The notes under the pieces were generated by a model. The model saw nothing but the letters and a program-made list of their open reading frames with translations, was not told where the DNA came from and did not search any database. Shown here piece after piece: positions 1-64,000 of a stretch of DNA of 64,000 nucleotides; positions within the stretch are counted from its first letter, which is position 1, and the number at the start of each line of letters is the position of its first letter. The position numbers were made by a program, and so were the translations under genes. The DNA comes from Candidatus Peribacteraceae bacterium (GTDB lineage: Bacteria; Patescibacteriota; Gracilibacteria; Peribacterales; Peribacteraceae): contig JBAZVD010000001.1 in NCBI GenBank assembly GCA_041661065.1, forward strand, positions 1,089,237-1,153,236, given 5' to 3'.

Positions 1-981
1 ATGCAAGCGTTACTCGGAATTACTGGGCGTAAAGCGTCTGCAGGCGTCCTAAAAAGTCTGGTGTAAAATTTCGGAGCTCAACTCCGGAAGCGTGCCGGAA
101 ACTCTTAGGATCGAGTCACTCAGAGGCACCTGGAATGTCGTGTGTAGGGGTAAAATCCGTTGATCCACGATGGAACGCCAAAAGCGAAGGCAGGGTGCTG
201 GGGGTGTACTGACGCTCAGAGACGAAAGCGTGGGGAGCAAAGGGGATTAGATACCCCCGTAGTCCACGCCCTAAACGATGCGTGCTCGGTGTAGGAGTTT
301 TCAATTGCTCCTGTGCCCAAGCTAACGCGGTAAGCACGCCGCCTGGGAAGTACGGCCGCAAGGCTAAAACCCAAAGGAATAGACGGGGACCCACACAAGC
401 GGTGGAACATGGGGTTTAATTCGATGATAAACGAAGAACCTCACCCAGACTTGACATCCCGAGAATCTCGTCGAAAGACGGGAGTGCCGCAAGGAACTCG
501 GAGACAGGCGATGCACGGTCGTCGTCAGCTCGTGCCTTGAGGTGTACTGTTAAGTCAGCGAACGAGCGCAACCCTCATCCTATGTTGTTCTTTCATAGGA
601 GACTGCCGCCTCCAAGGCGGAGGAAGGTGGGGATGACGTCAGATCAGCGTGTCCTTTATGTCTGGGGCAACACCCATGTTACAATGGCCGATACAGAGGG
701 CAGCGAACCCGCGAGGGCAAGCAAATCCCAAAAAGTCGGTCTCAGTTCGGATTGAAGGCTGCAACTCGCCTTCATGAAGTTGGAATCGCTAGTAACCGTG
801 GGTCAGCCACACCACGGTGAATATGTTCCTGGGTCTTGTACTCACCGCCCGTCAACTCATGGGAGGCAGGGGCACCCGAAGCACCGTTACCTTCAGTGGG
901 CGGTACCACGGTGACACTGCTGACTGGGAGTAAGTCGTAACAAGGTATCCGTAGGAGAACCTGCGGATGGAATATCTCCTT
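1..981 (+). rRNA. rrs: 16S rRNA, 3' ~980 nt (the 5' part lies upstream of the window)
   Basis: Universal 16S blocks are present: GGAATTACTGGGCGTAAAG at 16-34, GGATTAGATACCC ~244, GTCGTCAGCTCGTGC ~521, TGTACTCACCGCCCGTCA ~837, AAGTCGTAACAAGGTA ~932. The 3' end is GAACCTGCGGATGGAATATCTCCTT, ending ~981. Confidence 0.95.
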
Positions 982-1188
982 ACCAGGGAGTTACCTGGAC
1001 CGTCTCGGCGTAGCCTTCGGGCGAAGCCGGACGAGTCGCTTGCTCTAGATGGTGTTCATCTTCTATCAAGCACAATTATTGACCGGGGGGACACCCCCAG
1101 TGCTTCCTTCCCTCATCCTCGAGGGCATGAAGTACTGAGGCCTCGGAAGAAAGGACTTCTCTACTACACGATGCTGTGAAAACGGGTA

Positions 1189-1210
1189 CCGGGCCTGACG
1201 GCCCTTTTTG
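1189..1210 (+). terminator. Putative rho-independent terminator downstream of 16S
   Basis: GGGCC-TGAC-GGCCC stem-loop (1191-1204) followed by TTTTT (1205-1209). Confidence 0.5.
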
Positions 1211-1335
1211 TTGAGCACTTACGCCCTGAACCTGAGCCGCAGGCGAATGGTTCGGGGCTACACGATGGGGTGAATGGAGTTCTTTTGTGCAAATATATCC
1301 GCGAGGTCCCGCGTGTCAGATGGGGGTGAAGGAGA

Positions 1336-1758
1336 TCATTTCTTCAACATCGCACCCCCAAATTCGAAGAACAGATCGGCCATGCCAAAAGCCAAAGCAA
1401 ATACCCCGATAAATATGAACACCCCGCCCGAAACTTCAGGGATGGAAAGGTATTGCTGCTGAATTGAAATCTGAAGTCCCAATCCAAAAAGAATCAGAAT
1501 GCCGCTCAACACGAATACAAAGCCTAAACGAGGAAAGTCATGTTGGTGCCCTTTGAGCAAAGTACGCGTACTCATGCTGAGCACCAAAGCCCCCAGTACA
1601 AAACTCAATTGAAATATCTCCCATAACTTTTCCGGAGTTTCCGAAATTAGAGCCGCGAAAGCAAGAAATATGAACAGAGCTAATACGAACCTCATAGAAA
1701 TGCGCCCCCATGTAGTAATGGCTGAATCGAGGAAAGAAAGCGGCTTCATAAACTCCAT
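1336..1758 (-). CDS. Hypothetical integral membrane protein
   Basis: ORF 1336..1770. The ATG at 1758 (MEFMKPLSF...) is preferred over the GTG at 1770. Several hydrophobic segments. Confidence 0.55.
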   Translation of the reverse strand: MEFMKPLSFLDSAITTWGRISMRFVLALFIFLAFAALISETPEKLWEIFQLSFVLGALVLSMSTRTLLKGHQHDFPRLGFVFVLSGILILFGLGLQISIQQQYLSIPEVSGGVFIFIGVFALAFGMADLFFEFGGAMLKK

Positions 1759-1823
1759 GATACACCTCACACTTGCAGTTCATAGACCCGCGCTTCGCGA
1801 CAATTATTTGAATAGTTCTCAGC

Positions 1824-1899
1824 TGAATGACGGGAAGGTCATCCTTCCATCCGCGAGCTTAAAGCCCGCGGTACCACCGGTTCGAAAGCCGGTGTGACG
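1824..1899 (+). repeat. Three-hairpin module X, copy 1
   Basis: GGAAGG-TCAT-CCTTCC, CGCGAGCT-TAA-AGCCCGCG and CACCGG-TTCGAAAG-CCGGTG. Direct repeat of 2188-2262. Confidence 0.8.
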
Positions 1900-1987
1900 T
1901 TTTGATGGAAGACGGTCGCACGCCAGGTGGGGGTGAGGGAGAAGGCCGTGTGCTGTTATCCCCTCTTCCACGATCATTCCGAGGTTA

Positions 1988-2178
1988 GGCCGGAGCCGCG
2001 CGCCACGGTCGGTGGAAGAACCAGAAGTTGAGCAGAAGCATAGAGAACAAGGTAGTCTTAAACTTCCAGACGCGACGGGGCCCCGGAAGCGGGACAAGAG
2101 GACATTCACATTTCCTTTGGCGCGCGGAGCGCTTTTCTTTGCCACTTTCTTTTGTCGCCCTGACAAAAGAAAGTGGGG
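1988..2178 (+). repeat. Dispersed structured element, copy A
   Basis: GGCCGGAGCCGCGCGCC at the 5' end can pair with GGCGCGCGG at 2119-2127. Ends in a perfect 15-bp hairpin, CCACTTTCTTTTGTC-GCCCT-GACAAAAGAAAGTGG (2142-2176). Homologous to 8013-8234, 24198-24384 and 26873-27033. Confidence 0.85.
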
Positions 2179-2187
2179 AACATTACT

Positions 2188-2262
2188 GCATTACGGGAAG
2201 GCCATCCTTCCATCCGCGAGCTCAAAGCTCGCGACAGTATCGGTTTAAAAACCGATGTCACG
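2188..2262 (+). repeat. Three-hairpin module X, copy 2
   Basis: Same three hairpins as 1824-1899. Differences lie in the stems: stem 2 is fully paired here where copy 1 has one mismatch, and stem 3 is ATCGGTT/AACCGAT here versus CACCGG/CCGGTG in copy 1. Confidence 0.8.
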
Positions 2263-2364
2263 CCTGTGTGTGCTGTCTGTATATTTGGCTTCCCTCAGGG
2301 CTCCCTGCAATTCCCCCCTCCCCATTCTTGCCGTCCTTTGGATGATCGCTACACTCCACCTCCC

Positions 2365-2751
2365 ATGCACATTCTTGCACCGGAACTGAGCTACATGTAC
2401 GGGAAATACGTTGAACCGCAGCCGGGAAGCGAGCGGAAAGTGGCGCGTACCCTGATGGGGGAATTCCTCAAGGGACGCGTGAGGAAGATTGAACGGCAAC
2501 GGAGGATCATCGGCTTCATCCGCACGCGCATCGGAGACGTGCTGCATGCCTTCCGATTCCCCACCGGCGACACCATTACGCAGATGAGCGACATCGGTTG
2601 CACGGACGTGTACCCTAACGGCAATGCCGTCTTCAAGGTATGGATCCACTGCCCCGAAGACATCGGAGAATCGCAGCGCGCCCATACGATCGTCCTGCGG
2701 GAAGTCCTGCTCCATTCCAAGCACGTCCGCGTACGAATGAAGAATGACTGA
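2365..2751 (+). CDS. Hypothetical protein
   Basis: ORF 2173..2751. The upstream part overlaps repeat DNA, so the ATG at 2365 (MHILAPELSY...) is preferred. GC-rich third codon positions. Confidence 0.5.
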   Translation: MHILAPELSYMYGKYVEPQPGSERKVARTLMGEFLKGRVRKIERQRRIIGFIRTRIGDVLHAFRFPTGDTITQMSDIGCTDVYPNGNAVFKVWIHCPEDIGESQRAHTIVLREVLLHSKHVRVRMKND

Positions 2752-2768
2752 CCGTTCCGCCTCTTTTC

Positions 2769-3584
2769 ATGGAACTCTCTCCCCTCCGCCCTCCCTCCCT
2801 CCGCCGCCGTGATGCGTTACGTGCAGGGCTGGCGGGAGCGGCGTGGCTGCTGATGCCGAACGCCATGGCACAAGACCCCGTGGAGGAGGATCCCCACGGC
2901 GTCAATGCGCGCTTGAAGCATCTGTTGGAAGCACCGCTCCCCCACGTGACGCACCGCGCGCACCTCATCGTCCCGGGCGCCGCGCGCGGCGTGGTGCACC
3001 TGCCGAACATCCACCAGGGCGACGCGACGACGGAAGAACTCAAACGGCAGGTGGAACAATCGCAGCGGGAGGTCGCCGAGCTCATCGAAGCCCTCTGCCG
3101 CGACGAGCGGGTGCGGCTCACGATCATCTTCAACGAGGGGGTGCTCGCCCGGGGTGAGCCGCCACCCAACCTCCCCCGCTCCTTCAGCGTGAGCCGCCAG
3201 CTCCGCCTCTCCGACCGTGCGCTCATGGGAGCGGCGGCGTACGCCGCCGAGCGGGGCTTGGTGGAGGAACGCGGCGCGGAGAAGACGGAGACGTTTACCG
3301 CCGCATGGAACAGGAAGAATGATGCGAACTGGAACAAGGTCGTCTTGGAGGACAGGGAGGATGCCTTCCTCCGCATCGCTTCAGCCGAAGATTCCGGAAG
3401 TGTGTGCTACGTGGCCTACGGAGAAGCCCATGATTGGAACAACAACGTGGCAATATGGAACAGGGAACACCCGCGGGAGAAGTTCTCCCTCGTTACCCTC
3501 TGCACCAGAGAATCCCATACGAAATACGTCCGGCTGGGCATCCTACCGCCGCCGGATCCGACCGTAGAAGACGCACCGCGATAG
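2769..3584 (+). CDS. Hypothetical secreted protein (signal peptide with RRR motif)
   Basis: The N-terminus MELSPLRPPSLRRRDALRAGLAGAAWLLMPNAMAQ resembles a Tat/Sec signal peptide. 271-aa ORF. Confidence 0.6.
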   Translation: MELSPLRPPSLRRRDALRAGLAGAAWLLMPNAMAQDPVEEDPHGVNARLKHLLEAPLPHVTHRAHLIVPGAARGVVHLPNIHQGDATTEELKRQVEQSQREVAELIEALCRDERVRLTIIFNEGVLARGEPPPNLPRSFSVSRQLRLSDRALMGAAAYAAERGLVEERGAEKTETFTAAWNRKNDANWNKVVLEDREDAFLRIASAEDSGSVCYVAYGEAHDWNNNVAIWNREHPREKFSLVTLCTRESHTKYVRLGILPPPDPTVEDAPR

Positions 3585-3601
3585 GAAGTTGTCCCCAGGG
3601 G

Positions 3602-3743
3602 TGTGGATAACGTTCACTTGTGCCTATTTGTGTATACATCGTGCTTACATTGCCTATACGAGACGGATAACCGCAACGTATGGACGCCGTATCCACAGCG
3701 TATACACAGGTTTTCCACAATTGCGGCAGAAGGCTGTGGAAAG
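3602..3743. promoter_or_regulatory. Cluster of DnaA-box-like 9-mers in a lower-GC intergenic region
   Basis: TGTGGATAA at 3602-3610 (perfect reverse complement of TTATCCACA). GTATCCACA at 3689-3697 (1 mismatch). TTTTCCACA at 3711-3719 (1 mismatch). TGTGGAAAG at 3735-3743 (2 mismatches). Confidence 0.45.
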
Positions 3744-3839
3744 CCCAAATGCTTGAATAACATTAGAGAACATATGGCAAGTCGGAACCGCCGCATGCTT
3801 GCAGGACCGCAGCGAGGAGCGTACAAACCGGAATGCACC

Positions 3840-4445
3840 ATGCGCTTTTCCGTCACCACCCAATACACGCTCATCACCATCGCCGCCGTCATTGTGGGGG
3901 CGGTGGGCTCTTCTCTGTGGACGGAGGCGAGCCTGACTGCGGAGCGTGCCGCGCCCTTCCCCCAGGGGACGCTCGTTGCGGATGACGCGGATCCCCTCTT
4001 CCTCACGGAGGGGGAAAAATGGGCGCAGATCGGCGGCGGCTTCCGCTCCGGTTCCCACACGCACCTGCGCAGGCTGGTGACGGTGGAGCAGCTGGTGAGC
4101 GCCGCTTGGACCTTTCCCTCGGTGGCGCCGGGAACCTACAAGCTCTACACCACGTGGATCCGCGGCATGACCCACGCGACGGGCGTGTCGTACCTGTTGC
4201 GCGGCCCCTCCCGTTCCCCCGACCTCACCAACCCCATCCTCTTCACCGCGCGCGTGAACCAGTCGAGAACCCCCGAGGGGAGGCAGTGGGGCGAGGGTCG
4301 CCGCACGTGGGAAGAGCTGGGGACGTTCGTGGTGGAGCAAGCGGGCCCCCTCACCCTCACCGTGCAGGGCAAATCCTCGGAGCGCTTCGACGCGGACGCG
4401 GCCATCCTGGTGCCGGTGAGCACGCCCGCGCCTGCCGCTCCATAA
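3840..4445 (+). CDS. Membrane-anchored hypothetical protein (C-terminus weakly golvesin-C-like)
   Basis: ATG at 3840 gives MRFSVTTQYTLITIAAVIVGAVGSSLW (TM anchor). An alternative ATG lies at 3774. The C-terminal pattern GTYKLY..W....TW..LG.F.V......L.V....FDADAAILVP suggests the domain call. Confidence 0.6.
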   Translation: MRFSVTTQYTLITIAAVIVGAVGSSLWTEASLTAERAAPFPQGTLVADDADPLFLTEGEKWAQIGGGFRSGSHTHLRRLVTVEQLVSAAWTFPSVAPGTYKLYTTWIRGMTHATGVSYLLRGPSRSPDLTNPILFTARVNQSRTPEGRQWGEGRRTWEELGTFVVEQAGPLTLTVQGKSSERFDADAAILVPVSTPAPAAP

Positions 4446-4572
4446 TTGATCGAATGGGGAAGAAGGGCGCAGGTATCAGAATGCAGGTTCCCACGAGGAA
4501 TCAAATTTTGGTGAACAGAAGAGAACATTTCTATGCCCTCCTGAACAATAGTCACGCCCTGTCACCCGTCAC

Positions 4573-4605
4573 CTTAATTCCTAATTCTTCATTCTACATT
4601 CTTCC
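4573..4605. repeat. Solo heptamer-repeat arm (GAAT/ATTC family) overlapping the sufD stop
   Basis: CTTAATTCCTAATTCTTCATTCTACATTCTTCC is related to the arms at 30311-30393 and 51675-51752. It encodes the last residues (..ECRMKN*) of SufD. Confidence 0.7.
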
Positions 4606-5456
4606 ATCTCCCTCTCCAGCACGTCCCTCACTTTCTCATCCTCCACCTTCCCCAGCAATCCTCCCAGGAACCCCCGGATGTACATCCTGCGCGCTTCCTC
4701 CCGCGGGATGCCGCGCGAAGCGAAGTAGAAGAGCTCTTCCTCCGAAACCTTGGTGACGGTGGCGGTATGGCCTGCTTTGACGTCTTCCGTCTTGATGCGG
4801 AGCGCCGGCACGGCGTCCACTTTGGCGGAGGCATCCAGCATGAGCACGTGCTGCGTAAGGGACGCGGCCGTCCCTCCCCCACCCTCCCCGATCTCCATCA
4901 TCCCGTCGCACCGCACTTCCGCGCGCCCCTCCGCGATCCCGCGCATGGTCACATCACCGCCGCCATCCCGCGCCAGGAACACGTTGCGCACGGAGAGCTT
5001 CTGCACATCTTCCCCCGCGGCATGGAACACCCAATCCACCGAGCTCACGCCGCCCGCGCCCTCCACCGTGGCCACCGCTTCCTGCTCCACCCCCCTCCCG
5101 CCCAACGTGACGTTGAGAAGGCGGCACACGGCTCCTTCCCCCACCCTGATACGCTGCGTGATCTTCGCACGCCCCAAGCCCGAGGCAAGGACAATGAGGG
5201 CGAGCGATGATGTTGCCGCAAGCGTGACATCGAGATTTTTCTCCCCCTCAACACCCGAGGGAAGCGTGAGGAACACTGTGGCGCGTGACCCTTCCTCCGC
5301 ATGGACCGTGACGGATTGCGGGGATTCCCAGGGGAGCGTGACCGTACCGGGTATCTTCTTCCCCCGCCCGATGACCCACCGTCCATCGCCCTCACCGCGG
5401 ATGCCGGAAGGCAGGCCCGTTGATGTAGAGGCAGACGTCACATCAGCAGTGTACAT
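4581..5456 (-). CDS. sufD: Fe-S cluster assembly protein SufD (short form)
   Basis: The C-terminal motif VSEEELFYFASRGIPREEARRMYIRGFL is typical of SufB/SufD, on a beta-helix-like G-rich body. ATG at 5456 (MYTADV...). Confidence 0.8.
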   Translation of the reverse strand: MYTADVTSASTSTGLPSGIRGEGDGRWVIGRGKKIPGTVTLPWESPQSVTVHAEEGSRATVFLTLPSGVEGEKNLDVTLAATSSLALIVLASGLGRAKITQRIRVGEGAVCRLLNVTLGGRGVEQEAVATVEGAGGVSSVDWVFHAAGEDVQKLSVRNVFLARDGGGDVTMRGIAEGRAEVRCDGMMEIGEGGGGTAASLTQHVLMLDASAKVDAVPALRIKTEDVKAGHTATVTKVSEEELFYFASRGIPREEARRMYIRGFLGGLLGKVEDEKVRDVLEREMEECRMKN

Positions 5457-5714
5457 GCCTCCCCCGTGCGGAGTATCGTGGACACACCTTATGAGCGAAT
5501 CCCAGCGCTTCTTGCCGTTTGCGGAAACCCCTCCTGCGCCCGAGGGGGAACGGCAAAATGAGACGAACGGGAACCACGATGATGGGGAAGCGATGGCGAG
5601 AATCATCAAGAGCCACCAAGCGGCGGAAGCCCTTTTCCGCAGGGTTCCAGCGGCTCAATGGACACAATGGGCCTTATCCCAAAACAAGCGCAGCCAGAGG
5701 GCGAAAAGATGATA

Positions 5715-5744
5715 TTGACGTGTAATTTTATTAGTGTTTAATAT
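5715..5744 (+). promoter_or_regulatory. Sigma70-like promoter; the -10 box ends 4 nt before an ATG (leaderless candidate)
   Basis: TTGACG (5715-5720), 18 nt spacer, TAATAT (5739-5744), then TCAT and the ATG at 5749. Confidence 0.45.
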
Positions 5745-5748
5745 TCAT

Positions 5749-5946
5749 ATGGCTGACAATGCTGTTAAGGAATGGGGTGGGTGGGACGCGTACTTGGAGG
5801 AAGAAGAGGAAAGGGCACGGCAGGCGCTTGCGCAGAAAGCGAAGACAGCGCAACCGTCGCCGATGGTGAGCGGCGTGCAATCGGTGACGCACGAATACCA
5901 AAAACTTCTGTTCTCCGATAGGGGAACAGAGACAGGCACGCAATAA
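5749..5946 (+). CDS. Small hypothetical protein (65 aa)
   Basis: ATG at 5749 (MADNAVKEWGGWDAYLEEEEE...), immediately downstream of promoter-like boxes. Confidence 0.35.
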   Translation: MADNAVKEWGGWDAYLEEEEERARQALAQKAKTAQPSPMVSGVQSVTHEYQKLLFSDRGTETGTQ

Positions 5947-6008
5947 AAAAATGAAAGAGAGTACATCACGCGCTACTGCCAACGGCACTGATGGAACGAC
6001 ACGTCCTT

Positions 6009-6476
6009 TCAGTCATTCCTCCGTACTGTTTCCACCATTTCTTCCCGCACACGGCTCATGGGCTCTTGGACGGCGGTATTGCGCGGTTGGTTCGTTTGCT
6101 CTCCCATGAGAGCCGCCACTTGTACCGGAAGCATGGCGAGAATCCGACGGTAGGCATTGTCCGTATCCTCCCGGATCCCCGGCTCTTCCACCTTCACTTC
6201 ATGGTAAATGAGACACTGTTCCCATTCATGTCGCAACACTTCCTCGTATTTGGCGGAGAACTGTTCCCGGTCTCCCGCAGCCCGGCGCAGAAGAGCACTG
6301 GCATACTCCCTCGCCAAATCTCTTCGCAGATCCGCGGAGAGTTGACGGCTCCGTTCATTATTCCTCGACTTCCCCATACTCATCCTGTTTATCAAATCCT
6401 GCACCAGGATGGGGAGGTGTCGCTTGATACTGTCCATAACCGGAAACTCCAGTTGAGTGGATGGTGTGTTCTCCAT
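6009..6476 (-). CDS. Hypothetical protein (155 aa)
   Basis: ATG ORF between sufB and sufD on the same strand. TATAAT (reverse complement of 6485-6490) lies 8 nt upstream of the ATG. Confidence 0.55.
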   Translation of the reverse strand: MENTPSTQLEFPVMDSIKRHLPILVQDLINRMSMGKSRNNERSRQLSADLRRDLAREYASALLRRAAGDREQFSAKYEEVLRHEWEQCLIYHEVKVEEPGIREDTDNAYRRILAMLPVQVAALMGEQTNQPRNTAVQEPMSRVREEMVETVRRND

Positions 6477-6544
6477 ATAAGTATATTATATAATACTAGT
6501 TGAGTGTATGCCAGGTGTGGATTGTTGGCTTTCCTCTGACCTAA

Positions 6545-7945
6545 TCACCCCACGCCCCCCTCCATCTCCAGTTCTATCAATCTGTTCATCTCCACCGCAT
6601 ATTCCAGGGGAAGGTTCCTGATGATGGGCTCGATGAACCCGTTGACGATCATGGCGCGCGCCTGGTCCTCGGGGATGCCGCGGGAGGTGAAGTAGAAGAG
6701 GTCCTCCTCGGAGAGCTTCCCCACGCGCGCCTCATGCGCGACGGTCACGTCGTTGTTGCGGATACGGATGTCCGGGATGGTGTCCGTGCGGCTCTCGTCA
6801 TCGAGCAGGAGCGCATCGCATTCCACGTTGGAGGTGATGTCGTGCGCGCGGGGCCCCACCTGGAGCAGTCCGCGGTACACGCACACGCCCCCGCCGCGGC
6901 TGATGGACTTGGAGGTGACCTTGCTGGAGGTGTGCGGCGCGAGGTGGATGACCTTTGCGCCGGTATCCTGCCACTGGCCCGTGTTGGCGAACGCCAGGGC
7001 AAGGTGGTCGCTGCGCGCGCCCTCCCCCGTGAGCATGCTGCAGGGGTAGAGCATGGTGACGCCGCTCCCCATGTTCCCGCCCACCCACTCCATCGTCGCG
7101 TCCTTTTCCACGATCGCGCGCTTGGTATTGAGGTTATACGTGTCGCGGCTCCAGTTCTCCACGCTGGAATAGCGGACCTTTGCGCCGGGTTTGACGAAGA
7201 TCTCCACCAGCCCCGCGTGCAGCCCGATGGAGCCGTACTTGGGCGCGGAGCAGCCCTCAATGTAGTGCACCTCGCTCCCCTCCTCCGCGATGATGAGCGT
7301 GTGCTCGAACTGCCCCATGTTCATGGCGTTCATGCGGAAGTACGCCTGAAGGGGATCCGTGACCGTGACGCCCTTGGGGACGTAGAGGAAGGTGCCGCCA
7401 GACCATACGGCGCCGTGGAGCGCCGCAAATTTGTGATCCGCCATCGGCACGCACTTCATGAAGTACTGTTTGACGAGCTCGGGGTGCAGCCGCAGCGCAT
7501 CGTCCATGTTGAGGAAGATGACGCCCAGCTTCCCCCACTCCTCGCGCAAGTTGTGATAGATGACCTCGCTCTCGTACTGCGCACCCACCCCGGCGAGGAC
7601 CTTGCGCTCCGCTTCGGGAATGCCCAGCCGATCGTAGACGCGGCGGATCTCCTCCGGCACTTCCCCCCAATCGTCCGTATTCTCCGCCCCGGGGTGCGCG
7701 TAGTAGATGATCTTGTCGAAATCGAGCCCGGAAAGGTCCGCCCCCCACGTGGGCATGGGCTTTTCGTGGAAAACCTTGAGGGACGCCAACCGATGCTCCA
7801 GCATCCACTGCGGCTCATTCTTGTCCCCGCTGATCTTGCGCACCACCGCCTCGCTCAATCCCTTCGTGAGCCCCTCCGCGTAGGGGGCGGGGTTGGCCGT
7901 ATCAAAGACGGAACGGTCCAGGCCGGAGAAGATGGGCTTGGGCAT
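6545..7945 (-). CDS. sufB: Fe-S cluster assembly protein SufB
   Basis: MPKPIFSG...; conserved SufB blocks FEHTLIIAEEGSEVHYIEGCSAPKY, HLAPHTSSKVTSKSIS and LSEEDLFYFTSRGIPEDQARAMIVNGF. ATG at 7945; the ORF part upstream of it is repeat DNA. Confidence 0.95.
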   Translation of the reverse strand: MPKPIFSGLDRSVFDTANPAPYAEGLTKGLSEAVVRKISGDKNEPQWMLEHRLASLKVFHEKPMPTWGADLSGLDFDKIIYYAHPGAENTDDWGEVPEEIRRVYDRLGIPEAERKVLAGVGAQYESEVIYHNLREEWGKLGVIFLNMDDALRLHPELVKQYFMKCVPMADHKFAALHGAVWSGGTFLYVPKGVTVTDPLQAYFRMNAMNMGQFEHTLIIAEEGSEVHYIEGCSAPKYGSIGLHAGLVEIFVKPGAKVRYSSVENWSRDTYNLNTKRAIVEKDATMEWVGGNMGSGVTMLYPCSMLTGEGARSDHLALAFANTGQWQDTGAKVIHLAPHTSSKVTSKSISRGGGVCVYRGLLQVGPRAHDITSNVECDALLLDDESRTDTIPDIRIRNNDVTVAHEARVGKLSEEDLFYFTSRGIPEDQARAMIVNGFIEPIIRNLPLEYAVEMNRLIELEMEGGVG

Positions 7946-8012
7946 GAGGATAGTATGGTAGCAGATTCTCACTTTTCTGCATGCTCTTGAGGAAGTTGTA
8001 TGACATGGGGAT

Positions 8013-8234
8013 GGCCCCGCGCGCCACGGTCGGCGGAACAACATGAGGGAGAGCAGGGCTACAAGGAGAAGGTCGTCTTTCATTTCCACATGCGACGGGG
8101 CCCCGGAATTGGAACAACGGCTCAATGACATTTCCTTTGGCGCGCGGCCTGCCCACCATAGCTCCATCAGGAGCGAAGGTGGGAGCGCTTTTCTTTGCCA
8201 CTTTCTTTTGTCGCCCTGACAAAAGAAAGTGGGA
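8013..8234 (+). repeat. Dispersed structured element, copy B
   Basis: GGCCCCGCGCGCCACGGTCGG... CATTTCCTTTGGCGCGCGG, with the same 15-bp hairpin as copy A at 8198-8232. Carries an extra ~35-nt internal insertion. Confidence 0.85.
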
Positions 8235-8308
8235 AGACACAAGACAAAGCCTGCGAGCTGAAGATACGCTTGCTGGCTGTTGTGTATGTATATACATCGT
8301 CCATACAC

Positions 8309-8345
8309 TCATTTCCCATTTTGCATTTCCAATTTCTCATTTCCT
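8309..8345. repeat. Solo heptamer-repeat arm (AATGCAA/TTGCATT family) overlapping the antiporter stop
   Basis: CTCATTTCCCATTTTGCATTTCCAATTTCTCATTTCC matches the right arms at 20761-20807, 21209-21242 and 54518-54550. Confidence 0.7.
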
Positions 8346-10049
8346 CCCCATCACCGCCTTCATCCTCTTGTGGCTGAACTTCAAATGCTCCAAATGCCGC
8401 GCTTTCTCCGTCAAAAACTTCTTCAAGTCCAAACCATATTCCTCGATGAGGAGTGACGTGTGGTAGCCGCTCAGGAACTGCGGCGTGATCACGTAGCTGG
8501 CGCCCAACTGGTAGAGGTGCAGGGCTTCATCCACCTGCTGCGACACCACGATGACGATGGCGTCCTTGTTGGCGGCGCGCACGGCGCGGACGATGAGGAC
8601 GGTGGTGTCGAAATCGCGCAGCGTGGAGACCACCATTTTGGCGCGGCCGAAGTCCAATTCCTCCAGCAGCTCGGCATCGCCCAAATCGCCGTACTTGCAG
8701 TCGATCCCCTCCTTGGCCAATTCCGTGATGGCTTTGGGGTTGTAATCCACCACGAGGAAGGATTTCCGCATTTTCCGCAGGGCCTCCAGGACGTTGAGGC
8801 CGATGCGCTCGTACCCCAGCAGCAGGATATCGTGATCCTTCTGCCGCATGTGCAAGTGCTCATCCACCTTCTTCCCCTGACGCTCGAAGAGGGAGAGGGG
8901 CTGCTGCAGCCAGCCGTAGAGGCGCTCCGCATGGTGGATGCCGTACGTGGAGAGGGCGATGGTGAGCAGGCCCACGAAGGTGACGAAGGAGAGGACGGAA
9001 GGCGGCACGTGGCCGAGGCGTACGCCAAGGGCGACGAGGATGAAGGAGAATTCGCTCACCTGCGCCAAGGCCATTCCCGTGCGGAAGCCCGTGCGCTTGG
9101 TGTACCGCATGCGCCCCATGAGGAACATGATGATGAGCGGGTTGCCGACCAACACGAAGAGCGAGAACACCGCCACGGCGACCAGCTGCTTGGCCACGTC
9201 ATCCAGCACCAGCTGGGAACCGAGCAGCACAAAGAAGATGACGATGAAGAAGTCGCGCATTGGGCGCAGCTTGGCGCCGATCTCGAACCGGTAGGGCGAG
9301 AGGGAGAGGACGATGCCCGCCGCCAGCGCGCCGATCTCCATGGAGAGCCCGAGCGAAAAGCTGAGCGCCGCAATGGCGAAGCACCAGCCGATGGAGAAGA
9401 GGAGGAGCAGTTCCTGCGAGGCGGCCACGGCCTTGAGCAGCCAGGGAAGGAGGAAGAGCCCCGCCACCAGCAGCACCGACGCCAGCGTGAGGCCGCGCAG
9501 CGCCATGCGGCCCAGGATCATCTCCCAACCTTCCGTCCCGCCGTCCATGGAAGAGACGGCCACCAGGAGCAGCATGGCGATGACGTCCTGCACGATGAGG
9601 AACCCCGTGGAAATGCGGCCGTGGAGGGTTTCCAGTTCTCCTGCGTCCGTGAGGAGCTTCATGACGATGATGGTGCTGCTGAAGGTGAGCGCCACCGCGA
9701 CATAGAGCGAGACGACGGGCGCAAACCCCAGGAGGCGGCCCAGCACGTATCCCACCGCGGCGGTGAACACCACTTGTCCCATGCCCGCCACGAGCGACAC
9801 TTTGCCCACCTCTTTGACCACGCGGGGGTTGAGGTTCATGCCCACGAGGAAGAGGAGGAACGAGACACCCATCTGCGAGAAGAGTTCCAGCTCTTCCGTG
9901 GAATGGAGCAGGTTCAACCCGTAGGGGCTCACCACCAAACCCGCCAGCAAATAGCTGATGATCACGGGCTGCTTGAGCGCCCGCATGAGGAGCGCCAGCG
10001 CCACCACTGTGCACACCACGACCGTGACGGTGAGGAGGGTTTCTTGCAT
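8337..10049 (-). CDS. Monovalent cation:proton antiporter (CPA2/Kef-type) with C-terminal RCK/TrkA-N domain
   Basis: About 12 TM segments followed by a Rossmann-like ILLLGYERIGLNVLEALRK...VVDYNP domain. 570 aa. Confidence 0.85.
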   Translation of the reverse strand: MQETLLTVTVVVCTVVALALLMRALKQPVIISYLLAGLVVSPYGLNLLHSTEELELFSQMGVSFLLFLVGMNLNPRVVKEVGKVSLVAGMGQVVFTAAVGYVLGRLLGFAPVVSLYVAVALTFSSTIIVMKLLTDAGELETLHGRISTGFLIVQDVIAMLLLVAVSSMDGGTEGWEMILGRMALRGLTLASVLLVAGLFLLPWLLKAVAASQELLLLFSIGWCFAIAALSFSLGLSMEIGALAAGIVLSLSPYRFEIGAKLRPMRDFFIVIFFVLLGSQLVLDDVAKQLVAVAVFSLFVLVGNPLIIMFLMGRMRYTKRTGFRTGMALAQVSEFSFILVALGVRLGHVPPSVLSFVTFVGLLTIALSTYGIHHAERLYGWLQQPLSLFERQGKKVDEHLHMRQKDHDILLLGYERIGLNVLEALRKMRKSFLVVDYNPKAITELAKEGIDCKYGDLGDAELLEELDFGRAKMVVSTLRDFDTTVLIVRAVRAANKDAIVIVVSQQVDEALHLYQLGASYVITPQFLSGYHTSLLIEEYGLDLKKFLTEKARHLEHLKFSHKRMKAVMGRK

Positions 10050-10057
10050 TTCTGGAC

Positions 10058-10066
10058 AGTATAGCA
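10058..10066 (-). promoter_or_regulatory. Extended -10 box (TGCTATACT) 8 nt upstream of the antiporter ATG
   Basis: The reverse complement of 10058-10066 is TGCTATACT. Only GTCCAGA separates it from the ATG at 10049. Confidence 0.4.
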
Positions 10067-10320
10067 GAAATCGGCGCTCTGATCACCTTCTTTTGGCAAC
10101 CGTAAGCCATGAACATGAGTGCCAGACCGCAAGCGGTCCAGGGAAAGCCGCACGCAAGATCGTACTAGACATACATCAATAACATTATATATTGTATTTA
10201 CTGGAACCCGTTGGTTCCGGATCGGTCTTTGGCAGCAGCACCTTGTTTCCGCTTTCAGTTCTCGTGCGAGAATTGGGAAGCGGAAACAAGATCCATTACT
10301 CATGTATTGCGGAGGAACTC

Positions 10321-10668
10321 ATGGAAAACGACAACAACGTTACAGTGTCTGTGCCCTATACACGGAAGTGGGAATTGCCCTTTTTGCTGGCTGAAGGATG
10401 CCGGCGCGCAGGAACGATAGAATTGGATGAGCGATACTGGGCAGAACAACTCTACAGATCCCCGCACCGTGACTTCACGGCGATCTGTCTGTTGGGCCTT
10501 GTGAAGGTATCCTCTCACGATATTGCTTTGGAGATCTGCTTCACGTTCACGAAGAAGGAGGCTCCAGCATTCCTTCAAGTGCTCTCCGCATTATGCGACG
10601 CACAGGGCGTCGATAATGACGTAGCCCGTGCTATGCAAGAAGTCTGTGCAATCATCCTGAATGGATAA
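10321..10668 (+). CDS. Hypothetical protein (115 aa)
   Basis: ATG at 10321 (MENDNNVTVSVPY...), followed by a terminator at 10683-10710. Confidence 0.5.
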   Translation: MENDNNVTVSVPYTRKWELPFLLAEGCRRAGTIELDERYWAEQLYRSPHRDFTAICLLGLVKVSSHDIALEICFTFTKKEAPAFLQVLSALCDAQGVDNDVARAMQEVCAIILNG

Positions 10669-10682
10669 TGCTGCCAAAGAAT

Positions 10683-10710
10683 CCCCGCCGCTTCGGTGGC
10701 GGGGGTTTTT
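10683..10710 (+). terminator. Rho-independent terminator
   Basis: CCCCGCC-GCTTCGGT-GGCGGGG followed by TTTTT. Confidence 0.65.
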
Positions 10711-10822
10711 GTGTGTTGTTTCCTCCACCCCTACCCCCTCCTCCGCTGGAGGAGGGGAATGTTTGCTGTTTGTGTCCTCCCCTTCCTCCAAAGGAGGAAG
10801 GGGCCGGGGGATGGAGGAGTGA
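10711..10822. repeat. G/C-tract double-hairpin element (CCCCTCCCC family), intergenic copy
   Basis: CCTCCACCCCTACCC, CCTCCTCCGCTGGAGGAGG, spacer AATGTTTGCTGTTTGTGT, CCTTCCTCCAAAGGAGGAAGG, GGGGGATGGAGG. Same layout as 48525-48648 in the opposite orientation. Confidence 0.8.
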
Positions 10823-10871
10823 ACCAAGGAGGAAGGAGCTGGAGGATAGAGGAGCAAGCTACAATCCCCCC

Positions 10872-11426
10872 ATGCGCCCCTTGCACAGAAGCTTCTACGA
10901 CCGCGACACGGTGATAGTGGCGCAGGAGTTGCTGGGAAAACTCCTCGTCCGCCGCGACGGGGAGGTGGTGCGGGTGGGCAAGATTGTGGAGACGGAGGCG
11001 TACCTCGGCCCCCATGACTTGGCCGCGCACTCCGCCCGTGGACGGACGAAGAGAACGGAAGTGATGTTCGGGCCGCCGGGACACGCGTACGTGTATTTGA
11101 TCTACGGGATGCACCATTGCCTCAACGTGGTGACGGAGGGAGAGGGACACGCGTCGGCGGTGCTGATACGGGCGCTGGAGCCCGTGCAGAACCTGTTGGG
11201 ACGCTCAAGCGGCCCGGGGCTCTTATGCGCGGCGATGGGAATCGATCGCACATGGAACGGCCACGATCTCCTCTCCGACGATTTCTTCATTATGAAACCG
11301 GATGATCCCGACGAGCGCATCGTGATCATCAAGCGTCCGCGCGTGGGCGTGGGTTACGCCGGACGGTGGGCGAAGAGGTTGCTCCGGTTCTCCATCAAGG
11401 GGAACCCGTACGTTTCCAAGGCATGA
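10872..11426 (+). CDS. DNA-3-methyladenine glycosylase (MPG/AAG family)
   Basis: FYDRDTVIVAQELLGKLLV...VETEAYLGPHDLAAHSARGRTKRTEVMFGPPGHAYVYLIYGMHHCLNVV...AVLIRALEP. ATG at 10872. Confidence 0.9.
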   Translation: MRPLHRSFYDRDTVIVAQELLGKLLVRRDGEVVRVGKIVETEAYLGPHDLAAHSARGRTKRTEVMFGPPGHAYVYLIYGMHHCLNVVTEGEGHASAVLIRALEPVQNLLGRSSGPGLLCAAMGIDRTWNGHDLLSDDFFIMKPDDPDERIVIIKRPRVGVGYAGRWAKRLLRFSIKGNPYVSKA

Positions 11427-11432
11427 GCCCCC

Positions 11433-12185
11433 TCACTTCAACTCATACGTGAGCGTGACGTACGCCGTCACGTCCTGCTCGCCCGCGGGGAGCGGTACCG
11501 CCATTCCTGCAGCACTGTCCTCGGCGGCTGTTTCCATGGCCGCACGCGCATAGGGCATGGGGGGGATGACGCCGCCGCCTTCGTTGAACCCTTTGATCTT
11601 CCCCAGCCGCATGCCCAAATCCTTCGCCAGCGCCAGCGCCTTCTCCTTCGCCTGCGCAATGGCCTCCTCACGCGCTTCCGCCCGCAAGACCTCCGGGTCA
11701 TCGATGGTGTAGCTCACGTTCCCCGCCTGGTTGGCGCCCGCCGCAGTGGCCGCGCCCAGCACCGCGGACACCTTGTCCAGGTCCCGCACCTTCACGCGCA
11801 GCGTCTCCTGCGCCTGGAACCCGCGCGGAATCTGCCTGCCCTCATCCCAATCGTATTCGGGATTGAGGTAGAACTGCTCCGTGGCGATGTCCTTCTCCTC
11901 GATGCCCGCCTTTTTCACCGCCTCCATGATGTTGTCCATATCCTCCTTGAGCAATGCCATGGCTTCCGCCGCCGTGGCTTTGCGTCCCGTCTGCACCCCG
12001 AACGTCAGCTGCGCGATATCCGGCGCGGCACTCACCTTGCCTTCCCCGGAGACGGAGATGGTGACGGGGGTGGAATCGCGTGATTCCACGTACTTGCCGG
12101 CGAGGAAGAATCCGCCGCCGATGACGACGGCAAGGATCACGGTCCAGGTGATGTTGCGCATGGGAGGAGGGGGAAAATCAGACAT
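11433..12185 (-). CDS. SIMPL/DUF541 family periplasmic protein
   Basis: TM anchor, then ISVSGEGKVSAAPDIAQLTFGV...FYLNPEYDW...GFQAQETLRVKVRDLDKV...AREEAIAQAKEKALALAKDLG. ATG at 12185. Confidence 0.8.
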   Translation of the reverse strand: MSDFPPPPMRNITWTVILAVVIGGGFFLAGKYVESRDSTPVTISVSGEGKVSAAPDIAQLTFGVQTGRKATAAEAMALLKEDMDNIMEAVKKAGIEEKDIATEQFYLNPEYDWDEGRQIPRGFQAQETLRVKVRDLDKVSAVLGAATAAGANQAGNVSYTIDDPEVLRAEAREEAIAQAKEKALALAKDLGMRLGKIKGFNEGGGVIPPMPYARAAMETAAEDSAAGMAVPLPAGEQDVTAYVTLTYELK

Positions 12186-12258
12186 AACGAGACTATGGTA
12201 TCGCAAAAACCCCGCAGGATTGCAGTGACGAAACGGGCAACTGCAATGCAGTGACACT

Positions 12259-12555
12259 CTACAGGAAATGACCATCCTCCCTCCAAATAGGCCCTTTCGT
12301 CTCCCCTCTGAACTGGTCGCGCTCGCAATCCTCGGCATTCATCCCGTATATCGGTTCCCGCTCACGGGAACGGACCGCGCCGATGCGCGAGCCTGTCTCC
12401 GCATCCGGACCGGAGGGAGGCGCAAGACAAACGTAAAACCGCACGCCATACCTCTCGAGCAGCCTGCTGATCTTTTCCGCGACCTCCGGACCAAGCGCTT
12501 CCGCGGTTTCTCGGTCCATAATACCCGATGGGCATTCGGCTGCAGGCTGGGGCAT
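12259..12555 (-). CDS. Hypothetical protein (98 aa)
   Basis: ATG ORF filling the gap between sufC and the SIMPL gene on the same strand. Confidence 0.4.
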   Translation of the reverse strand: MPQPAAECPSGIMDRETAEALGPEVAEKISRLLERYGVRFYVCLAPPSGPDAETGSRIGAVRSREREPIYGMNAEDCERDQFRGETKGPIWREDGHFL

Positions 12556-12586
12556 GGGCGCAGTATCCGTCGCCCGTTGCAGAAAA

Positions 12587-13381
12587 TCAATCCAGCGCTA
12601 TCTTCACGGTTCCCTCTTCGCGCACGCCGTACTTGGCATACCCGTTCTTCTCCAATTCCCGCGCCAGCGTCGCGCCGCCGCTCTCCACGATCTTCCCCTT
12701 GACCATCACATGGACGCGGTCCGGCGCAACGTACTCCAGGAGGCGCGCGTAGTGCGTGACGATGAGCGCGCTAAAGGACGACGAACGCATCCGATTGATT
12801 CCATCGGCGACGGTTTTGAGCGCATCGATATCCAAGCCCGAATCCGTCTCGTCCAAAAGCGCAAGCCGCGGCTGAAGGATGCGCATCTGCAGCACCTCCG
12901 CCTTCTTCTTCTCCCCCCCGCTGAACCCTTGGTTCAACGACCGCTCCGCGAACGCGGAATCCATCTTCAGTTCCTCCATGCGCTCCTCCAGCATCTTCTT
13001 GAACTTGATGGGGGAGATCCTCCGCGCCTTGGGATCCCGCGCGGAAAGCTGCGCATTGGCGGCGGCGAAGAGGAAGCTGCGGAGCGTGACGCCGGAAATC
13101 TCCTTGGGATACTGAAAGGCCAGGAATAACCCGGCCGCCGCCCTCTCCCACGGCTCCAGCGTGAAGAGATCCCTGTCCAAGAACGTCGCCGATCCCTTCG
13201 TGACCGTAAAGGCCGGATGCCCCATGAGCGTGCTCACGAGCGTGGACTTGCCCGAGCCGTTGGGCCCCATGATCGCATGGATCTCCCCTTCGTTGATCTC
13301 CAAGCCGACCCCCCGCACCACGTCCTTCCCTCCCACAGAGACGTGGAGATCGGGGATGGTGAGGAGGGGGGAGGGGGTCAT
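12587..13381 (-). CDS. sufC: Fe-S cluster assembly ATPase SufC
   Basis: Walker A GPNGSGKST, ABC signature FSGGEKKKAEVLQM, Walker B LALLDETDSGLD. Confidence 0.95.
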   Translation of the reverse strand: MTPSPLLTIPDLHVSVGGKDVVRGVGLEINEGEIHAIMGPNGSGKSTLVSTLMGHPAFTVTKGSATFLDRDLFTLEPWERAAAGLFLAFQYPKEISGVTLRSFLFAAANAQLSARDPKARRISPIKFKKMLEERMEELKMDSAFAERSLNQGFSGGEKKKAEVLQMRILQPRLALLDETDSGLDIDALKTVADGINRMRSSSFSALIVTHYARLLEYVAPDRVHVMVKGKIVESGGATLARELEKNGYAKYGVREEGTVKIALD

Positions 13382-13389
13382 GGGGAAAG

Positions 13390-13395
13390 ATTGTA
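13390..13395 (-). promoter_or_regulatory. -10 box TACAAT 8 nt upstream of the sufC ATG (leaderless candidate)
   Basis: The reverse complement of 13390-13395 is TACAAT, followed by CTTTCCCC and then the ATG (13381). Confidence 0.4.
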
Positions 13396-13470
13396 GCGTA
13401 TTACGTATTACGTATCCCGTATGACGTATACAGGAACAATACGCGATACGTAATACGTTCTACGCAATAC
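13396..13470. repeat. Heptamer hairpin (CGTATNN / NNATACG family)
   Basis: Left arm CGTATTA CGTATTA CGTATCC CGTATGA CGTATAC, loop AGGAACA, right arm ATACGCGATACGTAATACGTTCTACGCAATAC. Lies in the sufC/ferredoxin divergent region. Confidence 0.9.
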
Positions 13471-13505
13471 CCCTCCAAGGCTCCTTCCGCTACACTCTTC
13501 TCGCT

Positions 13506-13781
13506 ATGCCCAACATCACCTTCACCTACGCCGGCCAAACCAAGACCGTCCAGGCCGACGCCGGCAAAACCCTCCTCCAGATCGCGCTCGATAACCAAAT
13601 CCCCATGGAGCACGCGTGCGGCGGCAACGGCTTCTGCACCACCTGCCTGTGCAAGGTGAAGGCGGGGGCGGAGAACCTGACCCCGCACAACGACCGCGAA
13701 CAGATGATGGGCGTGGAAGGAGATGACCGTCTGGGGTGCCAGGCGACGGCGAACGGCGATGTGGCGGTAGACATATCGTAA
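13506..13781 (+). CDS. 2Fe-2S ferredoxin
   Basis: The C-x4-C-x2-C...C pattern (HACGGNGFCTTCLC ... LGCQA) in a 91-aa beta-grasp-sized protein. Confidence 0.85.
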   Translation: MPNITFTYAGQTKTVQADAGKTLLQIALDNQIPMEHACGGNGFCTTCLCKVKAGAENLTPHNDREQMMGVEGDDRLGCQATANGDVAVDIS

Positions 13782-13805
13782 GGACGCGGCACGCCGCGAC
13801 CCTCC

Positions 13806-14570
13806 TCACACCCGCGCCAGCGAGAGCAGCTTCGCCTTCACCTCTTCATCGTACGGCTCCAGCTTGTTGATGCGGCGGTATACCTCCTCCGCCTTGTCCG
13901 TCTGCCCCAATTGCATGTAGCACTCGGCGAGAAGATGGAGGAGCTGCGTATCGCGCGAGAGGCGCACGCTCGCCTTCTCCAGCAGCGGCGCCGCTTCCTC
14001 ATACCTGCGCGCGGCGATGCAAGCGCGGCCGAGCGCGTAGGACCGTTCCGGCACCTGCGGTTCGCGGTTGAGCGCTTCCTGGTACGCCTGGCAGGCTTCC
14101 ACGTACTTGGCTTGGCGGTAGTAGGCGAGGCCGAGGTTGCTGAAGAACGACACGTCCTGGCGCTGCTGGAGGAGCTCCTTGTACAACGCCTCCGCCTTGT
14201 TCTCGCGCCCCGTTTGGAGGTAGAGCTTGGCCAGTTCCGCCTGCACGTCGATCGCGTGCGGCTGCACCGTGAGGGCTTGGATGTAGAGGCGTTCCGCATC
14301 GTCGATCTTGTTCTGCGCCAGCGCCTTCTCCGCCTGGCGCGAGAGGGAGCGGACTTGCTGCAGTTCGATGGCGGACGCGCGCGGGTTGCGGTGCGGCCTA
14401 AAGATGCGCTTCTCCTCTATGAAGCTCATGCCCCTCTCCTCCGCCTGCTGCAGGCGCTGCTTCATGCCGCGCACGAAGCGCCGCACGCCGCGGTGCCGCA
14501 GGAGCATCCGCACCCCGAAGAGCAGGACAATCCCGAGGAGGGAAACGGTGAGGACGTAGATATATACCAT
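13806..14570 (-). CDS. TPR-repeat protein with N-terminal TM anchor
   Basis: MVYIYVLTVSLLGIVLLFGV, then repeated TPR-like AxxxYxxAL units. Confidence 0.75.
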   Translation of the reverse strand: MVYIYVLTVSLLGIVLLFGVRMLLRHRGVRRFVRGMKQRLQQAEERGMSFIEEKRIFRPHRNPRASAIELQQVRSLSRQAEKALAQNKIDDAERLYIQALTVQPHAIDVQAELAKLYLQTGRENKAEALYKELLQQRQDVSFFSNLGLAYYRQAKYVEACQAYQEALNREPQVPERSYALGRACIAARRYEEAAPLLEKASVRLSRDTQLLHLLAECYMQLGQTDKAEEVYRRINKLEPYDEEVKAKLLSLARV

Positions 14571-14683
14571 ACGGCTGTTACCGGGATCTTGAGCCTAGCA
14601 CTCGCCAAAATATGAGGCAAGGGAACAATTGGGAGTGTATCGCAAGGGAAAGGCTCTTTTCAGTTGTTGGTGCCGTGGATGAG

Positions 14684-14833
14684 CGGTGAGCTCTCAGCTG
14701 TCAGCCTTCAGCTGCCGGCTTCCGGCAGAGTGACCATTCGGCAGCGATGAGTCTTCAGCGGTCAGCGGACAGCCTTCGTTCAAGCTGCGCCGGAAAGACC
14801 ACTGACCGATGAGAGCTGGAAGCTGAAAGCTCC
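14684..14833. repeat. Heptamer-repeat element (CAGCNNT / GCTGAAAG family)
   Basis: TCAGCTG TCAGCCT TCAGCTG CCGGCTT CCGGCAG ... CTTCAGCGGTCAGCGGACAGCC ... GCTGGAAGCTGAAAGCTCC. Abuts the holB stop. Confidence 0.85.
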
Positions 14834-15826
14834 TCACGTACTACTCACGGCAAACACGAACTTCTGAAGAACCAACGGCCGGGAAACGTTCGTCTGCAAA
14901 TCCCCCACAAGCGCGGTGAGCGCCTCCGCGCACCGGGGATCCATCCGCTCCCGCTCTTCTCTCAACGCGAGCGAGAGGTGGAGGAGCGCGCGCGAGGCCT
15001 CCTCGCCGCGGTCGCTGAGCGGCTCCAGCAGCTTGAGGCGCTCCGCCAAACTCCCCGCGCCCCAAAAGCCCTGCGCCCATGCGGCGCGCTGCCGCTCCTT
15101 GCGCAGGAGGTCGGGATCCGCCTTGAGCCGCATCACCATCCCCGGCGCCCCCTGCGCCACCCTCAGCAGGAATTGTGCGTCATCCGGCGGCATGCCGCCC
15201 GCGAGCGGCTTCATCTCCTGCGGCGAGAGGGAGGCAAAGCGCAGCACGCGCGAGCGGGAGACGAGCGTGGGAAGGAGGTGGGAGGTGGAGACGCCGGTGA
15301 GGAGGAACACCACACCCTCCGGCGGTTCCTCAAGGATCTTGAGCAGCGCGTTCACGGCTTCTTCCTGCAGGCGCTCCGCGGAGCGAATGAGGCAGCAGCG
15401 GAAGGCGCCCGTGCCCACCTCGCGCAGGCGGTCCTGCAACGCGCGGATGTCGTCAATGCCGATGGTGTCGGTCTTGGCCGTGGGCTGCTTGCTGCGGTGC
15501 GCTTGCGGCACGTTGGAACTCTTGGCAATGACGTCGAAATCCTCGCACACCTCCTCAATCCACAATTGGTCTATCACCAACAGGTCGCGGTGGAGCAGCT
15601 TGTCGATCTCCTGCTCCGCCCTCTCCCGCCCCTCCTCGGGCACGCCCTCCGTGAGCAGCTTCTTGGCGAACCACTTGGCCACGGTGAACTTGCCCAAGTG
15701 CTTCCTCCCCGTGAACAGATAAGCATGCGCCACATTCCCCGTCTCCAGGTCCGAGAGGAGGGATTGGATCTGGTCCTTGTGACCGATGATGGAGGAGGGT
15801 GAAGACAGGGAGATAGTATATGTCAA
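14834..15826 (-). CDS. holB: DNA polymerase III subunit delta' (HolB)
   Basis: AHAYLFTGRKHLGKFTVAKWFAKKLL and RCCLIRSAERLQEEAVNALLKILEEPPEGVVFLLT (clamp-loader boxes). The start codon is TTG at 15826. Confidence 0.85.
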   Translation of the reverse strand: MTYTISLSSPSSIIGHKDQIQSLLSDLETGNVAHAYLFTGRKHLGKFTVAKWFAKKLLTEGVPEEGRERAEQEIDKLLHRDLLVIDQLWIEEVCEDFDVIAKSSNVPQAHRSKQPTAKTDTIGIDDIRALQDRLREVGTGAFRCCLIRSAERLQEEAVNALLKILEEPPEGVVFLLTGVSTSHLLPTLVSRSRVLRFASLSPQEMKPLAGGMPPDDAQFLLRVAQGAPGMVMRLKADPDLLRKERQRAAWAQGFWGAGSLAERLKLLEPLSDRGEEASRALLHLSLALREERERMDPRCAEALTALVGDLQTNVSRPLVLQKFVFAVSST

Positions 15827-15843
15827 AAAGGATAGTCCGCGAG

Positions 15844-15876
15844 AAGGACTTAGGAATTAGGACAGAGGACTTAGGG
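15844..15876. repeat. Heptamer arm (AGGANNT family), left arm flanking the four-helix-bundle gene
   Basis: AAGGACT TAGGAAT TAGGACA GAGGACT TAGGG. Overlaps the stop codon at 15871-15873. Confidence 0.9.
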
Positions 15877-16242
15877 AGTGCTCATTTTGGCCATCTTCGT
15901 AATGAGCGCATTCAACATACGATGCACCTCCTGACCCTGTTTCAAAAGGTTGTCTCGCTGTTCCAGATCAATGTACTTCACTCCATAACAATAGTAGAGG
16001 AATGAAATAATCTCCACGAGTTCTCCACGGGCTTGGACGTACTTATGCATCTTATCGGGATAGGTATACCTCCCGAATCCTTCTGCGATATTCGCTGCAA
16101 CTGAAAGGCTCGCTCGCCGCATTTGCGATGTTAATTCATAGAGTTCAGTCTTAGGAAAGGACTTCGTCATCTCATGGATGCTTAGTGCGAGTTCCATCGC
16201 TTTCTTCCATGGGCCGAATTCCGTGAAGTCCTGCATTGTCAT
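15871..16242 (-). CDS. Four-helix-bundle protein (23S rRNA intervening-sequence protein / Avd family)
   Basis: FGPWKKAMELALSIHEMTKSFPKTELYELTSQMRRASLSVAANIAEGFGRYTYPDKMHKYVQARGELVEIISFL is the hallmark pattern of the TIGR02436/PF05635 family. Confidence 0.85.
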   Translation of the reverse strand: MTMQDFTEFGPWKKAMELALSIHEMTKSFPKTELYELTSQMRRASLSVAANIAEGFGRYTYPDKMHKYVQARGELVEIISFLYYCYGVKYIDLEQRDNLLKQGQEVHRMLNALITKMAKMSTP

Positions 16243-16245
16243 ATA

Positions 16246-16277
16246 CCCTAAGTCCTAAGTCCCCTGTCCTAAGTCCT
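16246..16277. repeat. Heptamer arm, right arm flanking the four-helix-bundle gene
   Basis: CCCTAAGTCCTAAGTCCCCTGTCCTAAGTCCT is an imperfect inverted copy of 15844-15876. It starts 4 nt upstream of the ATG. Confidence 0.9.
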
Positions 16278-16281
16278 CGCT

Positions 16282-16464
16282 TTATTTTCTCTTCCTCCTC
16301 TTTTCCCCGCTCACCTTGAACGGTATGCTCTTCGTCCGCACCACCTGCGTGAGGAACAGACGGACGGCGGAGCTGAGGTCGAACCCCCACTGCTCGATGA
16401 CCCGCTGGGATTGGCGCTTGAGCTTTTCATCGATGCGGATGGTGAGGACGGCGGTTGCAGGCAT
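16282..16464 (-). CDS. RelB/DinJ-family antitoxin-like protein (no cognate toxin seen)
   Basis: MPATAVLTIRIDEKLKRQSQRVIEQWGFDLSSAVRLFLTQVVRTKSIPF is a ribbon-helix-helix DinJ pattern. ATG at 16464 (alternative at 16494). Confidence 0.7.
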   Translation of the reverse strand: MPATAVLTIRIDEKLKRQSQRVIEQWGFDLSSAVRLFLTQVVRTKSIPFKVSGEKRRKRK

Positions 16465-16536
16465 GGTGTAGGGAAGGATGATACGTACATACATTGTCTA
16501 TACGTATACACGTTGTCAATACATGATGGACGCCGT

Positions 16537-16929
16537 TCATCCGGAGATGCGCATCTCCTCCCGGATGAGGGCTTGCACCGCTTTTCTCACATGCAACCGA
16601 TACTTCTGAAGATAAATCCTGAGGAGCGGGCGGAGGACATTCTCCAAGTCATCACGGTGGTTCTTCCGCAAGGAATCGAGATATTCACGTCGCTCCTCGT
16701 CCTTTTCCGACGGAGCCGCCAAACGGCCGATGCGATTGCGTATCATGGCAACAAGCCGCTGCGTCTCCATGCCGCGCATGGAATCGGCTTCCAGGTCGGA
16801 GAGTTGCATCATCACCTGATCGACGGCATGCACCTGCCAGCGGACTTCTTTGTCCGCCATATCCACAAGCAGTTCAAGGAATTCATCATGCATATGACAA
16901 TTATACATATATTTGTATTTTGGCAACAT
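16537..16929 (-). CDS. Hypothetical protein (130 aa)
   Basis: ATG ORF directly downstream of secA on the same strand. Confidence 0.5.
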   Translation of the reverse strand: MLPKYKYMYNCHMHDEFLELLVDMADKEVRWQVHAVDQVMMQLSDLEADSMRGMETQRLVAMIRNRIGRLAAPSEKDEERREYLDSLRKNHRDDLENVLRPLLRIYLQKYRLHVRKAVQALIREEMRISG

Positions 16930-16941
16930 TGAGTTTGCCGC

Positions 16942-19725
<2,784 letters not shown>

Positions 19726-19780
19726 GAGGATGGGATTTTACCAGAATGTTGCGGTTTATTAAGGAGAAAGTTGAATGGAT

Positions 19781-19893
19781 GAAGATGCCGAGGTTGTCGA
19801 GGTTGCCGAGGATTCCGAAGAGTGCCAGGAAGATGCTCTGTGTTTCCAGATACAGCAGCTCGTCGGAATCCTCGGACTCTTCGGAATCCTCTT
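19781..19893. repeat. Nonamer hairpin (CGAGGNTNN / GGAATCCTCGG family)
   Basis: Left arm GCCGAGGTT GTCGAGGTT GCCGAGGAT TCCGAAGAG; right arm GTCGGAATCCTCGGACTCTTCGGAATCCTC. Confidence 0.9.
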
Positions 19894-19898
19894 CAATC

Positions 19899-20005
19899 AC
19901 CATTTTCGCCCATACCATCCGGCTTCGCCCCTGCGGGGCTTCGCCGCGATTGGTTGGAGACGATGATTCCCGCGGGATGATTCACTACCATTTTCGCCCA
20001 TACCA
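19899..20005. repeat. 19-nt perfect direct repeat pair bracketing a 69-nt insert
   Basis: ACCATTTTCGCCCATACCA occurs at 19899-19917 and 19987-20005. The second copy encodes the TsaB C-terminus. Confidence 0.85.
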
Positions 20006-20656
20006 CGGCACGACGTTCTTCTCCCCGTACTTCAAGGACTTCAGGAATACCGGCAACACTTCCTTCACGTCCTTCATCTCCGCGCGCACCGCACCCCGGG
20101 AAGAGAGGAACCGCTCATGGTCGGAGAGGAGCTCACCCGTCCACGGTGCGCCCGAGGGGTACGCGTCTCCCAGCTTCCCCAGGTCCATCCACGCCGCTTC
20201 CGGGAATGCTTTGGCGAAGGAACCGAACCCACGGACGAAGAGCTCGATTTTCTTGGTGGAATGGAGCCATAAAAAATTTGTGTGTTTTTTCCCCTCTCCC
20301 CCTCGCTCCCCCTCCCCCGATGGGGGAGGGGGAAGGGGGGTGGGGGCGGAAACACGCACAGCACACAACTCGCTCAAATGGATGCCGGCCACCGGCACAT
20401 TGAGGGAGAACGCCAGCGCGTTGGCGAACGCCGCCGCCACCCGCAGGCTGGTGAACCCGCCGGGTCCCGTGACGCACGCGACCCGTCCGATCCCCTCCTT
20501 GGACCACCGGGCTTCCGCGAGGAGCGCCTCCAGCAGAGGGAGGAGGTCGGCATCCGAGATGCGGCGGTCCACCTCCTTTAATGAGACAACCGCGTCATCC
20601 GTGACGCAGGCGACGAGCCCCGGGTTGCCGGCGAGGTCGAGGAAGAGGGTGTTCAT
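19985..20656 (-). CDS. tsaB: tRNA threonylcarbamoyladenosine biosynthesis protein TsaB
   Basis: MNTLFLDLAGNPGLVAC...IGRVACVTGPGGFTSLRVAAAFANALAFSLNVPVAGI (TsaB/YeaZ N-terminal pattern). Confidence 0.85.
   Translation of the reverse strand: MNTLFLDLAGNPGLVACVTDDAVVSLKEVDRRISDADLLPLLEALLAEARWSKEGIGRVACVTGPGGFTSLRVAAAFANALAFSLNVPVAGIHLSELCAVRVSAPTPLPPPPSGEGERGGEGKKHTNFLWLHSTKKIELFVRGFGSFAKAFPEAAWMDLGKLGDAYPSGAPWTGELLSDHERFLSSRGAVRAEMKDVKEVLPVFLKSLKYGEKNVVPWYGRKW
20277..20369. repeat. G/C-tract hairpin element (CCCCTCCCC family) in frame inside tsaB
   Basis: TTTGTGTG..CCCCTCTCCCCCTCGCTCCCCCTCCCCCGATGGGGGAGGGGGAAGGGGGGTGGGGG..CACAGCACACAA. Translated on the minus strand as ..PTPLPPPPSGEGERGGEGKK.. 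Confidence 0.85.
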
Positions 20657-20704
20657 GGGAAGAGAGGATACAACGGAATGATCCTGTTATGAAGAACCGG
20701 GGCA

Positions 20705-20807
20705 GAGAATGCAAAATTGTAAATTGAAAATGGATAATGAGAGAGGAGCATCGGCTTCCAGAACCACTCCCATAATTTTCAATTTTCCATTTTCCATTTA
20801 TCATTCC
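20705..20807. repeat. Heptamer hairpin (AATGNNA family)
   Basis: Left arm GAGAATGCAAAATTGTAAATTGAAAATGGATAATGAGAG; right arm CTCCCATAATTTTCAATTTTCCATTTTCCATTTATCATTCC. Confidence 0.9.
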
Positions 20808-20810
20808 TCC

Positions 20811-21773
20811 GTGCCTCCGACTCTCTCCCTCATCATCCCCACCCACAAGCGCGCGGATATCCTCCGCGAGTGCCTCAAGAGGATCGCGGCGCAGACCGTG
20901 AAGGATCAGATCGAAGTGATCGTGGTGAGCGACGGGCAGGACGACGATACAGACCGCCTCTTTGACGGGCATACGCAATACGCAATACGTCATACGCAAT
21001 ACTTCTCCATCCCTAAATCCCAGCAGGGCGTCGCGCGCAATCGCGGCGTGGAGAAAGCGACGGGGGAAATCGTCATGTTCATCGGGGATGATATATTCCT
21101 GGAGCCGGATGCGTGCGAAGTGCATCTTAAAGTGCATGAAAACATGCAAAATGAGAAATTTGAAATGCAAAATGATGGAAGCGATTCAAGAACAAGAACT
21201 GGTGACGGAATTTCAAATTTTTCATTTCCAATTTTGCATTCCGGTTCAGCCGTCCTGGGCTATACCGAGTGGGATCCATCAATGGAGATCACGCCAGTGA
21301 TGGAATGGCTCGACCGGACCGGTTGGCAATTCGGCTATGGCTTCCTCAAACCCTACGAACACCGCGCGATCCCAAAACGCATGCAGCACCGCTTCACCTA
21401 CACCAGCCACATCAGCCTGCCGCGGGAAATCGCGTTGAAGTTCCCGTTCCGCGAAGACGTGACGATGTACGGATGGGAGGACATCGAGTGGGGATGGCGA
21501 TTGGCGCAGGAGAACATTCCCCTCCTCTATGAACCGGACGCGAAGGCGTTCCACCACCACCGGATGACGCCGGAGGATTCCTTGAAGAGGATGGAGACGC
21601 TGGGGAAGTCCGCCGCGCTCTTCGAGAGCATCAATCACGATCTTCATCTGATGCCCAAAGGGATGAAACGTATGGCCTACCGCTTCTTCAGCCTCTTCCC
21701 CACAATGAAGGGAAGGCATGCGCGGGCGTTCCTGAGAGGGATCCATACAGCGGAAGCCCCCCTTTCCTCTTAA
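20811..21773 (+). CDS. Family 2 glycosyltransferase
   Basis: (V/M)PPTLSLIIPTHKRADILRECLKRIAAQT...EVIVVSDGQDDD (GT-A DxD region). The GTG at 20811 is preferred; the upstream in-frame ATG at 20709 lies inside a hairpin element. Confidence 0.8.
   Translation: MPPTLSLIIPTHKRADILRECLKRIAAQTVKDQIEVIVVSDGQDDDTDRLFDGHTQYAIRHTQYFSIPKSQQGVARNRGVEKATGEIVMFIGDDIFLEPDACEVHLKVHENMQNEKFEMQNDGSDSRTRTGDGISNFSFPILHSGSAVLGYTEWDPSMEITPVMEWLDRTGWQFGYGFLKPYEHRAIPKRMQHRFTYTSHISLPREIALKFPFREDVTMYGWEDIEWGWRLAQENIPLLYEPDAKAFHHHRMTPEDSLKRMETLGKSAALFESINHDLHLMPKGMKRMAYRFFSLFPTMKGRHARAFLRGIHTAEAPLSS
20965..21004. repeat. Solo heptamer arm (ATACGNN family) in frame inside the GT2 gene
   Basis: CATACGCAATACGCAATACGTCATACGCAATAC, translated as HTQYAIRHTQY. 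Confidence 0.85.
21141..21242. repeat. Heptamer hairpin (AATGNNA family) in frame inside the GT2 gene
   Basis: Left arm CATGCAA AATGAGA AATTTGA AATGCAA AATGATG, ~37-nt loop, right arm GAATTTCAAATTTTTCATTTCCAATTTTGCATTCC. Translated as ..NMQNEKFEMQNDG...ISNFSFPILHS.. Confidence 0.9.
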
Positions 21774-21784
21774 AGTTTTTCGGG

Positions 21785-22285
21785 ATGCTGAAGCCGAAAA
21801 GACGCTCTTGCGACACGCCATGCCTGGAGTACGGTATTCGTATGACGGTCTACAATCCTCAGCCCGGTGAAGAGCCCATGAATGCCGAGGAGCGTGAGGG
21901 CGTTGCGGTCAAACTGTATCAGGCGGTGGGGAAGGTGCGCAGCCTTCACATTCAGGTGGATTCGATGACCCCCGGACAAGAAGAGGCGTGGCGTGAGCTC
22001 ATGGAAGCCGCATTGCAATATGAACTCGGGAAGGTGCAGAGCGGCCATCGTCACATTTCCGAATCCTATTTGGCCAATTTCGGCCTCACCGATAAAGAAC
22101 TGATCAGAAAGGCGCAAGAAGATGTCCATCTCTTAGCCCTCAACAAACTCGCCGATGCCCCATCCTTATCCGCCGACCCGAGCGTCCCGCATGGCGTGAT
22201 CACGGAAACATCCCGATCACAATTGAGCAATTGCCTATCCCCGGCAGACCCCTCACCGCAACGAGAAGCAGCCGACAATGGATAG
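21785..22285 (+). CDS. Hypothetical protein
   Basis: ATG ORF (alternative ATG at 21842, MTVYNPQP...). Third codon positions are moderately GC-rich. The overlapping minus-strand ORF 21770..22129 is judged less likely. Confidence 0.4.
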   Translation: MLKPKRRSCDTPCLEYGIRMTVYNPQPGEEPMNAEEREGVAVKLYQAVGKVRSLHIQVDSMTPGQEEAWRELMEAALQYELGKVQSGHRHISESYLANFGLTDKELIRKAQEDVHLLALNKLADAPSLSADPSVPHGVITETSRSQLSNCLSPADPSPQREAADNG

Positions 22286-22347
22286 GATGCGGCGGTCTCC
22301 CCACGATGAAGGGAACGCACACGAAGGCGCTATCGCATGGATTGGCA

Positions 22348-22590
22348 TCATGCCCCGGTTGATCGCATCCACTTGCGATACTCTTCTTCAATCATATACA
22401 TCGTTTTGCCCAACAGTCCCCGTGCGGTCGCCTCCCGTTCCCGCCCCACCCGGAGTGTCCGTGGCAATGCCGCGACGTATGCACGGGGCAGAGTACGGAT
22501 TTGCGCCGACACCTCGCCATCGTCCGTCACGAAACGGTACGTTCTCTTCTCTTGATCGGAAAGCATAGCCACACCATAATCCACCTCCAT
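22348..22590 (-). CDS. Hypothetical protein (80 aa)
   Basis: ATG ORF divergent from nusA. Confidence 0.35.
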   Translation of the reverse strand: MEVDYGVAMLSDQEKRTYRFVTDDGEVSAQIRTLPRAYVAALPRTLRVGREREATARGLLGKTMYMIEEEYRKWMRSTGA

Positions 22591-22595
22591 TCGGC

Positions 22596-22623
22596 TTGCA
22601 AACGGCTTAAAATTGCGTATAAT
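22596..22623 (+). promoter_or_regulatory. Sigma70-type promoter upstream of nusA
   Basis: TTGCAA (22596-22601), 16-nt spacer, TATAAT (22618-22623). About 120-nt leader with the hairpin ATCCCGA-GTAG-ATCGGGAT. Confidence 0.6.
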
Positions 22624-22746
22624 GTTTGTAGCATCGAGTTGTATGACAGGCTATCCCGAGTAGATCGGGATGGTCCTTTCTTCGACCGCGTAGAGCTCGT
22701 TTTCGCTCTCCATGCGGCACAGCTCCACCCCTTTCCCATCCCTATC

Positions 22747-24126
22747 ATGCGCGCATCCTTCCTCGCCGCCATCAACCAGATCTGTTCCGAGAAGAACGTC
22801 TCGCCCGACCAGGTGATCGAGGCCGTCAAACAGGCCATCGGCACCGCGTACCGCAAGGACTTCGGCAACAAGGAGCAGGAAATCCGCGTGGACCTGGAAG
22901 AAGGGAAGGACATGCCCACCATCCTCCTCGTGAAGGAAGTGGTGGAGGACGTGGAGAATGAGAACATCGAGATCGGGCTCAAGGACGCCAGGAAGATCAA
23001 GCCGGACGCCGAGCCGGGCGACGAGATCAGCATTGACGTGACGCCTTTGGAGTACGGCCGCATCGCCACGCAGGCCGCCAAGCAGGTGATTCTGCAAAAG
23101 CTGCAGGAGGCGGAGAAGATGAGCCTGTACCAGATGTTCAAGGATCGCGAGGACGAGCTGCTCACCGCCACGGTGACGAAGGTGGACCCCAACTGGGTCA
23201 CGCTGGAGATCGAAGGTATGACGGTGTCGCTCCCCTGGAGGGAGCAGATCCCCGGCGAGCACTACTACACGGGCAAGCGCATCCGCGTGTACCTGGAGAC
23301 GGTGGAGATGAGCGGCAAGGGGCCGCAGCTCCGCATCTCCCGCACGCATCCCAAGCTGGTGAAGAAGCTCCTGGAATTGGAGATCCCGGAGGTGCGCAAC
23401 GGCGACGTGGAGATCAAGGCCATCGCGCGCGACGCCGGCTTCCGCAGCAAGGTCGCCGTGCTCAGCCACGACCCCCGCATCGACCCCATCGGCGCGTGCG
23501 TGGGGCAGAAGGGCGTGCGCATCCAGGCCGTGATGGAGGAGATCAACGGCGAGCGCGTGGACATGATCGAGTGGTCGGAGGACCCCATCAAATTGATTTC
23601 ACTCGCGCTGCAGCCAGCGGCCATCTCCGCCGTAATCATCGTGAACGACAAGGAGCACTTGGACGACCAAGGCCGCAAGATCAAGAAGCGCGCGGCGGTG
23701 TTCGTGGAGGAAGCGCAGCGCCCCATGGCCATCGGCAAGAAGGGCCAGAACATCCGCCTGGCGACGGAACTCTCCGCATTCGAGCTGGACATGTACAACT
23801 ACGAGGAGCTCCCCGCCTTCAAGGCGAAGCTCGCGGAACTGCGCGGCGGACCTGTTGCCGAAGCCGCGCCTGCGGAAGCCCCCGCCGAGGGACAAGCGGA
23901 AGCAACCGTAGCGGAAGCCACCGCAGTGGAGACTCCCGCGGAAGCGTCTGAGGAACCGAAGGAGGAATCTGCCGCTCCCGAAGCCGCCGCAGTGACGGGT
24001 GCCGCCCCTGAAGATGTCCCCGCCGCCGCCGCACCGGCCGCCGAAGCGAAAGAGCCTGCCAAGAAGCCGCGGAAGAAGAAGGAAGGGGCGGCAGTGGGAG
24101 AGGCGAAGGAGGAAGCGGCGGCGTAA
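22747..24126 (+). CDS. nusA: Transcription termination/antitermination factor NusA with A/E/P-rich C-terminal tail
   Basis: MRASFLAAINQICSEKNVSPDQVIEAVKQAIGTAYRK... with S1 and KH blocks (IGACVGQKGVRIQAVMEEINGERVDMIEWS; AIGKKGQNIRLATELS). Confidence 0.95.
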   Translation: MRASFLAAINQICSEKNVSPDQVIEAVKQAIGTAYRKDFGNKEQEIRVDLEEGKDMPTILLVKEVVEDVENENIEIGLKDARKIKPDAEPGDEISIDVTPLEYGRIATQAAKQVILQKLQEAEKMSLYQMFKDREDELLTATVTKVDPNWVTLEIEGMTVSLPWREQIPGEHYYTGKRIRVYLETVEMSGKGPQLRISRTHPKLVKKLLELEIPEVRNGDVEIKAIARDAGFRSKVAVLSHDPRIDPIGACVGQKGVRIQAVMEEINGERVDMIEWSEDPIKLISLALQPAAISAVIIVNDKEHLDDQGRKIKKRAAVFVEEAQRPMAIGKKGQNIRLATELSAFELDMYNYEELPAFKAKLAELRGGPVAEAAPAEAPAEGQAEATVAEATAVETPAEASEEPKEESAAPEAAAVTGAAPEDVPAAAAPAAEAKEPAKKPRKKKEGAAVGEAKEEAAA

Positions 24127-24147
24127 CTTTCAGATGTATTGATAAGG

Positions 24148-24176
24148 AAAGACTGCGTTTATCCGCGGTCTTTTCA
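24148..24176 (+). terminator. Putative terminator after nusA
   Basis: AAAGACTGCG-TTTATC-CGCGGTCTTT stem-loop followed by a short T run. Confidence 0.45.
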
Positions 24177-24197
24177 AAAACATCAAACAACAAACCT

Positions 24198-24384
24198 GGC
24201 CGGAGCCGCGCGCCGCCGGCTGGCCGCGGAACCAAGGGAAAAGAACAGGCTGTGGGATACCCCCTTTTCTCTTCCAGACGGTGCGGCGCTGGTATCAACA
24301 TGTAAACCGGTCTGTGTCGTTCCCTTCGGCGCGCGGAGCGCTTTCTTTTCCCCATTTCTTTCTCGCCTTGAGAAAGAAATGGGG
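24198..24384 (+). repeat. Dispersed structured element, copy C
   Basis: GGCCGGAGCCGCGCGCC ... TTCGGCGCGCGGAGCGCTTTCTTTTC, plus the hairpin CCCCATTTCTTTCTC-GCCTT-GAGAAAGAAATGGGG. Both arms differ from copies A and B but remain perfectly paired. Confidence 0.85.
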
Positions 24385-24442
24385 CTGTTCTGCTGTTTGG
24401 CATGCCGTGGCCCTACGGTCAAACCCCTGTACAATCGTCTTC

Positions 24443-26812
24443 GTGAAACTCCCTCCCCTCCCCCTCGTCGTCCTCGACACGGAAACGACCGGCTTCGTGC
24501 CGCGCACGCACCGCGTGATCGAATATGCCGCGGTGAGGGCGGAGGGCGGGAAGGTGACGGATACCTACGAGCAGCTGTTCGCGACGGACGAGATCCCCCC
24601 CGTGGTGGAAGTGATCACGCGCATCCGCATGGAAGACGTGCGCGGGCAACCGACGTTCGAGGAGAAGCGCGAGGAAATCCTTGCCCGCATCCCGGAAGAC
24701 GCGATCATCGTCGGCCAGAATACGCCGTTCGATTTGGGCATGCTCAAGGGCGAAGGGATGGATCTCACGGGGCGGCCATGGGTGGATACCTCCATGCTCG
24801 CCTCCCTCGTTTTCCCGGAACTGGAGAGCTACTCCCTGGGGTACTTGAGCGCCGTGCTCGATTTGAACCACGAGCCCAAGCACCGCGCATTGGGTGACGT
24901 GCGCGCCACGCTCGAACTCCTCAGCCGCGTGTGGGAACGCCTCCTCGAGCTCCCGCCCGGACTGGTGAAGCAGGCGCGGGAGGTGATGGAGCGCGCGCCC
25001 GCCGGCTACCGCCTCCTCTTCGAGGCGCTGCCCGCGTCCGGGAAGAAGGAGACGCCCGCGTGGCTCCGGCACCCCGAAGAGGCGGGCTTCAAGCGCCGCA
25101 CGGTCACTCCCCCGAGCCTCCCGACGCCGAAGAAAGGGGAGATCGCCCTCCGCGAGGAACCGCTCAACCCCGCCGAACTCCAAGCGATCATCGAAGCCGC
25201 ACAGGAGGATACGTCCGTGCGGCATTGGATCGCCGTCAAGAATCTGGACGCCGCCGTACGCCGCCTCTCCTTTGAGAAAGGCGTGCGCATCCTGTACCCG
25301 CCCGGCCATCTGCTGGATCCCGAGGCGGTGAAGAGATGGACGAAGGCGGATTCCTTGACCGCCGATGAAGCAACGCTCCTGCTCAAGATTCACTGGTACT
25401 CGCCCTTCACCCGCAATGACCTCCCCCTGCACGGAGGGGAGGAATCCGTATGGCGCGGGACGCTGGCTTGCACCGATGCTTCCAAGGCGTACACGGACCA
25501 ATTCCAAGACCTGCCGGGGGTGGTGCTCATCGACCACCAGCAGCTCCTGCGTTTTCTTCAGGATGAGGAGCATCCCGCCGCGGCGGCATTGGCGGAGCCG
25601 GCGCACATCATCATCGACGACGCCTCCATGCTGGAGGACACCGCCACCAAGGCCTACGGCTGGTATGCGGACGTCTCCGCCCTGCGCGCAGGGAGCGAGC
25701 GCAACCCGTCACTCACGCGCATCACGGACCTGCTGCAACTGTGGATCGAGAAGGTGCGCGGCGGCCTGGACGTGCGCGCACTGAATGCGTCCGACCTCAC
25801 CGCGCCGGAGGCGAAAGGGCTCCGCGCGCAGATTGAGGAACTGCTGGAACAGGACGGAGACCTGCCTTCACCGGTCCGCGCCCAATGGGAAGGCATTACG
25901 CACATCCTCAACCCGGAGAACCTGGCGCGGCGCTACGCGTGGATCGAGCAGCGCATGAACGGCTCGCACACCCTGCAATCCGTTCCCGAGCATGTGTCGG
26001 ATTTCCTGCAGGACTTCCTCTACTCCCGCTTCTCCACAACCCTCCTTATCCCGCCCGAAAGCACATCTGAACTCCGAGAGATCCTCCCTGTCACTGTCGT
26101 GTCTTCCCCCTCTCCTGAGGGGAGAGGGGGAGCGAGGGGGAGAGGGTATGAACTTCCCCTCTCTTTCCCCCTCACGCCCCTCCATGAAATTCTGGGGAAC
26201 CCGCCCGAAGGGAAAACGATTTTGCTCATTCCCGGCAAGGGAACGATCGAGAACATGTACGTGCGGTACACGGAGATGCTCGAGGAGCGCGGCGTCACCC
26301 TCATCTGCCTCGGCGTGAGCGGCGGGCAGGGGCGCATGCGCGCGGAATTCCTGGCCGCGGAAGGGACGGTAATGTGGCTCGTGACGCCGTGGGTGTTCGA
26401 AGGGCTGGAGCTGCCGCCGGAGACCGTTGACCATTTGATCATCAGCGCGCTCCCCTTCGACTACGCTTCCCACCCCGTCCTCAGCCGCCGTGCGGCCCGC
26501 TACAAGAGCGGCTTCATGGATTACTTCCTCCCGCGCCTCAAGCACCGCCTGTTCCGCGTCCTCCGCACCTTCGCGCGGTTCAAGACGGAGGAAGCGGACG
26601 TGCAAATACTGGATGACCGCTTGCGGAGCAAGGAATACGGGAAGGAGGTGATTGCGTATTTGAATCTGTTCTCGGTACAGGGAGAACGTCATGCAAAATT
26701 AGAAATGCACAATGAAATCCCACAGCCCCCCCGCACGCGGAAAACAAACACGGCTGCGAAGAAAAAGGAATCCTCCAAAGAACAGAAAAAGGACCAGTTG
26801 AAGTTGTTTTAG
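24443..26812 (+). CDS. DnaQ-type 3'-5' exonuclease fused to a DinG-like helicase-fold domain (ATPase motifs degenerate)
   Basis: Exo motifs VVLDTETTG, IIVGQNTPFDLGML and HRALGDVRATLEL. The C-terminus resembles the DinG/XPD Helicase_C_2 domain (WLVTPWVFEGLELPPETVDHLIISALPF). No GxGKT/S Walker A found, and DEAH is replaced by IIIDDASML. The GTG at 24443 is preferred. Confidence 0.75.
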   Translation: MKLPPLPLVVLDTETTGFVPRTHRVIEYAAVRAEGGKVTDTYEQLFATDEIPPVVEVITRIRMEDVRGQPTFEEKREEILARIPEDAIIVGQNTPFDLGMLKGEGMDLTGRPWVDTSMLASLVFPELESYSLGYLSAVLDLNHEPKHRALGDVRATLELLSRVWERLLELPPGLVKQAREVMERAPAGYRLLFEALPASGKKETPAWLRHPEEAGFKRRTVTPPSLPTPKKGEIALREEPLNPAELQAIIEAAQEDTSVRHWIAVKNLDAAVRRLSFEKGVRILYPPGHLLDPEAVKRWTKADSLTADEATLLLKIHWYSPFTRNDLPLHGGEESVWRGTLACTDASKAYTDQFQDLPGVVLIDHQQLLRFLQDEEHPAAAALAEPAHIIIDDASMLEDTATKAYGWYADVSALRAGSERNPSLTRITDLLQLWIEKVRGGLDVRALNASDLTAPEAKGLRAQIEELLEQDGDLPSPVRAQWEGITHILNPENLARRYAWIEQRMNGSHTLQSVPEHVSDFLQDFLYSRFSTTLLIPPESTSELREILPVTVVSSPSPEGRGGARGRGYELPLSFPLTPLHEILGNPPEGKTILLIPGKGTIENMYVRYTEMLEERGVTLICLGVSGGQGRMRAEFLAAEGTVMWLVTPWVFEGLELPPETVDHLIISALPFDYASHPVLSRRAARYKSGFMDYFLPRLKHRLFRVLRTFARFKTEEADVQILDDRLRSKEYGKEVIAYLNLFSVQGERHAKLEMHNEIPQPPRTRKTNTAAKKKESSKEQKKDQLKLF
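26103..26183. repeat. G/C-tract hairpin element (CCCCTCCCC family) in frame inside the DinG-like gene
   Basis: CTTCCCCCTCTCCTGAGGGGAGAGGGGGAGCGAGGGGGAGAGGG matches the reverse complement of the tsaB copy. Translated as ..SSPSPEGRGGARGRGYELPLSFPLTP.. Confidence 0.85.
26690..26720. repeat. Solo heptamer arm (AATGNNA family) in the 3' end of the DinG-like gene
   Basis: CATGCAAAATTAGAAATGCACAATGAAATCC, translated as HAKLEMHNEI. Confidence 0.7.
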
Positions 26813-26872
26813 AGAACTCATAAAGCCGGTAACTGCTCACTGCCCCATCTCTCTCTCAACAAACGGAGGGTT

Positions 26873-27033
26873 GGCGCGCCGCAGGGGGTGTAGGGGAAGG
26901 CCCTGCTTCGACATGTTCGCCGACGAGTCAGCCCCGAATCCTTGGAGGGGCTGACGAGGAGGCACAGGGCCGGGTGGAGGGGCTTCGGCGCGCCGGCGTT
27001 TTGGCGCCACCTTTGTCGCCGGACAAAGGTGGC
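26873..27033 (+). repeat. Dispersed structured element, copy D (most divergent)
   Basis: GGCGCGCCGC ... CTTCGGCGCGCCGGCGTTTTGGC, plus the hairpin GCCACCTTTGTC-GCCG-GACAAAGGTGGC (27006-27033). Confidence 0.65.
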
Positions 27034-27034
27034 A

Positions 27035-28429
27035 TCAGTCCGCCCCCTTCCTGCTCAATACCGTGAACATCGTCCTCCACAGTATCCAGAGATCCAACAG
27101 CAACGACCACTCTTCGATGTAGCGCAGGTCGAGTTTCATCTCCTCCTCAAAACCCAAATCCGAGCGGCCGGAGGTCTGCGCCAGCCCCGTCATGCCCGGT
27201 TTGACGGCGAAGACGCGGCGCTGTTCCAGCGAGTACTTCTGCACCTCGGAGGGAAGGTGCGGACGAGGGCCCACGAGCGAGACCTGCCCCAGGAGGACAT
27301 TGATGAGCTGCGGGAACTCATCCAGCGTCCACCGGCGGAGGAACTTGCCGAAGGGGGTGATGCGGGGGTCGTTCCTCATCTTGAACAGGGGCCCGTCGTT
27401 CCGTTCATTCTGCGCCATGAGCCGCCCCTTGAGGGCGTCGGCGTTCTTCACCATGGTGCGGAACTTGAGGATTTTGACGAGCGTTCTCCCCTGCTCCCCC
27501 ACCCGCGTGGAAATGTAGAAGATGGGCCATCCACTGGTTAGCAAAATGCCCAGTGCAAAGAGGAGGAGGAATGGCAGGAGGAGCACAATGAGCACCGCGC
27601 TCACGAGCAGGTCGAAGAGGCGCTTCCACACGCGCCCCCACCCGTCCAGCGGCGTGGGCTGGAAACGTATGAGCGGCACTTGCCCCAGGCGGTCCACCGC
27701 CAGCTGGTGCGGCACATCCGCGAGCACGGGCGGCAGAAAGCCGTACCCCAAGTGGTGGCTGCGGCAGTACTCGATGAGCGCCACGGTCTCCTGGCTCCCG
27801 GGATTGGGGTCGGTCTGGATGACGAAATCGATGACCTGCTGGTGGATGACCCGCTTGAGCGCGGCCAGGTCCTGCAGGTGTCCCAGGTAGTGGTAGTGCA
27901 TGTCGTGCAGGAGCACGTCGCGCGCCGGCACCGCGATGGCCTGGGACCCCAACGACACCACGAGCAGCCGCCCCACCCCCCTCCGCAGGAACGCGCGCTG
28001 CACCAGGATGAGCCAGGAACGGAACACGGCGACGAACAGGATCAGAAACGCCACGGAATGGACCAGCACCGCGCGGGAGAAGAAGAGTTCGTGCTCCACG
28101 AGGAAGAACCACGCATTGACCACCGCCACCCACAGCGCCGCCGCCAGCACCACATGCCCCATTTCCGTCCACGCGCTCATGGTGGCGCGCAGCGCGTACA
28201 GCTTGAGTGCGGCGGCGAGCGCGACGAAGAGGAGGACGGCGGGGAGGATGAATGCTGAAACGTAGTATTCCGCCGTGGGGAGCGTCTGCGCCGGCTCCAG
28301 GAGCCGGACGAAAGGAAGGAGATCAATGTTCGCCTGGCGCAGGCGGAAGCTGAGGAAGAGCGCGGCCCCTGCGGCCAACACGTCCGCCGGTATGCGCAGC
28401 AAGCCGAACAACGCTTCCGACTTCTTCAT
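27035..28429 (-). CDS. Polyprenyl-phosphate sugar phosphotransferase (WbaP/EpsB-type bacterial sugar transferase)
   Basis: KRLFDLLVSAVLIVLLLPFLLL...KFRTMVKNADA...GPLFKMRNDPRITPFGKFLRRWTLDEFPQLINVLLGQVSLVGPRP...KPGMTGLAQ. ATG at 28429. Confidence 0.9.
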   Translation of the reverse strand: MKKSEALFGLLRIPADVLAAGAALFLSFRLRQANIDLLPFVRLLEPAQTLPTAEYYVSAFILPAVLLFVALAAALKLYALRATMSAWTEMGHVVLAAALWVAVVNAWFFLVEHELFFSRAVLVHSVAFLILFVAVFRSWLILVQRAFLRRGVGRLLVVSLGSQAIAVPARDVLLHDMHYHYLGHLQDLAALKRVIHQQVIDFVIQTDPNPGSQETVALIEYCRSHHLGYGFLPPVLADVPHQLAVDRLGQVPLIRFQPTPLDGWGRVWKRLFDLLVSAVLIVLLLPFLLLFALGILLTSGWPIFYISTRVGEQGRTLVKILKFRTMVKNADALKGRLMAQNERNDGPLFKMRNDPRITPFGKFLRRWTLDEFPQLINVLLGQVSLVGPRPHLPSEVQKYSLEQRRVFAVKPGMTGLAQTSGRSDLGFEEEMKLDLRYIEEWSLLLDLWILWRTMFTVLSRKGAD

Positions 28430-28484
28430 CCCCCGTAGTGTCCATCCTCGTTTGCGCTTGTGCAAGTCCCAAGCGCAATGCCCG

Positions 28485-30068
28485 TCATTCGCCGATCACG
28501 GGCCCCATTCCCAATTGCGCCAATGCAGGATCGGTCTGCCGCTCCACGAAATCGGGGTTGAGGGCGTAGGCGTTGCGCAAGGCATCGCGCGCATCCTGTA
28601 TCCGGTTCTCCTGGAAGAAGAACAGCGCCAGCGCCAGGTGCGTTTCCGCATCGCCGAGGTCGATGTTCAGCGCCTTCTCGAACTCGGCGTACGCCTCATC
28701 CTTCATCCCCTTGCGGATGTACGCCTTGGCCAGGTTGTTGTGGAGGCGCACGCTCTCCGGTTCCACGGCGAGCGCCGCACGGTAATCGGCGATGGCGGCG
28801 TCCACATTCCCCTGCCGGATGTACGCGTTGGCACGGTTATTGAGCGCGAGCGCGGAACGGGGGTACAGGGAGAGCGCATGGGAGAAAAGTGTGATGCCAT
28901 CCTTCCAAACCAGGGACTGGCGGAAGGAGAGGAATCCGAACGCCGCGAAGACGAAGATCCCCAGCACAGCTGCTCCCCGGCGAAGAGACCGAGGGGAGAG
29001 GTGGTCATACAGTCGGGCGGCGCCCAGGCCGGCGAGGAGGAACAGCCCGATGGAAGGGATGTACGCGTAGCGGTCGGAGGCAATGTACGTCACGCTCCCC
29101 TTGTACAGATTGAAGAATGTGGGGGCGAGAGTGATGAGGAAGAATGCAACGCCCACCCAGATCCGGCGCGCATGCTTCCATCCGTATGCCACAAAACCCG
29201 CCAGGAATGCGCAGATGACGAGAGCGAGCAGGTATCCCGCCCCTCCCGGCGAAGGGGGACCCGCAAGGGGGTAGATGACGCTGAGGGAGAAGGGCAGGAA
29301 GAGTTTCCAAAGAGTGAATGCTGTGCTCCCCGCGAGGAGCAGAATCCATTGCAGGAGGGAGTACGCCTTCGGGAGGGTATCCGCCCCCTTACCGAGGAAG
29401 GCGATGACCCCGAACACGATGGAGAGGAGAAAGAAGGGCGCTTTCTCCCACAGGCTCTTACGAGTGATGCCTCTCCCCTCCCATACGTCAATGAGCAGCA
29501 GAATGACCGGCAGCGTGACGACGATCACTTTGGAAAGCAGGCCGAGGAGGAAGAGCTCCAGTGACAGGACGTACGCGGTCCAGCGCGGCTTGCGCACGTG
29601 GGTGACGTACGCGATGAGGGAGGCGAGGAAGAAGAACGCGGAAAGCACGTCCTTGCGGCCCGCCACCCACGCCACCGCTTCCGCATGCAGCGGGTGGAGG
29701 AGGAACAGCAGACCCGCAACCACGCCCGCAAAGCGGCGGCGCGTGAGCAGGAACGTGAGCCAGCACACGAAGAGCGCGTTGGCGGTGTGAAGGACGAGAT
29801 TTGTGGTGTGGAAGACGGCGGGATTCATCCCTCCCGCTTGGTACTCCACCTGGAACGTGAGGAACGTGAGGGGGATGTAGAGCTCCGGATCGAACATCGT
29901 GAAGGCCTTGCGGATGGAGCGCGGCGAAAGCTCCCGGATCACGGGGTTGCGCGAAACGAGGATGTCATCGTCAAAGGGGACGAAATCGTTCGTGAGCGAG
30001 CGCCCGTACACAAGGAGCGCAAGCCCCAGGAACGCCAGCACCACAAGAAACACTTGCCGCCGGGTCAT
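28485..30068 (-). CDS. Polytopic membrane protein with C-terminal TPR repeats (TMTC/PMT-like GT-C candidate)
   Basis: The N-terminus GRSLTNDFVPFDDDILVSRNPVIRELS is followed by ~10 TM segments, then TPR units (ALNNRANAYIRQGNVDAAIADYRAALAVEP...). ATG at 30068. Confidence 0.75.
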   Translation of the reverse strand: MTRRQVFLVVLAFLGLALLVYGRSLTNDFVPFDDDILVSRNPVIRELSPRSIRKAFTMFDPELYIPLTFLTFQVEYQAGGMNPAVFHTTNLVLHTANALFVCWLTFLLTRRRFAGVVAGLLFLLHPLHAEAVAWVAGRKDVLSAFFFLASLIAYVTHVRKPRWTAYVLSLELFLLGLLSKVIVVTLPVILLLIDVWEGRGITRKSLWEKAPFFLLSIVFGVIAFLGKGADTLPKAYSLLQWILLLAGSTAFTLWKLFLPFSLSVIYPLAGPPSPGGAGYLLALVICAFLAGFVAYGWKHARRIWVGVAFFLITLAPTFFNLYKGSVTYIASDRYAYIPSIGLFLLAGLGAARLYDHLSPRSLRRGAAVLGIFVFAAFGFLSFRQSLVWKDGITLFSHALSLYPRSALALNNRANAYIRQGNVDAAIADYRAALAVEPESVRLHNNLAKAYIRKGMKDEAYAEFEKALNIDLGDAETHLALALFFFQENRIQDARDALRNAYALNPDFVERQTDPALAQLGMGPVIGE

Positions 30069-30228
30069 GCGGGAAGTGTGCCACAAGGTGAGGATGGATG
30101 CGAAGAGTAGAGCTCCCTATGGGAGCTTATCAGGAACTGCCCTTCTTCTACGGACTATGCCGAAGCATCCGGCAATGGATTGTATGAGCGACATCTCGGC
30201 GTAGTCGCGCATGCGGGACGAAGCCGGA

Positions 30229-30303
30229 TGGAGCCGCTTCGGGGACTCGAACCCCGGACCTACTCATTACAAGTGAGTTGCTCTACCACTGAGCTAAAGC
30301 GGC
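30229..30303 (-). tRNA. tRNA-Thr (anticodon UGU), CCA encoded
   Basis: The reverse complement folds as a cloverleaf: acceptor GCCGCTT/AAGCGGC, D arm GCTC-AGTGGTA-GAGC, anticodon arm ACTCA-CTTGTAA-TGAGT, T arm CGGGG-TTCGAGT-CCCCG, then TCCA. Confidence 0.95.
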
Positions 30304-30310
30304 GCGGAGA

Positions 30311-30393
30311 GAAGTATGAATTATGAATCAGGAATTATGAAGGAGATAATTGAAGCCCTTCTTGATTCTTTATTCCTGCTTCATAATTCTTAA
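30311..30393. repeat. Heptamer hairpin (NNATGAA / GAAT family)
   Basis: Left arm GTATGAA TTATGAA TCAGGAA TTATGAA GG, loop AGATAATTGAAGC, right arm CCTTCTTGATTCTTTATTCCTGCTTCATAATTCTTAA. Confidence 0.9.
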
Positions 30394-30440
30394 AAACATA
30401 GGAATATTGTTTGTCAAATACCGTCAAGGGAGGGATAATG

Positions 30441-30899
30441 GGGGTCTGCTCCTTCGATGATCGCTTCGGCGTAGTCCGCCAACGGCGGACGAAGCCTGAG
30501 AGGAACGTCCGGGCGCCATTGGAACGCCATGCGGGTAACACCCGTCCGCGCGCCACATATCCGGTAAAGGCGCGCGAGGACCAGTGCCACAGAGACGATA
30601 CCCCGCATCCTTCCTGGCAGGGAGAGCAGCAAAACATGTTCTGAGCTGTTGCATCTCTGCCGAGAAGGGTGCGGGGGGTGAAACGCCTCCCCCAGGGAGG
30701 ATCGTGCACTGCACGTGCATGCATGATCGGCAAACTCATGGTGGCGCAAGGAGGAATTGGGTTGCGGGAACCGGCGATGGTTCCGTCGCCCCCGCTACCC
30801 CTCCGCTTGAGACGGCGAACAATCGCCGTCCTAGAGAGATGATCATCCTTCCCGCGGTTGCGGGACAGACAGAACCCGGCGTATGAAGGAGCAGAACGT
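30441..30899 (+). ncRNA. rnpB: RNase P RNA (bacterial type A-like), ~459 nt
   Basis: GAGAGGAACGTCCGGGCGCC (cf. GAGGAAAGUCCGGGC), AGTGCCACAGAGACGATACCCCGC (cf. GUGCAACAGAAACAUACCGCC) and GGGACAGACAGAACCCGGCGTA (cf. ACAGAACCCGGCUUA). P1 pairing between GTCTGCTCCTT (30444-54) and AAGGAGCAGAAC (30886-97). Confidence 0.88.
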
Positions 30900-30900
30900 A

Positions 30901-30923
30901 GAAGAGGGCATTCCCCTCTTTTT
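30901..30923 (+). terminator. Rho-independent terminator after rnpB
   Basis: GAAGAGGG-CATTC-CCCTCTT stem followed by a T run. Confidence 0.6.
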
Positions 30924-31012
30924 CGTTATGTGAAGGATCTGTTTGAGGAAGCCGAGGTTTCCGACAATTCCAAGGATCAATTCCAAGCAGCTCCGACACT
31001 GCAAGAACAACC

Positions 31013-31055
31013 GCTCCTCTGCATCCTCTGCATCTTCTGTTTCCTCTGTCTCCCC
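31013..31055. repeat. Solo nonamer-repeat arm abutting the histidine kinase stop
   Basis: CCTCTGCAT CCTCTGCAT CTTCTGTTT CCTCTGTCT CCC. Confidence 0.75.
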
Positions 31056-31057
31056 CC

Positions 31058-33289
31058 TTACTTCAACGGCAGCCGGACGGTGAATGTTGTCCCCTTCCCG
31101 GGCTTGCTCTTGAACTCGATCTTCCCGTCCAGGTTCTCCACGATCATGCGCGTGAGGTAGAGGCCCAGACCGGAGCCGTCGGCATCCGTGCGCTTCACGT
31201 TCTTGGCGCGGAAGAATTTTTCGAACACGTGCTTCTGTTCCTCGGTGGGAATGCCCATGCCGTTGTCCGAGACGGTGATGATGGCCGTCCTCTTGAGCAG
31301 GCTGAGGTTGATCTTAATGTCCGTCCCGTTCGGGGAGTACTTCATGGCGTTCGTGAAGAGGTTCTGGAGTACAAGGTGCAGGAGGATGGGGTCGTTGGAG
31401 AGGCGGACTGCGCGCCTGGGCAGCGTGAAGGTGCACAGCAGGCCGCGCTCGCGCGCCAGCGGTTTCCACTCGTTCTCCAGATCTAGCATCAGCTTCCGCA
31501 AGTCGAAATCCCTCTTATCGGCATGGATTTCCCCGCCTTCCAGGTGGGTGATGCGCAAAAGGTCATCCAGGAGCGTGACCATGCGCTTGGAGGCGTATTC
31601 CATCTGCTCCACGAAGGATTTCTGCACATCCGAGAGTTTGGGTTCCTTCTCCTCTTGCATAAGCTCCAGGTACCACCGCAGAGAAGCGAGGGGAGTGCGC
31701 AGTTGGTGGGAGGCCAGGGCGATGAAATCGGACTTCATGGCGTCAATCTGGTTCTCCTCGCGGATATCCTGAAGAATCACCAGGATCCCCTCCAGCGTGC
31801 GCCCGTCCATGAGCGGCGTCACCGTGAGGGCCACCGGCAGCAGGATATGCTTGCCCACGAAGAGGGTGAGGTGGTCGTTGTGGAAGAAGTGGACCGCCTT
31901 CTTCTGGTGGAGCGCCTGCACCACCGGATGAGCCAGATCGCGCAGAGGTTCGTTCTTCCGGAAGAAGTGCAGGAGATTCGCCGCCACATTCCCCACAATC
32001 TCCTCGCGCGTCAGGCGGAGGACATGCTGGCCGGCGGGGTTCACGTTGATCACGGTGCCGTGGGGATTGACCACCAGGACGCCGTACTCGATGTGTTCCA
32101 GGATGGTGCGGTCGAGGAGGTACTGCCGGTGCAGCTCCTTCGTGCGTTCCTCCACTTTCTGTTCCAGGCTCGTGTAGGCCGTGCGGAGGCGGGAGGTGAG
32201 CTCGGCCGCCACCACGTCGAGGAGCTCCACTTCATCACCCGTCTGCACCGAGCGCTTGAAGGTCCAGCGCTTGGGGTTGAGGGCGCGCATCTTCTGCGCA
32301 AGGTCCATGATGGGGGAAGAGAGCTGCTTCGCCAGCACCAAGCCGAACACTCCCGTGAGGAAGACGAGGAAGAGATCGATGAACAGGAGCGTATACACGA
32401 AGCGTTCCCATCCCTGGAGGGCGTCGCTCGTATCCACTTTCAACACCATTCCCCACCCGGTCGCCGGGACGGATTGGTACGAAGCGAGGATATCCTCGCC
32501 CCATTCGTCCTTGCCCACGAACACGCCCCCCTTGCCCTTCACGGCATCGGGAATGACGAAAGTGCTCACCGGAACATCGCCGGAGGACCGGCGGGCTTGC
32601 TCCCCCGAATGGGCGTAGACCAGGGAGGCGACGCCGTTCACTTCGCGGATGATGAGCAGCTCTACGGTGGTGCCGATGGAGGGGTTATCCGAGAGGAGCG
32701 TGAAGAGCGGCTGAGGGTTGTAGCGGATGGCCAGCGTGCCGAGGAGTTCCCCTTGAGGATTGCGCACGGGCGCATAGGCATCCGTCGCCATCCACTTCCC
32801 ATGCCGGTCGAGGACCGGGCGCAGTTGCGTGGCGGTTGGGATGGCGGTGGGGAGCGGCACGTCCTCTCCGCGGTGGTCCTGCACCACGCCTTGAAGGTTG
32901 AGGAGCGTCAGACCTTCCACGGGCACCTGTTCGCTGAGCAGCCGTTCCCACAATTCCTGGAGGGGAAGGGAGGGGGTGGGAGCCTGCAAGGACCGTACGA
33001 GCGCCTCTTCGGCGCCGAGAAGCGCCGTCCTCTCGCGGTCATACTGGAGGGAACGGGAGAGCAGGTTTTCGCGGGATGCCAGGGTGGAGGAAAGCTGCCC
33101 CAAGACGCGGTTACGGATGAGAAAGAGCGCAACCACGGAAGAGAGCAGCGACAGCACCATCACCGTGAAACACGTGAGCAGAAGGGATTGCCACAGGATC
33201 CGCTTGCGGATGGAAGTGTTCTGCTCGGGGAAGTGTCGCAGGAGCACATCTCCGCTACGGGAAGCACGGCGCTGTTTGGCGGTTGGCAT
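31058..33289 (-). CDS. Sensor histidine kinase (TM - extracytoplasmic domain - TM - HAMP - PAS - HisKA - HATPase_c)
   Basis: H-box FIALASHQLRTPL; N/G boxes LQNLFTNAMKYSP, DNGMGIP and GSGLGLYLTRMIV; two TM segments flank a ~250-aa sensor domain. Confidence 0.9.
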   Translation of the reverse strand: MPTAKQRRASRSGDVLLRHFPEQNTSIRKRILWQSLLLTCFTVMVLSLLSSVVALFLIRNRVLGQLSSTLASRENLLSRSLQYDRERTALLGAEEALVRSLQAPTPSLPLQELWERLLSEQVPVEGLTLLNLQGVVQDHRGEDVPLPTAIPTATQLRPVLDRHGKWMATDAYAPVRNPQGELLGTLAIRYNPQPLFTLLSDNPSIGTTVELLIIREVNGVASLVYAHSGEQARRSSGDVPVSTFVIPDAVKGKGGVFVGKDEWGEDILASYQSVPATGWGMVLKVDTSDALQGWERFVYTLLFIDLFLVFLTGVFGLVLAKQLSSPIMDLAQKMRALNPKRWTFKRSVQTGDEVELLDVVAAELTSRLRTAYTSLEQKVEERTKELHRQYLLDRTILEHIEYGVLVVNPHGTVINVNPAGQHVLRLTREEIVGNVAANLLHFFRKNEPLRDLAHPVVQALHQKKAVHFFHNDHLTLFVGKHILLPVALTVTPLMDGRTLEGILVILQDIREENQIDAMKSDFIALASHQLRTPLASLRWYLELMQEEKEPKLSDVQKSFVEQMEYASKRMVTLLDDLLRITHLEGGEIHADKRDFDLRKLMLDLENEWKPLARERGLLCTFTLPRRAVRLSNDPILLHLVLQNLFTNAMKYSPNGTDIKINLSLLKRTAIITVSDNGMGIPTEEQKHVFEKFFRAKNVKRTDADGSGLGLYLTRMIVENLDGKIEFKSKPGKGTTFTVRLPLK

Positions 33290-33359
33290 AGTGTGTTTTC
33301 CTTATATTATAGCCTAAAACCCCATTTATCACAATAGCCTGCCAAGCGGCCAAATCCCC

Positions 33360-35069
33360 TTAGAATGCCAAGAAAAGCCTGTTACTAAACCATTCGCCGA
33401 AGGTCGCTCCATCTGCGAGCATACGACGTACTTCTTCGCATCGTTGCCGCACGGCCGGATCGGGTTCGGAGAACATCTGCCAGGGGGCGTCCAGCGGCAC
33501 CGCCGTGCAACGCTCCAGTTGTACAGTCGACACAAATGTTCGTATCCTCTCCGCATCAGGCTTCGTCATCATGAAGATGACGCGGCGGCCGTTGTCCGCT
33601 GCCAACTGTTTCCACCATCGTATCGCCACCGGATCCCGGAGCCGTTCATGCAGCACGACGCTTTGTTCGGGATCACCGTAGAGCGCTTGGAAATAGTGGA
33701 AGCCCCAATCAGCGGCCACCACCATGGAATTGCGGGCGACCGTGGGATCCAGAAGCACTTTGCGGAGCACCTCCTTTGACGAGTGTCTGCTGGGAATAAG
33801 GTTTTGGCGGGGGAATACCATGAAGTAACGGACGTTGAGGGCGAGGAAGAGCAGGAGCCATAGTCCGGTTACCGATCGTACGAAAGGCCGCACCCGTCTG
33901 CCTTTTACAACCAGCAGTCCTTTCACTGCGGCACCGATGGCGAGAAGAAGGAAGGGAAAGGTAAGAATGATATGGTGCATGCAAACGGCATTCTTCGTAC
34001 GGGCGACCATCGCAACGGTCAGCAGAAACGCGATGAACAGGGCGATGGACATCAAGACATACTCCCTCATCTCCTTCTCCTTCTTCCAGAGGACTAGCGA
34101 GAGGATCAGAAAAGCCGGAACGAACAGGAAGAGGAGAACGTAGTAGTACTGCCACAGCGGATCAAGCGGTGAAACGTAGTAGATACGCTGCGTCGCCTCT
34201 AGAGGATGCAAGAGGTACTCGAAAGCACGAGTGTGCCAGAGAGCGCCATGGAGAATTTCCCGAATGGAAAACATCTGGCTCTGGAGAAGTTGGGTGAGGA
34301 GAGGCCGCTCATTGCCTTGGAGAGGATGCGTGGAGAAAATGTACGAACCAGCCATCCCGGCACAGACGAGAATGGCGACTATGCTTTGGATAGCCAGTCG
34401 GGAACATGCGCCGCGACGAAGGAGAATTCGGCGATGACGAATGCAGGCAATGACGAAGAAGATGGCAATGCCCGGAGCGAACCAGAAATAGGAGAGCTTG
34501 ATCCAAATGCCAAGGAACATGACTACGGCAGATCCTAGTGCATAGCGCCACCGAAGAGTGGAGCACCAGCGATCGATGAGTATGTACAGGGCATAAACGG
34601 TACAAATTTGGGGCCCGACGGGACCGGTATCCACCAAGTGCTGAAAGGCATAGGGAAAGAAGAGCGAGAAGAGCACCGCAGTCACGGCAAAAGGAAAACG
34701 GAACGCGCGTGCAAACAGCGCCGCGCCCCCCATGAGGAAGAGCCAGCTGACGAGGCGTGCGGAAAGCGGACTCTTCCACAAAAGCCACAGCGGTAAGTAG
34801 TAGAGCGCGGGTATGCTGCCGACGTACAGGAACGAGCGCAACGGCAATACCAATCCCGTACCGAGGACATTCAGGGCGTGTGGATCACAATGGCCGTTGA
34901 TATCATTTCCGGGATACGCCCTGCACGCAATGATGTTGTAATAGATGAATTCATCCATGTCGTAAGGCACCACCACGGAGAAGAGCGTGACGACACAGAC
35001 GCTCGCGACCACTGTCAACACGACGGTGGTCCATGGGCGCGGAAGGAGGCGGCGGAGGGTAGGGGGCAT
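33360..35069 (-). CDS. Polytopic membrane protein, GT-C-fold glycosyltransferase candidate
   Basis: ATG at 35069 (MPPTLRRLLPRPWTTVVLTVV...). The first loop carries YDMDEFIYYN (acidic motif as in ArnT/PMT). More than 10 TM segments and a soluble C-terminal domain. Lies directly downstream of the pilin-like genes on the same strand. Confidence 0.65.
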   Translation of the reverse strand: MPPTLRRLLPRPWTTVVLTVVASVCVVTLFSVVVPYDMDEFIYYNIIACRAYPGNDINGHCDPHALNVLGTGLVLPLRSFLYVGSIPALYYLPLWLLWKSPLSARLVSWLFLMGGAALFARAFRFPFAVTAVLFSLFFPYAFQHLVDTGPVGPQICTVYALYILIDRWCSTLRWRYALGSAVVMFLGIWIKLSYFWFAPGIAIFFVIACIRHRRILLRRGACSRLAIQSIVAILVCAGMAGSYIFSTHPLQGNERPLLTQLLQSQMFSIREILHGALWHTRAFEYLLHPLEATQRIYYVSPLDPLWQYYYVLLFLFVPAFLILSLVLWKKEKEMREYVLMSIALFIAFLLTVAMVARTKNAVCMHHIILTFPFLLLAIGAAVKGLLVVKGRRVRPFVRSVTGLWLLLFLALNVRYFMVFPRQNLIPSRHSSKEVLRKVLLDPTVARNSMVVAADWGFHYFQALYGDPEQSVVLHERLRDPVAIRWWKQLAADNGRRVIFMMTKPDAERIRTFVSTVQLERCTAVPLDAPWQMFSEPDPAVRQRCEEVRRMLADGATFGEWFSNRLFLAF

Positions 35070-35107
35070 AGAGGAAAGATGCAAGAAGGATCCGCGCCGT
35101 TCTCCGT

Positions 35108-35569
35108 TCACCTCGTGATTTCCAAAAAGTTGCTGTTTTCCGCCATCCAAGCGGTCGCAGTGATGGAGCCGTCCGCATTCCGCCGCAGGGCGTACTGCGT
35201 TCCCGTACCCGTGGAGGGCAGCAGAGGATCGCGGGGGAGGACGGGGAGGTACGTCCCGATGAGCGGAGAGAGGTCCACGCCATTCTCCGCCGCGCATTCC
35301 CGGGAAGAGAGCGTCACGTTACATATTTCGCGCGATGTTCCCGCCTGCATGCCGGCGGGATACGATCCTTCTTCCGCCGCGAAGCGCGAGAGGGCGTCGA
35401 GGAGCGTCGTGAGGTCTTCTTGACGCCGTGCATCGCGGCGCTCACGAAGCTCCCCGGGAGGGAGGAAGAGGGAGAGGCCGAGGGAGAGGAGCAGGATGAC
35501 CGCGAAAAGAACGCCTGCAATCCAGGCAACGGAGCGGAAGGAGCCGACGGTATCGTGCGGTGCAGGCAT
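35108..35569 (-). CDS. Pilin-like protein lacking the class III (G/FTLIE) signal
   Basis: A TM anchor VAWIAGVLFAVILLLSLGLSLF is followed by RERRDARRQEDLTTLLDALSRFAAEEGSYP, which resembles the pilin alpha1-C helix. No G-F/V-T-L-x-E motif. Confidence 0.6.
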   Translation of the reverse strand: MPAPHDTVGSFRSVAWIAGVLFAVILLLSLGLSLFLPPGELRERRDARRQEDLTTLLDALSRFAAEEGSYPAGMQAGTSREICNVTLSSRECAAENGVDLSPLIGTYLPVLPRDPLLPSTGTGTQYALRRNADGSITATAWMAENSNFLEITR

Positions 35570-35601
35570 GGCGGGCGGCAACGACTGTACCACAGGCCCC
35601 C

Positions 35602-36300
35602 TTAAGAGGAAGAGCTGGAAGTGCTGGAACTGCTCGCGCTGCAGGGGAGATACGTCTGCGCATCGGAGCACATGAAACTCTGGCACACTTTCCACGTGTA
35701 GATCATCCCGGCGCAGCTGGGGGCGGAACACACTGCACCGCCGCACGCGGCCCCCCGCGGCTCATCGCCCGGCGGCAGTGTGAATGTTCCCTCAAACGTC
35801 CGTTCGTAGATATGGGGCGCCTGGAGGCGGATCGCCCTGCTGACGCGGAAGGAAACGCGAAAGCTTTGCAATAGGGTGGAGGCGGACGTGTTCCAGACGC
35901 GGAACTCATCCAAGGCCACTTGCGGCGAGGTGATGACCTGCTTGGTGGCGCGGCGGATGACCACCAGGGAGCCGCTGAGCGCACCGATGATGGTGGGGTT
36001 CATGGCGCCGCTCCCGGACTGGAGCGTGAGGACGATCCCTTCCTCTTGGGGAGGGGGATCCAGGATGCGTTCCGCCGCCGCAAGGCGCCCGATTTGCTGC
36101 AGCACCTGCAGGCCGTTCTGCTCCACCAGCGAAACCGTCTGTTGCAGCAGGCGGTTCTCCGTCGCCGAGAAGAGGAGCGGAAGCACCGTGAACCCCACCA
36201 CCGCGAAGATGGCGACAAAGACGAGCAATTCTATGAGCGTGACACCGGGACGCGCCAGCTTTACGGGAACGCCGGTATCGCGTGGAAGCAGGGTTATCAT
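35602..36300 (-). CDS. Prepilin-type pseudopilin (short paralog of the 988-aa protein)
   Basis: ARPG|VTLIELLVFVAIFAVVGFTVLPLLFSATENR. The ATG at 36300 overlaps the upstream stop as ATGA. About 190 aa align with the N-terminus of ORF 36297..39263. Poly-Ser tail. Confidence 0.8.
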   Translation of the reverse strand: MITLLPRDTGVPVKLARPGVTLIELLVFVAIFAVVGFTVLPLLFSATENRLLQQTVSLVEQNGLQVLQQIGRLAAAERILDPPPQEEGIVLTLQSGSGAMNPTIIGALSGSLVVIRRATKQVITSPQVALDEFRVWNTSASTLLQSFRVSFRVSRAIRLQAPHIYERTFEGTFTLPPGDEPRGAACGGAVCSAPSCAGMIYTWKVCQSFMCSDAQTYLPCSASSSSTSSSSS

Positions 36301-39263
36301 TCGGGAGCGAGAATGCAGGGACTGCATACGGCCCCCATACCTTTGACAGCACACTTGTCCGGGAAGCTTTGGAGACCGCCGCATCCGATTGCTCCCGCTC
36401 CAGGATTCTCCATGCAGAACTCACCTCCGGTAACGCATTCGTACATGCAATCGGTACTCCGCGCGGGATTCTGCCGTGGCCAGGTGCCGAAGGGCGGATA
36501 ACCGAGCTGATCCGGGCTCCACCTCGACTCACCTTCATGAGTATTGCACCAATGCTGTCCCCTGTAATCCACTACGGTTTCCGCGCTCCCGCATTCTCCA
36601 CCCTGCAGCTCCGCGATGCCGGTGTACGTTCTTTCGGTCGCCGTAGCCGACGTGACATAGCGGTAAATAGCCAACCCGCCCGAAAGCGTCGCTTCTCCCA
36701 AGAGCGTTCCCCCGTCAACGTAGAGCATCGCTTGCTGGATGGGGATGGTGTTGAGGTAAGCATCCCGGCAACTCATGGTGAGGGTCACCTGTGCGCCCGG
36801 CGCCACGGGGCCGGTGAGCACTGCACCGCCCACACTCGCCTCCAGCAAGCACGTTTCGGTGACACTGGGGCAGAAGCTGCAATCGTAGACCTGCTTCGAA
36901 CACATCCCTTTCTCCACACCGTTCACCGTCAGCGTATACGATTCCATCCCGGGCACGATACCCGCCGCGAATTGCCGGGTAGCCGTTTGGCCGTTCACGG
37001 TGGCGATTCCCCCCTCGATCTGTACGCTCCCTGCCAGCGCTTCCGTACAGGTGAAGGAAGCGATGACGTCCTCACTGGTGCAGACTTTATCCACGGGAGG
37101 CGCGAGCGTAGCTTCGGTGACGCCGTCGCAGGCACAAGTGAAGGAGGGGGTAGGTACTTCCGTACATCCGTCCACGCAAGCCTGATAGGTGCCGTATTCC
37201 GTTTCACCCACGCCGCAGGAAACGGAATACGGGCAACTGCCGCCGCAAGGCTGGCAACTCCCCATGGCGCAGGCACCGTTCATCCCCAAATTCGAAAGAC
37301 AGGGGCCCCCTTGATTTATGTAACACGTCTGTCCGTCAGGGGCTAACACTCCCGTCCCGCATTGGCCGTCCAGCGCACCTACGTAGCAGGGAACGTAGAG
37401 TGTCGTGGGGGTGGAACACTGGTCCGTGGCGGGGTCGCAGCAGTACGCGCACTCTCCGAGTATCGTCCCGCAGCTCAGGGGGCTCCCGTCCTCCTTCTTC
37501 ATGTCCACGCCGTTCACCGTGAGCACGTAGGAGTGCGTACCCGCCCCTGCGGGAGTGACATACGCCTTCACCTCGCCGTCCTGGACATAGTAAGGGTCGT
37601 TGCCGCTCACCGTAATGGTATCCGAGAGGCTAAACTCATGCGGCTCCGTTGTCCCATACCCGTCGAAGCACTCGTAATTGATGGAGAGCGTATCACCCGT
37701 ACAATAGGAACCGATGTGGGGCGTCGTATCCTCCACGGTGCACCGGCACCAATCGGGCAGGGAGAGATCCGAATACGTCACGGTGGTGGTGAGGGTGATG
37801 GGCGGACCCCCGACGGGTGTCACGTTCGCCGTGTAGGTGATGGTCCCCGCCGCCGCCGAATTCACCTGCCGCGAGGCGGTATTCGCCGCGATGACCGTGG
37901 CGGCGCCGTTGATGAAGGCGGTTTGGATATCCGCCGCCACCGGGGAACCGCCGGAGCTTTTCCAGCAGGTGAGGTTGAGGATGACGGGTTGGTTGATGTA
38001 GTACGGACCGTTCGCCGGGTTCTTGGCTTCCCACTGGCAAGTATACTGCTCAGCCGTGGGCGGCAGGTAGCAGCCGGCACCCACGTTCCACCCCAGGAAA
38101 TTGCAGAAGTTATCCCCCTCCGCATCCGGAATGCACTGCTGCCCCACGGGACAGTCCGCATCACTGCCGCATCCTCCCCCGCAGCCCGCCTGGGAAATCC
38201 AACCCGTGCAAAAACCGCCTTCGCAGACCGGGTAATCGCGCATCTGCCAAGCGGAGGTGTAACACACGGTAGGTGCACCGCAATCCGCATCGCACGTACA
38301 CGTCCTCTGGCAGAAGCCCGAAGGATTGCACATCTCGCCGGGAGGGCAGGCGCCGCACGACCCGGCACTGCTCGCCCCCCCCTGCAACAGGCACTCCGCA
38401 GTGCACCCCGTCCCCGGCGGGTCGCACTGCTCCCCCGTTTCCACCACACCGTTGCCGCAAACGGGCGCGGGTGCGCCGCAAACAGTCGTACACGCCGTTT
38501 GGGTGCTGTAGAAATCCCCCGCGAGCGCCGTGCATTCCGTTGCGGTCTTTGCCAAACAATTGTCTTCCGAACAGCAGTACCCTCCGCAATCCATGGGGAG
38601 GGACACTTCCTGGCATGCCTGTCCTTCACATACTTCCCAGGTATAGCTGCCACCCGCGCACGCGGGGGCAGCGCAGGCAACGCCTCCGCATGCCGACCCT
38701 GCCGTCCGGTCCGAAGGCGAAAGGGTGAAGAGCCCCTCAAATGTGCGCGCGTACACCCGCGGATCCTTGAACTGGATGGTGCGTTCCACCCGGAACGACA
38801 CGCGGAAACTCTGCTGGGTGGCCGAAGCGGAGGTGTTCTGGATCCGGAAATCCTTCACAACCACCTCCGATGACGTGACTTCCTGCTTCGTACGGTTGCG
38901 GATGATGATCATGGTGCCGCTCTGGACGCCGATTATGGTGGGATTCGTCGCTCCGCATCCCGTTTGGAGCGTGAGGACCGAGCCCTCCTGCTGCGGCGGA
39001 GGATCGGTGATGCGCTCCGCGTACTGGAGCCGGTAGCCGATGTTCTGAAGGACTTGCGCGCCGTTCTGCTCCACCAGCGACATGCTCTGTTGGTTCATCC
39101 TGTTTTCCGTGGCGGTGAAGAGGAGGGGGAGGACGGTGAACGCCACGATCGCGAACACCGCGACGAATACGAGCAACTCCACGAGTGTCACTCCCGGCCG
39201 CAGCCGACGGGATGCGTGCGCCGACCGCATCGGGATGACTCCGGAAGAAAGAAGAGGGGACAT
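36297..39263 (-). CDS. Giant prepilin-type pseudopilin with Cys-rich, repeat-containing C-terminal extension (adhesin candidate)
   Basis: RLRPG|VTLVELLVFVAVFAIVAFTVLPLLFTATENR. Includes a CGNGVVETGEQCDPPG module (Myxococcus-type Cys-rich repeat pattern), dozens of Cys residues, and recurring beta-rich modules (..SYVLTVNGVDMK.., ..SYTLTVNGVEKG..). Confidence 0.85.
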   Translation of the reverse strand: MSPLLSSGVIPMRSAHASRRLRPGVTLVELLVFVAVFAIVAFTVLPLLFTATENRMNQQSMSLVEQNGAQVLQNIGYRLQYAERITDPPPQQEGSVLTLQTGCGATNPTIIGVQSGTMIIIRNRTKQEVTSSEVVVKDFRIQNTSASATQQSFRVSFRVERTIQFKDPRVYARTFEGLFTLSPSDRTAGSACGGVACAAPACAGGSYTWEVCEGQACQEVSLPMDCGGYCCSEDNCLAKTATECTALAGDFYSTQTACTTVCGAPAPVCGNGVVETGEQCDPPGTGCTAECLLQGGASSAGSCGACPPGEMCNPSGFCQRTCTCDADCGAPTVCYTSAWQMRDYPVCEGGFCTGWISQAGCGGGCGSDADCPVGQQCIPDAEGDNFCNFLGWNVGAGCYLPPTAEQYTCQWEAKNPANGPYYINQPVILNLTCWKSSGGSPVAADIQTAFINGAATVIAANTASRQVNSAAAGTITYTANVTPVGGPPITLTTTVTYSDLSLPDWCRCTVEDTTPHIGSYCTGDTLSINYECFDGYGTTEPHEFSLSDTITVSGNDPYYVQDGEVKAYVTPAGAGTHSYVLTVNGVDMKKEDGSPLSCGTILGECAYCCDPATDQCSTPTTLYVPCYVGALDGQCGTGVLAPDGQTCYINQGGPCLSNLGMNGACAMGSCQPCGGSCPYSVSCGVGETEYGTYQACVDGCTEVPTPSFTCACDGVTEATLAPPVDKVCTSEDVIASFTCTEALAGSVQIEGGIATVNGQTATRQFAAGIVPGMESYTLTVNGVEKGMCSKQVYDCSFCPSVTETCLLEASVGGAVLTGPVAPGAQVTLTMSCRDAYLNTIPIQQAMLYVDGGTLLGEATLSGGLAIYRYVTSATATERTYTGIAELQGGECGSAETVVDYRGQHWCNTHEGESRWSPDQLGYPPFGTWPRQNPARSTDCMYECVTGGEFCMENPGAGAIGCGGLQSFPDKCAVKGMGAVCSPCILAPE

Positions 39264-39279
39264 GGGGGAGGAGGAAATG

Positions 39280-39705
39280 TTACGTCGTGGGACAGTTCGT
39301 GAAGGTTTTTACCTCGTTCCAAGACCGGACCTTCACCTGCGGAAACAACTGCGTCACTTCCACTTCCAGGCGCCGCAACGCGAGGCCGCTGCGCCCTTCC
39401 GCACAGAACACGTTCTCGGCGTTTGCGTTGAAACCGATCGGGAGAATGAGGCACGAGCCCCGCGGCCAGCTGTAATACTCCTGCCCGCCGTACGCCATGT
39501 CGTTGCGCGCCTCCAGAATACCTCGTTCCACGCAGGAGCGCGCGAACTCCAACGCTTGCATGGACTGCTCCACAGAATACGCCGTATGTTCCGCGGCGCC
39601 GCCCAAGAGGAGCAGGGATGCCGCGGTGGCGGCGGCAATGACCCCCACCGCGAGGACGCTGAGGAGGAACACGAAGCCGGGGCGTGATCGGGGGTTCAGG
39701 TGCAT
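39280..39705 (-). CDS. PilX-like minor pseudopilin candidate
   Basis: MHLNPRSRPGFVFLLSVLAVGVIAAATAASLLLLG (hydrophobic N-terminus after PG). 141 aa. Overlaps the upstream gene by 10 nt. Confidence 0.6.
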   Translation of the reverse strand: MHLNPRSRPGFVFLLSVLAVGVIAAATAASLLLLGGAAEHTAYSVEQSMQALEFARSCVERGILEARNDMAYGGQEYYSWPRGSCLILPIGFNANAENVFCAEGRSGLALRRLEVEVTQLFPQVKVRSWNEVKTFTNCPTT

Positions 39706-41180
39706 GGCCGGGTGGAAGCGCCGCCGGGGCGCAAAATGATGACGTCGCGGGATGTGACCAGATAGAGGCGGTCCCGCACGGGGTCATAGAGGACGTCCTG
39801 TCCCACGGCAGGCGACGTGGCGTTGAAGGATTTCAGCTCCCCCGCCCCCGTAAAGTTCGCGATGCTCACCACCTGCAAGGCTTTCCTGCCGGAAACCGCA
39901 GCCAGGAACGCGTACTTCCCGTGCGGATCCAAACTCACGCCCGTAATGCTCCCGCTGCCGAGGTGCCGCAAAAAGGTTGTCACCGCTCCGTTCACAATCT
40001 CGGAATACCACGCAGGGCTTTGGGATGTTGCGGCATTCTTCTGGCACCCGATGAGGAGCCCCGAACCGCTCACGGCGACGGATTGGGAGGGTTGGTCCCC
40101 TCCCCAGGCCGTGAGATTATGGATCGAATTGGGGTTGAGGTTGGCATGCGTCGTATCCGTGATCCCCAACTCCATCCCTCCATCGGACAGCGCAAGAAAG
40201 GCGCCGGTACCGGCTACTGCAATACCCTTTACATCAAATCCCGCTTGCGGCGCCAATTGCCCCTGCTTGAGAGGCGTCACGGCGCCACTGTTGCTGATAT
40301 TGAACGAGAGGATCTCCGGGTTCGCCGAATTGGTGAGGCCGACGTAGAGCGTATTCCCCTTGATGGCGAGCGACGTGGGTGTTCCCGCGATGTTCACGTT
40401 CACGACGGGATTCAGCGGCGACGGGGAGGAGAGGTTTTCCACGCTGAGGACGCGGAGTTCCGCATTCACGTCGGAAGTAAGGAGGTAGAGCCGCCTCCCC
40501 TTCGCCACTACCGCCGTGGCGGTGAGCCCCCCGTAATCGTACGTCGAGGTGGCATGGGTGGAGAGGTTGAGGATGTGGAGAGCGGGTGCGACTCCTGATA
40601 CGACGTACGCCCGATCCTCCACCACGGCGATATCCTTGAGTGTGGGGTTCCCGCCGGGGGCGTACCGCCACTCCTCCGTGAGGTTGGCCCAGTCCCCTAT
40701 GGCGCACGTGGATCGCCAATCCGCAAGCTCCGACGTAAGAACCAGGCTGCCGGAGCGCCCGATGCCATGCTTCCACTTCGTCTGTGCCACGATGCGCCGC
40801 ACATTCAAAGCCGGCGTGGAAATCTGGACGTTCGTCTTGTACCCGTCCAACGCGTCCGTCTCGCTCCCGGCGAACTCCCACTTGCCGGATGCCCCCAACA
40901 GCACACCATGCTGCCCATCCGTGAGGCTGCTGAAATTCACCCCCCGCAAGTCCCGCGTCGCCTCCAGGGAACGCTCGGACAGGAATGTCGCGCGCACGCG
41001 GTCCCCTGCCATTTCCGTCCCCTCCTGGCCGTTCATGAGAACGAGGCCGGCGGACATGAGGAACATGGCGAAGAGCGCAATGCCCATCATCACCTCCACC
41101 AGCAGGAATCCCCCGCGGCGATGCGCTGCGGTGAGGGGAAGCCGGCGGGGAGGAGGGGCGAAGAGCACGGAAGGGATCAA
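39696..41180 (-). CDS. Prepilin-type protein with beta-propeller (LVIVD-repeat-like) body
   Basis: HRRGG|FLLVEVMMGIALFAMFLMSAG, with recurring ..AVVEDRAYVV.., ..VAKGRRLYLL.., ..AIKGNTLYVG.., ..AVAGTGAFLA.. blades. The probable start TTG at 41180 overlaps the upstream stop as TTGA (alternative GTG at 41168). The ORF part upstream of 41180 overlaps the preceding gene. Confidence 0.75.
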   Translation of the reverse strand: MIPSVLFAPPPRRLPLTAAHRRGGFLLVEVMMGIALFAMFLMSAGLVLMNGQEGTEMAGDRVRATFLSERSLEATRDLRGVNFSSLTDGQHGVLLGASGKWEFAGSETDALDGYKTNVQISTPALNVRRIVAQTKWKHGIGRSGSLVLTSELADWRSTCAIGDWANLTEEWRYAPGGNPTLKDIAVVEDRAYVVSGVAPALHILNLSTHATSTYDYGGLTATAVVAKGRRLYLLTSDVNAELRVLSVENLSSPSPLNPVVNVNIAGTPTSLAIKGNTLYVGLTNSANPEILSFNISNSGAVTPLKQGQLAPQAGFDVKGIAVAGTGAFLALSDGGMELGITDTTHANLNPNSIHNLTAWGGDQPSQSVAVSGSGLLIGCQKNAATSQSPAWYSEIVNGAVTTFLRHLGSGSITGVSLDPHGKYAFLAAVSGRKALQVVSIANFTGAGELKSFNATSPAVGQDVLYDPVRDRLYLVTSRDVIILRPGGASTRPCT

Positions 41181-42382
41181 CTGGGGATGAATTGGAGGAG
41201 CAGCACCGTATCCGTGTAGTCCTCGCTCTCCGGCGGGGGAGCCATGACGGCGCTGAGTTCCGTAATCACCACCGCGGCGCAGGCATTGAACGGCAAGCCG
41301 GGGAACTGTACGGATAAACCGTCCACCGAGAGGAGGTTGTAGCTCTGGAGCACACCCTTGAGTTCCGTGTTGTCGAAGAACGCTGGAATGAGGTCGCCGT
41401 TGCGGAGGATAAGAGCTTTCTCCGGCTCCGTAGCGCTGTTCGTGTCGCCCGTGGAATCGTACGTCGTCCACCCTTCCTGGCTGAAGTACCCGTGCATCCG
41501 GAGCGCAACCAGGGAATTCTGCTGGATATTCGTTTCCGTCTCCACCCGTCCCGCGTACGTGGGATCGTCTTCTTGGTTGTACAGCTTCTTCCACTGTGCC
41601 CCGCCATTCTCCGTGAACTTCATGGTGACGGGGATGTCCGGTCCGGCCCCGTACGTCAGGTTCTCCGCGAGGGTCGTGACGGTCATATCCATTTTCTGCA
41701 CCGCCCGTATGTTGCCGCTTGTTTCGATGGAAATCGTATCGCTGCACGAGACGCTTCCGCCGCCCCCGACGCACACTCCCAGAACATCCCCATGCGATTG
41801 GTGGTTCGGCCAACCGGCCAGCGGAAGGGTCATCGTCTGTTGGTTGTGCAGCCCCGGCTTGTGGCAGAGCGTCACGGGATCACCCAAGCTGGAGGAATTC
41901 CCGATGTACTCATCCCCCCCCATGTACAACGTGATGGAGACGGTGCGCTGCTGGTTATCCAATCCCTGGAGGACGATGGTCCCGGAGGCGCTGGCTTTCC
42001 CCTCCAGCTTCGTGAAGGCCACTTCCAGGAGCACGCCGTTGACCACGACGGAAGAAGGCATGGGGTAGACCTCGTCGTGAGCGGGGTCCCGCGTTGCGTA
42101 GGAGCTTCCTTTATAGAGCACGCCGGCCGGCACGTAGAACCCCCAGCCGGAATCCCCCTGTCCCGTTTGGGAAAGCATCTTTGCGCGCGCAAACCCTTGC
42201 ACCACGTTCTCCTTGGCCATGTCCAAATCCGACCGGATTTGGGAACGGCGGAAGAACACCACGGAGAACACCATGACGATGCTCAGGATGCCGATGACCA
42301 TCATCGCCTCGACGAAAGTGAAACCCCCCCTCACTCGCGGAGCTTTGGAAGAAAGGCCGCAGCGGGTTTTCAGCGTTGCCAT
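41177..42382 (-). CDS. Prepilin-type pseudopilin (GspH/FimT-like N-domain) with C-terminal extension
   Basis: PRVRGG|FTFVEAMMVIGILSIVMVF. Paralogous to ORF 42559..43203 over ~190 aa, including TLCHKPG..QTMTLPLAGWPNHQSHGDVLGVC. ATG at 42382. Confidence 0.8.
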   Translation of the reverse strand: MATLKTRCGLSSKAPRVRGGFTFVEAMMVIGILSIVMVFSVVFFRRSQIRSDLDMAKENVVQGFARAKMLSQTGQGDSGWGFYVPAGVLYKGSSYATRDPAHDEVYPMPSSVVVNGVLLEVAFTKLEGKASASGTIVLQGLDNQQRTVSITLYMGGDEYIGNSSSLGDPVTLCHKPGLHNQQTMTLPLAGWPNHQSHGDVLGVCVGGGGSVSCSDTISIETSGNIRAVQKMDMTVTTLAENLTYGAGPDIPVTMKFTENGGAQWKKLYNQEDDPTYAGRVETETNIQQNSLVALRMHGYFSQEGWTTYDSTGDTNSATEPEKALILRNGDLIPAFFDNTELKGVLQSYNLLSVDGLSVQFPGLPFNACAAVVITELSAVMAPPPESEDYTDTVLLLQFIPS

Positions 42383-42558
42383 GATTGCAGCGGATGGAGA
42401 CGGCTTACCGTACTCCCGCAAAGAGAAGGGAAGGGAGAGCACTCATCGTACGATCCGCTGGAACATGCTGAAAGGTCACCCCGGCGATTGCCCTTGACCT
42501 CACGGGACACGTGTTGCATGAGCATCAGGCGGTGCCATGCTGCCGCGCTCATCCGATA

Positions 42559-43203
42559 TCAGGGACAGGGGTTCACGGGAAAACTCTCGCAGGGGCCCAG
42601 AACATCTCCGTGCTTCTGGTGGGCCGGCCACGCGTTATCGGGAATGTGAAGCGTATGCTGGGCATGCCCCTGGCAGTGGCAGACGGTCAAACGGTCGGGG
42701 AACATGATGGGGATCCCCTCCGTGGAAATGGTGATGAGGATGCTTTCCCGTTCATTCTCCAAGCCCAGGAGGAGAATGCTTCCCGTGGCGCTCGGTTTCC
42801 CTTCCAATTGCGAGTACGTGAGCTCCGTCAGGCTGCCGGATGCCGTGATGGTGGGCGGCATGGGATAGGATTCATCGTACTGCGGATCCCGCGTTTCGTA
42901 CGTACTTCCCTGAAAAAGCGTCCCTGAGGGCACATGGAATCCCCACGGAGCGGCTCCTTCACCGTTCTGGGAGAGCGTTTGCGCGCGCGCCAACGCCTGG
43001 ACCACCTGTTCCGCGCTGCGCTGGACATCGCCGCGGATGAGCAGTTGGCGCAGGAAGGGAACGGAAAGACCGGAGAGCACCGCGAGGATACCCAGGGCAA
43101 TAAGGATTTCCAACAGGGTGAAGCCCTCCTTCGCCCTCGCGAAGTGCACCCTGAGTGAAAACGGAGAAATCGGGGCTGCGGAGGGCAGGTCTCGGCGTCG
43201 CAT
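42559..43203 (-). CDS. Prepilin-type pseudopilin (GspH/FimT-like)
   Basis: RAKEG|FTLLEILIALGILAVLSGLSVPF and C-terminal TVCHCQGHAQHTLHIPDNAWPAHQKHGDVLGPC. ATG at 43203. Confidence 0.8.
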   Translation of the reverse strand: MRRRDLPSAAPISPFSLRVHFARAKEGFTLLEILIALGILAVLSGLSVPFLRQLLIRGDVQRSAEQVVQALARAQTLSQNGEGAAPWGFHVPSGTLFQGSTYETRDPQYDESYPMPPTITASGSLTELTYSQLEGKPSATGSILLLGLENERESILITISTEGIPIMFPDRLTVCHCQGHAQHTLHIPDNAWPAHQKHGDVLGPCESFPVNPCP

Positions 43204-43290
43204 GGCAGGAAGTGTAAACCATCTGCTGTCGGTTATCACCTTTACTTCTCCGGCGATCCTTCCTGCCGGTGCTCAATCCAGACTCTTCCC

Positions 43291-45579
43291 TCATTGATTC
43301 ACGCTCCCCACGATGCTGTAGATGGGCACGATGATGGCGAAGGCGATGGTCCCCACCAGCGCGCCGATGAAGAGGAGCAACATCGGTTCCAGAATCACCG
43401 GCAGTTTTTGCGCGGTCTCGTTGGCCTTCTTCTCATAGATGTCCGCGATCTTCAGCATGATCTTCGAGAGCGATCCCGTGCGTTCCCCCGTCATCACCAG
43501 CTGCTGGACGGAGAGGGGGAGGAGTTTGTTGCTCCCGCGGATGGCGGCGAAACTCTTGCTGAAGGAATCCCCCACGAGGATGTGGTCCAGCAGGCGCTGG
43601 TAAAACCTCTGGTAGGCGATGATGGTGGTCACGTCCACCAGGGAACGCAACGAATCCACCAGCGGCACGCCGGCTTGGAGCAGGCCGCCCACTATCACGC
43701 CGAAGCGCGCAATGGTGGCTTCCCAGAGGAGGGCTCCGATGCCGGGAATGCGGAAGATGAACCACTGGAACACGATCTGCAGAGGTGTGTACTTCACCAG
43801 GATCGCAAGAAGGATGGAGATCGCGATCGTGGCGGGCAAGATGGTGGTGCCATGTTCCGCAAACATGTTGGTGAAGCCGATCAAGAGCCGCGTGACCAGG
43901 GGCAGCGGCACATTGAGAGACGAGAGCACGCTGATGAGGTTGGGCAGCACGAACATCCCCAGCCCCATGATGACGATGATCATGAGGACCAGGACGATGG
44001 CGGGATAGATCATGGCCATCTTCACCTTCCCCCGCAGCGCCTCATCCTTCTCCTGCTGGCCCGACAAGTACTGCATGTTCTCCGCCAGGTTCCCCGCCTC
44101 CTCCCCGATGCGGACCAGGGCCAAGGCATCCGGCGTGAAGAAGTGCTCCATCTGCATGGCGCGCCACAGCGGGCTTCCGCTCTCCACCCTGTCCACAATG
44201 CGCTGGATGAGGGCGCGCGCCTGTCTGTTGTGCGTCTCCATTTGGAGCGTGCGCAGGGAATCGATGAGCGGCAACCCCGCATTGAGCATGGTCGCCAGGT
44301 TCTGGATGATTTGGAACCGCTCCTTCCCCATACCCACATGGCGGAGGGTATTGGTGATACCCACGAAGATGTTTTCGCGGCTGCGGAGGGAGAGCCGCTT
44401 CTTGGGGAGAGCCGTGCTGGGGACCTGCACCTGTTGCGCCGCTTCCAGTTCTTTCTTCTTCTGTGCCTCTTCTTCTTTACGGTGCTTCTCCGCCTGCTCC
44501 CGCAAGGCTTTCTCGTCTTCTTGCTGGCGCTTGCGCATCCCCTCCAGTTGTTGCTTCTCCTCGGGTGTCAGCTCCCGGGGAGGAGCGGCGTCCGCCGCTT
44601 GCGAAAGCAGCGGGGCGGGCTGCATTCCCGGGGACGGGGGGGGCAGCATTTGCTTGCGGATGAACGTTCCTCCCTGCGGTTGCAGGAATTTTCCGCCGTC
44701 CTTTTCCTGCGCCTGCAGTACGGCATCCAAGTCCACGGGGGCGCCGGGCTGTTCCTCCGCCTTCGCCGTCTTCTCCTTCCCGGGGGCGGCCGAGTCGGCA
44801 CCGAGTGGTATGTCCATGCGCACCTCTGCTGCTTTCGACCGGGAAAGAGCGGGATGCGCGCCGGGAGCGGCAGACCTGCGCCAGAAGGCGAAACGTTCCC
44901 AGAACCCCGGCTGCCTCTGTCCCGGTCGGGTGGGATGCGCTTCCACGGAAAGGATTTTCTCCCGTTCCGCGGGAGGGACTGCCGCATGAGGGGCTTCTTT
45001 GGTGAGGGGAAGGAACTCCCCTTTCCGCGGCTCTTCGGACGCGCTTCCCTCTCCCCCTTCCGCCGAGGAAAGTTCTCCTTCGCGCAGGTGCTGCGGCTTG
45101 ATTTCCCCCAGGATGGCGTCCAGGTCCACTGCGCGCAGCGTGTCCTCCACCTTTTTCCCTCCGACGGGAGGAACGGGCGGGGCCGCGGGAGGCGCGGGGA
45201 TGGACGGTTCCGATTCCTCATCCTCCAGGAGGGTCTGTGAAAGTTCTTCAGCCGGTGGCGGCTCGGCTTCTGCATCCGCGGGCGTGAGCGACGGAGGAAG
45301 TTCCAAATTCGCCGTTCCGAGCATCGCGTCCAAGTCCACCTGCCGCAGGAGCGCTTCCACGTCCTGCTTGGTCTTCCCTTCCGGATGGCTCACGGGTTTC
45401 CGGTGGCGCTTGTAATGGCGGCGCCTGCGGTGCGCCACTCCCCGCTTCCCTTCCCCGTCCTGTCCGGCTTCCTCCCCTTCCGTATGGCTTGCCATGCCCC
45501 TGCCTTTCGAGAGGAACGGCAGGAACGACCGTAGCAGCGAGAAGAATGCCGACTGTTTCCGCTCATTCTTTGTTGCCAT
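43291..45579 (-). CDS. pilC: Type IV pilus/T2SS platform protein (PilC/GspF/ComGB family) with ~360-aa low-complexity N-terminal extension
   Basis: The C-terminal ~400 aa carry two T2SSF repeats (..NLATMLNAGLPLIDSLRTL.., ..GGLLQAGVPLVDSLRSL..) and 3 TM segments. The N-terminal part is E/K/P/A-rich. Confidence 0.9.
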   Translation of the reverse strand: MATKNERKQSAFFSLLRSFLPFLSKGRGMASHTEGEEAGQDGEGKRGVAHRRRRHYKRHRKPVSHPEGKTKQDVEALLRQVDLDAMLGTANLELPPSLTPADAEAEPPPAEELSQTLLEDEESEPSIPAPPAAPPVPPVGGKKVEDTLRAVDLDAILGEIKPQHLREGELSSAEGGEGSASEEPRKGEFLPLTKEAPHAAVPPAEREKILSVEAHPTRPGQRQPGFWERFAFWRRSAAPGAHPALSRSKAAEVRMDIPLGADSAAPGKEKTAKAEEQPGAPVDLDAVLQAQEKDGGKFLQPQGGTFIRKQMLPPPSPGMQPAPLLSQAADAAPPRELTPEEKQQLEGMRKRQQEDEKALREQAEKHRKEEEAQKKKELEAAQQVQVPSTALPKKRLSLRSRENIFVGITNTLRHVGMGKERFQIIQNLATMLNAGLPLIDSLRTLQMETHNRQARALIQRIVDRVESGSPLWRAMQMEHFFTPDALALVRIGEEAGNLAENMQYLSGQQEKDEALRGKVKMAMIYPAIVLVLMIIVIMGLGMFVLPNLISVLSSLNVPLPLVTRLLIGFTNMFAEHGTTILPATIAISILLAILVKYTPLQIVFQWFIFRIPGIGALLWEATIARFGVIVGGLLQAGVPLVDSLRSLVDVTTIIAYQRFYQRLLDHILVGDSFSKSFAAIRGSNKLLPLSVQQLVMTGERTGSLSKIMLKIADIYEKKANETAQKLPVILEPMLLLFIGALVGTIAFAIIVPIYSIVGSVNQ

Positions 45580-47314
45580 GGTGAACGATGAGGTCGGGAG
45601 GCGCGGCCACGCGCAGGAGCTCTTCGATGGTGGTCATGCCCGCCTTCACCTTGGAGAAGCCGTCATCGAACATGTACTTCATCCCCTGGTCGCGGGCGAC
45701 ATTGTTGAGGTCGCTGCTGGAGGCGCGCGACACGATGAGCTGCTCCACTTCCTGCGTGATCATGAGGAGCTCGTAGATGCCCACGCGGCCTTTGTAGCCG
45801 GTGCCGTTGCACGTCTCGCATCCCTTCCCCCGGTAGAGCCGCGCCGTTTCGCCCTTGTCGAAATAATCCTGCGCGCCCAGGAACAGCTTGGAGGCTTCCG
45901 CATACGGCAGCGAGTAGCTGAAGCGGCACTGTGGGCAGATGCGGCGCACGAGGCGTTGCCCGATGACCACTTCCAGCGTGGAAGCGAGGAGGAACGGCTC
46001 CACGCCCATGTCCAGGAGACGGGGCACAGCCGTTGCGGCGTCGTTGGCGTGCAGGGTGGAGAAGAGCAAGTGGCCCGTGAGTGCCGCGTTCACCGCGATG
46101 GACGCCGTTTCGCCGTCACGGATTTCACCCACGAGGATGATGTTGGGGTCTTGGCGGACGAGCGCGCGCAACCCGGTGGCGAAGGTGAGGTTGGTATCCG
46201 GGTTCACCTGGATGTGGTTGATGCCCGGCACTTTGTATTCCACCGGATCCTCGATGGTGGAGATGTTCACGTCGGGCTTGTTGCGCATCTTCATCAGCGC
46301 GTACAGCGTGGTGGATTTCCCTGAGCCGGTGGGCCCCGTGGTGAGGATCATCCCGAAAGGCTTGTGCGCGACCTTCTCCAGTATTTCCCGGTACTCGTCG
46401 CTGAAGCCGAGGTCCAGCAGCGTGAGCGTGCGCACGTATTCGGAAAGCAAGCGGCAGACGATCTTCTCGCCGTCCACGATGGGCACGATGGAGACACGGA
46501 TGTCCATGGTGTTGTCGTTCGGCGTGCGGTAGCGGATCGCCCCGTCCTGCGCCGCGTAGTGCTCGTCGATCTGCATGTTGGATTCGATCTTGATGCGGTT
46601 CACCACCCCCTCGTAGTACTCCCGGGGAATGCGCCCCGCCTCGTGCATCACGCCGTCCACGCGGAAGCGCACCATGACGAACTTCTCCTGCGGCTCGAAG
46701 TGGATGTCGGATGCGCGGAGCTCGATGGCGTCGTTGAAGATTTCCGTGATGATCTCCGGGGCCACCTTGCGCTGCTTGGTGATGATCGCCTGGAAGCGGG
46801 TGGCGAGCGGCTTGCGGTAGTGGACGAAGAAGCTCTCAATCGCCCCGCGGGGCGCGTAGAGGAATTGGATCCTCCCCATGAACTTCTGCCGCTTCTGTTT
46901 GGCCGCCAGTTCCGCCCCTCCCGGCTGGTCGGGGAAGATGACGGCCGCCTGCCCCAAGTTCCAACGCACGCCTTCCTCCAGCTTCACGTTGCTGGGATCG
47001 GATGTGGCCACCATGACGCCGTTCTCATCCTGTTTGATCACCACGCAGCTGTAGGCGCGGGCGATCTCTTCGGGGAGCAGCGAGACGACTTCCGGCGTGG
47101 GCTGCACCTGCTGGAGGTCCGCGAACGGGAGCTTGTAGTACTCCGCGAGCGCGCTCTCGTATAAATCCTCGGTGAGGAGCCCCATCTCCACGAGCACCAC
47201 CTTCAATGTGACCGTCCGCTCCTGCGCCTGCTCCAGCGCCTGCTTGAGTTCCTCCTCGCTCACATAGCTTTGCTCCACGAGAATTTTCCCGAGATCGGCG
47301 TCGTTCAGGGGCAT
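45563..47314 (-). CDS. pilB: Type IV pilus assembly ATPase (PilB/GspE/ComGA family)
   Basis: T2SSE_N domain, Walker A GPTGSGKSTT, Asp box, Walker B ILVGEIRD, His box, and tetracysteine CPQC...CETCNGTG. Confidence 0.95.
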   Translation of the reverse strand: MPLNDADLGKILVEQSYVSEEELKQALEQAQERTVTLKVVLVEMGLLTEDLYESALAEYYKLPFADLQQVQPTPEVVSLLPEEIARAYSCVVIKQDENGVMVATSDPSNVKLEEGVRWNLGQAAVIFPDQPGGAELAAKQKRQKFMGRIQFLYAPRGAIESFFVHYRKPLATRFQAIITKQRKVAPEIITEIFNDAIELRASDIHFEPQEKFVMVRFRVDGVMHEAGRIPREYYEGVVNRIKIESNMQIDEHYAAQDGAIRYRTPNDNTMDIRVSIVPIVDGEKIVCRLLSEYVRTLTLLDLGFSDEYREILEKVAHKPFGMILTTGPTGSGKSTTLYALMKMRNKPDVNISTIEDPVEYKVPGINHIQVNPDTNLTFATGLRALVRQDPNIILVGEIRDGETASIAVNAALTGHLLFSTLHANDAATAVPRLLDMGVEPFLLASTLEVVIGQRLVRRICPQCRFSYSLPYAEASKLFLGAQDYFDKGETARLYRGKGCETCNGTGYKGRVGIYELLMITQEVEQLIVSRASSSDLNNVARDQGMKYMFDDGFSKVKAGMTTIEELLRVAAPPDLIVHHGNKE

Positions 47315-47339
47315 GGAAAGGGAACGGGGGAGGAGGGGT

Positions 47340-47720
47340 TCACTCGAGCGCCGCTTTGACGCGCTTCACGATGTTCGCAATGGGCGTGTTGGCTTTGACG
47401 AAGTAATCGATGACGCCGAGCCCCTTGGCCTTCTGCTTGTCCTCGTCGAGGCCCAGGTTGCTGAGCACAAGCACGGGCGTCTTGACCTTCTTCTTGGACA
47501 TCTCCTGGAGAAGCGCAAACCCGTCCACCTCCGGCATGATGATGTCCAGGAGGATGATGGAGTACTTCCCCGTAATGGCTTCCTTCATGCCTTCGGGGCC
47601 GGTGAGACAAACGGTGACGTCGAACCCCTCGCGCTTGAGCTTGAGCTCCAGTGCGTGGGCGAGCGGCCGCTCGTCCTCCACGATGAGGATTTTCTGGGAA
47701 CTTGATGTGCGTGTAGCCAT
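47340..47720 (-). CDS. Single-domain response regulator (CheY-like receiver)
   Basis: KILIVEDE...SIILLDIIMPEVDGFALL...PVLVLSN...K (D-D-T/S-K receiver pattern). No output domain. Confidence 0.9.
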   Translation of the reverse strand: MATRTSSSQKILIVEDERPLAHALELKLKREGFDVTVCLTGPEGMKEAITGKYSIILLDIIMPEVDGFALLQEMSKKKVKTPVLVLSNLGLDEDKQKAKGLGVIDYFVKANTPIANIVKRVKAALE

Positions 47721-47746
47721 AGGGTTTGTGTTGGAACTTTCATCTA

Positions 47747-47755
47747 ATTGTAGCA
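47747..47755 (-). promoter_or_regulatory. Extended -10 box TGCTACAAT upstream of the response regulator / pilus operon
   Basis: The reverse complement of 47747-47755 is TGCTACAAT, ~26 nt upstream of the ATG at 47720. Confidence 0.4.
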
Positions 47756-47854
47756 GAAAACCCGTTTCCGGGCAACCATGCTTTTTCTCCTGATTTCCCC
47801 GCCCGTTTGCCCCTTCTCCGACCCCCTTTGTTGGGGTAGACTCCTTGCGCCTTC

Positions 47855-49477
47855 ATGACGAAGCGCGCCCTCCTTTCCGTGTCGGACAAAGCAGGTCTCG
47901 AAGACCTGGGAAAGGGCTTACAGAAGCTTAAATTCCACATCATTTCCACGGGAGGAACCGCGCGTTTTTTGCGGGAGAAAGGGGTGGAGGTGACGGACGT
48001 TTCCGACGTGACCAAGTTCCCCGAGTGCTTCTCCGGCAGGGTGAAGACCCTGCACCCCCTCATTGCGGGCGGCATACTGTTCGAGCGCAGGAACGAGGAG
48101 CACCGCAGGCAGGCGAAAGAGTTGGGGATAGAGCCGATCGACGTGGTGGTGGTGAACCTGTATCCGTTCGCCCAAACCGTGAACGATCCGAGCAAGACGA
48201 GGGAGGAGGCTGTTGAGCAAATCGACATCGGCGGGCCCACCCTCCTGCGTGAGGCGGCGAAGAACCACAGGGACGTGACGGTCGTGTGCGACCCGGGTGA
48301 TTACGGACGCGTCGTACGGGAGCTGGAAGCGAACGGAGAAACCACCGAACAGCTCCGGCGGGAACTCGCCGCGAAGGTGTTCCTCCACACCGCCGCGTAC
48401 GACGAGAAGATCGCCGAGTACCTTTCGGAAGGGACCTACCGCGGCGTGATGCTCACGGGAGGAACGCCGCTGCGGTACGGGGAGAACCCGCACCAGTGGG
48501 GGAAATATTACACGTTGTTCGATTCCCTCTCCCCCCTACCCCCTCCCCCGGTGGGGGAAGGGGAGCACGCTCGAAGCATTCAAACAACAACAGAACAACA
48601 CACATCCCCTTCCCCCCTTGGGGGAAGGGCTAGGGTAGAGGGATGGGGCATCCTCTTACAGGGGAAACCTCTGAGTTATCTGAACATCCTGGACGCCGAC
48701 GGCGCATGGTCCGCGGTGCATGACTTTTCCGACCCCACCGCCGTCCTCGTGAAGCACGCGACCCCCTCGGGCATCGCATCCCACCCGGACATCACCGAGG
48801 CGTTCCAGCGCGCGTACGACGCCGACCGTCTTTCCGCCTTCGGCGTGATCATCGCGCTCAACAGGACGTGCACGGCCGCCATCATCCAAAAACTGATCGA
48901 CCAGAAGATCTTCACGGAGGTGATCGTGGCGCCGGAGTACGAGCCGCAAGCCCTGGAACTGCTCAAGAAGAAGCCGAACCTGCGCGTGATCAAGCAGCAC
49001 AACGGCGAGCGTATGAAAGGCCGGGTCCTCTACCGCTCCGTGATGGGCGGAATGCTGGTGCAGGAGAGCGATTCGCGCGTGGTGACGGAGAAGGACCTGA
49101 CGACGGTGACCAAGGTGAAGCCGACCGCGGAGCAAGTGCGCGACCTCCTCTTCGCGTGGCGCGCGGTGAAGAGCGCCAAATCGAACGCCATCGTGTTCGC
49201 CAAAGACCAGGTGACGGTCGGCATCGGCTCCGGTCAGACGAGCAGGGTGGATGCGACGTGGATTGCGGCCAAGAGGGCGGGAGAGAATTGTCAGGGCGCG
49301 GTGATGGCCAGCGACGCCTTCTTCCCCTTCCCCGATTCCGTGGAGGAGGCCGCCAAGCACGGCATCGCGGCCATCATCCAACCGGGTGGCTCCGTGCGCG
49401 ACGCCGAAGTGTTCGCCAAAGCGGAGGAGCTGGGAATGGTGATGGTCACCACGGGGATACGGGCATTTCGCCATTAA
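47855..49477 (+). CDS. purH: Bifunctional AICAR transformylase / IMP cyclohydrolase PurH (with ~40-aa repeat-derived insertion)
   Basis: [22 protein letters not shown]...[10 protein letters not shown]...VKTLHP...VVVNLYPF; LRYGENPHQ; [16 protein letters not shown]; [10 protein letters not shown]; the C-terminus ends in ..GIRAFRH. Confidence 0.95.
48525..48648. repeat. G/C-tract double-hairpin element (CCCCTCCCC family) in frame inside purH
   Basis: CCCTCTCCCCCCTACCC, CCTCCCCCGGTGGGGGAAGGGG, A-rich spacer, CCCCTTCCCCCCTTGGGGGAAGGG, CTAGGGTAGAGGGATGGGG. Translated as ..[41 protein letters not shown].. Confidence 0.9.
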
Positions 49478-49539
49478 CACTGGCGTGGGCTTCCCCGCAC
49501 GCGGAACGCTCCATCGCAGGCAAGAATGCCCGCGCTCCA

Positions 49540-49770
49540 TCACGTAGGGCGCGATGCTTCCATCTGCATTTTGCTCAACTCCCAGTCTTGTTCCCAAGCT
49601 TCCGGATCAGCCTGCTCAAAAGCCTCTATCAGATCGCCCGCTGTGACTTGCCCCGTACGGAAAGCGACCTGCCGACAATAGTTTGCCACTTCCTCTCCAT
49701 GCACATCATGAATATATGTCAATATTTCCTCATTCTCAGGGGACAAATGTTGTTCGTTCTCGATCGCCAT
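49540..49770 (-). CDS. Hypothetical protein (76 aa)
   Basis: ATG at 49770 (MAIENEQHLSPENEEIL...). Acidic small protein. Confidence 0.4.
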   Translation of the reverse strand: MAIENEQHLSPENEEILTYIHDVHGEEVANYCRQVAFRTGQVTAGDLIEAFEQADPEAWEQDWELSKMQMEASRPT

Positions 49771-49804
49771 AGGAACGTGAGGGAAGGACGACCCCAATGT
49801 ATGC

Positions 49805-50344
49805 TCACTCCAAACAGCAATCAATCGCCTTCTTCACGAGCGCTCCCAACTTGCCCATGAAGCCGCCCTTCTCTTCGTCGTGCTTGTTCAGGGCATTGTC
49901 ATCGATCTTCTTCACGTCGCCCGCGGCGATGATCTTCATGTTCAATCCCCAGAAGAGCGAGTAGAGCTCGTACGCCTTGCGGAAGAGGTCGTATGCCTCC
50001 TCCTTCCTCCCCATGGACTGCGCCTTGGTGCCCACTTCCATAAGGCGCATGGATGCCGCGAGCAGGTGCTTGCTGATGCACCACACTTCGCCGTCGTACT
50101 CCTTGATGATCTTCTTGAGCAGGTTCTTGCGCATCTCGCGCACCTCCGTGATGAGGTCGAAGTACTCGGTGTTCCCCGTCTTGCCGCCGCTGAAGAAGAG
50201 GTGCTCCTCGATGGAGACCAAGTTCATGATCGCAATCGAGAGGTCCTGGTCGGAGGAGAGGTCCATCTTCTCCTGCTTCTTCATGTTGTCGATCTTCGCG
50301 ATGAACTCGTTGAGCTTATCCATGGAGACGTCTTGATCCGCCAT
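49805..50344 (-). CDS. Hypothetical protein (179 aa, helical, C-terminal CC)
   Basis: ATG at 50344 (MADQDVSMDKLNEFIAKIDNMKKQ...). The rest of the 440-aa ORF 49805..51127 is spurious because it overlaps the real gene 50377..50907. Confidence 0.6.
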   Translation of the reverse strand: MADQDVSMDKLNEFIAKIDNMKKQEKMDLSSDQDLSIAIMNLVSIEEHLFFSGGKTGNTEYFDLITEVREMRKNLLKKIIKEYDGEVWCISKHLLAASMRLMEVGTKAQSMGRKEEAYDLFRKAYELYSLFWGLNMKIIAAGDVKKIDDNALNKHDEEKGGFMGKLGALVKKAIDCCLE

Positions 50345-50376
50345 ACGGGAGGGGGGAAATGCTTGTCCTGGAAGAG

Positions 50377-50907
50377 TTAGAGAAGGGAGGGGGGAATGAC
50401 GAAGAAGAAAATGAGGGTGGTGATGGCGAGTGCGGCAAGCGGCCACACCACTTTCTGCATGGGGAACCACGCGCGTCCGCCGTTCTTCTTTTTGATGGAA
50501 AGGTACCACAGGTGCGCGGCGAGAAAGACGACGCTCCCCACGAGGGTGCCAAGGAAGAGCCGGTTGACGCCCCACACTTCGTTGAGGGGATTGGTGAGGA
50601 GATCGGTCCAGAAGTAGAGGGGCAAGTAGAGCAGAATCACGTAGTAGAAAAGCGTGGTGAGGATGATTCTTCCCTTGAAGCGGATGTTCTTCTTGTTGAA
50701 CCACGTGATCGTCCAGCCGACGATCGCCACCATCATGCCGCCCACCCACAGCCCACTGATGGTGTCGTCCACCCCAAGCCACCGCGCCAACCCCACTCCC
50801 GCACCCGCGGCGATGGTGCACACGGGGCACATGGCGTGGGCGGAGGACGTGAGCACAAGGTTGAGCAGGAGCCCGAGAGGCGCAAGGCGCGTCATTCTCT
50901 TCAGCAT
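50377..50907 (-). CDS. Membrane protein with signal peptide and CPVC motif
   Basis: MLKRMTRLAPLGLLLNLVLTSSAHAMCPVCTIAAGAG..., followed by 4-5 TM segments. Confidence 0.65.
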   Translation of the reverse strand: MLKRMTRLAPLGLLLNLVLTSSAHAMCPVCTIAAGAGVGLARWLGVDDTISGLWVGGMMVAIVGWTITWFNKKNIRFKGRIILTTLFYYVILLYLPLYFWTDLLTNPLNEVWGVNRLFLGTLVGSVVFLAAHLWYLSIKKKNGGRAWFPMQKVVWPLAALAITTLIFFFVIPPSLL

Positions 50908-50974
50908 AGAGGAAGTGAGGAAAGCCAGGAGAGTATAGAGAGGGAAAGATTATGATGGAAGGCTGAATAGGACC

Positions 50975-51076
50975 GTTTCTCGACCATGTCTCGTTACTCG
51001 TTTTTCGATAGAAGCAAAGAAGTGCCGTCCATGAACGAATCGAAAAACGAGAAAGGGTCGAGAAACGAGAAACGTC
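50975..51076. repeat. Heptamer hairpin (CGAGAAA / TTTCTCG family) overlapping the recR stop
   Basis: Left arm TTTCTCGACCATGTCTCGTTACTCGTTTTTCGAT; right arm ATCGAAAAACGAGAAAGGGTCGAGAAACGAGAAACG. Confidence 0.85.
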
Positions 51077-51671
51077 ATAAGCTCCTCCTCCCGTCGATCG
51101 CCTCGCGGAGGGTGACTTGATCCGCAAAACCGATGTCCGCGCCCATGGGGAGCCCGTGCGCCAGGCGGGTGACCGCGGGGACGTAGGGGGCGAGCTGCGT
51201 ACGGATGTACGTGGCGGTCGCCTCCCCTTCCACGTCGGGGTTCGTGGCCACGATCACTTCTTTGATCTCGCCGCTCCGCGCGCGGTCGACCAGCTCGCGG
51301 AGCTTGAGCTGCTCGGGGCCCATGCCGTCGATGGGCGAGAGCACGCCGTGGAGGACGTGGTACAGGCCGCGGTAGCCGACCTTCTCGAATGCGATGACGT
51401 CGAGGGGATCTTCCACCACCAAGACCTGCGAACGGTCGCGGCCGGACCCGCGGCACACCTCGCACTCCTCCTGCAGCGTGACCATTTGGCACGTGCGGCA
51501 GTACTTGAGTTCCTGCTTGAGATCGAGCAGCGCCTTCCCCAGCGTCTCGGGGTTCGCTTTGCCGCTGCGTAGCAGGTGGAACGTGAGCCGCTCCGCGCTC
51601 TTGGGCCCGATGCCGGGGAGCTTGGAAAATTCCTCGATCGTCCGCTGGATTTGGGGAGGCAAGAGAGCCAT
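51075..51671 (-). CDS. recR: Recombination protein RecR
   Basis: LPGIGPKSAERLTFHLL (HhH), C4 zinc finger CRTC...CEVC, and Toprim LVVEDPLDVIAFEK...GLYHVLHGVLSPIDG. Confidence 0.95.
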   Translation of the reverse strand: MALLPPQIQRTIEEFSKLPGIGPKSAERLTFHLLRSGKANPETLGKALLDLKQELKYCRTCQMVTLQEECEVCRGSGRDRSQVLVVEDPLDVIAFEKVGYRGLYHVLHGVLSPIDGMGPEQLKLRELVDRARSGEIKEVIVATNPDVEGEATATYIRTQLAPYVPAVTRLAHGLPMGADIGFADQVTLREAIDGRRSL

Positions 51672-51674
51672 GTG

Positions 51675-51752
51675 GAAGAATTATGAATCAAGAATCGAGA
51701 ATTAAGAATATGTTTTCTCTCGTAATTCATCATTCTTCATTCTTGATTCTCC
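51675..51752. repeat. Heptamer hairpin (NNNGAAT family) between smpB and recR
   Basis: Left arm GAAGAAT TATGAAT CAAGAAT CGAGAAT TAAGAAT; right arm CGTAATTCATCATTCTTCATTCTTGATTCTCC. Confidence 0.9.
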
Positions 51753-52193
51753 TCAGATTTCCCTCCCCTCCCTCAATCTCCTCCCCGTCTCCCTCTCCTT
51801 GATCCTCTGCCTCTTGTCTATCCTCTTCCTCCCCCGCCCGATCCCCAGGAGAATTTTGATGAACCGCCCCGCCCGCACCTCCAGCGGTATCACCGCCATC
51901 CCTTTCTCCTCGGACGCCACCTCTATCTTGTGCGCCTCGTTCTTGCGGAGGAGGAGCGGACGGTCCCGCAACGGGTCGTACTCCGGGAGCGGCAGCGCGA
52001 ACTTGTACGCCGCGATGCTCGCCTTCTTGAGGACGGGCTTGCCTCCGAGGAAGGAGATGTACGAGCCGGCCAGGCTGATGTTCCCCGCGCGGCAGCTCTT
52101 GGCTTCCTGCCCGGTGAGGACCACTCCGGCCTCCACGGTATCCAGGATCTCGTAGTCAAAGCGCGCCCGGCGGTTTTCCGCGACCACTTTCAT
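51753..52193 (-). CDS. smpB: SsrA-binding protein SmpB
   Basis: MKVVAENRRARFDYEILDTVEAGVVLTGQEAKSCRAGNISLAGSYI...LLLRKNEAHKI... The basic C-terminal tail ends in KRQRIKERE... Confidence 0.92.
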   Translation of the reverse strand: MKVVAENRRARFDYEILDTVEAGVVLTGQEAKSCRAGNISLAGSYISFLGGKPVLKKASIAAYKFALPLPEYDPLRDRPLLLRKNEAHKIEVASEEKGMAVIPLEVRAGRFIKILLGIGRGRKRIDKRQRIKERETGRRLREGREI

Positions 52194-52241
52194 GGGAGGA
52201 TTATGCGTGGGAAAGCGGAGGGAATCTATGGATATTGCATT

Positions 52242-52607
52242 ATGGTGAACGATCTGCTTCAATACGCCCCCTTGGAAAACGACTCTCGACGGACGGCCGA
52301 CCATCCTCTCCCGGAGACAGTCCGGGAAATCCTGGATACCATCGGCACGCTCCCTCCCACATTCCGCGCTACGGCATTGGAAGCCCTCGAACACCATGAT
52401 GTTCCAAGCGCGATGAGAATCGTCGCCACACTACGACTCATCGGGGAAACCCTTCGGAAAGCCGGTTTTTCCACCGATGTGGTCCCCACCCTGCACTCCA
52501 CTCCCAGGGCAGCAGACATGGTGAATTGGCAGGAACAATCGAGAGGACCGAAGCCCACTTTTGGGCTTCCCCATGGGAATATCGGGGGGATATTGACAAA
52601 TATGTGA
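52242..52607 (+). CDS. Hypothetical protein (121 aa)
   Basis: In-frame ATG at 52242 within ORF 51930..52607. The part upstream of it is antisense to smpB. Confidence 0.3.
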   Translation: MVNDLLQYAPLENDSRRTADHPLPETVREILDTIGTLPPTFRATALEALEHHDVPSAMRIVATLRLIGETLRKAGFSTDVVPTLHSTPRAADMVNWQEQSRGPKPTFGLPHGNIGGILTNM

Positions 52608-52738
52608 TTTTGAGAAATAATGATCCGTCGGTTTATTCCATTCTCTCCCTGTATCTCCCTGTTCTTTAGAGACCGAGAATAGAGAGATACAGGGGCGGGA
52701 AACGCAACTGCGTCACGGTTTATTCCGATTTCATTCTT

Positions 52739-52772
52739 GGGGCTCCGCCGATTGGCTGTGGGCCCCTTTTTT
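52739..52772 (+). terminator. Rho-independent terminator
   Basis: GGGGC...(internal loop)...GCCCC followed by TTTTTT (52767-52772). Confidence 0.55.
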
Positions 52773-52792
52773 CTGTCCTCACCCCCCCCACT

Positions 52793-53563
52793 TCAGAGGG
52801 CATACCAATCCAGAATCGTATACCCGAACAGCATCGTAAGGAGCGTCCCCACAAAAAGGAACGGCACGAACACCATCCTGTCCTTCAGGCTCTTGATCTT
52901 GAGCAGCATGAGCGTGACCGCCACCAGGGTCCCGATGATGTAGGAGAGGAAGAGCGCCACCACGAGCAAGCGCCAATCGCGCAGGAGGAACCCCATAGCC
53001 GCCCCCACGATGATGTCCCCGCTCCCCACCCAGAACCCGCGGCTCACCCCCCACTGCACCGCAAAGACGCCCGCGCCGATGAGGGGGGCCGCCAGCTGCA
53101 GCGGCGGAGAGAAGAACGCGTACGCCACGCCCAGCGCCAGGAAGGGGAAGGAGAGGTAATCGGAGACGTAGCCGGTCTGCGCGTCCATCACGGTCACGAG
53201 GAAGAAGGACCACAGCGTGAGAGCGAGGAGTGTGGCGGGGAGGAAGGCGAAGCCTTCCAGGAACAGGGCGAGGACGAAGAGCAAACCCGAGAAGAACTCG
53301 ATGAGGGGATACAGCCAGGGGATGCGCGCCGCGCAGGATCCGCACTGCCCGCGCAGGAATGCGAAACTGAGGAGGGGGATCAATTCCAGCGCTCCCAGCG
53401 TCTTGCCGCACCGCACGCAATGCGAGCGCCCCATGATGCTGCGCCCCTCCGGGATGCGTGTGACGAGCACCGTGCCGAAGCTCCCGAACGCCAGCCCCAA
53501 GATGAAGTACAGCACCGAAGTCGCTAGCGGGAAGACCTGGGGGGAGAGCATTGGGGAGAGCAT
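52793..53563 (-). CDS. pilD: Prepilin peptidase (A24 family, PilD/ComC)
   Basis: The N-terminal Cys pairs HCVRCGKTL...GQCGSCAARI are followed by a polytopic A24 body with VSDYLSFPF and GSGDIIVGAAMG (two catalytic Asp motifs). ATG at 53563; upstream ORF sequence is repeat-derived. Confidence 0.88.
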   Translation of the reverse strand: MLSPMLSPQVFPLATSVLYFILGLAFGSFGTVLVTRIPEGRSIMGRSHCVRCGKTLGALELIPLLSFAFLRGQCGSCAARIPWLYPLIEFFSGLLFVLALFLEGFAFLPATLLALTLWSFFLVTVMDAQTGYVSDYLSFPFLALGVAYAFFSPPLQLAAPLIGAGVFAVQWGVSRGFWVGSGDIIVGAAMGFLLRDWRLLVVALFLSYIIGTLVAVTLMLLKIKSLKDRMVFVPFLFVGTLLTMLFGYTILDWYAL

Positions 53564-53606
53564 AGAGCAGGGGGAGCGCTGAGTGCTAGGGGTGATGGGA
53601 CGGGAA

Positions 53607-53690
53607 GAGTCCGAGGATTCCGAGGATTCCGAAGAAATACATGAAAAGTCCTCGGCATCGTCGGAATCCTCGGCATCCTCTCCACCGGAG
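53607..53690. repeat. Nonamer hairpin (CGAGGATTC / GAATCCTCG family)
   Basis: Left arm GAGTCCGAGGATTCCGAGGATTCCGAAG; right arm GTCCTCGGCATCGTCGGAATCCTCGGCATCCTC. Same family as 19781-19893. Confidence 0.9.
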
Positions 53691-53707
53691 AACCTTCGAT
53701 ACACTCC

Positions 53708-53920
53708 TCACTCCGACATCTCCAATCTCTCCCTTGCTCTCTCCACCACCAGTTCCACGCGGCTTTCCGTGCCGCCGTTCGCCGTGGCGGTGGCGAAGAG
53801 CGACGCCACGCGCGGCCCTCCCCATTCGTAGGCGCCATAGAGAAGGAAGGCGATGAGGGCACCGGCGGCGGCACCGCCGATCTGGCGGACAAGACGGTGC
53901 TGGAGAAGGGCAATGTGCAT
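53708..53920 (-). CDS. Small hypothetical membrane protein (70 aa)
   Basis: ATG ORF with one hydrophobic segment, GGAAAGALIAFLLYGAY. Confidence 0.35.
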   Translation of the reverse strand: MHIALLQHRLVRQIGGAAAGALIAFLLYGAYEWGGPRVASLFATATANGGTESRVELVVERARERLEMSE

Positions 53921-53979
53921 GTTCAGGATAGTATAGCAAACTTGACGTCTTCACGCCACCGGAACGCCTTGGCAGAAGG

Positions 53980-54465
53980 TTATTTCCTGGCGCGCTTCCC
54001 CCGAATCTTCCGCGTCTTGCTCCCTCTCCCGCCGCGCGGGGGAGAGGAGACTTTGCGCAGCAAACTGCTCTTGTACGTCCGCGGCTTGAACGGCTTCGCG
54101 CGCTCCACGTCAATCCCCGCCTCCCGCAGATCCCGCTCCTCCACGCCGGGCGGAAGCCGCTGGTCGTACCCCAGGAGGATAAGGTCGGGCTTCACGGTGA
54201 GGACGGGCAAGAAGTAGTCATTCACCTCCCCAATGAGCACGTGCGCCTGCGGGAACTCCCGCTCCACCTCGCGCCGCCGTTGCGCCTGGGAACGCTCCGC
54301 AGGGCGCCCCTTGAAGCGTTGCACGTTGCCGTCCCGCGCCACCACAATGAAAAGCTCCCCCCGCCCGTACTTGGCCGTGGGTACGGCGCGTTTGACGGCT
54401 TGGGAGAGGAAATACCGGTGTCCCGGATGGAGGCCGTCGAAGGTGCCGAAGACGAGGACGCGCAT
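53980..54465 (-). CDS. Cytidylyltransferase-fold nucleotidyltransferase (RibL/PPAT-like) with basic tail
   Basis: MRVLVFGTFDGLHPGHRYFL carries the (T/H)xGH nucleotidyltransferase signature. ATG at 54465. Confidence 0.7.
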   Translation of the reverse strand: MRVLVFGTFDGLHPGHRYFLSQAVKRAVPTAKYGRGELFIVVARDGNVQRFKGRPAERSQAQRRREVEREFPQAHVLIGEVNDYFLPVLTVKPDLILLGYDQRLPPGVEERDLREAGIDVERAKPFKPRTYKSSLLRKVSSPPRGGRGSKTRKIRGKRARK

Positions 54466-54477
54466 GGGAGACCAATC

Positions 54478-54550
54478 CTGAATGCAAAATGAATAAATGC
54501 AAAATGAAAAAGAGACCATTTCGCATTTCCAATTTCCCATTTTGCATTCT
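54478..54550. repeat. Heptamer hairpin (AATGNNA family)
   Basis: Left arm CTGAATGCAAAATGAATAAATGCAAAATGAAAAAG; right arm CATTTCGCATTTCCAATTTCCCATTTTGCATTC. Confidence 0.9.
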
Positions 54551-54553
54551 TTT

Positions 54554-56566
54554 CTACCTCAACAGGTCGATGACATAGATTCTCTTCTCATCCAACACAT
54601 ACAGGTGCGCTTCGTCGGGATCCACGTACAGGTCCTGCAGCTTGCCCACCTGGTCCCCCTCCAGCACGTACTGCCGCAAGTAGGAGGATTCGCCGTTCGG
54701 CCCGCCGTCCGACGTGACGCTGATGCGGCGCTTCTCGGGATCCAGGAAGTAGAAGTTGCTGTCCGACATCTTCACGATCTTCGTGGCGGTCTTGAAGGTG
54801 CCGTCCGGCGCATGGGTGATGGCGAAGGGCTTGGCCTCCCCGCGCATCATCTTCACCACGGCGCCGCCCTCCTTGAGCACGTAGATGCTGCTGTCGATGG
54901 TCATGTCCAGCGCGCCCGTAAGGTCGCCGCTCACGTTGTACTGCACGGCCGCGCCATAGCGGTTGTTGAGCCGCTCGTACTTCATGATGTTGTTGTCCAC
55001 CCCCAGGATGTAGAGGTACCGCAGATACGTCTCCATGTCCTTCCCCGTCACCCAGCCGGAGAGGTCCTCCGTCTTCATGGAAACGGGCTGGCTGCCCTGG
55101 AGCTCCAGGATGGAATTGCCGGTGGTGAGGAACGCCTGCGCCTTGAACCGCGGGAACGACACGCCGTCGATGATGAGGCCGTCCTCCGTGAGGGTGCGTG
55201 GGTCATCCACGCCGTTGAGGAGGACGTGGTACCACTCCTCCCGGTCGAACACCACGAACTCCCCGTCCGCGATGCCGATCATCCCTTGGGCGGAGACGTC
55301 GGAGTTCTTGGCGGCCAGGTTGACGAGCACGCGCGGCGAGAGGCGCGTGATGTTATTGATCTCCTCCTTCTTGCTGCGGATGCGGTCGAGAAGGTCCAGC
55401 GCCTGCACGCGGAAGAGGCCGCTCTCGTTGTCCATCACCTGCTTCGCCCAGGCGTCGGCGCGCTGCAGGATGTCGTTGGCGGCGTCGGTATCGCCGGCGA
55501 TGCGCCGGTTGTCCGCGGTCTTGATCTCTTCGTTGATCCGATCCACGAGCGTGGAGAGTTCCGCGCGCGTCTTGCTCCGCTGGCTGGTGATGGAGAGCTT
55601 GACCACGAGGAAGATGACCAGGAAGGCGGCCAGCGCCCCCGCGAGCAACAGGAAGTGCGCGCGCCTCTTGCGTTGCGGATGCTTGAGGTCCGCCATGAAA
55701 TCGGATGCCTTCTCCCTCATGGTCTGGACGTGCGTGGAGGTCTTGCCCAGCTTCCCCAGCCCCGTGCGCGCCCACCGCGCCACCACGGGCGCCGCCAGCG
55801 CCCCCGCCCTCTTGAGGGAGGAGGAGACCTTGTGGAGCGAGGAGGGAACCGAGAGGGGGATCCTCCTCCCGGAACGGCGGCTGGGCAGCAGGCGGCCGCG
55901 GCCCGGCCCCGCGTACCCTTGCCGGGGCGGGATGACCTCCTTCGACTCCATCGGTGAACCGGATGCGACCAGCGCCAGCGCGGCCGGCTCCTCTTCCGCT
56001 TCCAGCCGCATGGCGATGTCCCGCAGCGCCCCCTCCCCCCGCTGGAACGTCATCTGCGCCAACTGCGCGGGAGTGAAGGCGCGCAGCAGCCGCTGCGTGG
56101 CGACCACCACCGTATCCTGCGCCTCCAGGGCACCGCTCGAAATGTGAACGAATGCGGAAAGAGGTTTGCCCCGCGTGTACTCCGTGATCTGTGTGGCGGC
56201 TCCGTGGCGCACCAAGTACGCCTCGCCGCGGCCGGCGTGGGAGACGTGCAGCGCCCCGTCCTTCTCCACCACCGCCACAATGGCATGCACCTCGTCCATG
56301 GTCCGCGCGAGCAGGAGCCCCTTCATGAGCCCGTTCAGTTCCTTCAGTGTCCCGTCGAGCCGGCTCCATGCATCCCCGTCGGTATCCAGCAGCGCATGGC
56401 GAATGACGTTCTCGCATTCGTCCGAGAACGCCTTGGCCTGCCGCTCTTCGGCATACACCTGCAGGAGGAGCAGCACGGTTTCTCCGCTCTTGCTCGTCAA
56501 CGAGCGCGAGAGCAGCGCCTGAGCGCCATCCGCTTGCGCGATGCCTGTCTGGACAGAGAGGTCCAT
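54554..56566 (-). CDS. Large hypothetical membrane protein (cytoplasmic N-domain, one TM, beta-rich C-domain)
   Basis: 670-aa ATG ORF. The N-domain is weakly PP2C/SpoIIE-like (..VSHAGRGEAYLVRHG..GALEAQDTVVVATQRL..). A TM segment FLLLAGALAAFLVIFLVV is followed by a repeat-like beta-rich C-terminus. Confidence 0.65.
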   Translation of the reverse strand: MDLSVQTGIAQADGAQALLSRSLTSKSGETVLLLLQVYAEERQAKAFSDECENVIRHALLDTDGDAWSRLDGTLKELNGLMKGLLLARTMDEVHAIVAVVEKDGALHVSHAGRGEAYLVRHGAATQITEYTRGKPLSAFVHISSGALEAQDTVVVATQRLLRAFTPAQLAQMTFQRGEGALRDIAMRLEAEEEPAALALVASGSPMESKEVIPPRQGYAGPGRGRLLPSRRSGRRIPLSVPSSLHKVSSSLKRAGALAAPVVARWARTGLGKLGKTSTHVQTMREKASDFMADLKHPQRKRRAHFLLLAGALAAFLVIFLVVKLSITSQRSKTRAELSTLVDRINEEIKTADNRRIAGDTDAANDILQRADAWAKQVMDNESGLFRVQALDLLDRIRSKKEEINNITRLSPRVLVNLAAKNSDVSAQGMIGIADGEFVVFDREEWYHVLLNGVDDPRTLTEDGLIIDGVSFPRFKAQAFLTTGNSILELQGSQPVSMKTEDLSGWVTGKDMETYLRYLYILGVDNNIMKYERLNNRYGAAVQYNVSGDLTGALDMTIDSSIYVLKEGGAVVKMMRGEAKPFAITHAPDGTFKTATKIVKMSDSNFYFLDPEKRRISVTSDGGPNGESSYLRQYVLEGDQVGKLQDLYVDPDEAHLYVLDEKRIYVIDLLR

Positions 56567-56636
56567 CAGGGGGTTAGGCTACCTTAGGGAGGATTTTCAC
56601 TGCAAGGAGAGTTTTCTCCTGTGCGTCCTGGAACCA

Positions 56637-56720
56637 CGTATTACGTATTGCGTAGTGCGTAGTACGTTGGCGCAAGAAGAACGAAGATACGCAATACGCC
56701 ATACATAATACGTAATACTC
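56637..56720. repeat. Heptamer hairpin (CGTANNN / ATACGNN family) upstream of RNase J
   Basis: Left arm CGTATTACGTATTGCGTAGTGCGTAGTACG; right arm GATACGCAATACGCCATACATAATACGTAATAC. Confidence 0.9.
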
Positions 56721-56886
56721 TACTAATAATTTGTTTATCTGAAGCCAAAATCTATTAGGTATAACATGCTGACTCTTGCTTTATGGGCCTCCAGGGAGTA
56801 CACTGTGTGCAGTTCGATACTTTTAACCCCTGCCATGAGCCGACCGAACAGAGTGAACTCTGGTCCATGGCCTACCAGACACGACA

Positions 56887-58830
56887 ATGAACGAAATGCA
56901 TGAAACGACGCAACCCGCGCCTCAGGCGCAGGGCGCTCTTCCTACAGGTCCCGCCGGAGGCTCCGAGCCTCGCCGAGGGGCCGCGCCCCCTCCCGGCGCT
57001 CCGCAAAAACAGGGAGGATTCACCCCTCCCGCTCAACAGAAATCCGGCCGGGGACGGCACCATCGGCGCTTCCGGGACGGAAGGACACCCCGCCCCGCCC
57101 TCCAGGGGAACGGTCAGCTCCCCAGAACCCAACCGCAACAGCCACAACGGTTCGATACTCGACAAGTCCCCCTCCGCGTGTACCCCCTCGGGGGATTCGA
57201 GCAGGTGGGACGCAACTGCTTCGTCATAGAGGTGGATGGCGACATCTACCTCATCGACCTCGGCCTGCAGTTCCCCGACGAGGACATGTTGGGCATCGAT
57301 TACCTGATCCCGGACATCTCTTCCCTCAAGGGAAGGGAGAACCGCATCAAGGGCGTGCTCTTCACCCACGGGCACCTGGACCACATCGGCGCGGTGCAGC
57401 ACCTGCTCCCCGCTCTCCACTATCCGCCGCTCTACGGCACGCGCCTCACCATGGCGTTCGTGAAGAAGCGCCTGGACGAGGAGAAGATGACATCCAAGGC
57501 GCGTATGAACGTGGTGAAGTTCCGCGAGAAGATCCGCCTGGGCAAGGTGGAAGTGGAATTCCTCCGCGTGACGCACTCCATACCGGACGCGGCGGCCATC
57601 GCCGTCCACACCCCCTACGGCACCATCATCCACACGGGCGACTTCAAGTTCGACCTTACGCCCATGAATGAGCCTCCCGCCGACTTCCCGCGCCTCGCGG
57701 AGATCGGCGACAAGGGCGTTCTCGCCATCATCGCGGACTCCACCAACGCCAACAAGCCCGGCAACTCCAAGAGCGAACGCGAGATTTCGGAAACGCTCCA
57801 CGGCCTCATCCGCGACGCCAAGGGGCGCCTGATCATCTCCACCTTCAGCTCGCTCATCAACCGCATGCAGCAGATCATCGAGCACGCGCGCAGCTACAAC
57901 CGCAAGATTTTCATCTCCGGACGGAGCATGGAGACCAACCTGGAGATCGCCCAGCAACTGGGCTACCTCCGCGTCCCGCGGGGGCTCATCCGCAAGGTGA
58001 ACCCCGCCATGGACAGGCTTCCCGATAAGGAAGTGTTGATCCTCACCACGGGAAGCCAGGGTGAAGAGATGGCGGGCCTCGCCCGCATCGGCCTGGGCAC
58101 CCACCGCCACATCAGCGTGAAGAAGGGCGACACCGTCATCCTCAGCTCCAACCCCATCATCGGCAACGAGCGGGCCGTGGCCAAGGTGGTGAACAACCTG
58201 CACATGCAGGGCGCCGTGGTAAAGACCAGCCAGGAACTTGCAATCCACACCACGGGACACGGCTATGCCAACGACCTCCTGCTCATGCACCGCCTGGTGC
58301 GTGCGCGCCACGTGATTCCCGAACACGGCGAACCGCACATGCGCGCCGCGCATGCGGACCTGGTGCGGCAGATCGGCTACCCCGAGAACCAAATCCACCA
58401 GCTCGCCAACGGCGAGATCATCGAGTTCGACGCCAAGGGTGACGCGCGCAAGAGCAAGAGCAAGCTCACGTTCCACGACGTGATCATCGACGGGCGCGGC
58501 AGCGCGGGCGAAGGCCAGCGCGTGCTGGACGACCGCAAGGTGATGAGCGAGAACGGCGTGATCATCATCCTGTTCCGCGTCTACAACGAGAGTAAGCGGC
58601 TCGTGGGCGACCCGGACATCGTCTCTCGCGGGCTGATCTACGGCTCCGAGCAGCAGGAGATCACGCGCGATCTGATCCAAGCCTCCCGCAAGGCCTACGA
58701 GGATGAACTGAACCGCGGCGAGAAGGACCGCAAGGCCCTCAAGCGCGCGGTGACGGGTGCCCTCTACCGGTACTTTGACCGGAAGCTGGACAGAGAGCCG
58801 ATGGTTATTCCTCTCATGGTTGAGGTCTGA
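56887..58830 (+). CDS. rnj: Ribonuclease J with P/G/Q-rich N-terminal extension
   Basis: Metallo-beta-lactamase/beta-CASP blocks: VYPLGGFEQVGRNCFVIEVDGDIYLIDLG, FTHGHLDHIGA, DSTNA and HTTGHG. Confidence 0.93.
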   Translation: MNEMHETTQPAPQAQGALPTGPAGGSEPRRGAAPPPGAPQKQGGFTPPAQQKSGRGRHHRRFRDGRTPRPALQGNGQLPRTQPQQPQRFDTRQVPLRVYPLGGFEQVGRNCFVIEVDGDIYLIDLGLQFPDEDMLGIDYLIPDISSLKGRENRIKGVLFTHGHLDHIGAVQHLLPALHYPPLYGTRLTMAFVKKRLDEEKMTSKARMNVVKFREKIRLGKVEVEFLRVTHSIPDAAAIAVHTPYGTIIHTGDFKFDLTPMNEPPADFPRLAEIGDKGVLAIIADSTNANKPGNSKSEREISETLHGLIRDAKGRLIISTFSSLINRMQQIIEHARSYNRKIFISGRSMETNLEIAQQLGYLRVPRGLIRKVNPAMDRLPDKEVLILTTGSQGEEMAGLARIGLGTHRHISVKKGDTVILSSNPIIGNERAVAKVVNNLHMQGAVVKTSQELAIHTTGHGYANDLLLMHRLVRARHVIPEHGEPHMRAAHADLVRQIGYPENQIHQLANGEIIEFDAKGDARKSKSKLTFHDVIIDGRGSAGEGQRVLDDRKVMSENGVIIILFRVYNESKRLVGDPDIVSRGLIYGSEQQEITRDLIQASRKAYEDELNRGEKDRKALKRAVTGALYRYFDRKLDREPMVIPLMVEV

Positions 58831-58836
58831 TTCACC

Positions 58837-58903
58837 ATACGTAATACGAAATACGTGATACGGTATACGTGTCCGTATTTTGTATTACGTATTACGTATT
58901 TCG
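58837..58903. repeat. Heptamer hairpin (ATACGNN / CGTATNN family) downstream of RNase J
   Basis: Left arm CATACGTAATACGAAATACGTGATACGGTATACG; right arm CGTATTTTGTATTACGTATTACGTATTTCG. Confidence 0.9.
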
Positions 58904-58909
58904 CATCAC

Positions 58910-59548
58910 ATGAAATATTCCGCCATCCTCTTCGATCTCGACGGCACGCTCGTCCATTCCATCGACCTCTACGCCAGCGCCATGCGGGAGACGTTCGCGG
59001 AGGCCGGCGTGGATCTTTCGGAGGCGCAGTTCCGGAGCTCCTATGGGTCGGGATTGAAGTTGAAGGACTGGCTGGTGACGTACGGGCTCCCCGAAGCGTC
59101 CGTGGACACCATACGCACGGCGCGCGACAAGCGCTACGTGAAGCTGCTACGGGAACAGGCGGAGTGGATCCGGGGCGCGGAGGACCTCCTCACCGCGCTC
59201 AAGGGGGCACATCCGCTCGGGCTCATCACCGGCTCGTGGATGAGCTACGTGGACGCCATCGATGAGCGGCTTTCCGTGAAGCCCTACTTCCGGCACATCG
59301 TCACCGCGGAACACGTGGGCGACTTCCCCAAGCCCCATCCCCACGGCCTCCTCCTCGCGGCGGACCGCCTGGGCGTGGAACCGGAGCGGTGCCTGTACGT
59401 GGGGGACCAGCTCTTCGACGTGGATGCAGCCAAGGCGGCCGGCATGGCGAGCTGCTGCATCCGCGGCGCCTACACGCCCTCCGAGGCGCTCGAACGGGCG
59501 GATGTGGTGGTGGAGAATCTTGGCGACGTTTGGAAGGTGATCGGGTGA
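58910..59548 (+). CDS. HAD-IA family phosphatase (phosphoglycolate phosphatase-like)
   Basis: MKYSAILFDLDGTLVHS (DxDGT motif I), LGLITGS (motif II) and YVGDQLFDVDAAKAAG (motifs III/IV). ATG at 58910. Confidence 0.85.
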   Translation: MKYSAILFDLDGTLVHSIDLYASAMRETFAEAGVDLSEAQFRSSYGSGLKLKDWLVTYGLPEASVDTIRTARDKRYVKLLREQAEWIRGAEDLLTALKGAHPLGLITGSWMSYVDAIDERLSVKPYFRHIVTAEHVGDFPKPHPHGLLLAADRLGVEPERCLYVGDQLFDVDAAKAAGMASCCIRGAYTPSEALERADVVVENLGDVWKVIG

Positions 59549-59620
59549 TGCAAATACTTCCCCGGCAAAATATCTTCCTCTTCTTGGAGCCCGGAAAGCG
59601 GCGACGGGTACAATGAGCCG

Positions 59621-59857
59621 ATGTGGGACATCATCGCTCAAATCTCCATCTCGATTTTCGGCGCCATCTCCGTGTTCCTCGTCGCACGCAATAACCGCTG
59701 GGGATGGGTCATGGGGCTGGCCATGCAGCCGTTCTGGCTGATCACCTCCTACCAGCATGAGCAGTGGGGCGTATTCTTCGTGAGCTTCCTGTACCTGGGA
59801 ACCTGGGCATACGGAACGTACCGGTGGTTCTTCCTGAAGAAGGAGCCCTCACGCTAG
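59621..59857 (+). CDS. Small 3-TM membrane protein (possible half-size PnuC-like unit)
   Basis: The 78-aa sequence contains ..LVARNNRWGWVMGLAMQPFW..FLYLGTWAYGTYRWF. The pattern is R/K-x3-W-x-W ... G-x3-W. Confidence 0.55.
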   Translation: MWDIIAQISISIFGAISVFLVARNNRWGWVMGLAMQPFWLITSYQHEQWGVFFVSFLYLGTWAYGTYRWFFLKKEPSR

Positions 59858-60111
59858 CGGTATGCATCCCTCCGATGACCGACACGCAGGACGGTGACGG
59901 TCACGATCTCCTTCTCAACCGTATAGATGATGCGGTACGGCCAGACACGCAGGGACCACTTCCCTTCCCATTCGCCCTGGAGCTTCTTCCCCTGGAAGGG
60001 ATCCGTCCCCAGAGAGCCCATCGCCGCCACCACGCGCTCCCGGTCCTTGGCAGGGAGGGATTGTAACTCCTTCCGCGCGCGCCGGGTCATGAATACCCGA
60101 TACATCTTCAT
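59854..60111 (-). CDS. RelE/ParE-family toxin
   Basis: The 85-aa sequence contains ..ARKELQSLPAKDRERVVAAMGSL..LQGEWEGKWSLRVWPYRIIYTVEKEIVTVTVLRVGHRRDAY. 4-nt overlap with the upstream antitoxin. Confidence 0.85.
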   Translation of the reverse strand: MKMYRVFMTRRARKELQSLPAKDRERVVAAMGSLGTDPFQGKKLQGEWEGKWSLRVWPYRIIYTVEKEIVTVTVLRVGHRRDAYR

Positions 60112-60377
60112 AGGCCGAGCTGTTTGTGGACTTCCTCCAGGCTAACCACCTCGCCCCTCTCCTTCTCCCTCATCCCCTCTTGAATGGCGGCAACCTCTTC
60201 GGGATCAGACATGATGTCCAAGGTTTCCATCCACCCCTCAAATTCATCTTCACTCATCAGGACATATCCCTTATCACCCTCGTGGATAATTTTGACGTAC
60301 ACGCCGGGGGTCTTTGCCATCTTGAGGAGGGCAAAGAAATTCTTCCGCGCATCCGTTGCTGTGAAGGTTTTATTCAT
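60108..60377 (-). CDS. Phd/YefM-family antitoxin
   Basis: MNKTFTATDARKNFFALLKMA...GYVLMSEDEFEGWMETLDIMSDPE. Confidence 0.85.
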   Translation of the reverse strand: MNKTFTATDARKNFFALLKMAKTPGVYVKIIHEGDKGYVLMSEDEFEGWMETLDIMSDPEEVAAIQEGMREKERGEVVSLEEVHKQLGL

Positions 60378-60513
60378 ATGTACATGATAGCGTACATATC
60401 ACGATGCTGCAAGAGGATTGCCTGGAACCGCGCACAACTCACGTACCAAGCGGGGGTTCCACCGTTGCCGCAACGGCAGAATGCGCTAGAGTTGTGCCAC
60501 CGGAGTACATCGT

Positions 60514-60732
60514 ATGAATGAACGCATACCCAACATGGAGCATGGCCACACCGAAGAGGCGGCGCCGGATCGGAAGCTGCCTCAGGATTATTCAACGCCC
60601 GAGCAGAAGATCCAGGCCAGGAGACGATTAATTGAGTGGGTTCTGGATCGATCCAGAGCTGGCGAGATTAGCCTCGAGCAAAGGAGCGAGATACTTGCTA
60701 ACATTTGGCCGGTTGATTTAGATCAGCCTTAG
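60514..60732 (+). CDS. Hypothetical protein (72 aa)
   Basis: ATG ORF with no recognisable motif. Confidence 0.35.
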   Translation: MNERIPNMEHGHTEEAAPDRKLPQDYSTPEQKIQARRRLIEWVLDRSRAGEISLEQRSEILANIWPVDLDQP

Positions 60733-60790
60733 CCTCAGCCGGAAGAACGAGCGAACCCCTCCCGGTGATGGAAGGTGGCGGCTCGCGCAT

Positions 60791-61141
60791 TCACTCCTGC
60801 GCGCGCCCGATGGCATCCAACTCCTCCAGCATCCGCCGCACGTACTCGCGCTCCCTCATGCGGCAGGGAAGGTTGTCCCATGCAACACCCAATGCCTCGT
60901 ACGTATTGAACGCGAACTCTCTTCGCAATCTCCTGGCTTTGGGACCTTTGCGTCCTTCGAGCTTCAACAAGCAATTCTTGCAGGCAATACAGAGCTGGCG
61001 GGCAATCACGGCTATGCGCTGCATGCTGGCTTCCCGCAGGCAGTCTTTATCGTCTTCCGTCCTTCGCTCCGCCAACGTCTTGAGTTGGGCGAGGCGCACG
61101 CGGTAGGAAAGAAGGGATTTGCTCATGGAAGGGAACGGCAT
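60791..61141 (-). CDS. Hypothetical protein (116 aa)
   Basis: ATG at 61141 (MPFPSMSKSLLSYRVRLAQLK...), downstream of pyrC on the same strand. The ORF part upstream of it overlaps pyrC. Confidence 0.45.
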   Translation of the reverse strand: MPFPSMSKSLLSYRVRLAQLKTLAERRTEDDKDCLREASMQRIAVIARQLCIACKNCLLKLEGRKGPKARRLRREFAFNTYEALGVAWDNLPCRMREREYVRRMLEELDAIGRAQE

Positions 61142-61179
61142 AGTACCCCCTTGTATTCGTCCTTCAAGGGAATTTTCTC

Positions 61180-62340
61180 CTACCCCATCACCTTCCCCCT
61201 CACCTTCCACCCTTCGTACGGGGTCCACCCGCACTTCGAGTGCAACTCCTTGCCGCGGATCACCCACTCTTCGTCGGTGTTGATGGTGAGGGCGGACGCG
61301 TCGCTCTTCCCAAGGGAAAGGATCCGATTGGGATTCTCAAAGCAGAGGCGGCGAATGTCATCCAACGAGAGGTTGTAGGGGGTAGGTTGTAGGTTGTAGC
61401 CCGGCCAGTTTCCTGCCGCAACAGTGAGCAAGAGAGGCAGCATGGTCTCCACGCCGGGGACGCCGCTGGGCGCTTGGAGCGGATCGGGGTTCTTCTTCTC
61501 CTCGAGCGTGTGCGGCGCATGGTCCGTGGCGATGCAATCGACCGTACCGTCGGCGATCCCCTCCCACAGCGCCGCTTGGTCTTCCGCCGTGCGCAGCGGC
61601 GGGTTCATCTTCCCCAGTGTGCCGAGGGAAGGATAATCATCGGCGGTGAGGAAGAGATGGTGGGGCGCAACATCGCACGTAACACGCACCTTCTCTTCCT
61701 TCGCTTCGCGGATGAGCGCGAGGGCCGCCGCGGTGGAGACATGCGTGGGGTGCACGTGCGCGCCCGTCTTGCGGGAGAGAGCGAGAAGGAACCGGACGGC
61801 GGCTTCCTCGCTCTCGGGCGGACGCATCATGGAGTGCGCTTCCACGCCTTCTTCCCCCACGCACGCCTTTGCAGCCGCAGCATTGATCTCCGCATCTTCG
61901 CAGTGGCACACCGCCACCATCCCCTGTTCCGCGCAGTACGTGAGGACCTCCTCTGCGAGCGCGGGATCGATCTTCTGGTTCCCCGTGGAGTGGTCCAGGA
62001 ACAGTTTGACGCCGCAGCAACGCATACGCAGACGCATGAGCGCGGGATCGGTGCAGAGCTTCCACAGTTCCTCCAGGTGTTCCTTCGCCGTGACGCCGAA
62101 GTAGAAACGGATGTCCACGTCCTTGATCCGCGCGGCACGCTCCGCCTTCTCCTCCAGCGCCGCGACGGTGACGGTGGGAGGAACGGCATTGGGCATGTCG
62201 CAGACGGTGGTGATGCCCCCCGCGAGCGCCGCACGCGTTTCCGTCTCCATATCCCCCTTGTGCGTGAGCCCCGGCTCCCGCAGATGGACGTGCATGTCGA
62301 TCAAGCCCGGCAGTACGGCTGTGTTCATCTCGGGGATCAT
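61180..62340 (-). CDS. pyrC: Dihydroorotase
   Basis: LIDMHVHLREPG (HxH metal site), ALAGGITTVCDMPN and ATDHAPHTLEEK. Confidence 0.92.
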   Translation of the reverse strand: MIPEMNTAVLPGLIDMHVHLREPGLTHKGDMETETRAALAGGITTVCDMPNAVPPTVTVAALEEKAERAARIKDVDIRFYFGVTAKEHLEELWKLCTDPALMRLRMRCCGVKLFLDHSTGNQKIDPALAEEVLTYCAEQGMVAVCHCEDAEINAAAAKACVGEEGVEAHSMMRPPESEEAAVRFLLALSRKTGAHVHPTHVSTAAALALIREAKEEKVRVTCDVAPHHLFLTADDYPSLGTLGKMNPPLRTAEDQAALWEGIADGTVDCIATDHAPHTLEEKKNPDPLQAPSGVPGVETMLPLLLTVAAGNWPGYNLQPTPYNLSLDDIRRLCFENPNRILSLGKSDASALTINTDEEWVIRGKELHSKCGWTPYEGWKVRGKVMG

Positions 62341-62344
62341 ATCG

Positions 62345-62375
62345 CAGATTCGTTTCTTCGTTTATTCGTTTATTG
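62345..62375. repeat. Solo heptamer arm (TTCGTTT family) just upstream of the pyrC ATG
   Basis: GATTCGTTTCTTCGTTTATTCGTTTATTGG is related to the arms at 50975-51076. Confidence 0.65.
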
Positions 62376-62494
62376 GTTCCGGTATGCTCCTGCCGTCTGA
62401 TGACGGAAAGGCAGGTATCCATTGAATAGGCTTTTCCGCTGCGTAGAGCGACAGAATTGACAGGGGAAGGGCGTAGCAGGATGATTTCGCCTGT

Positions 62495-63100
62495 ATGGTG
62501 CTCTGGCAGCCCAAGGGCGGCCAAGGACTTCCCGCAGCGCCCGCGGCGGGTGCGTTGGGAGCGGAAACAGGCTGGTACTTCAGCAAGCCTGAAACCGGCA
62601 TTTGCTCTGCACCCTCCCTGGCCGTCAAGCCGCCACTCGACCGGCTTCTCGCGACATTCCGTGACGCACTGGCATGCTTGGGGAAGAAACCGCTGGATGT
62701 CACGGTACAGTCGGTTCATGATCCCAGTTCCTATCCCAAGCTGTACCAGTGCTCCATCGATCCGCGTTACCTGGATTGGGTCCTCCGTGAACACGGAAGC
62801 TTTCTCACACACGACCCTAGCGCATCCGTCATGGTCATCAAGCCGAGCCCGTTCAGCACCGTTGAACTCGCGCTGAACAAACTCATCTACATCACGGGGG
62901 AAAAACTCCGGAAGTTCAAGAGTATCTGCGTACAACAAGGGCCCCGTCCAAGCCCAACCTTGCAGATCCTTTCCCACGTCAGATCATCCATCCATGCCAG
63001 CATGGAACATATGGGGCAATTCCGTCTCTTTATCGATAAGTTGGAAGCGGAGATCGTACAGCAAACGGAGGAAGAGGACCGCCCTTACGCCCCCTTCTGA
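62495..63100 (+). CDS. Hypothetical protein (201 aa), convergent with pyrB
   Basis: Third codon positions in this frame are strongly G/C-biased, unlike the competing minus-strand frame 61637..62977. Start uncertain. Confidence 0.45.
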   Translation: MVLWQPKGGQGLPAAPAAGALGAETGWYFSKPETGICSAPSLAVKPPLDRLLATFRDALACLGKKPLDVTVQSVHDPSSYPKLYQCSIDPRYLDWVLREHGSFLTHDPSASVMVIKPSPFSTVELALNKLIYITGEKLRKFKSICVQQGPRPSPTLQILSHVRSSIHASMEHMGQFRLFIDKLEAEIVQQTEEEDRPYAPF

Positions 63101-64000
63101 AGCAGCATGTCCAGCAAGGCCATGCGGATGAGGACGCCGTTCTTGGCCTGGCGGAAGTAGGCGGCATTGGGGAGCGCGTCCACGTCGGTGGTGATCTCGC
63201 CGATGCGGGGCAGCGGGTGCAACACGCTCACGTTTCGGCCTTTGAGCTGGTCGGCGCGCAGCACGTAGCTGTCCTTGAGCCGCTCGTACTCGGAGCGGTC
63301 CGTGAAGCGCTCCTGCTGGATGCGCGTCATGTAGAGGACGTCGCACTCCAGCGCGGCATCGAAGTTCTCGGTTTCCGTGTAGGCGATCTTCTTCTCCTGG
63401 AGGAAGTGCGTCACCTTCTCCGGCACCACCAGTTCCGAGGGCGAAACGTATGTGAACTCCACGTTGTTATAGAGCCCGAGGAGGAACGTGAGGGAGTGCA
63501 CCGTCCGTCCGAACTTGAGGTCACCCACCATGGCGATCCGCAGGCCGTCGATCTTGCCGCGCTCGCGCTCGATGGTGAGGAGGTCCAGGAGCGCCTGCGT
63601 GGGATGCTGGCCGGGACCGTCGCCCGCGTTGACGAAGGGGACCTTGGAGACGGCCGCCGCGCGGTCCGCCGATCCCTGCTCGGGGTGGCGCATGGCGATG
63701 ATGTCCGCGTACTGGCTGACCATGATGATGGTGTCCTCGATGCTCTCCCCCTTATAGAGGGAGCTGAACTGGAACCCGTCCGCCGTGATCACCTGGCCGC
63801 CGAGGCGGAGCATGGCCGTTTCGAAGCTGAGACGCGTGCGCGTGCTGGGTTCGTAGAAGAGCGCGGCGAGGATCTTGCCCGGCAAGCGCGGTTCCTTTGC
63901 CCCCTCCTTCAAGTACCGCTCCATGAGGCGGGCATGCTGAAGAATGGCGTCCGCATCCCTCCGTGAGAGTTGTTTAGTTGAGGTAAGGTGCTGGAAGTTC
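63085..64000 (-). CDS. pyrB: Aspartate carbamoyltransferase catalytic subunit (5' end beyond the window)
   Basis: FYEPSTRTRLSFETAMLRLGG, HPTQALLDL and HPLPR. The reading frame stays open upstream of Met63924 (..FQHLTSTKQLSRRDADAILQHARL..) to the window edge. Confidence 0.92.
   Translation of the reverse strand, partial: NFQHLTSTKQLSRRDADAILQHARLMERYLKEGAKEPRLPGKILAALFYEPSTRTRLSFETAMLRLGGQVITADGFQFSSLYKGESIEDTIIMVSQYADIIAMRHPEQGSADRAAAVSKVPFVNAGDGPGQHPTQALLDLLTIERERGKIDGLRIAMVGDLKFGRTVHSLTFLLGLYNNVEFTYVSPSELVVPEKVTHFLQEKKIAYTETENFDAALECDVLYMTRIQQERFTDRSEYERLKDSYVLRADQLKGRNVSVLHPLPRIGEITTDVDALPNAAYFRQAKNGVLIRMALLDMLLQKGA

What the first reader, a model, noticed from the sequence alone, without database searches (positions are those of the whole stretch)
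31058..47720. A 16.7-kb single-strand comG-like / type IV pilus operon: receiver, ATPase, platform, seven pilin-like genes, GT-C membrane protein, histidine kinase
All genes from 47720 down to 31058 are on the minus strand, with tiny gaps or overlaps. ATGA occurs at 36297-36300, TTGA at 41177-41180, a 17-nt pilB/pilC overlap and a 10-nt overlap at 39696-39705.

The ATPase-platform-pseudopilins order matches the Gram-positive comG / T4P layout (established). The content is unusual:
- No small canonical major pilin.
- Five proteins with G|(F/V)T(L/F)(L/I/V)E signals ranging from 214 to 988 aa.
- One beta-propeller pilin.
- One Cys-rich giant.
- One pilin-like protein without a cleavage motif.
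- A signalling pair (CheY-like receiver first, sensor kinase last) framing the operon.

No PilM/N/O, PilT or secretin genes are in the window. The prepilin peptidase is 5 kb away (52793..53563).

In a small-genome, possibly episymbiotic lineage this apparatus is a good candidate for host attachment and/or DNA uptake (inference).
Basis: partly seen in the sequence, partly recalled or inferred. Interest (0 to 1): 0.7.

Follow-up and report, generated by a model that had tools for sequence, protein, structure and literature searches.

The report
Peribacteria type IV pilus operon
This is the type IV pilus gene cluster shared by Peribacteria (ultra-small, probably symbiotic bacteria), with bulky adhesin-like domains fused to its minor pilins; it is a real but largely expected system, with one oddity: the usual shaft subunit has lost its processing and assembly signal in this lineage.

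Summary
Twelve co-directional minus-strand genes (47720 to 31058) encode: a stand-alone receiver, PilB, PilC, seven pilin-like proteins, a 569-aa membrane protein and a histidine kinase. Every quoted overlap is correct, and PilD sits at 52793-53563.

The genome is a Candidatus Peribacteraceae MAG (CPR). The same gene order recurs in 14 fully covered loci from other Peribacteria, and in the published Ca. Peribacter riflensis genome. So this is the lineage's standard type IV pilus locus, not a one-off.

The pilins sort into four conserved minor-pilin families:
- p214/p401.
- p490, a pilin fused to a 7-bladed propeller.
- p141, which lacks Glu5.
- p232/p988.

A major pilin follows them. "No canonical major pilin" is true only for this clade. 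p153 is the ortholog of a highly conserved small pilin, but it carries G|SFRSV instead of G|FTLIE. It is still under purifying selection.

It lies in the operon only here and in the sister species.

"comG-like" is not supported: the ATPase and platform score as PilB/GspE and PilC/GspF. Propeller-bearing and modular pilins are already described, including in Saccharibacteria.

Verdict: a new member of a known kind, of moderate interest.

The parts
47340..47720 (-). Stand-alone CheY-like receiver (126 aa), first gene of the operon
   Evidence: Pfam Response_reg 1.3e-19 and no output domain. The acidic pocket (E15, D16), D59, S87 and K109 are visible in the translation. It lies upstream of PilB in 18 related loci. 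dN/dS versus L005 is 0.11.
45563..47314 (-). PilB-type extension ATPase (583 aa) with N-terminal MshEN domain
   Evidence: T2SSE 7.8e-120; MshEN 1.6e-13. TIGR02538 PilB scores 515 bits, GspE 487 and ComGA 249, all below the equivalog cut-offs. Walker A (GPTGSGKST) and the CxxC...CxxC motif are in the translation. dN/dS is 0.06.
43291..45579 (-). PilC/GspF platform protein (762 aa): ~400-aa low-complexity N-terminal extension plus two T2SSF domains
   Evidence: T2SSF 6.6e-47, two stretches, within residues 425-760. GspF and HofC score 213 bits. The extension holds three VDLDA(M/I/V)L motifs, found only in the window clade.
42559..43203 (-). p214: minor pilin, family A (FimU/GspH-like by weak hits), signal G|FTLLE
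   Evidence: N_methyl 8.8e-06. 45% identical to the N-terminal 190 aa of p401. Family alignment A4. PDB profile hits cover only the alpha-1 helix. NCBI names it a prepilin-type domain protein.
41177..42382 (-). p401: family A minor pilin with a ~200-aa C-terminal extra module, signal G|FTFVE
   Evidence: N_methyl 1.4e-04. Orthologs of ~420 aa occur in most related loci, and reach 790-960 aa in L021, L023 and Ca. P. riflensis gene 999.
39696..41180 (-). p490 (490 or 494 aa, depending on a GTG or TTG start): pilin helix + small sheet + 7-bladed LVIVD beta-propeller, signal G|FLLVE
   Evidence: Homologs carry PF08309 LVIVD. The AF2 model (pLDDT 80) shows helix 21-77 and a propeller at 163-481. 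Foldseek matches 7-bladed propellers. In the GTDB scan all 24 loci are Peribacteria/Peregrinibacteria. The exhaustive search finds many full-length ~460-510-aa representatives.
39280..39705 (-). p141: small pilin-like protein with G|FVFLL, no Glu5; candidate cap subunit
   Evidence: The absence of Glu5 is conserved in all 21 family members, with four conserved Cys. No Pfam, NCBIfam or PDB sequence relatives.
36297..39263 (-). p988: family B pilin module (~205 aa) plus a ~760-aa Cys-rich extension (73 Cys), signal G|VTLVE
   Evidence: 63% identical to p232 over 205 aa. Cys count. Present only in the window and L005. The L005 ortholog has a weak DUF4215 hit at 259-289, and the L006 giants carry 4-10 DUF4215 repeats. 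dN/dS is 0.20.
35602..36300 (-). p232: family B minor pilin (core, single copy in relatives), signal G|VTLIE
   Evidence: N_methyl 1.6e-03 and weak GspI hits. Family alignment A5 has a conserved C-terminal Cys cluster. Present in all covered loci.
35108..35569 (-). p153: diverged ortholog of the Peribacteria major pilin; keeps Gly-1 but has SFRSV in place of FTLIE
   Evidence: Alignment A7 shows a conserved globular domain, G9 aligned to G-1, and Glu5 lost. Relatives have canonical pilins at this position, and these form a very large, highly conserved family. dN/dS versus L005 is 0.28. The family profile reaches GspG 5wda over positions 10-112.
33360..35069 (-). 569-aa polytopic membrane protein with a GT-C glycosyltransferase fold (orphan family)
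   Evidence: No Pfam hit. AF2 pLDDT 91. The top 27 Foldseek PDB hits are all GT-C: STT3, PglB, AglB, DPY19, AftD, Emb. D39-E40 after TM1 are near-invariant and D454 is invariant. It is in the operon only in the window and L005; elsewhere it lies beside a class A PBP.
31058..33289 (-). Membrane sensor histidine kinase (743 aa), last gene
   Evidence: PAS_4, HisKA and HATPase_c. The H-box SHQLRTP and the N, G1 and G2 boxes are in the translation. It ends the operon in 17 related loci. A promoter-like site lies at 33334-33306, but such sites are not above chance.
52793..53563 (-). Prepilin peptidase PilD (256 aa), ~5 kb upstream of the operon
   Evidence: A24_N_bact + Peptidase_A24. The same relative position is seen in L016, L017, L018, L024, L025 and L027, and in Ca. 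P. riflensis gene 988.

Best explanation
This is the Peribacteria version of a monoderm-type type IV pilus machine, inherited vertically within the class.

Proposed mechanism
1. PilD (5 kb upstream) cleaves the five prepilins that carry a class-III signal.
2. The PilB ATPase, working on the PilC platform, assembles them.
3. Four conserved minor-pilin families form the priming/tip complex. These are A = p214/p401, p490, the Glu5-less p141 as cap, and B = p232/p988.
4. Several of these carry grafted modules: the 7-bladed propeller on p490, the C-terminal domain of p401 and the 760-aa Cys-rich stalk of p988. The pilus tip would therefore display a changeable set of adhesin-like domains for attachment to another cell or surface.
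5. A dedicated sensor kinase and a receiver without an output domain bracket the operon. They most likely tune pilus activity through protein contacts rather than through transcription.

Changes specific to this clade (window, L005, L006)
- The operon-borne major pilin has lost Phe1/Glu5 (p153), or is absent (L006).
- A family B pilin was duplicated and enlarged into p988.
- A GT-C glycosyltransferase gene moved in next to p153.
- So the shaft subunit must be either an orphan pilin elsewhere in the genome or one of the remaining pilins.

Shown: gene identities, folds, synteny, purifying selection and the motif loss. Inferred: tip location, adhesion, the mode of regulation and the shaft identity.
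For: - Domain and family hits for PilB, PilC, PilD, the receiver, the kinase and the pilins.
- Five class-III signals, confined to the operon.
- Conserved order RR-PilB-PilC-A-p490-p141-B-major pilin(s)-HK in 14 fully covered Peribacteria loci, and in the complete Ca. P. riflensis genome, genes 988 and 996-1004.
- Ca. P. riflensis has PilT and ComEC elsewhere in its genome.
- p490 is modelled as a pilin plus a propeller.
- Lack of Glu5 is conserved across the p141 family.
- p153 is orthologous to the canonical pilins but has lost the motif.
- All twelve genes have dN/dS of 0.06-0.29 against the sister species.
- The variable large modules at the A and B positions differ between loci.
- Precedents: the propeller-bearing minor pilin PilX2 is needed for host binding in Saccharibacteria TM7x. 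Modular pilins are widespread. Peribacteria are rich in large Cys-rich exported proteins proposed to act in attachment.
Against: - No filament, expression or processing data exist.
- No polymerisable small pilin is encoded in the 64 kb or within 10 kb of the operon in L005 and L006. A search with a canonical Peribacteria pilin returned no close copy from this genome among its best 120 hits.
- No PilM/N/O or PilT is in the window, whereas many CPR pilus loci include them.
- The globular parts of families A, B and p141 have no detectable relatives. Their assignment to H/I/J/K-like roles rests on order, size, presence or absence of Glu5 and weak N-terminal hits.
- The promoter and terminator scans are not above chance, so a single transcript is not shown.
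Confidence: 0.8

Rival explanations
1. An ordinary pilus whose shaft gene lies elsewhere. The window clade simply moved its functional major pilin to another locus. p153 is a redundant leftover that took on a minor role, and the operon otherwise works exactly as in other Peribacteria.
For: - Ca. P. riflensis has orphan GspG-like genes outside the operon: gene 102 (score above threshold) and gene 82 (weak).
- In TM7x, the major pilin pilA2 lies in a different locus from its assembly machinery.
- All the machinery genes are under strong purifying selection.
Against: - None of the 120 best hits to a canonical Peribacteria pilin comes from the 1,377,411-bp contig of this genome. More divergent pilins would not appear in that list.
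- p153 is still conserved (dN/dS 0.28) rather than decaying.
Confidence: 0.45
2. A short tip-only pseudopilus. In this clade the machine no longer builds a long fibre. It only pushes out the minor-pilin complex carrying the propeller and Cys-rich adhesins, in the way a T2SS or Com pseudopilus works. The former major pilin becomes an uncleaved membrane-anchored accessory, possibly glycosylated by the adjacent GT-C enzyme.
For: - The motif is lost in p153 and the gene is absent in L006, while giant Cys-rich pilins were gained in the same clade.
- The GT-C gene relocated next to p153 only in the window and L005.
- There is a precedent for a GT-C enzyme encoded downstream of a pilin: TfpW.
Against: - The argument rests on co-occurrence in only two or three genomes.
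- An orphan pilin elsewhere has not been excluded.
- The GT-C family's ancestral neighbourhood is cell-wall synthesis.
- There is no N-X-S/T sequon enrichment in the pilins except p490.
- The GT-C family has no sequence-profile link to oligosaccharyltransferases.
Confidence: 0.15
3. A competence (Com-like) DNA-uptake pilus, as the reader's 'comG-like' label suggests.
For: - The layout is ATPase, platform, then pilins in a single operon.
- ComEC is present in Ca. P. riflensis.
- CPR bacteria are thought to rely on DNA uptake.
- There are weak ComGE/ComGC/ComGF hits to the N-terminal helix.
Against: - The ComGA, ComGB and ComGC models all fall below their cut-offs and are outscored by PilB/GspE and GspF.
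- The ATPase has the long N-terminal region that ComGA lacks.
- No comEA or comEC lies in the window.
- The bulky propeller and Cys-rich modules fit adhesion better.
- Peribacteria can make their own nucleotides.
Confidence: 0.1
4. A decaying, non-functional remnant in this lineage.
For: - The major-pilin ortholog lacks the residues needed for assembly.
- No PilT or PilMNO lies nearby.
Against: - All ORFs are intact in two species, with dN/dS of 0.06-0.29.
- The catalytic motifs of PilB, the receiver and the kinase are intact.
- The same proteins are recovered from several independent assemblies.
Confidence: 0.03

Closest known systems
Type IV pilus locus of Ca. Peribacter riflensis (genes 988, 996-1004; Anantharaman et al. 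2016, PMC4736985)
   Same: - The locus is orthologous. The order on one side is PilD, SmpB ... RR, PilB, PilC, a large FimU-like pilin, a ~500-aa pilin, a 141-aa hypothetical, a ~216-aa pilin and the HK.
- The downstream genes also match: tRNA-Thr, rfbP, DinG and NusA.
   Different: - P. riflensis has a canonical 149-aa GspG-like major pilin, where the window has p153 with the motif lost.
- Its PilC is 402 aa, without the 400-aa extension.
- It has no GT-C gene and no 988-aa Cys-rich pilin in the operon.
Saccharibacteria TM7x T4P-2 with the minor pilin PilX2 (Grossman et al. 2024, PMC11623550)
   Same: - It is a CPR pilus with small major pilins and elaborate minor pilins.
- One minor pilin carries a C-terminal 7-bladed beta-propeller and is needed for host binding. 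This parallels p490.
   Different: - TM7x loci include PilM/N/O, and the major pilin lies in a separate locus.
- No framing kinase/receiver pair is described there.
- No sequence relationship to p490 was tested here.
Modular pilins (S. sanguinis PilB/PilC; Raynaud et al. 2021, PMC8179133)
   Same: An N-terminal pilin module carries a functional module grafted onto its C-terminus, presumed to be displayed at the tip for adhesion. CPR examples are listed in that survey.
   Different: The modules here (an LVIVD propeller, a DUF4215-like Cys-rich region and the p401 C-domain) differ from the vWA and lectin modules studied there. Nothing has been tested experimentally.
PilY1 plus the FimU-PilVWX minor pilins of T4aP / GspH-I-J-K of T2SS
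   Same: - A set of about four minor pilins includes one without Glu5.
- A beta-propeller adhesin sits at the tip.
- (The roles of GspK/PilX and of PilY1 are from established knowledge.)
   Different: - Here the propeller is fused to a pilin rather than being a separate non-pilin protein.
- The globular domains show no detectable sequence similarity.
- There is no secretin or PilMNOP.
TfpW, the GT-C pilin arabinosyltransferase encoded downstream of pilA in P. aeruginosa group IV (bioRxiv 10.1101/2020.04.19.049825)
   Same: A multi-TM GT-C enzyme with an acidic motif in its first external loop, encoded immediately after a pilin gene.
   Different: - No sequence similarity was shown, and there is no TPR domain.
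- The adjacency exists only in the window and L005.
- The family normally neighbours a class A PBP.

Membership tests
Type IV filament superfamily (type IV pilus) | PilB/GspE-family extension ATPase | tested here: met
   T2SSE 7.8e-120. PilB and GspE are the top NCBIfam hits. Walker A and the tetracysteine motif are in the translation.
Type IV filament superfamily (type IV pilus) | PilC/GspF platform protein with two T2SSF domains | tested here: met
   T2SSF 6.6e-47, two stretches.
Type IV filament superfamily (type IV pilus) | Prepilin peptidase (A24) | tested here: met
   A24_N_bact + Peptidase_A24 at 52793-53563.
Type IV filament superfamily (type IV pilus) | Subunits with a class-III signal peptide (Gly-1, hydrophobic alpha-1, Glu5) | tested here: met
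   Five proteins carry it.
Type IV filament superfamily (type IV pilus) | A small, polymerisable major pilin | tested here: not met
   Within the window, the ortholog p153 lacks Phe1 and Glu5. Relatives have canonical copies. The rest of the genome could not be searched.
Type IV filament superfamily (type IV pilus) | A filament is actually assembled | not testable with these tools
   This needs microscopy or proteomics.
Com (ComG) competence pilus | ComGA, ComGB and ComGC equivalogs | tested here: not met
   ComGA scores 249 against a cut-off of 300, ComGB 123 against 240, and ComGC 18.5 against 75. All are outscored by the PilB/GspE/GspF models.
Com (ComG) competence pilus | Linked DNA receptor and channel (ComEA/ComEC) | tested here: not met
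   Neither is among the annotated window genes. ComEC exists elsewhere in Ca. P. riflensis.
Diderm T4aP / T2SS | Secretin and PilMNOP or GspC/L/M | tested here: not met
   No such domains are in the window. CPR bacteria lack PilQ in general.
Retractile T4P | PilT retraction ATPase | tested here: inconclusive
   It is absent from the window. It is present elsewhere in Ca. P. riflensis, as gene 77.
Modular pilins | A pilin module followed by an independent extra domain | tested here: met
   - p490: helix, sheet and propeller.
- p988 and p401: homology to their short paralogs stops at ~205 and ~190 aa.
GT-C glycosyltransferases | Multi-TM GT-C fold | tested here: met
   The AF2 model has pLDDT 91. 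The top 27 Foldseek hits are all GT-C, with E down to 2.9e-06, although TM-scores are only 0.33-0.44.
GT-C glycosyltransferases | Conserved acidic motif in the first extracytoplasmic loop | tested here: met
   D39-E40 in VPYNMDEF, directly after TM1, are >=90% conserved. The loop's sidedness is inferred.
GT-C glycosyltransferases | Membership of a named family (STT3/PglB, PMT, Emb, TfpW ...) | tested here: not met
   No Pfam hit for the window protein. Only 4 of 29 members hit PMT_2 weakly and 1 hits GtrII. There is no PDB sequence-profile hit.
Two-component system | HisKA/HATPase kinase and a receiver with the phospho-acceptor Asp | tested here: met
   with the motifs read. That the two are cognate partners is inferred from conserved co-location.

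The most novel reading that the evidence does not exclude
In one Peribacteraceae clade, the pilus machine has given up its polymerising major pilin. It now works as a short tip-only device that presents giant Cys-rich and propeller adhesins. The former major pilin has been converted into an uncleaved membrane-anchored protein, and it is the substrate or partner of an orphan, OST-like GT-C glycosyltransferase that moved in beside it.
Probability: 0.12. Interest if true: 0.6.

Novelty: new member of a known kind. Interest (0 to 1): 0.35.

Why it matters
Type IV pili are the best candidate for how CPR/Patescibacteria find and hold their hosts, and only Saccharibacteria have been tested.

This work defines the Peribacteria pilus locus gene by gene. 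It assigns six proteins now annotated as 'hypothetical' to pilin families or to a GT-C fold. It also shows which parts are conserved core (four minor-pilin families, the major pilin and a dedicated kinase/receiver pair) and which are fast-changing adhesin modules. That gives concrete targets for host-range studies.

The clade-specific loss of the major-pilin signal, with the gene kept under selection, is a small natural experiment on what a pilin can become. The result is useful but incremental. It does not open a new class of system.

Tried and rejected
1. Locating a major pilin elsewhere in this genome.
- A search with a canonical Peribacteria pilin gave >5176 hits. None of the best 120 came from the 1,377,411-bp contig, so the result is inconclusive for divergent pilins.
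- Walking beyond the window failed. The window starts ~270 nt from a contig end, and two right-edge proteins were not on record.

2. Classifying the minor pilins by sequence. PDB profile searches for families A, B and p141 hit only the alpha-1 helix, or nothing. H/I/J/K-like labels are therefore not justified by homology.

3. The GT-C protein as an N-oligosaccharyltransferase.
- The Foldseek top hits are STT3/PglB/AglB, and a VV-D-W-G motif resembles WWDYG.
- But there is no profile link, and no N-X-S/T enrichment except in p490 (8 against 3.8 expected, uncorrected p~0.016).
- This is kept only as a lead.

4. Pfam on the p988 and p401 extensions found nothing. Only the L005 ortholog gives a sub-threshold DUF4215 hit.

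5. Operon boundaries from promoter and terminator scans. Counts were not above the shuffled expectation.

A 7-sequence alignment worked.

7. The decay hypothesis was rejected on dN/dS.


Full report
**Observation**

The region 31058-47720 holds twelve minus-strand genes with short gaps or overlaps.
- ATGA at 36297-36300.
- TTGA at 41177-41180.
- The 17-nt overlap at 45563-45579.
- The 10-nt overlap at 39696-39705.

Pfam and NCBIfam identify the following:
- A receiver-only response regulator.
- A PilB/GspE-type ATPase with an MshEN N-terminal domain.
- A PilC/GspF platform protein.
- N-terminal methylation motifs on four pilin-like proteins, above Pfam's cut-off for p214 and p401 only.
- A PAS-HisKA-HATPase_c kinase.

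The prepilin peptidase is at 52793-53563.

A six-frame scan finds five class-III signal motifs with Glu5 in the 64 kb, all inside the operon. The seven pilin-like genes are:

| Gene | Length (aa) | Signal or feature |
|---|---|---|
| p214 | 214 | G\|FTLLE |
| p401 | 401 | G\|FTFVE |
| p490 | 490 | G\|FLLVE |
| p141 | 141 | G\|FVFLL, no Glu5 |
| p988 | 988 | G\|VTLVE, 73 Cys |
| p232 | 232 | G\|VTLIE |
| p153 | 153 | G\|SFRSV, no Glu5 |

The annotated genes of the window contain no PilT, PilM/N/O or secretin domain.

**Source organism**

The proteins are identical to those of NCBI MAGs named Candidatus Peribacteraceae bacterium, on a contig of 1,377,411 bp. They also occur in ENA and Logan assemblies.

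**Conservation across Peribacteria**

A scan of one genome per GTDB species with the p490 family returned 24 loci, all Peribacteria or Peregrinibacteria. tblastn of the window proteins against these loci gives the same order in the 14 loci that are covered end to end:

receiver, PilB, PilC, one or two family A pilins (p214/p401-like), p490, p141, one family B pilin (p232-like), one or two small pilins, kinase.

PilD lies about 3.3 kb upstream of the receiver in six of these loci.

The supplementary gene table of the first complete Peribacteria genomes (PMC4736985) shows the same locus in Ca. Peribacter riflensis: PilD is gene 988 and the operon is genes 996-1004. It is followed by tRNA-Thr, rfbP, DinG and NusA, as in the window. 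PilT (gene 77), ComEC (gene 739) and orphan GspG-like genes (genes 82 and 102) lie elsewhere in that genome. That paper mentions type IV pilus genes only in one sentence, and it notes many large Cys-rich exported proteins.

**The pilin-like proteins**

- p214 and p401 share their first ~190 residues (45% identity).
- p232 and p988 share their first ~205 residues (63% identity).
- So there are four families plus p153.

p490 was modelled with 18 homologs (pLDDT 80). It has a long N-terminal helix, a small sheet and a 7-bladed propeller, and it matches generic 7-bladed propellers in the PDB. Its homologs carry LVIVD repeats. An exhaustive profile search shows many full-length ~460-510-aa representatives, so the fused architecture is not rare.

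The p141 family keeps Gly-1 and an aromatic +1 residue, but it never has Glu5 and it has four conserved Cys. From established knowledge, the Glu5-less subunit is the one that caps the minor-pilin complex in T2SS (GspK) and related systems. The assignment here is an inference.

The globular parts of families A, B and p141 have no detectable solved relatives.

The large modules vary between loci:
- Family A proteins range from 190 to 960 aa.
- L006 carries a 1237-aa ORF whose p141-like N-terminus is fused to a Cys-rich region with ten DUF4215 (Myxococcus cysteine-rich) repeats. It also has a 901-aa Cys-rich membrane protein.
- L021 has two arylsulfotransferase-like proteins inserted in the operon.

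**The 'missing' major pilin**

In 14 related loci, the genes homologous to p153 are canonical small pilins: RRG|[52 protein letters not shown]..., about 135 aa mature, often in two tandem copies. This family is very large and strongly conserved: a search gave more than 5176 hits, and the best 120 were all at least 67% identical. Its profile reaches GspG beyond the helix.

The alignment shows the following for window p153 and its L005 ortholog:
- They keep the globular-domain signature.
- They keep the glycine that aligns with Gly-1.
- They have SFRSV(A/L)W where the others have F--TLIEL.
- They have lost Phe1 and Glu5, and the leader is no longer basic.

L006, the next relative, has no ortholog at all. 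Neither L005 nor L006 has a short canonical pilin within 10 kb of the operon.

The gene is not decaying. Nei-Gojobori dN/dS between the window and L005 is 0.28 for p153, and 0.06-0.29 for all twelve genes.

But it reflects a change specific to the clade, not the design of the system. Which subunit forms the shaft here stays open.

**The membrane protein**

It has no Pfam or NCBIfam hit. It does have about 47 homolog clusters, all without Pfam domains; the few that carry a source name are Peribacteria or Peregrinibacteria MAGs.

- The AlphaFold model is confident (pLDDT 91).
- Its 27 best PDB matches are all GT-C glycosyltransferases: STT3, PglB, AglB, DPY19, AftD and EmbA/B/C. E-values reach 2.9e-06, though TM-scores are only 0.33-0.44.
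- An Asp-Glu pair directly after the first helix is nearly invariant, as expected for GT-C enzymes.

The gene is inside the pilus operon only in the window and L005. In the two other Peribacteria examined, the homolog follows a class A penicillin-binding protein. A role in pilin glycosylation, by analogy with TfpW encoded downstream of pilA, is possible but unsupported:
- There is no profile link to oligosaccharyltransferases.
- There is no sequon enrichment in the pilins, apart from a weak signal in p490.

**Signalling pair**

The receiver has all the canonical residues and no output domain. The kinase has intact H, N and G boxes. Their positions at the two ends of the operon are conserved.

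This differs from PilS/PilR, where the regulator is a transcription factor. It resembles the CheY-like regulators that act on the pilus motor. That comparison comes from established knowledge, and the mechanism here is inferred.

**Comparison with known systems**

The ATPase and the platform protein score as PilB/GspE and GspF, not as ComGA/ComGB, and no ComGC-like pilin is present. 'comG-like' therefore applies to the gene layout only.

The system fits the monoderm/CPR type IV pilus described by Meheust et al., but without PilM/N/O nearby.

A propeller-bearing minor pilin needed for host binding has been shown in Saccharibacteria. Modular pilins are known to be widespread, including in CPR.

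The operon is thus a new, well-resolved member of a known kind. Its clade-specific peculiarities (the degenerate major pilin, p988 and the GT-C insertion) are modestly interesting and unexplained.

**Public annotation**

NCBI names only p214, p232, PilC and the receiver. p401, p490, p141, p988, p153 and the GT-C protein are listed as 'hypothetical protein'.

Noticed in passing
window 44400-45579 (N-terminal ~400 aa of PilC): PilC carries a long Pro/Glu/Ala-rich extension with three copies of a VDLDA(M/I/V)L motif. Extensions of varying length (to 600-1122 aa in total) occur in most relatives, but the motif is found only in the window, L005, L006 and L007. Ca. P. riflensis PilC is 402 aa.
   Followed up: partly
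window, 30 nt upstream of each operon start codon: No Shine-Dalgarno-like purine run precedes any of the twelve starts. Several leaders are C-rich instead, for example cctcctccccc before pilB and p988.
   Followed up: no
L006:11897-15608 and L006:4758-7463: A related Peregrinibacteria operon holds a 1237-aa ORF whose p141-like (Glu5-less) N-terminus is fused to ten DUF4215 Cys-rich repeats. It also holds a 901-aa, 68-Cys membrane protein directly after PilC.
   Followed up: partly
L021:6973-9917: Two tandem ~490-aa membrane proteins with arylsulfotransferase (ASST) domains are inserted between the family A pilin and the p490 homolog of this relative.
   Followed up: no
L029:4728-9692, L031:4678-9656: Outside the window clade, the orphan GT-C family gene lies directly downstream of a class A PBP (Transgly+Transpeptidase+Big_7). 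This hints at an ancestral cell-envelope role.
   Followed up: partly
window 33360-35069 (residues ~452-458): The GT-C family has an invariant Asp in a V-V-D-W-G-like motif just after the last transmembrane helix, similar in position to the WWDYG motif of oligosaccharyltransferases. There is no sequence-profile support for this link.
   Followed up: partly
window 39696-41168 (p490): p490 has eight N-X-S/T sequons against 3.8 expected from shuffles (uncorrected p~0.016). No other operon protein is enriched.
   Followed up: partly
window 54554-56566: A 670-aa protein next to PilD has a central transmembrane helix and no Pfam hit. Its function is unknown.
   Followed up: no
L008:13251-13666: The second tandem major-pilin copy in this relative appears to be split into two reading frames. 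This is either a frameshift or an assembly error.
   Followed up: no
window 1-300: Both an ENA contig and an NCBI contig of this organism end about 270 nt before the window start. The window therefore begins near a recurrent assembly break.
   Followed up: no

Follow-up and report, generated by a model that had tools for sequence, protein, structure and literature searches.

Based on the analysis of a 64,000-nt window, the whole stretch of DNA that was examined, from an uncultured groundwater member of the Peribacteria in the candidate phyla radiation (CPR), we think it likely that gene L encodes a modular minor type IV pilin that was born by duplication of a canonical core minor pilin, the product of the adjacent gene S. 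All positions are those of the window and all features lie on the minus strand. L (36297..39263) encodes 988 aa, as defined by its open reading frame, its translation, gene call P0001 and an ortholog in locus L005, while S (35602..36300) encodes a 232-aa canonical minor pilin that ends in an 11-residue Ser-rich tail (SASSSSTSSSSS). L terminates and S initiates within a shared ATGA (36297..36300) seen directly in the sequence, and locus L001 has the identical 4-nt overlap, one gene ending at 2196 and the next starting at 2193. By BLASTP, S and L are 62% identical over 211 aa (E 6e-81), in an alignment that begins at the prepilin motif, takes in VSLVEQNG, DPPPQ.EG, NPTIIG and QSFRVSFRV, and reaches the cysteine knot ACGG..C.AP.CAG..YTW.VC. 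The first-pass annotation of this DNA had described the two as translationally coupled paralogs, and its coordinates and lengths, the coupling, the paralogy and the shared motifs are all recovered here. The database gene call P0001 starts L at Met12, giving 977 aa, and a GGAG lies 9 nt upstream of this ATG. The computed molecular weight of mature L is approximately 100 kDa.

The pilin-like nature of both proteins, also claimed at first pass, is borne out by their class III signal motif, their modelled fold and their genomic setting. Each has a short basic leader ending in Gly, some 20 hydrophobic residues and Glu at mature position 5, with the cleavage motif RPG/VTL[VI]E (the slash marks the cut) common to the two. 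The motif, with its Gly-1 and Glu+5, reads …RRLRPG/VTLVELLVFVAVFAIVAFTVLPLLF in L and …KLARPG/VTLIELLVF… in S. In L the leader read directly from the sequence is aa 1-24 (39192..39263, ending RRLRPG), and the prepilin peptidase cut is predicted between Gly24 and Val25. The pilin module that follows (aa 25-190, 38694..39191), defined by AlphaFold2 and by the family-invariant residues, every one of which is present in L, has a hydrophobic N-terminal helix with E29 at mature position 5, the helix being about 52 residues long, and an antiparallel beta head. AlphaFold2 places aa 22-228 of L at pLDDT >90, with a helix at residues 27-79 and then strands to residue 223; S is modelled at a mean pLDDT of 88.8 as an N-terminal helix and a beta head, both above 90, and the two models have the “lollipop” pilin fold of a long helix on an antiparallel beta sheet. 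The head of L is followed by a six-cysteine knot (C192, C197, C202, C212, C217, and C226; 38586..38693) identified from family alignments, in which all six columns are invariant across 20 family members (alignment A1), and four are invariant and two at least 90% conserved in a 63-row alignment. The L/S family profile aligns with solved type IV pilins over their N-terminal helix (E 3e-4), and Pfam N_methyl scores 18.5 bits in L and 18.4 bits in S, both below the gathering cut-off of 21.2. Neither protein can be named as minor pseudopilin GspH, GspI, GspJ, GspK or ComGE, all of which fall below the NCBIfam equivalog cut-offs: the best matches are to GspI (16.9-17.8 bits, cut-off 44.35) and ComGE (13.7-14.4 bits, cut-off 49), GspJ matches S only (11.8 bits, cut-off 64.85), these matches span just the N-terminal helix, and the GspH and GspK models match neither protein. 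A Foldseek search against solved structures gave the pilin head no significant homolog and no minor-pilin class.

L and S belong to an operon for a type IV pilus that also encodes PilB, PilC and four more pilin-like proteins. It contains the PilB-like assembly ATPase, with T2SSE and MshEN domains (45563..47314, Pfam E 7.8e-120), and the PilC-like platform protein (T2SSF; 43291..45579, Pfam E 6.6e-47), and 13 kb from L and S, still within the window, is the prepilin peptidase PilD (peptidase A24; 52793..53704, Pfam A24_N_bact E 7e-26 and Peptidase_A24). The pilin-like neighbors include a 226-aa pilin (42559..43239; N_methyl 25.5 bits, TIGR02532), the short form of what we term the 197-type, and its 421-aa paralog (41177..42442; N_methyl 21.8 bits), the long form with a tail of about 200 aa. 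A pilin of about 496 aa (39696..41190) with a G/FLLVE motif, a beta-propeller-like body and an uncertain start codon is recognized by its homology to a 502-aa protein of locus L003 (42% identical) and a 521-aa protein of L004 (37% identical, with a weak LVIVD match). The sequence of a 141-aa pilin-like protein (39280..39705) has no Glu5 (RPG/FVFLL), in which respect it is GspK-like, and its homologs in L002, L003 and L004 likewise lack this residue. The L and S genes are one among several short and long pilin pairs in these operons, an observation overlooked in the first reading.

Could L simply be a membrane-anchored surface protein, using its class III signal and helix as a secretion signal and anchor without ever being polymerised into a pilus? 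Pilin-type signals are known from sugar-binding proteins of the Sulfolobus “bindosome”, an extra 762 aa is a large load for a subunit of a filament, and the solved-structure search gave the head no minor-pilin class. Moreover, a 153-aa pilin-like protein downstream of S (35108..35569), recognized by an ortholog in L001 that is 70% identical, has a degenerate prepilin motif, whereas a 151-aa protein of L004 that is 31% identical to it has the canonical G/FTLIE; the canonical motif has been lost in this lineage, which shows that a pilin-like gene can here evolve away from a part in assembly. We nevertheless regard such an anchor as unlikely, since L keeps far more than an anchor needs, namely the whole pilin head, the cysteine knot and the invariant residues, since the pilin module is more constrained than the extension (dN/dS 0.15, 83% identity to the ortholog), and since the gene is placed within the operon's cluster of minor pilins and is translationally coupled to S, the core pilin.

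In L the sixth knot Cys, where the canonical family ends, is immediately followed by an extension of 762 aa (about 76 kDa, pI 4.05). It is acidic and poor in Lys and Arg (23 Lys+Arg versus 75 Asp+Glu), and 66 of the 73 cysteines of L fall after residue 226, in keeping with the dozens noted at first pass; they make up 8.7% of the extension, a share that is 0-2% in ten proteins of the window that serve housekeeping or the pilus machinery. Its first segment (aa 227-300, 38364..38585), delimited by alignment to P0002 and to the long pilins of L002 and L003, holds a CC-x-C module and a degenerate DUF4215 (Myxococcus-type Cys-rich) repeat. The CGNGVVETGEQCDPPG module aligns to a near-canonical DUF4215 repeat in the ortholog P0002 (22.4 bits, cut-off 27) and is 53% identical over 30 aa to DUF4215 repeats of a related pilin, and the CGNGVVETGEQCD… motif aligns with repeats in the ortholog and in the L002 and L003 long pilins. 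In L itself there is no Pfam match at E<=10, so the 27-bit gathering threshold for membership in PF13948 is not reached, and because the module gives no score in L and yet aligns to the repeats of the ortholog and of related pilins, we take it to be a degenerate DUF4215 remnant; the earlier identification of a Myxococcus-type module is thereby kept as to kinship but not as to a recognizable family domain. DUF4215 scores reach 35.6 bits in P0003 and 106.9 bits, with 11 repeats, in a 1147-aa pilin of L002. Unlike DUF4215 proteins, L has a single truncated copy, and most of its extension consists of other modules.

The next segment (aa 301-404, 38052..38363; alignment A2) is cysteine-rich and includes a 31-residue block (SCGACPPGEMCNPSGFCQRTCTCDADCGAPT) that is identical in the ortholog. 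The segment is 73% identical to the ortholog at the amino acid level with dS saturated, and the conservation is therefore at the protein level. Beta modules M1 (aa 405-505, 37749..38051), found by jackhmmer seeded with M3 (domain E 1e-15) and homologous to a module of a 1221-aa pilin of L003, and M2 (aa 506-600, 37464..37748), found by hhalign and jackhmmer and ending in SYVLTVNGV, are followed by a cysteine-rich spacer (aa 601-705, 37149..37463; alignment A2) in which about 61 inserted residues have no counterpart in the ortholog. M3 (aa 706-797, 36873..37148) ends in SYTLTVNGV, has a homologous module in L003, on the long pilin of the 141-type (38% identity, E 3e-12), and matches M2 by hhalign (probability 78%, E 2e-5). 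A divergent fourth copy, M4 (aa 798-900, 36564..36872), has only a weak HMM match (E about 0.1) but the length and motif pattern of the others. In iterative HMM searching of the sequence, three of the beta modules emerge as homologous and the fourth as probably so. At least three beta modules with the signature (S/T)Y.LTVNGV had been described; the three modules stand, although [ST]Y.LTVNGV occurs exactly only twice (residues 578 and 775), with a third, degenerate instance (RTYTGIAEL, 880). The C-terminal Cys/Trp/Pro-rich domain (aa 901-988, 36300..36563) shares the blocks TDCMYEC and FCMENPGAGAIGCGG with the ortholog, and forms the distal end, a candidate ligand-binding part. In the AlphaFold2 model the extension is below pLDDT 50 for most of its length, with M3 strands at 60-80, and its best Foldseek match, to filamin Ig domains, is non-significant (E 0.046) and comes from this low-confidence model.

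Comparison with the ortholog bears on whether the 988-aa reading frame is real, and we give almost no credence to the notion that it is a frameshift or assembly join of a pilin with a Cys-rich gene, or a decaying pseudogene. The first-pass annotation had itself raised a fusion artefact as a concern; nothing was found in its favor, and it is laid to rest by the same junction in the ortholog, a complete 942-aa open reading frame in another species (L005), and by the junction (…QEVSLP.xC, then the CC module) in two Hainich groundwater assemblies (L001 and L047). The alignment of L with its ortholog is continuous, all shared cysteines are conserved, and the GC content of L is that of the window. 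The extension is 66% identical with a dN/dS of 0.20, and its non-synonymous rate of change is about 2.5 times that of the pilin module. Judged from these sequence comparisons, the fusion is under purifying selection in a second species (dN/dS about 0.2). The hypervariability that had been anticipated for the extension is not seen in this comparison, which counts against a tip adhesin in so far as a host-contact surface might be expected to be hypervariable. We considered the extension as a target of a diversity-generating retroelement and rejected this, as no repeat of >=40 nt links it as template or variable region to another site in the window; the sole repeat involving L is the L/S paralogy itself (39037-39201 and 36089-36253).

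The census of relatives places S as the canonical form of a Peribacteria minor-pilin family, and L as a rare duplicate, on the evidence of sequence distribution. The family has 136 homologs, mostly of 200-245 aa (about 210 aa being typical), S-type proteins are present in all 42 species-level loci, and in 39 of these the protein ends 0-2 residues after the six-cysteine knot. The S ortholog in L001 and L005 is 85% identical. An L-type extension is very rare, being found in one other population only in the collections searched, while extended family members recur with unrelated modules such as BNR-like repeats, Calx-beta-like domains and DUF4215. S had been suggested to be a possible decoy, a role that sits poorly with a near-universal, ancestral member of which L is the rare derived copy, and S is best read from these data as the ancestral core subunit.

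We now put forward a hypothetical mechanism for the pair. PilD would cut L after Gly24, and the pilin module would then stand in for S in the priming complex of minor pilins and end at the pilus tip, two steps that rest on analogy because Foldseek gave the head no solved minor-pilin class. The acidic extension, with up to 33 disulfides, would project outward as a rigid stalk, and the conserved distal domains would bind a ligand presented by another cell or surface. Assembly would require S as the plain subunit, and with L and S co-transcribed and coupled in translation, a cell would have tips of both kinds, plain and decorated. By analogy with the systems discussed below, L is probably a tip-displayed adhesin. 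A PilY1/PilC-type non-pilin tip adhesin, which would have a C-terminal PilY1-type beta-propeller and lack a pilin N-terminus, was considered and rejected, as L begins as a pilin and Pfam reported no matching family for it. It is also improbable, in our view, that L carries a non-adhesive module on the pilus, for instance a rigid spacer through a surface layer or a device for capturing DNA or nutrients, even though DNA-binding modular pilins (ComZ) and predicted peptidase modules are mentioned in the literature (PMC8179133). The pI and charge balance of the extension are unfavorable to DNA binding, and no enzymatic domain was found, with no Pfam, NCBIfam or PDB-sequence match to the extension, so that the catalytic family that the first-pass annotation had set as a test of the adhesin reading was not encountered. 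Adhesin stalks are usually built of repeated beta modules and disulfide-rich repeats, and L has both.

The role of a pilus-tip adhesin, proposed at first pass and here inferred from comparison, fits the modular pilins (PMC8179133) and PilX1 and PilX2 of TM7x (PMC11623550). L has a complete pilin module followed by C-terminal modules that are not pilus-specific, and relatives of the modules in its extension are found elsewhere, both in other proteins and attached to other carriers. Pilins of this modular kind are widespread and are common in CPR bacteria, including an 860-aa example from Falkowbacteria (Raynaud et al., 2021; PMC8179133). Like PilB (vWA) and PilC (lectin) of Streptococcus sanguinis, of which the PilB vWA module is an adhesin, L combines a pilin module with C-terminal non-pilin sequence after the globular head and is a minor pilin, encoded in a pilus operon, with a proposed role as tip adhesin (PMC8179133). 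Unlike these proteins, which have one recognizable domain each, L has an extension of about nine segments rich in Cys with no curated domain family, and has beside it a paralog with the same pilin module but no extension. The beta-propeller minor pilin PilX2 of Nanosynbacter lyticus TM7x is dispensable for extruding filaments, yet efficient binding to the host depends on it; PilX1, a further minor pilin with a large domain, has been proposed as a tip protein (PMC11623550). These are likewise CPR minor pilins with large C-terminal accessory domains, but in a different phylum (TM7x is a Saccharibacterium), and the domains are a beta jelly-roll and a beta-propeller with no Cys-rich stalk. CofB of enterotoxigenic E. 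coli and TcpB of Vibrio cholerae resemble L in that beta-rich domains follow a pilin module, but their extensions are much shorter and not cysteine-rich, and no homology to L was detected in PDB sequence searches. Both belong to type IVb systems of diderm bacteria. They have a linker between the pilin module and the beta-rich domains, are located at the tip and initiate assembly (compare PMC8179133). A role in attachment has been proposed for large Cys-rich extracellular proteins of Peribacteria, the same bacterial class (Anantharaman et al., 2016; PMC4736985). That account gives no pilin N-termini for them, the word “pilin” being absent from its supplementary tables, whereas the Cys-rich array of L is grafted onto a minor pilin inside a pilus operon.

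The 197-type, 141-type and S-type pilin-like genes each have a plain and a decorated copy in some lineages, giant tails of 700-1050 aa are carried by different pilins in different lineages, and beta modules like those of L turn up again in a sister species, L003, on a different carrier, its 141-type pilin (1221 aa). A tentative reading of this pattern, more doubtful than the identity proposed for L, is that Peribacteria may build pilus tips combinatorially, shuffling a toolkit of disulfide-rich and beta modules between carriers and species.

Modular pilins, including those of CPR bacteria, and Cys-rich Peribacteria surface proteins are already described, and there is no new kind of machinery here. 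The locus joins these two separate observations, and its sequence suggests that at least some of the puzzling Cys-rich arrays are presented on type IV pilus minor pilins. How CPR bacteria find and hold partner cells is poorly understood beyond a few cultivated Saccharibacteria, and L offers a concrete, testable candidate attachment device, with the S/L pair open to direct comparison. If decorated tips do set partner-cell recognition, they would be host-range determinants of an uncultured episymbiont group and markers of host specificity that can be read from sequence.

The giant minor pilin L and its plain paralog S are encoded side by side within a minus-strand type IV pilus operon, L as an open reading frame of 988 aa (36297..39263) and S as one of 232 aa directly after it (35602..36300), and the stop codon of L overlaps the start codon of S in the ATGA at 36297-36300. 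The public gene call for L (P0001) begins at Met12 and gives 977 aa, and as a GGAG lies 9 nt 5' of the Met12 ATG, either start is possible. The two proteins are 62% identical over 211 aa (BLASTP, E 6e-81), from RPG|VTL[IV]ELLVF through the cysteine-rich end of S, and at the DNA level a 165-nt stretch is 75% identical between the genes. The C-terminus of S is a Ser-rich tail of 11 residues. L carries a further 762 residues after Cys226 (the extension), which hold 66 of its 73 cysteines, have a pI of 4.05 with 23 Lys plus Arg, and are 8.7% cysteine, versus 0-2% in ten further proteins encoded in the window. The GC content of the L gene is uniform throughout. The open reading frames, the BLASTP alignment, the ATGA overlap and the cysteine counts all bear out the first-pass annotation of tandem pilin paralogs, one with a giant cysteine-rich extension.

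The extension is modular. A CC-x-C module with a truncated DUF4215-type repeat (residues 227-300) is followed by a cysteine-rich segment (301-404) that includes a 31-residue block identical in an ortholog, by the beta modules M1 (405-505) and M2 (506-600), a cysteine-rich spacer (601-705), the beta modules M3 (706-797) and M4 (798-900), and a Cys/Trp/Pro-rich terminal domain (901-988). No internal repeats were found when L was compared with itself by BLASTP, a result overturned by hhalign, which aligned M2 with M3 (probability 78%, E 2e-5), and by jackhmmer, which when started from M3 recruited M2 and M1 (domain E ~1e-15, small database) and, weakly, M4. Hence, of the proposal that L has at least three beta modules sharing a (S/T)Y.LTVNGV signature, the homology of the modules holds but the exact signature does not, as [ST]Y.LTVNGV occurs in two copies (578 and 775) and the third, at 880, is degenerate. 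The Myxococcus-type cysteine-rich repeat also stands in part: the truncated DUF4215-type repeat is present, but DUF4215 gave no Pfam match in L at E<=10, and the ortholog of L scores 22.4 bits, under the 27-bit cut-off. The alternative that the extension is an enzyme, which would argue against an adhesin, was rejected, as Pfam, NCBIfam and PDB sequences gave no match suggesting one. A profile of the beta modules found nothing significant among PDB sequences.

A second alternative, that the long reading frame is a fusion or frameshift artefact, is excluded by an ortholog and by independent assemblies. The 731-aa fragment P0002, from Hainich groundwater, is 65% identical to the extension with all shared cysteines conserved, and the two differ by two modular indels, L being without a 25-aa cysteine-rich insert and having an extra one of ~61 aa. 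The complete ortholog (942 aa, 99.9% identical to P0002) is present in the species-representative genome L005, where it has a KRPG|VTLVELLVF motif and the same pilin/extension junction as L, and is followed by an S ortholog (85% identical, same 4-nt overlap), a 153-aa gene and a membrane protein. A metagenome scan gave one further contig, also from Hainich, and across the protein collections and the metagenome data the only homolog of the extension among the matches listed was the Hainich ortholog, a search by which distant relatives may have been missed. By Nei-Gojobori estimates against the L005 ortholog, the pilin module is 83% identical (dN 0.10, dN/dS 0.15) and the extension 66% identical (dN 0.25, dN/dS 0.20), the ratios being rough because dS is near saturation. 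The hypervariability that had been expected of the extension is not borne out by these values, and a diversity-generating retroelement is likewise unsupported, as no template/variable repeat pair was found in the window comparison of L.

The AlphaFold2 model of full-length L was based on 63 aligned sequences, with the extension covered by a single ortholog. The pilin module is predicted with pLDDT >90 (helix 27-79, strands up to residue 223), and the extension mostly with pLDDT <50, apart from beta-strand patches at 730-830 (60-80). A Foldseek search of the model against the PDB gave nothing at E<=1e-3, and the best match, to filamin C Ig domains 14-15, is non-significant (E 0.046, probability 0.93) and would be compatible with Ig-like sandwiches rather than evidence for them. 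The model of S has a mean pLDDT of 88.8; its Foldseek matches in the PDB were noise only (levivirus coat proteins), with no significant solved homolog, and thus it does not assign S to a minor-pilin subclass. The family profile matched solved type IV pilins among PDB sequences in the N-terminal helix only (E 3e-4).

Of the two proteins, S represents the canonical form of a pilin family and L a rare derived member. At E<=1e-3 it has 136 homologs in a 90%-clustered protein collection, nearly all of 200-245 aa and from Peribacteria or Peregrinibacteria. A six-cysteine knot at the C-terminus is invariant in the family alignment, canonical members stop 1-2 residues past the sixth cysteine, and L keeps every family-invariant residue. 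A full HMMER scan of the family profile over 1.84 billion representative proteins gave 64 representatives at E<=1e-30, mostly of ~210 aa, among which the extended members are L (977 aa), P0167 (686 aa), P0003 (575 aa), P0130 (571 aa) and P0175 (492 aa), with P0202 (399 aa) and P0212 (368 aa) at weaker scores. Their tails are mutually unrelated and by eye contain DUF4215 arrays, BNR-like 'SSDYGxTW' repeats, Calx-beta-like segments and Ser-rich linkers. With one GTDB genome per species, the family occurs in 42 loci, and 39 of the 42 proteins end 0-2 residues past the knot. Only three of these loci have a long tandem paralog beside the family member, with tails of 723 aa (L005), 342 aa (L006, the same sequence as L003) and 363 aa (L007, the same locus as L002), a count from which unlinked long copies could escape, as the QQT… pattern that seeded the scan cannot seed on the L-type QQS. 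The core pilin S is the ancestral subunit, of which L is a duplicated copy; the earlier suggestion that the short paralog is a decoy is therefore unsupported. In a neighbour-joining tree built on ~210 positions and without support values, the pilin module of L adjoins the clade formed by S of the same lineage and is separate from the long forms P0003 and P0130, and this placement suggests that long forms may have arisen more than once.

The operon, on the minus strand, includes a PilB-like ATPase (45563..47314; T2SSE, E 8e-120, plus an MshEN domain) and a PilC-like platform protein (43291..45579; T2SSF, E 7e-47). At 762 aa the latter is of unusual length, and the T2SSF match with the best score begins at residue 425. 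Pilin-like genes of 226, 421, ~496 and 141 aa lie between the PilC-like gene and L, and after the 141-aa gene come L, S and a 153-aa pilin-like gene, followed by a polytopic membrane protein and then a PAS histidine kinase. A prepilin peptidase is encoded at 52793..53704. Homolog names and the 42 related loci assign the organism to Candidatus Peribacteria (Peregrinibacteria, candidate phyla radiation). The 153-aa protein (35108-35569, minus) has a degenerate N-terminus, …TVG|SFRSVAWIAG…, with no Glu5; its homolog in L004, a more distant relative, has a canonical RRG|FTLIELL motif, and the gene is duplicated in tandem in many loci. The polytopic membrane protein (~570 aa; 33360-35297, minus, likely start near 35069) is restricted, among the fetched loci, to the window, L001 and L005, the lineages whose S has a Ser-rich C-terminal tail. 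It had no Pfam or PDB match, so that these databases gave no support for a glycosyltransferase, and a putative pilin-glycosylating role for it is a guess. In L004 the operon is minimal, with a response regulator, PilB, PilC, pilins of 197, 521, 143, 210 and 151 aa (the 521-aa one with a weak LVIVD match) and a histidine kinase; long S-type and 141-type forms are absent.

Just downstream of the histidine kinase are a class A RNase P RNA (30445-30899, 165.8 bits) and a tRNA (30232-30303). Elsewhere in the window, non-coding-looking repeated elements lie ~6 kb apart at 1823-2262 and 8017-8233, the first set ~850-1300 nt downstream of a partial 16S rRNA gene (1-982). Among them, a 52-nt stretch with an internal hairpin is copied perfectly (2126-2177 = 8182-8233) and is flanked by copies of 40-84 nt that are 80-83% identical; no Rfam family was matched there. 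G/C-rich palindromic elements, CCCCCTCCCCCGATGGGGGAGGGGG-like, at 20292-20346, 26103-26146 and 48525-48566 might be intergenic hairpins.

Across the related loci compared, L and S are one of several short/long pairs. The 226-aa pilin (42559-43239, minus) is a short 197-type form, and the 421-aa pilin (41177-42442, minus) is a long form with the same pilin module and a tail of ~200 aa that matched no family. Most Peribacteria loci have such a long 197-type form (~230-aa tail), and the tails reach 719-876 aa in L018 and L041-L044. It should be noted that L042 (JAIPIN010000007.1), which has a Peribacteria-type pilin operon with a 36% identical S-type pilin and a stop-free reading frame of ~1000 codons encoding the 197-type pilin, is labelled as a Kiritimatiellales genome bin, a label that may be a binning error. 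The 141-aa protein (39280-39705) and its homologs are without Glu5 (RPG|FVFLL), as is GspK of type II secretion systems. Long 141-type paralogs are found in L002 (1147 aa, 442-3885), mainly DUF4215 repeats (106.9 bits, 11 repeats), and in L003 (1221 aa, 6339-10004), mainly DUF4215 repeats plus L-like beta modules. Specifically, two modules of the L003 protein have counterparts in L, one in M3 (38% identity, E 3e-12) and the other in M1 (E 3e-5), and thus one module family is carried on different pilins.

L and its plain paralog form a genuine pair, L being a conserved modular minor pilin of unusual size and cysteine content. It agrees with modular type IV pilins as described in the literature, a group of >1,200 proteins in 264 architectures, many of them from candidate phyla radiation bacteria and the most extreme case noted having 860 aa (PMC8179133). 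It also fits experiments on the Saccharibacterium TM7x, in which the beta-propeller minor pilin PilX2 is required for host binding and PilX1 also has a large C-terminal domain (PMC11623550). By inference from these precedents, L would act as an adhesin, it may be located at the pilus tip, and L and S could compete for one slot. In Peribacteria, large extracellular proteins rich in cysteine and weakly similar to Myxococcus repeats have been described, with a proposed role in attachment, and the supplementary tables of that study do not mention pilins (PMC4736985). The present analysis adds that minor pilins carry at least some of these cysteine-rich arrays, that L duplicates the core pilin S, and that related modules are carried on different pilins across sister species.
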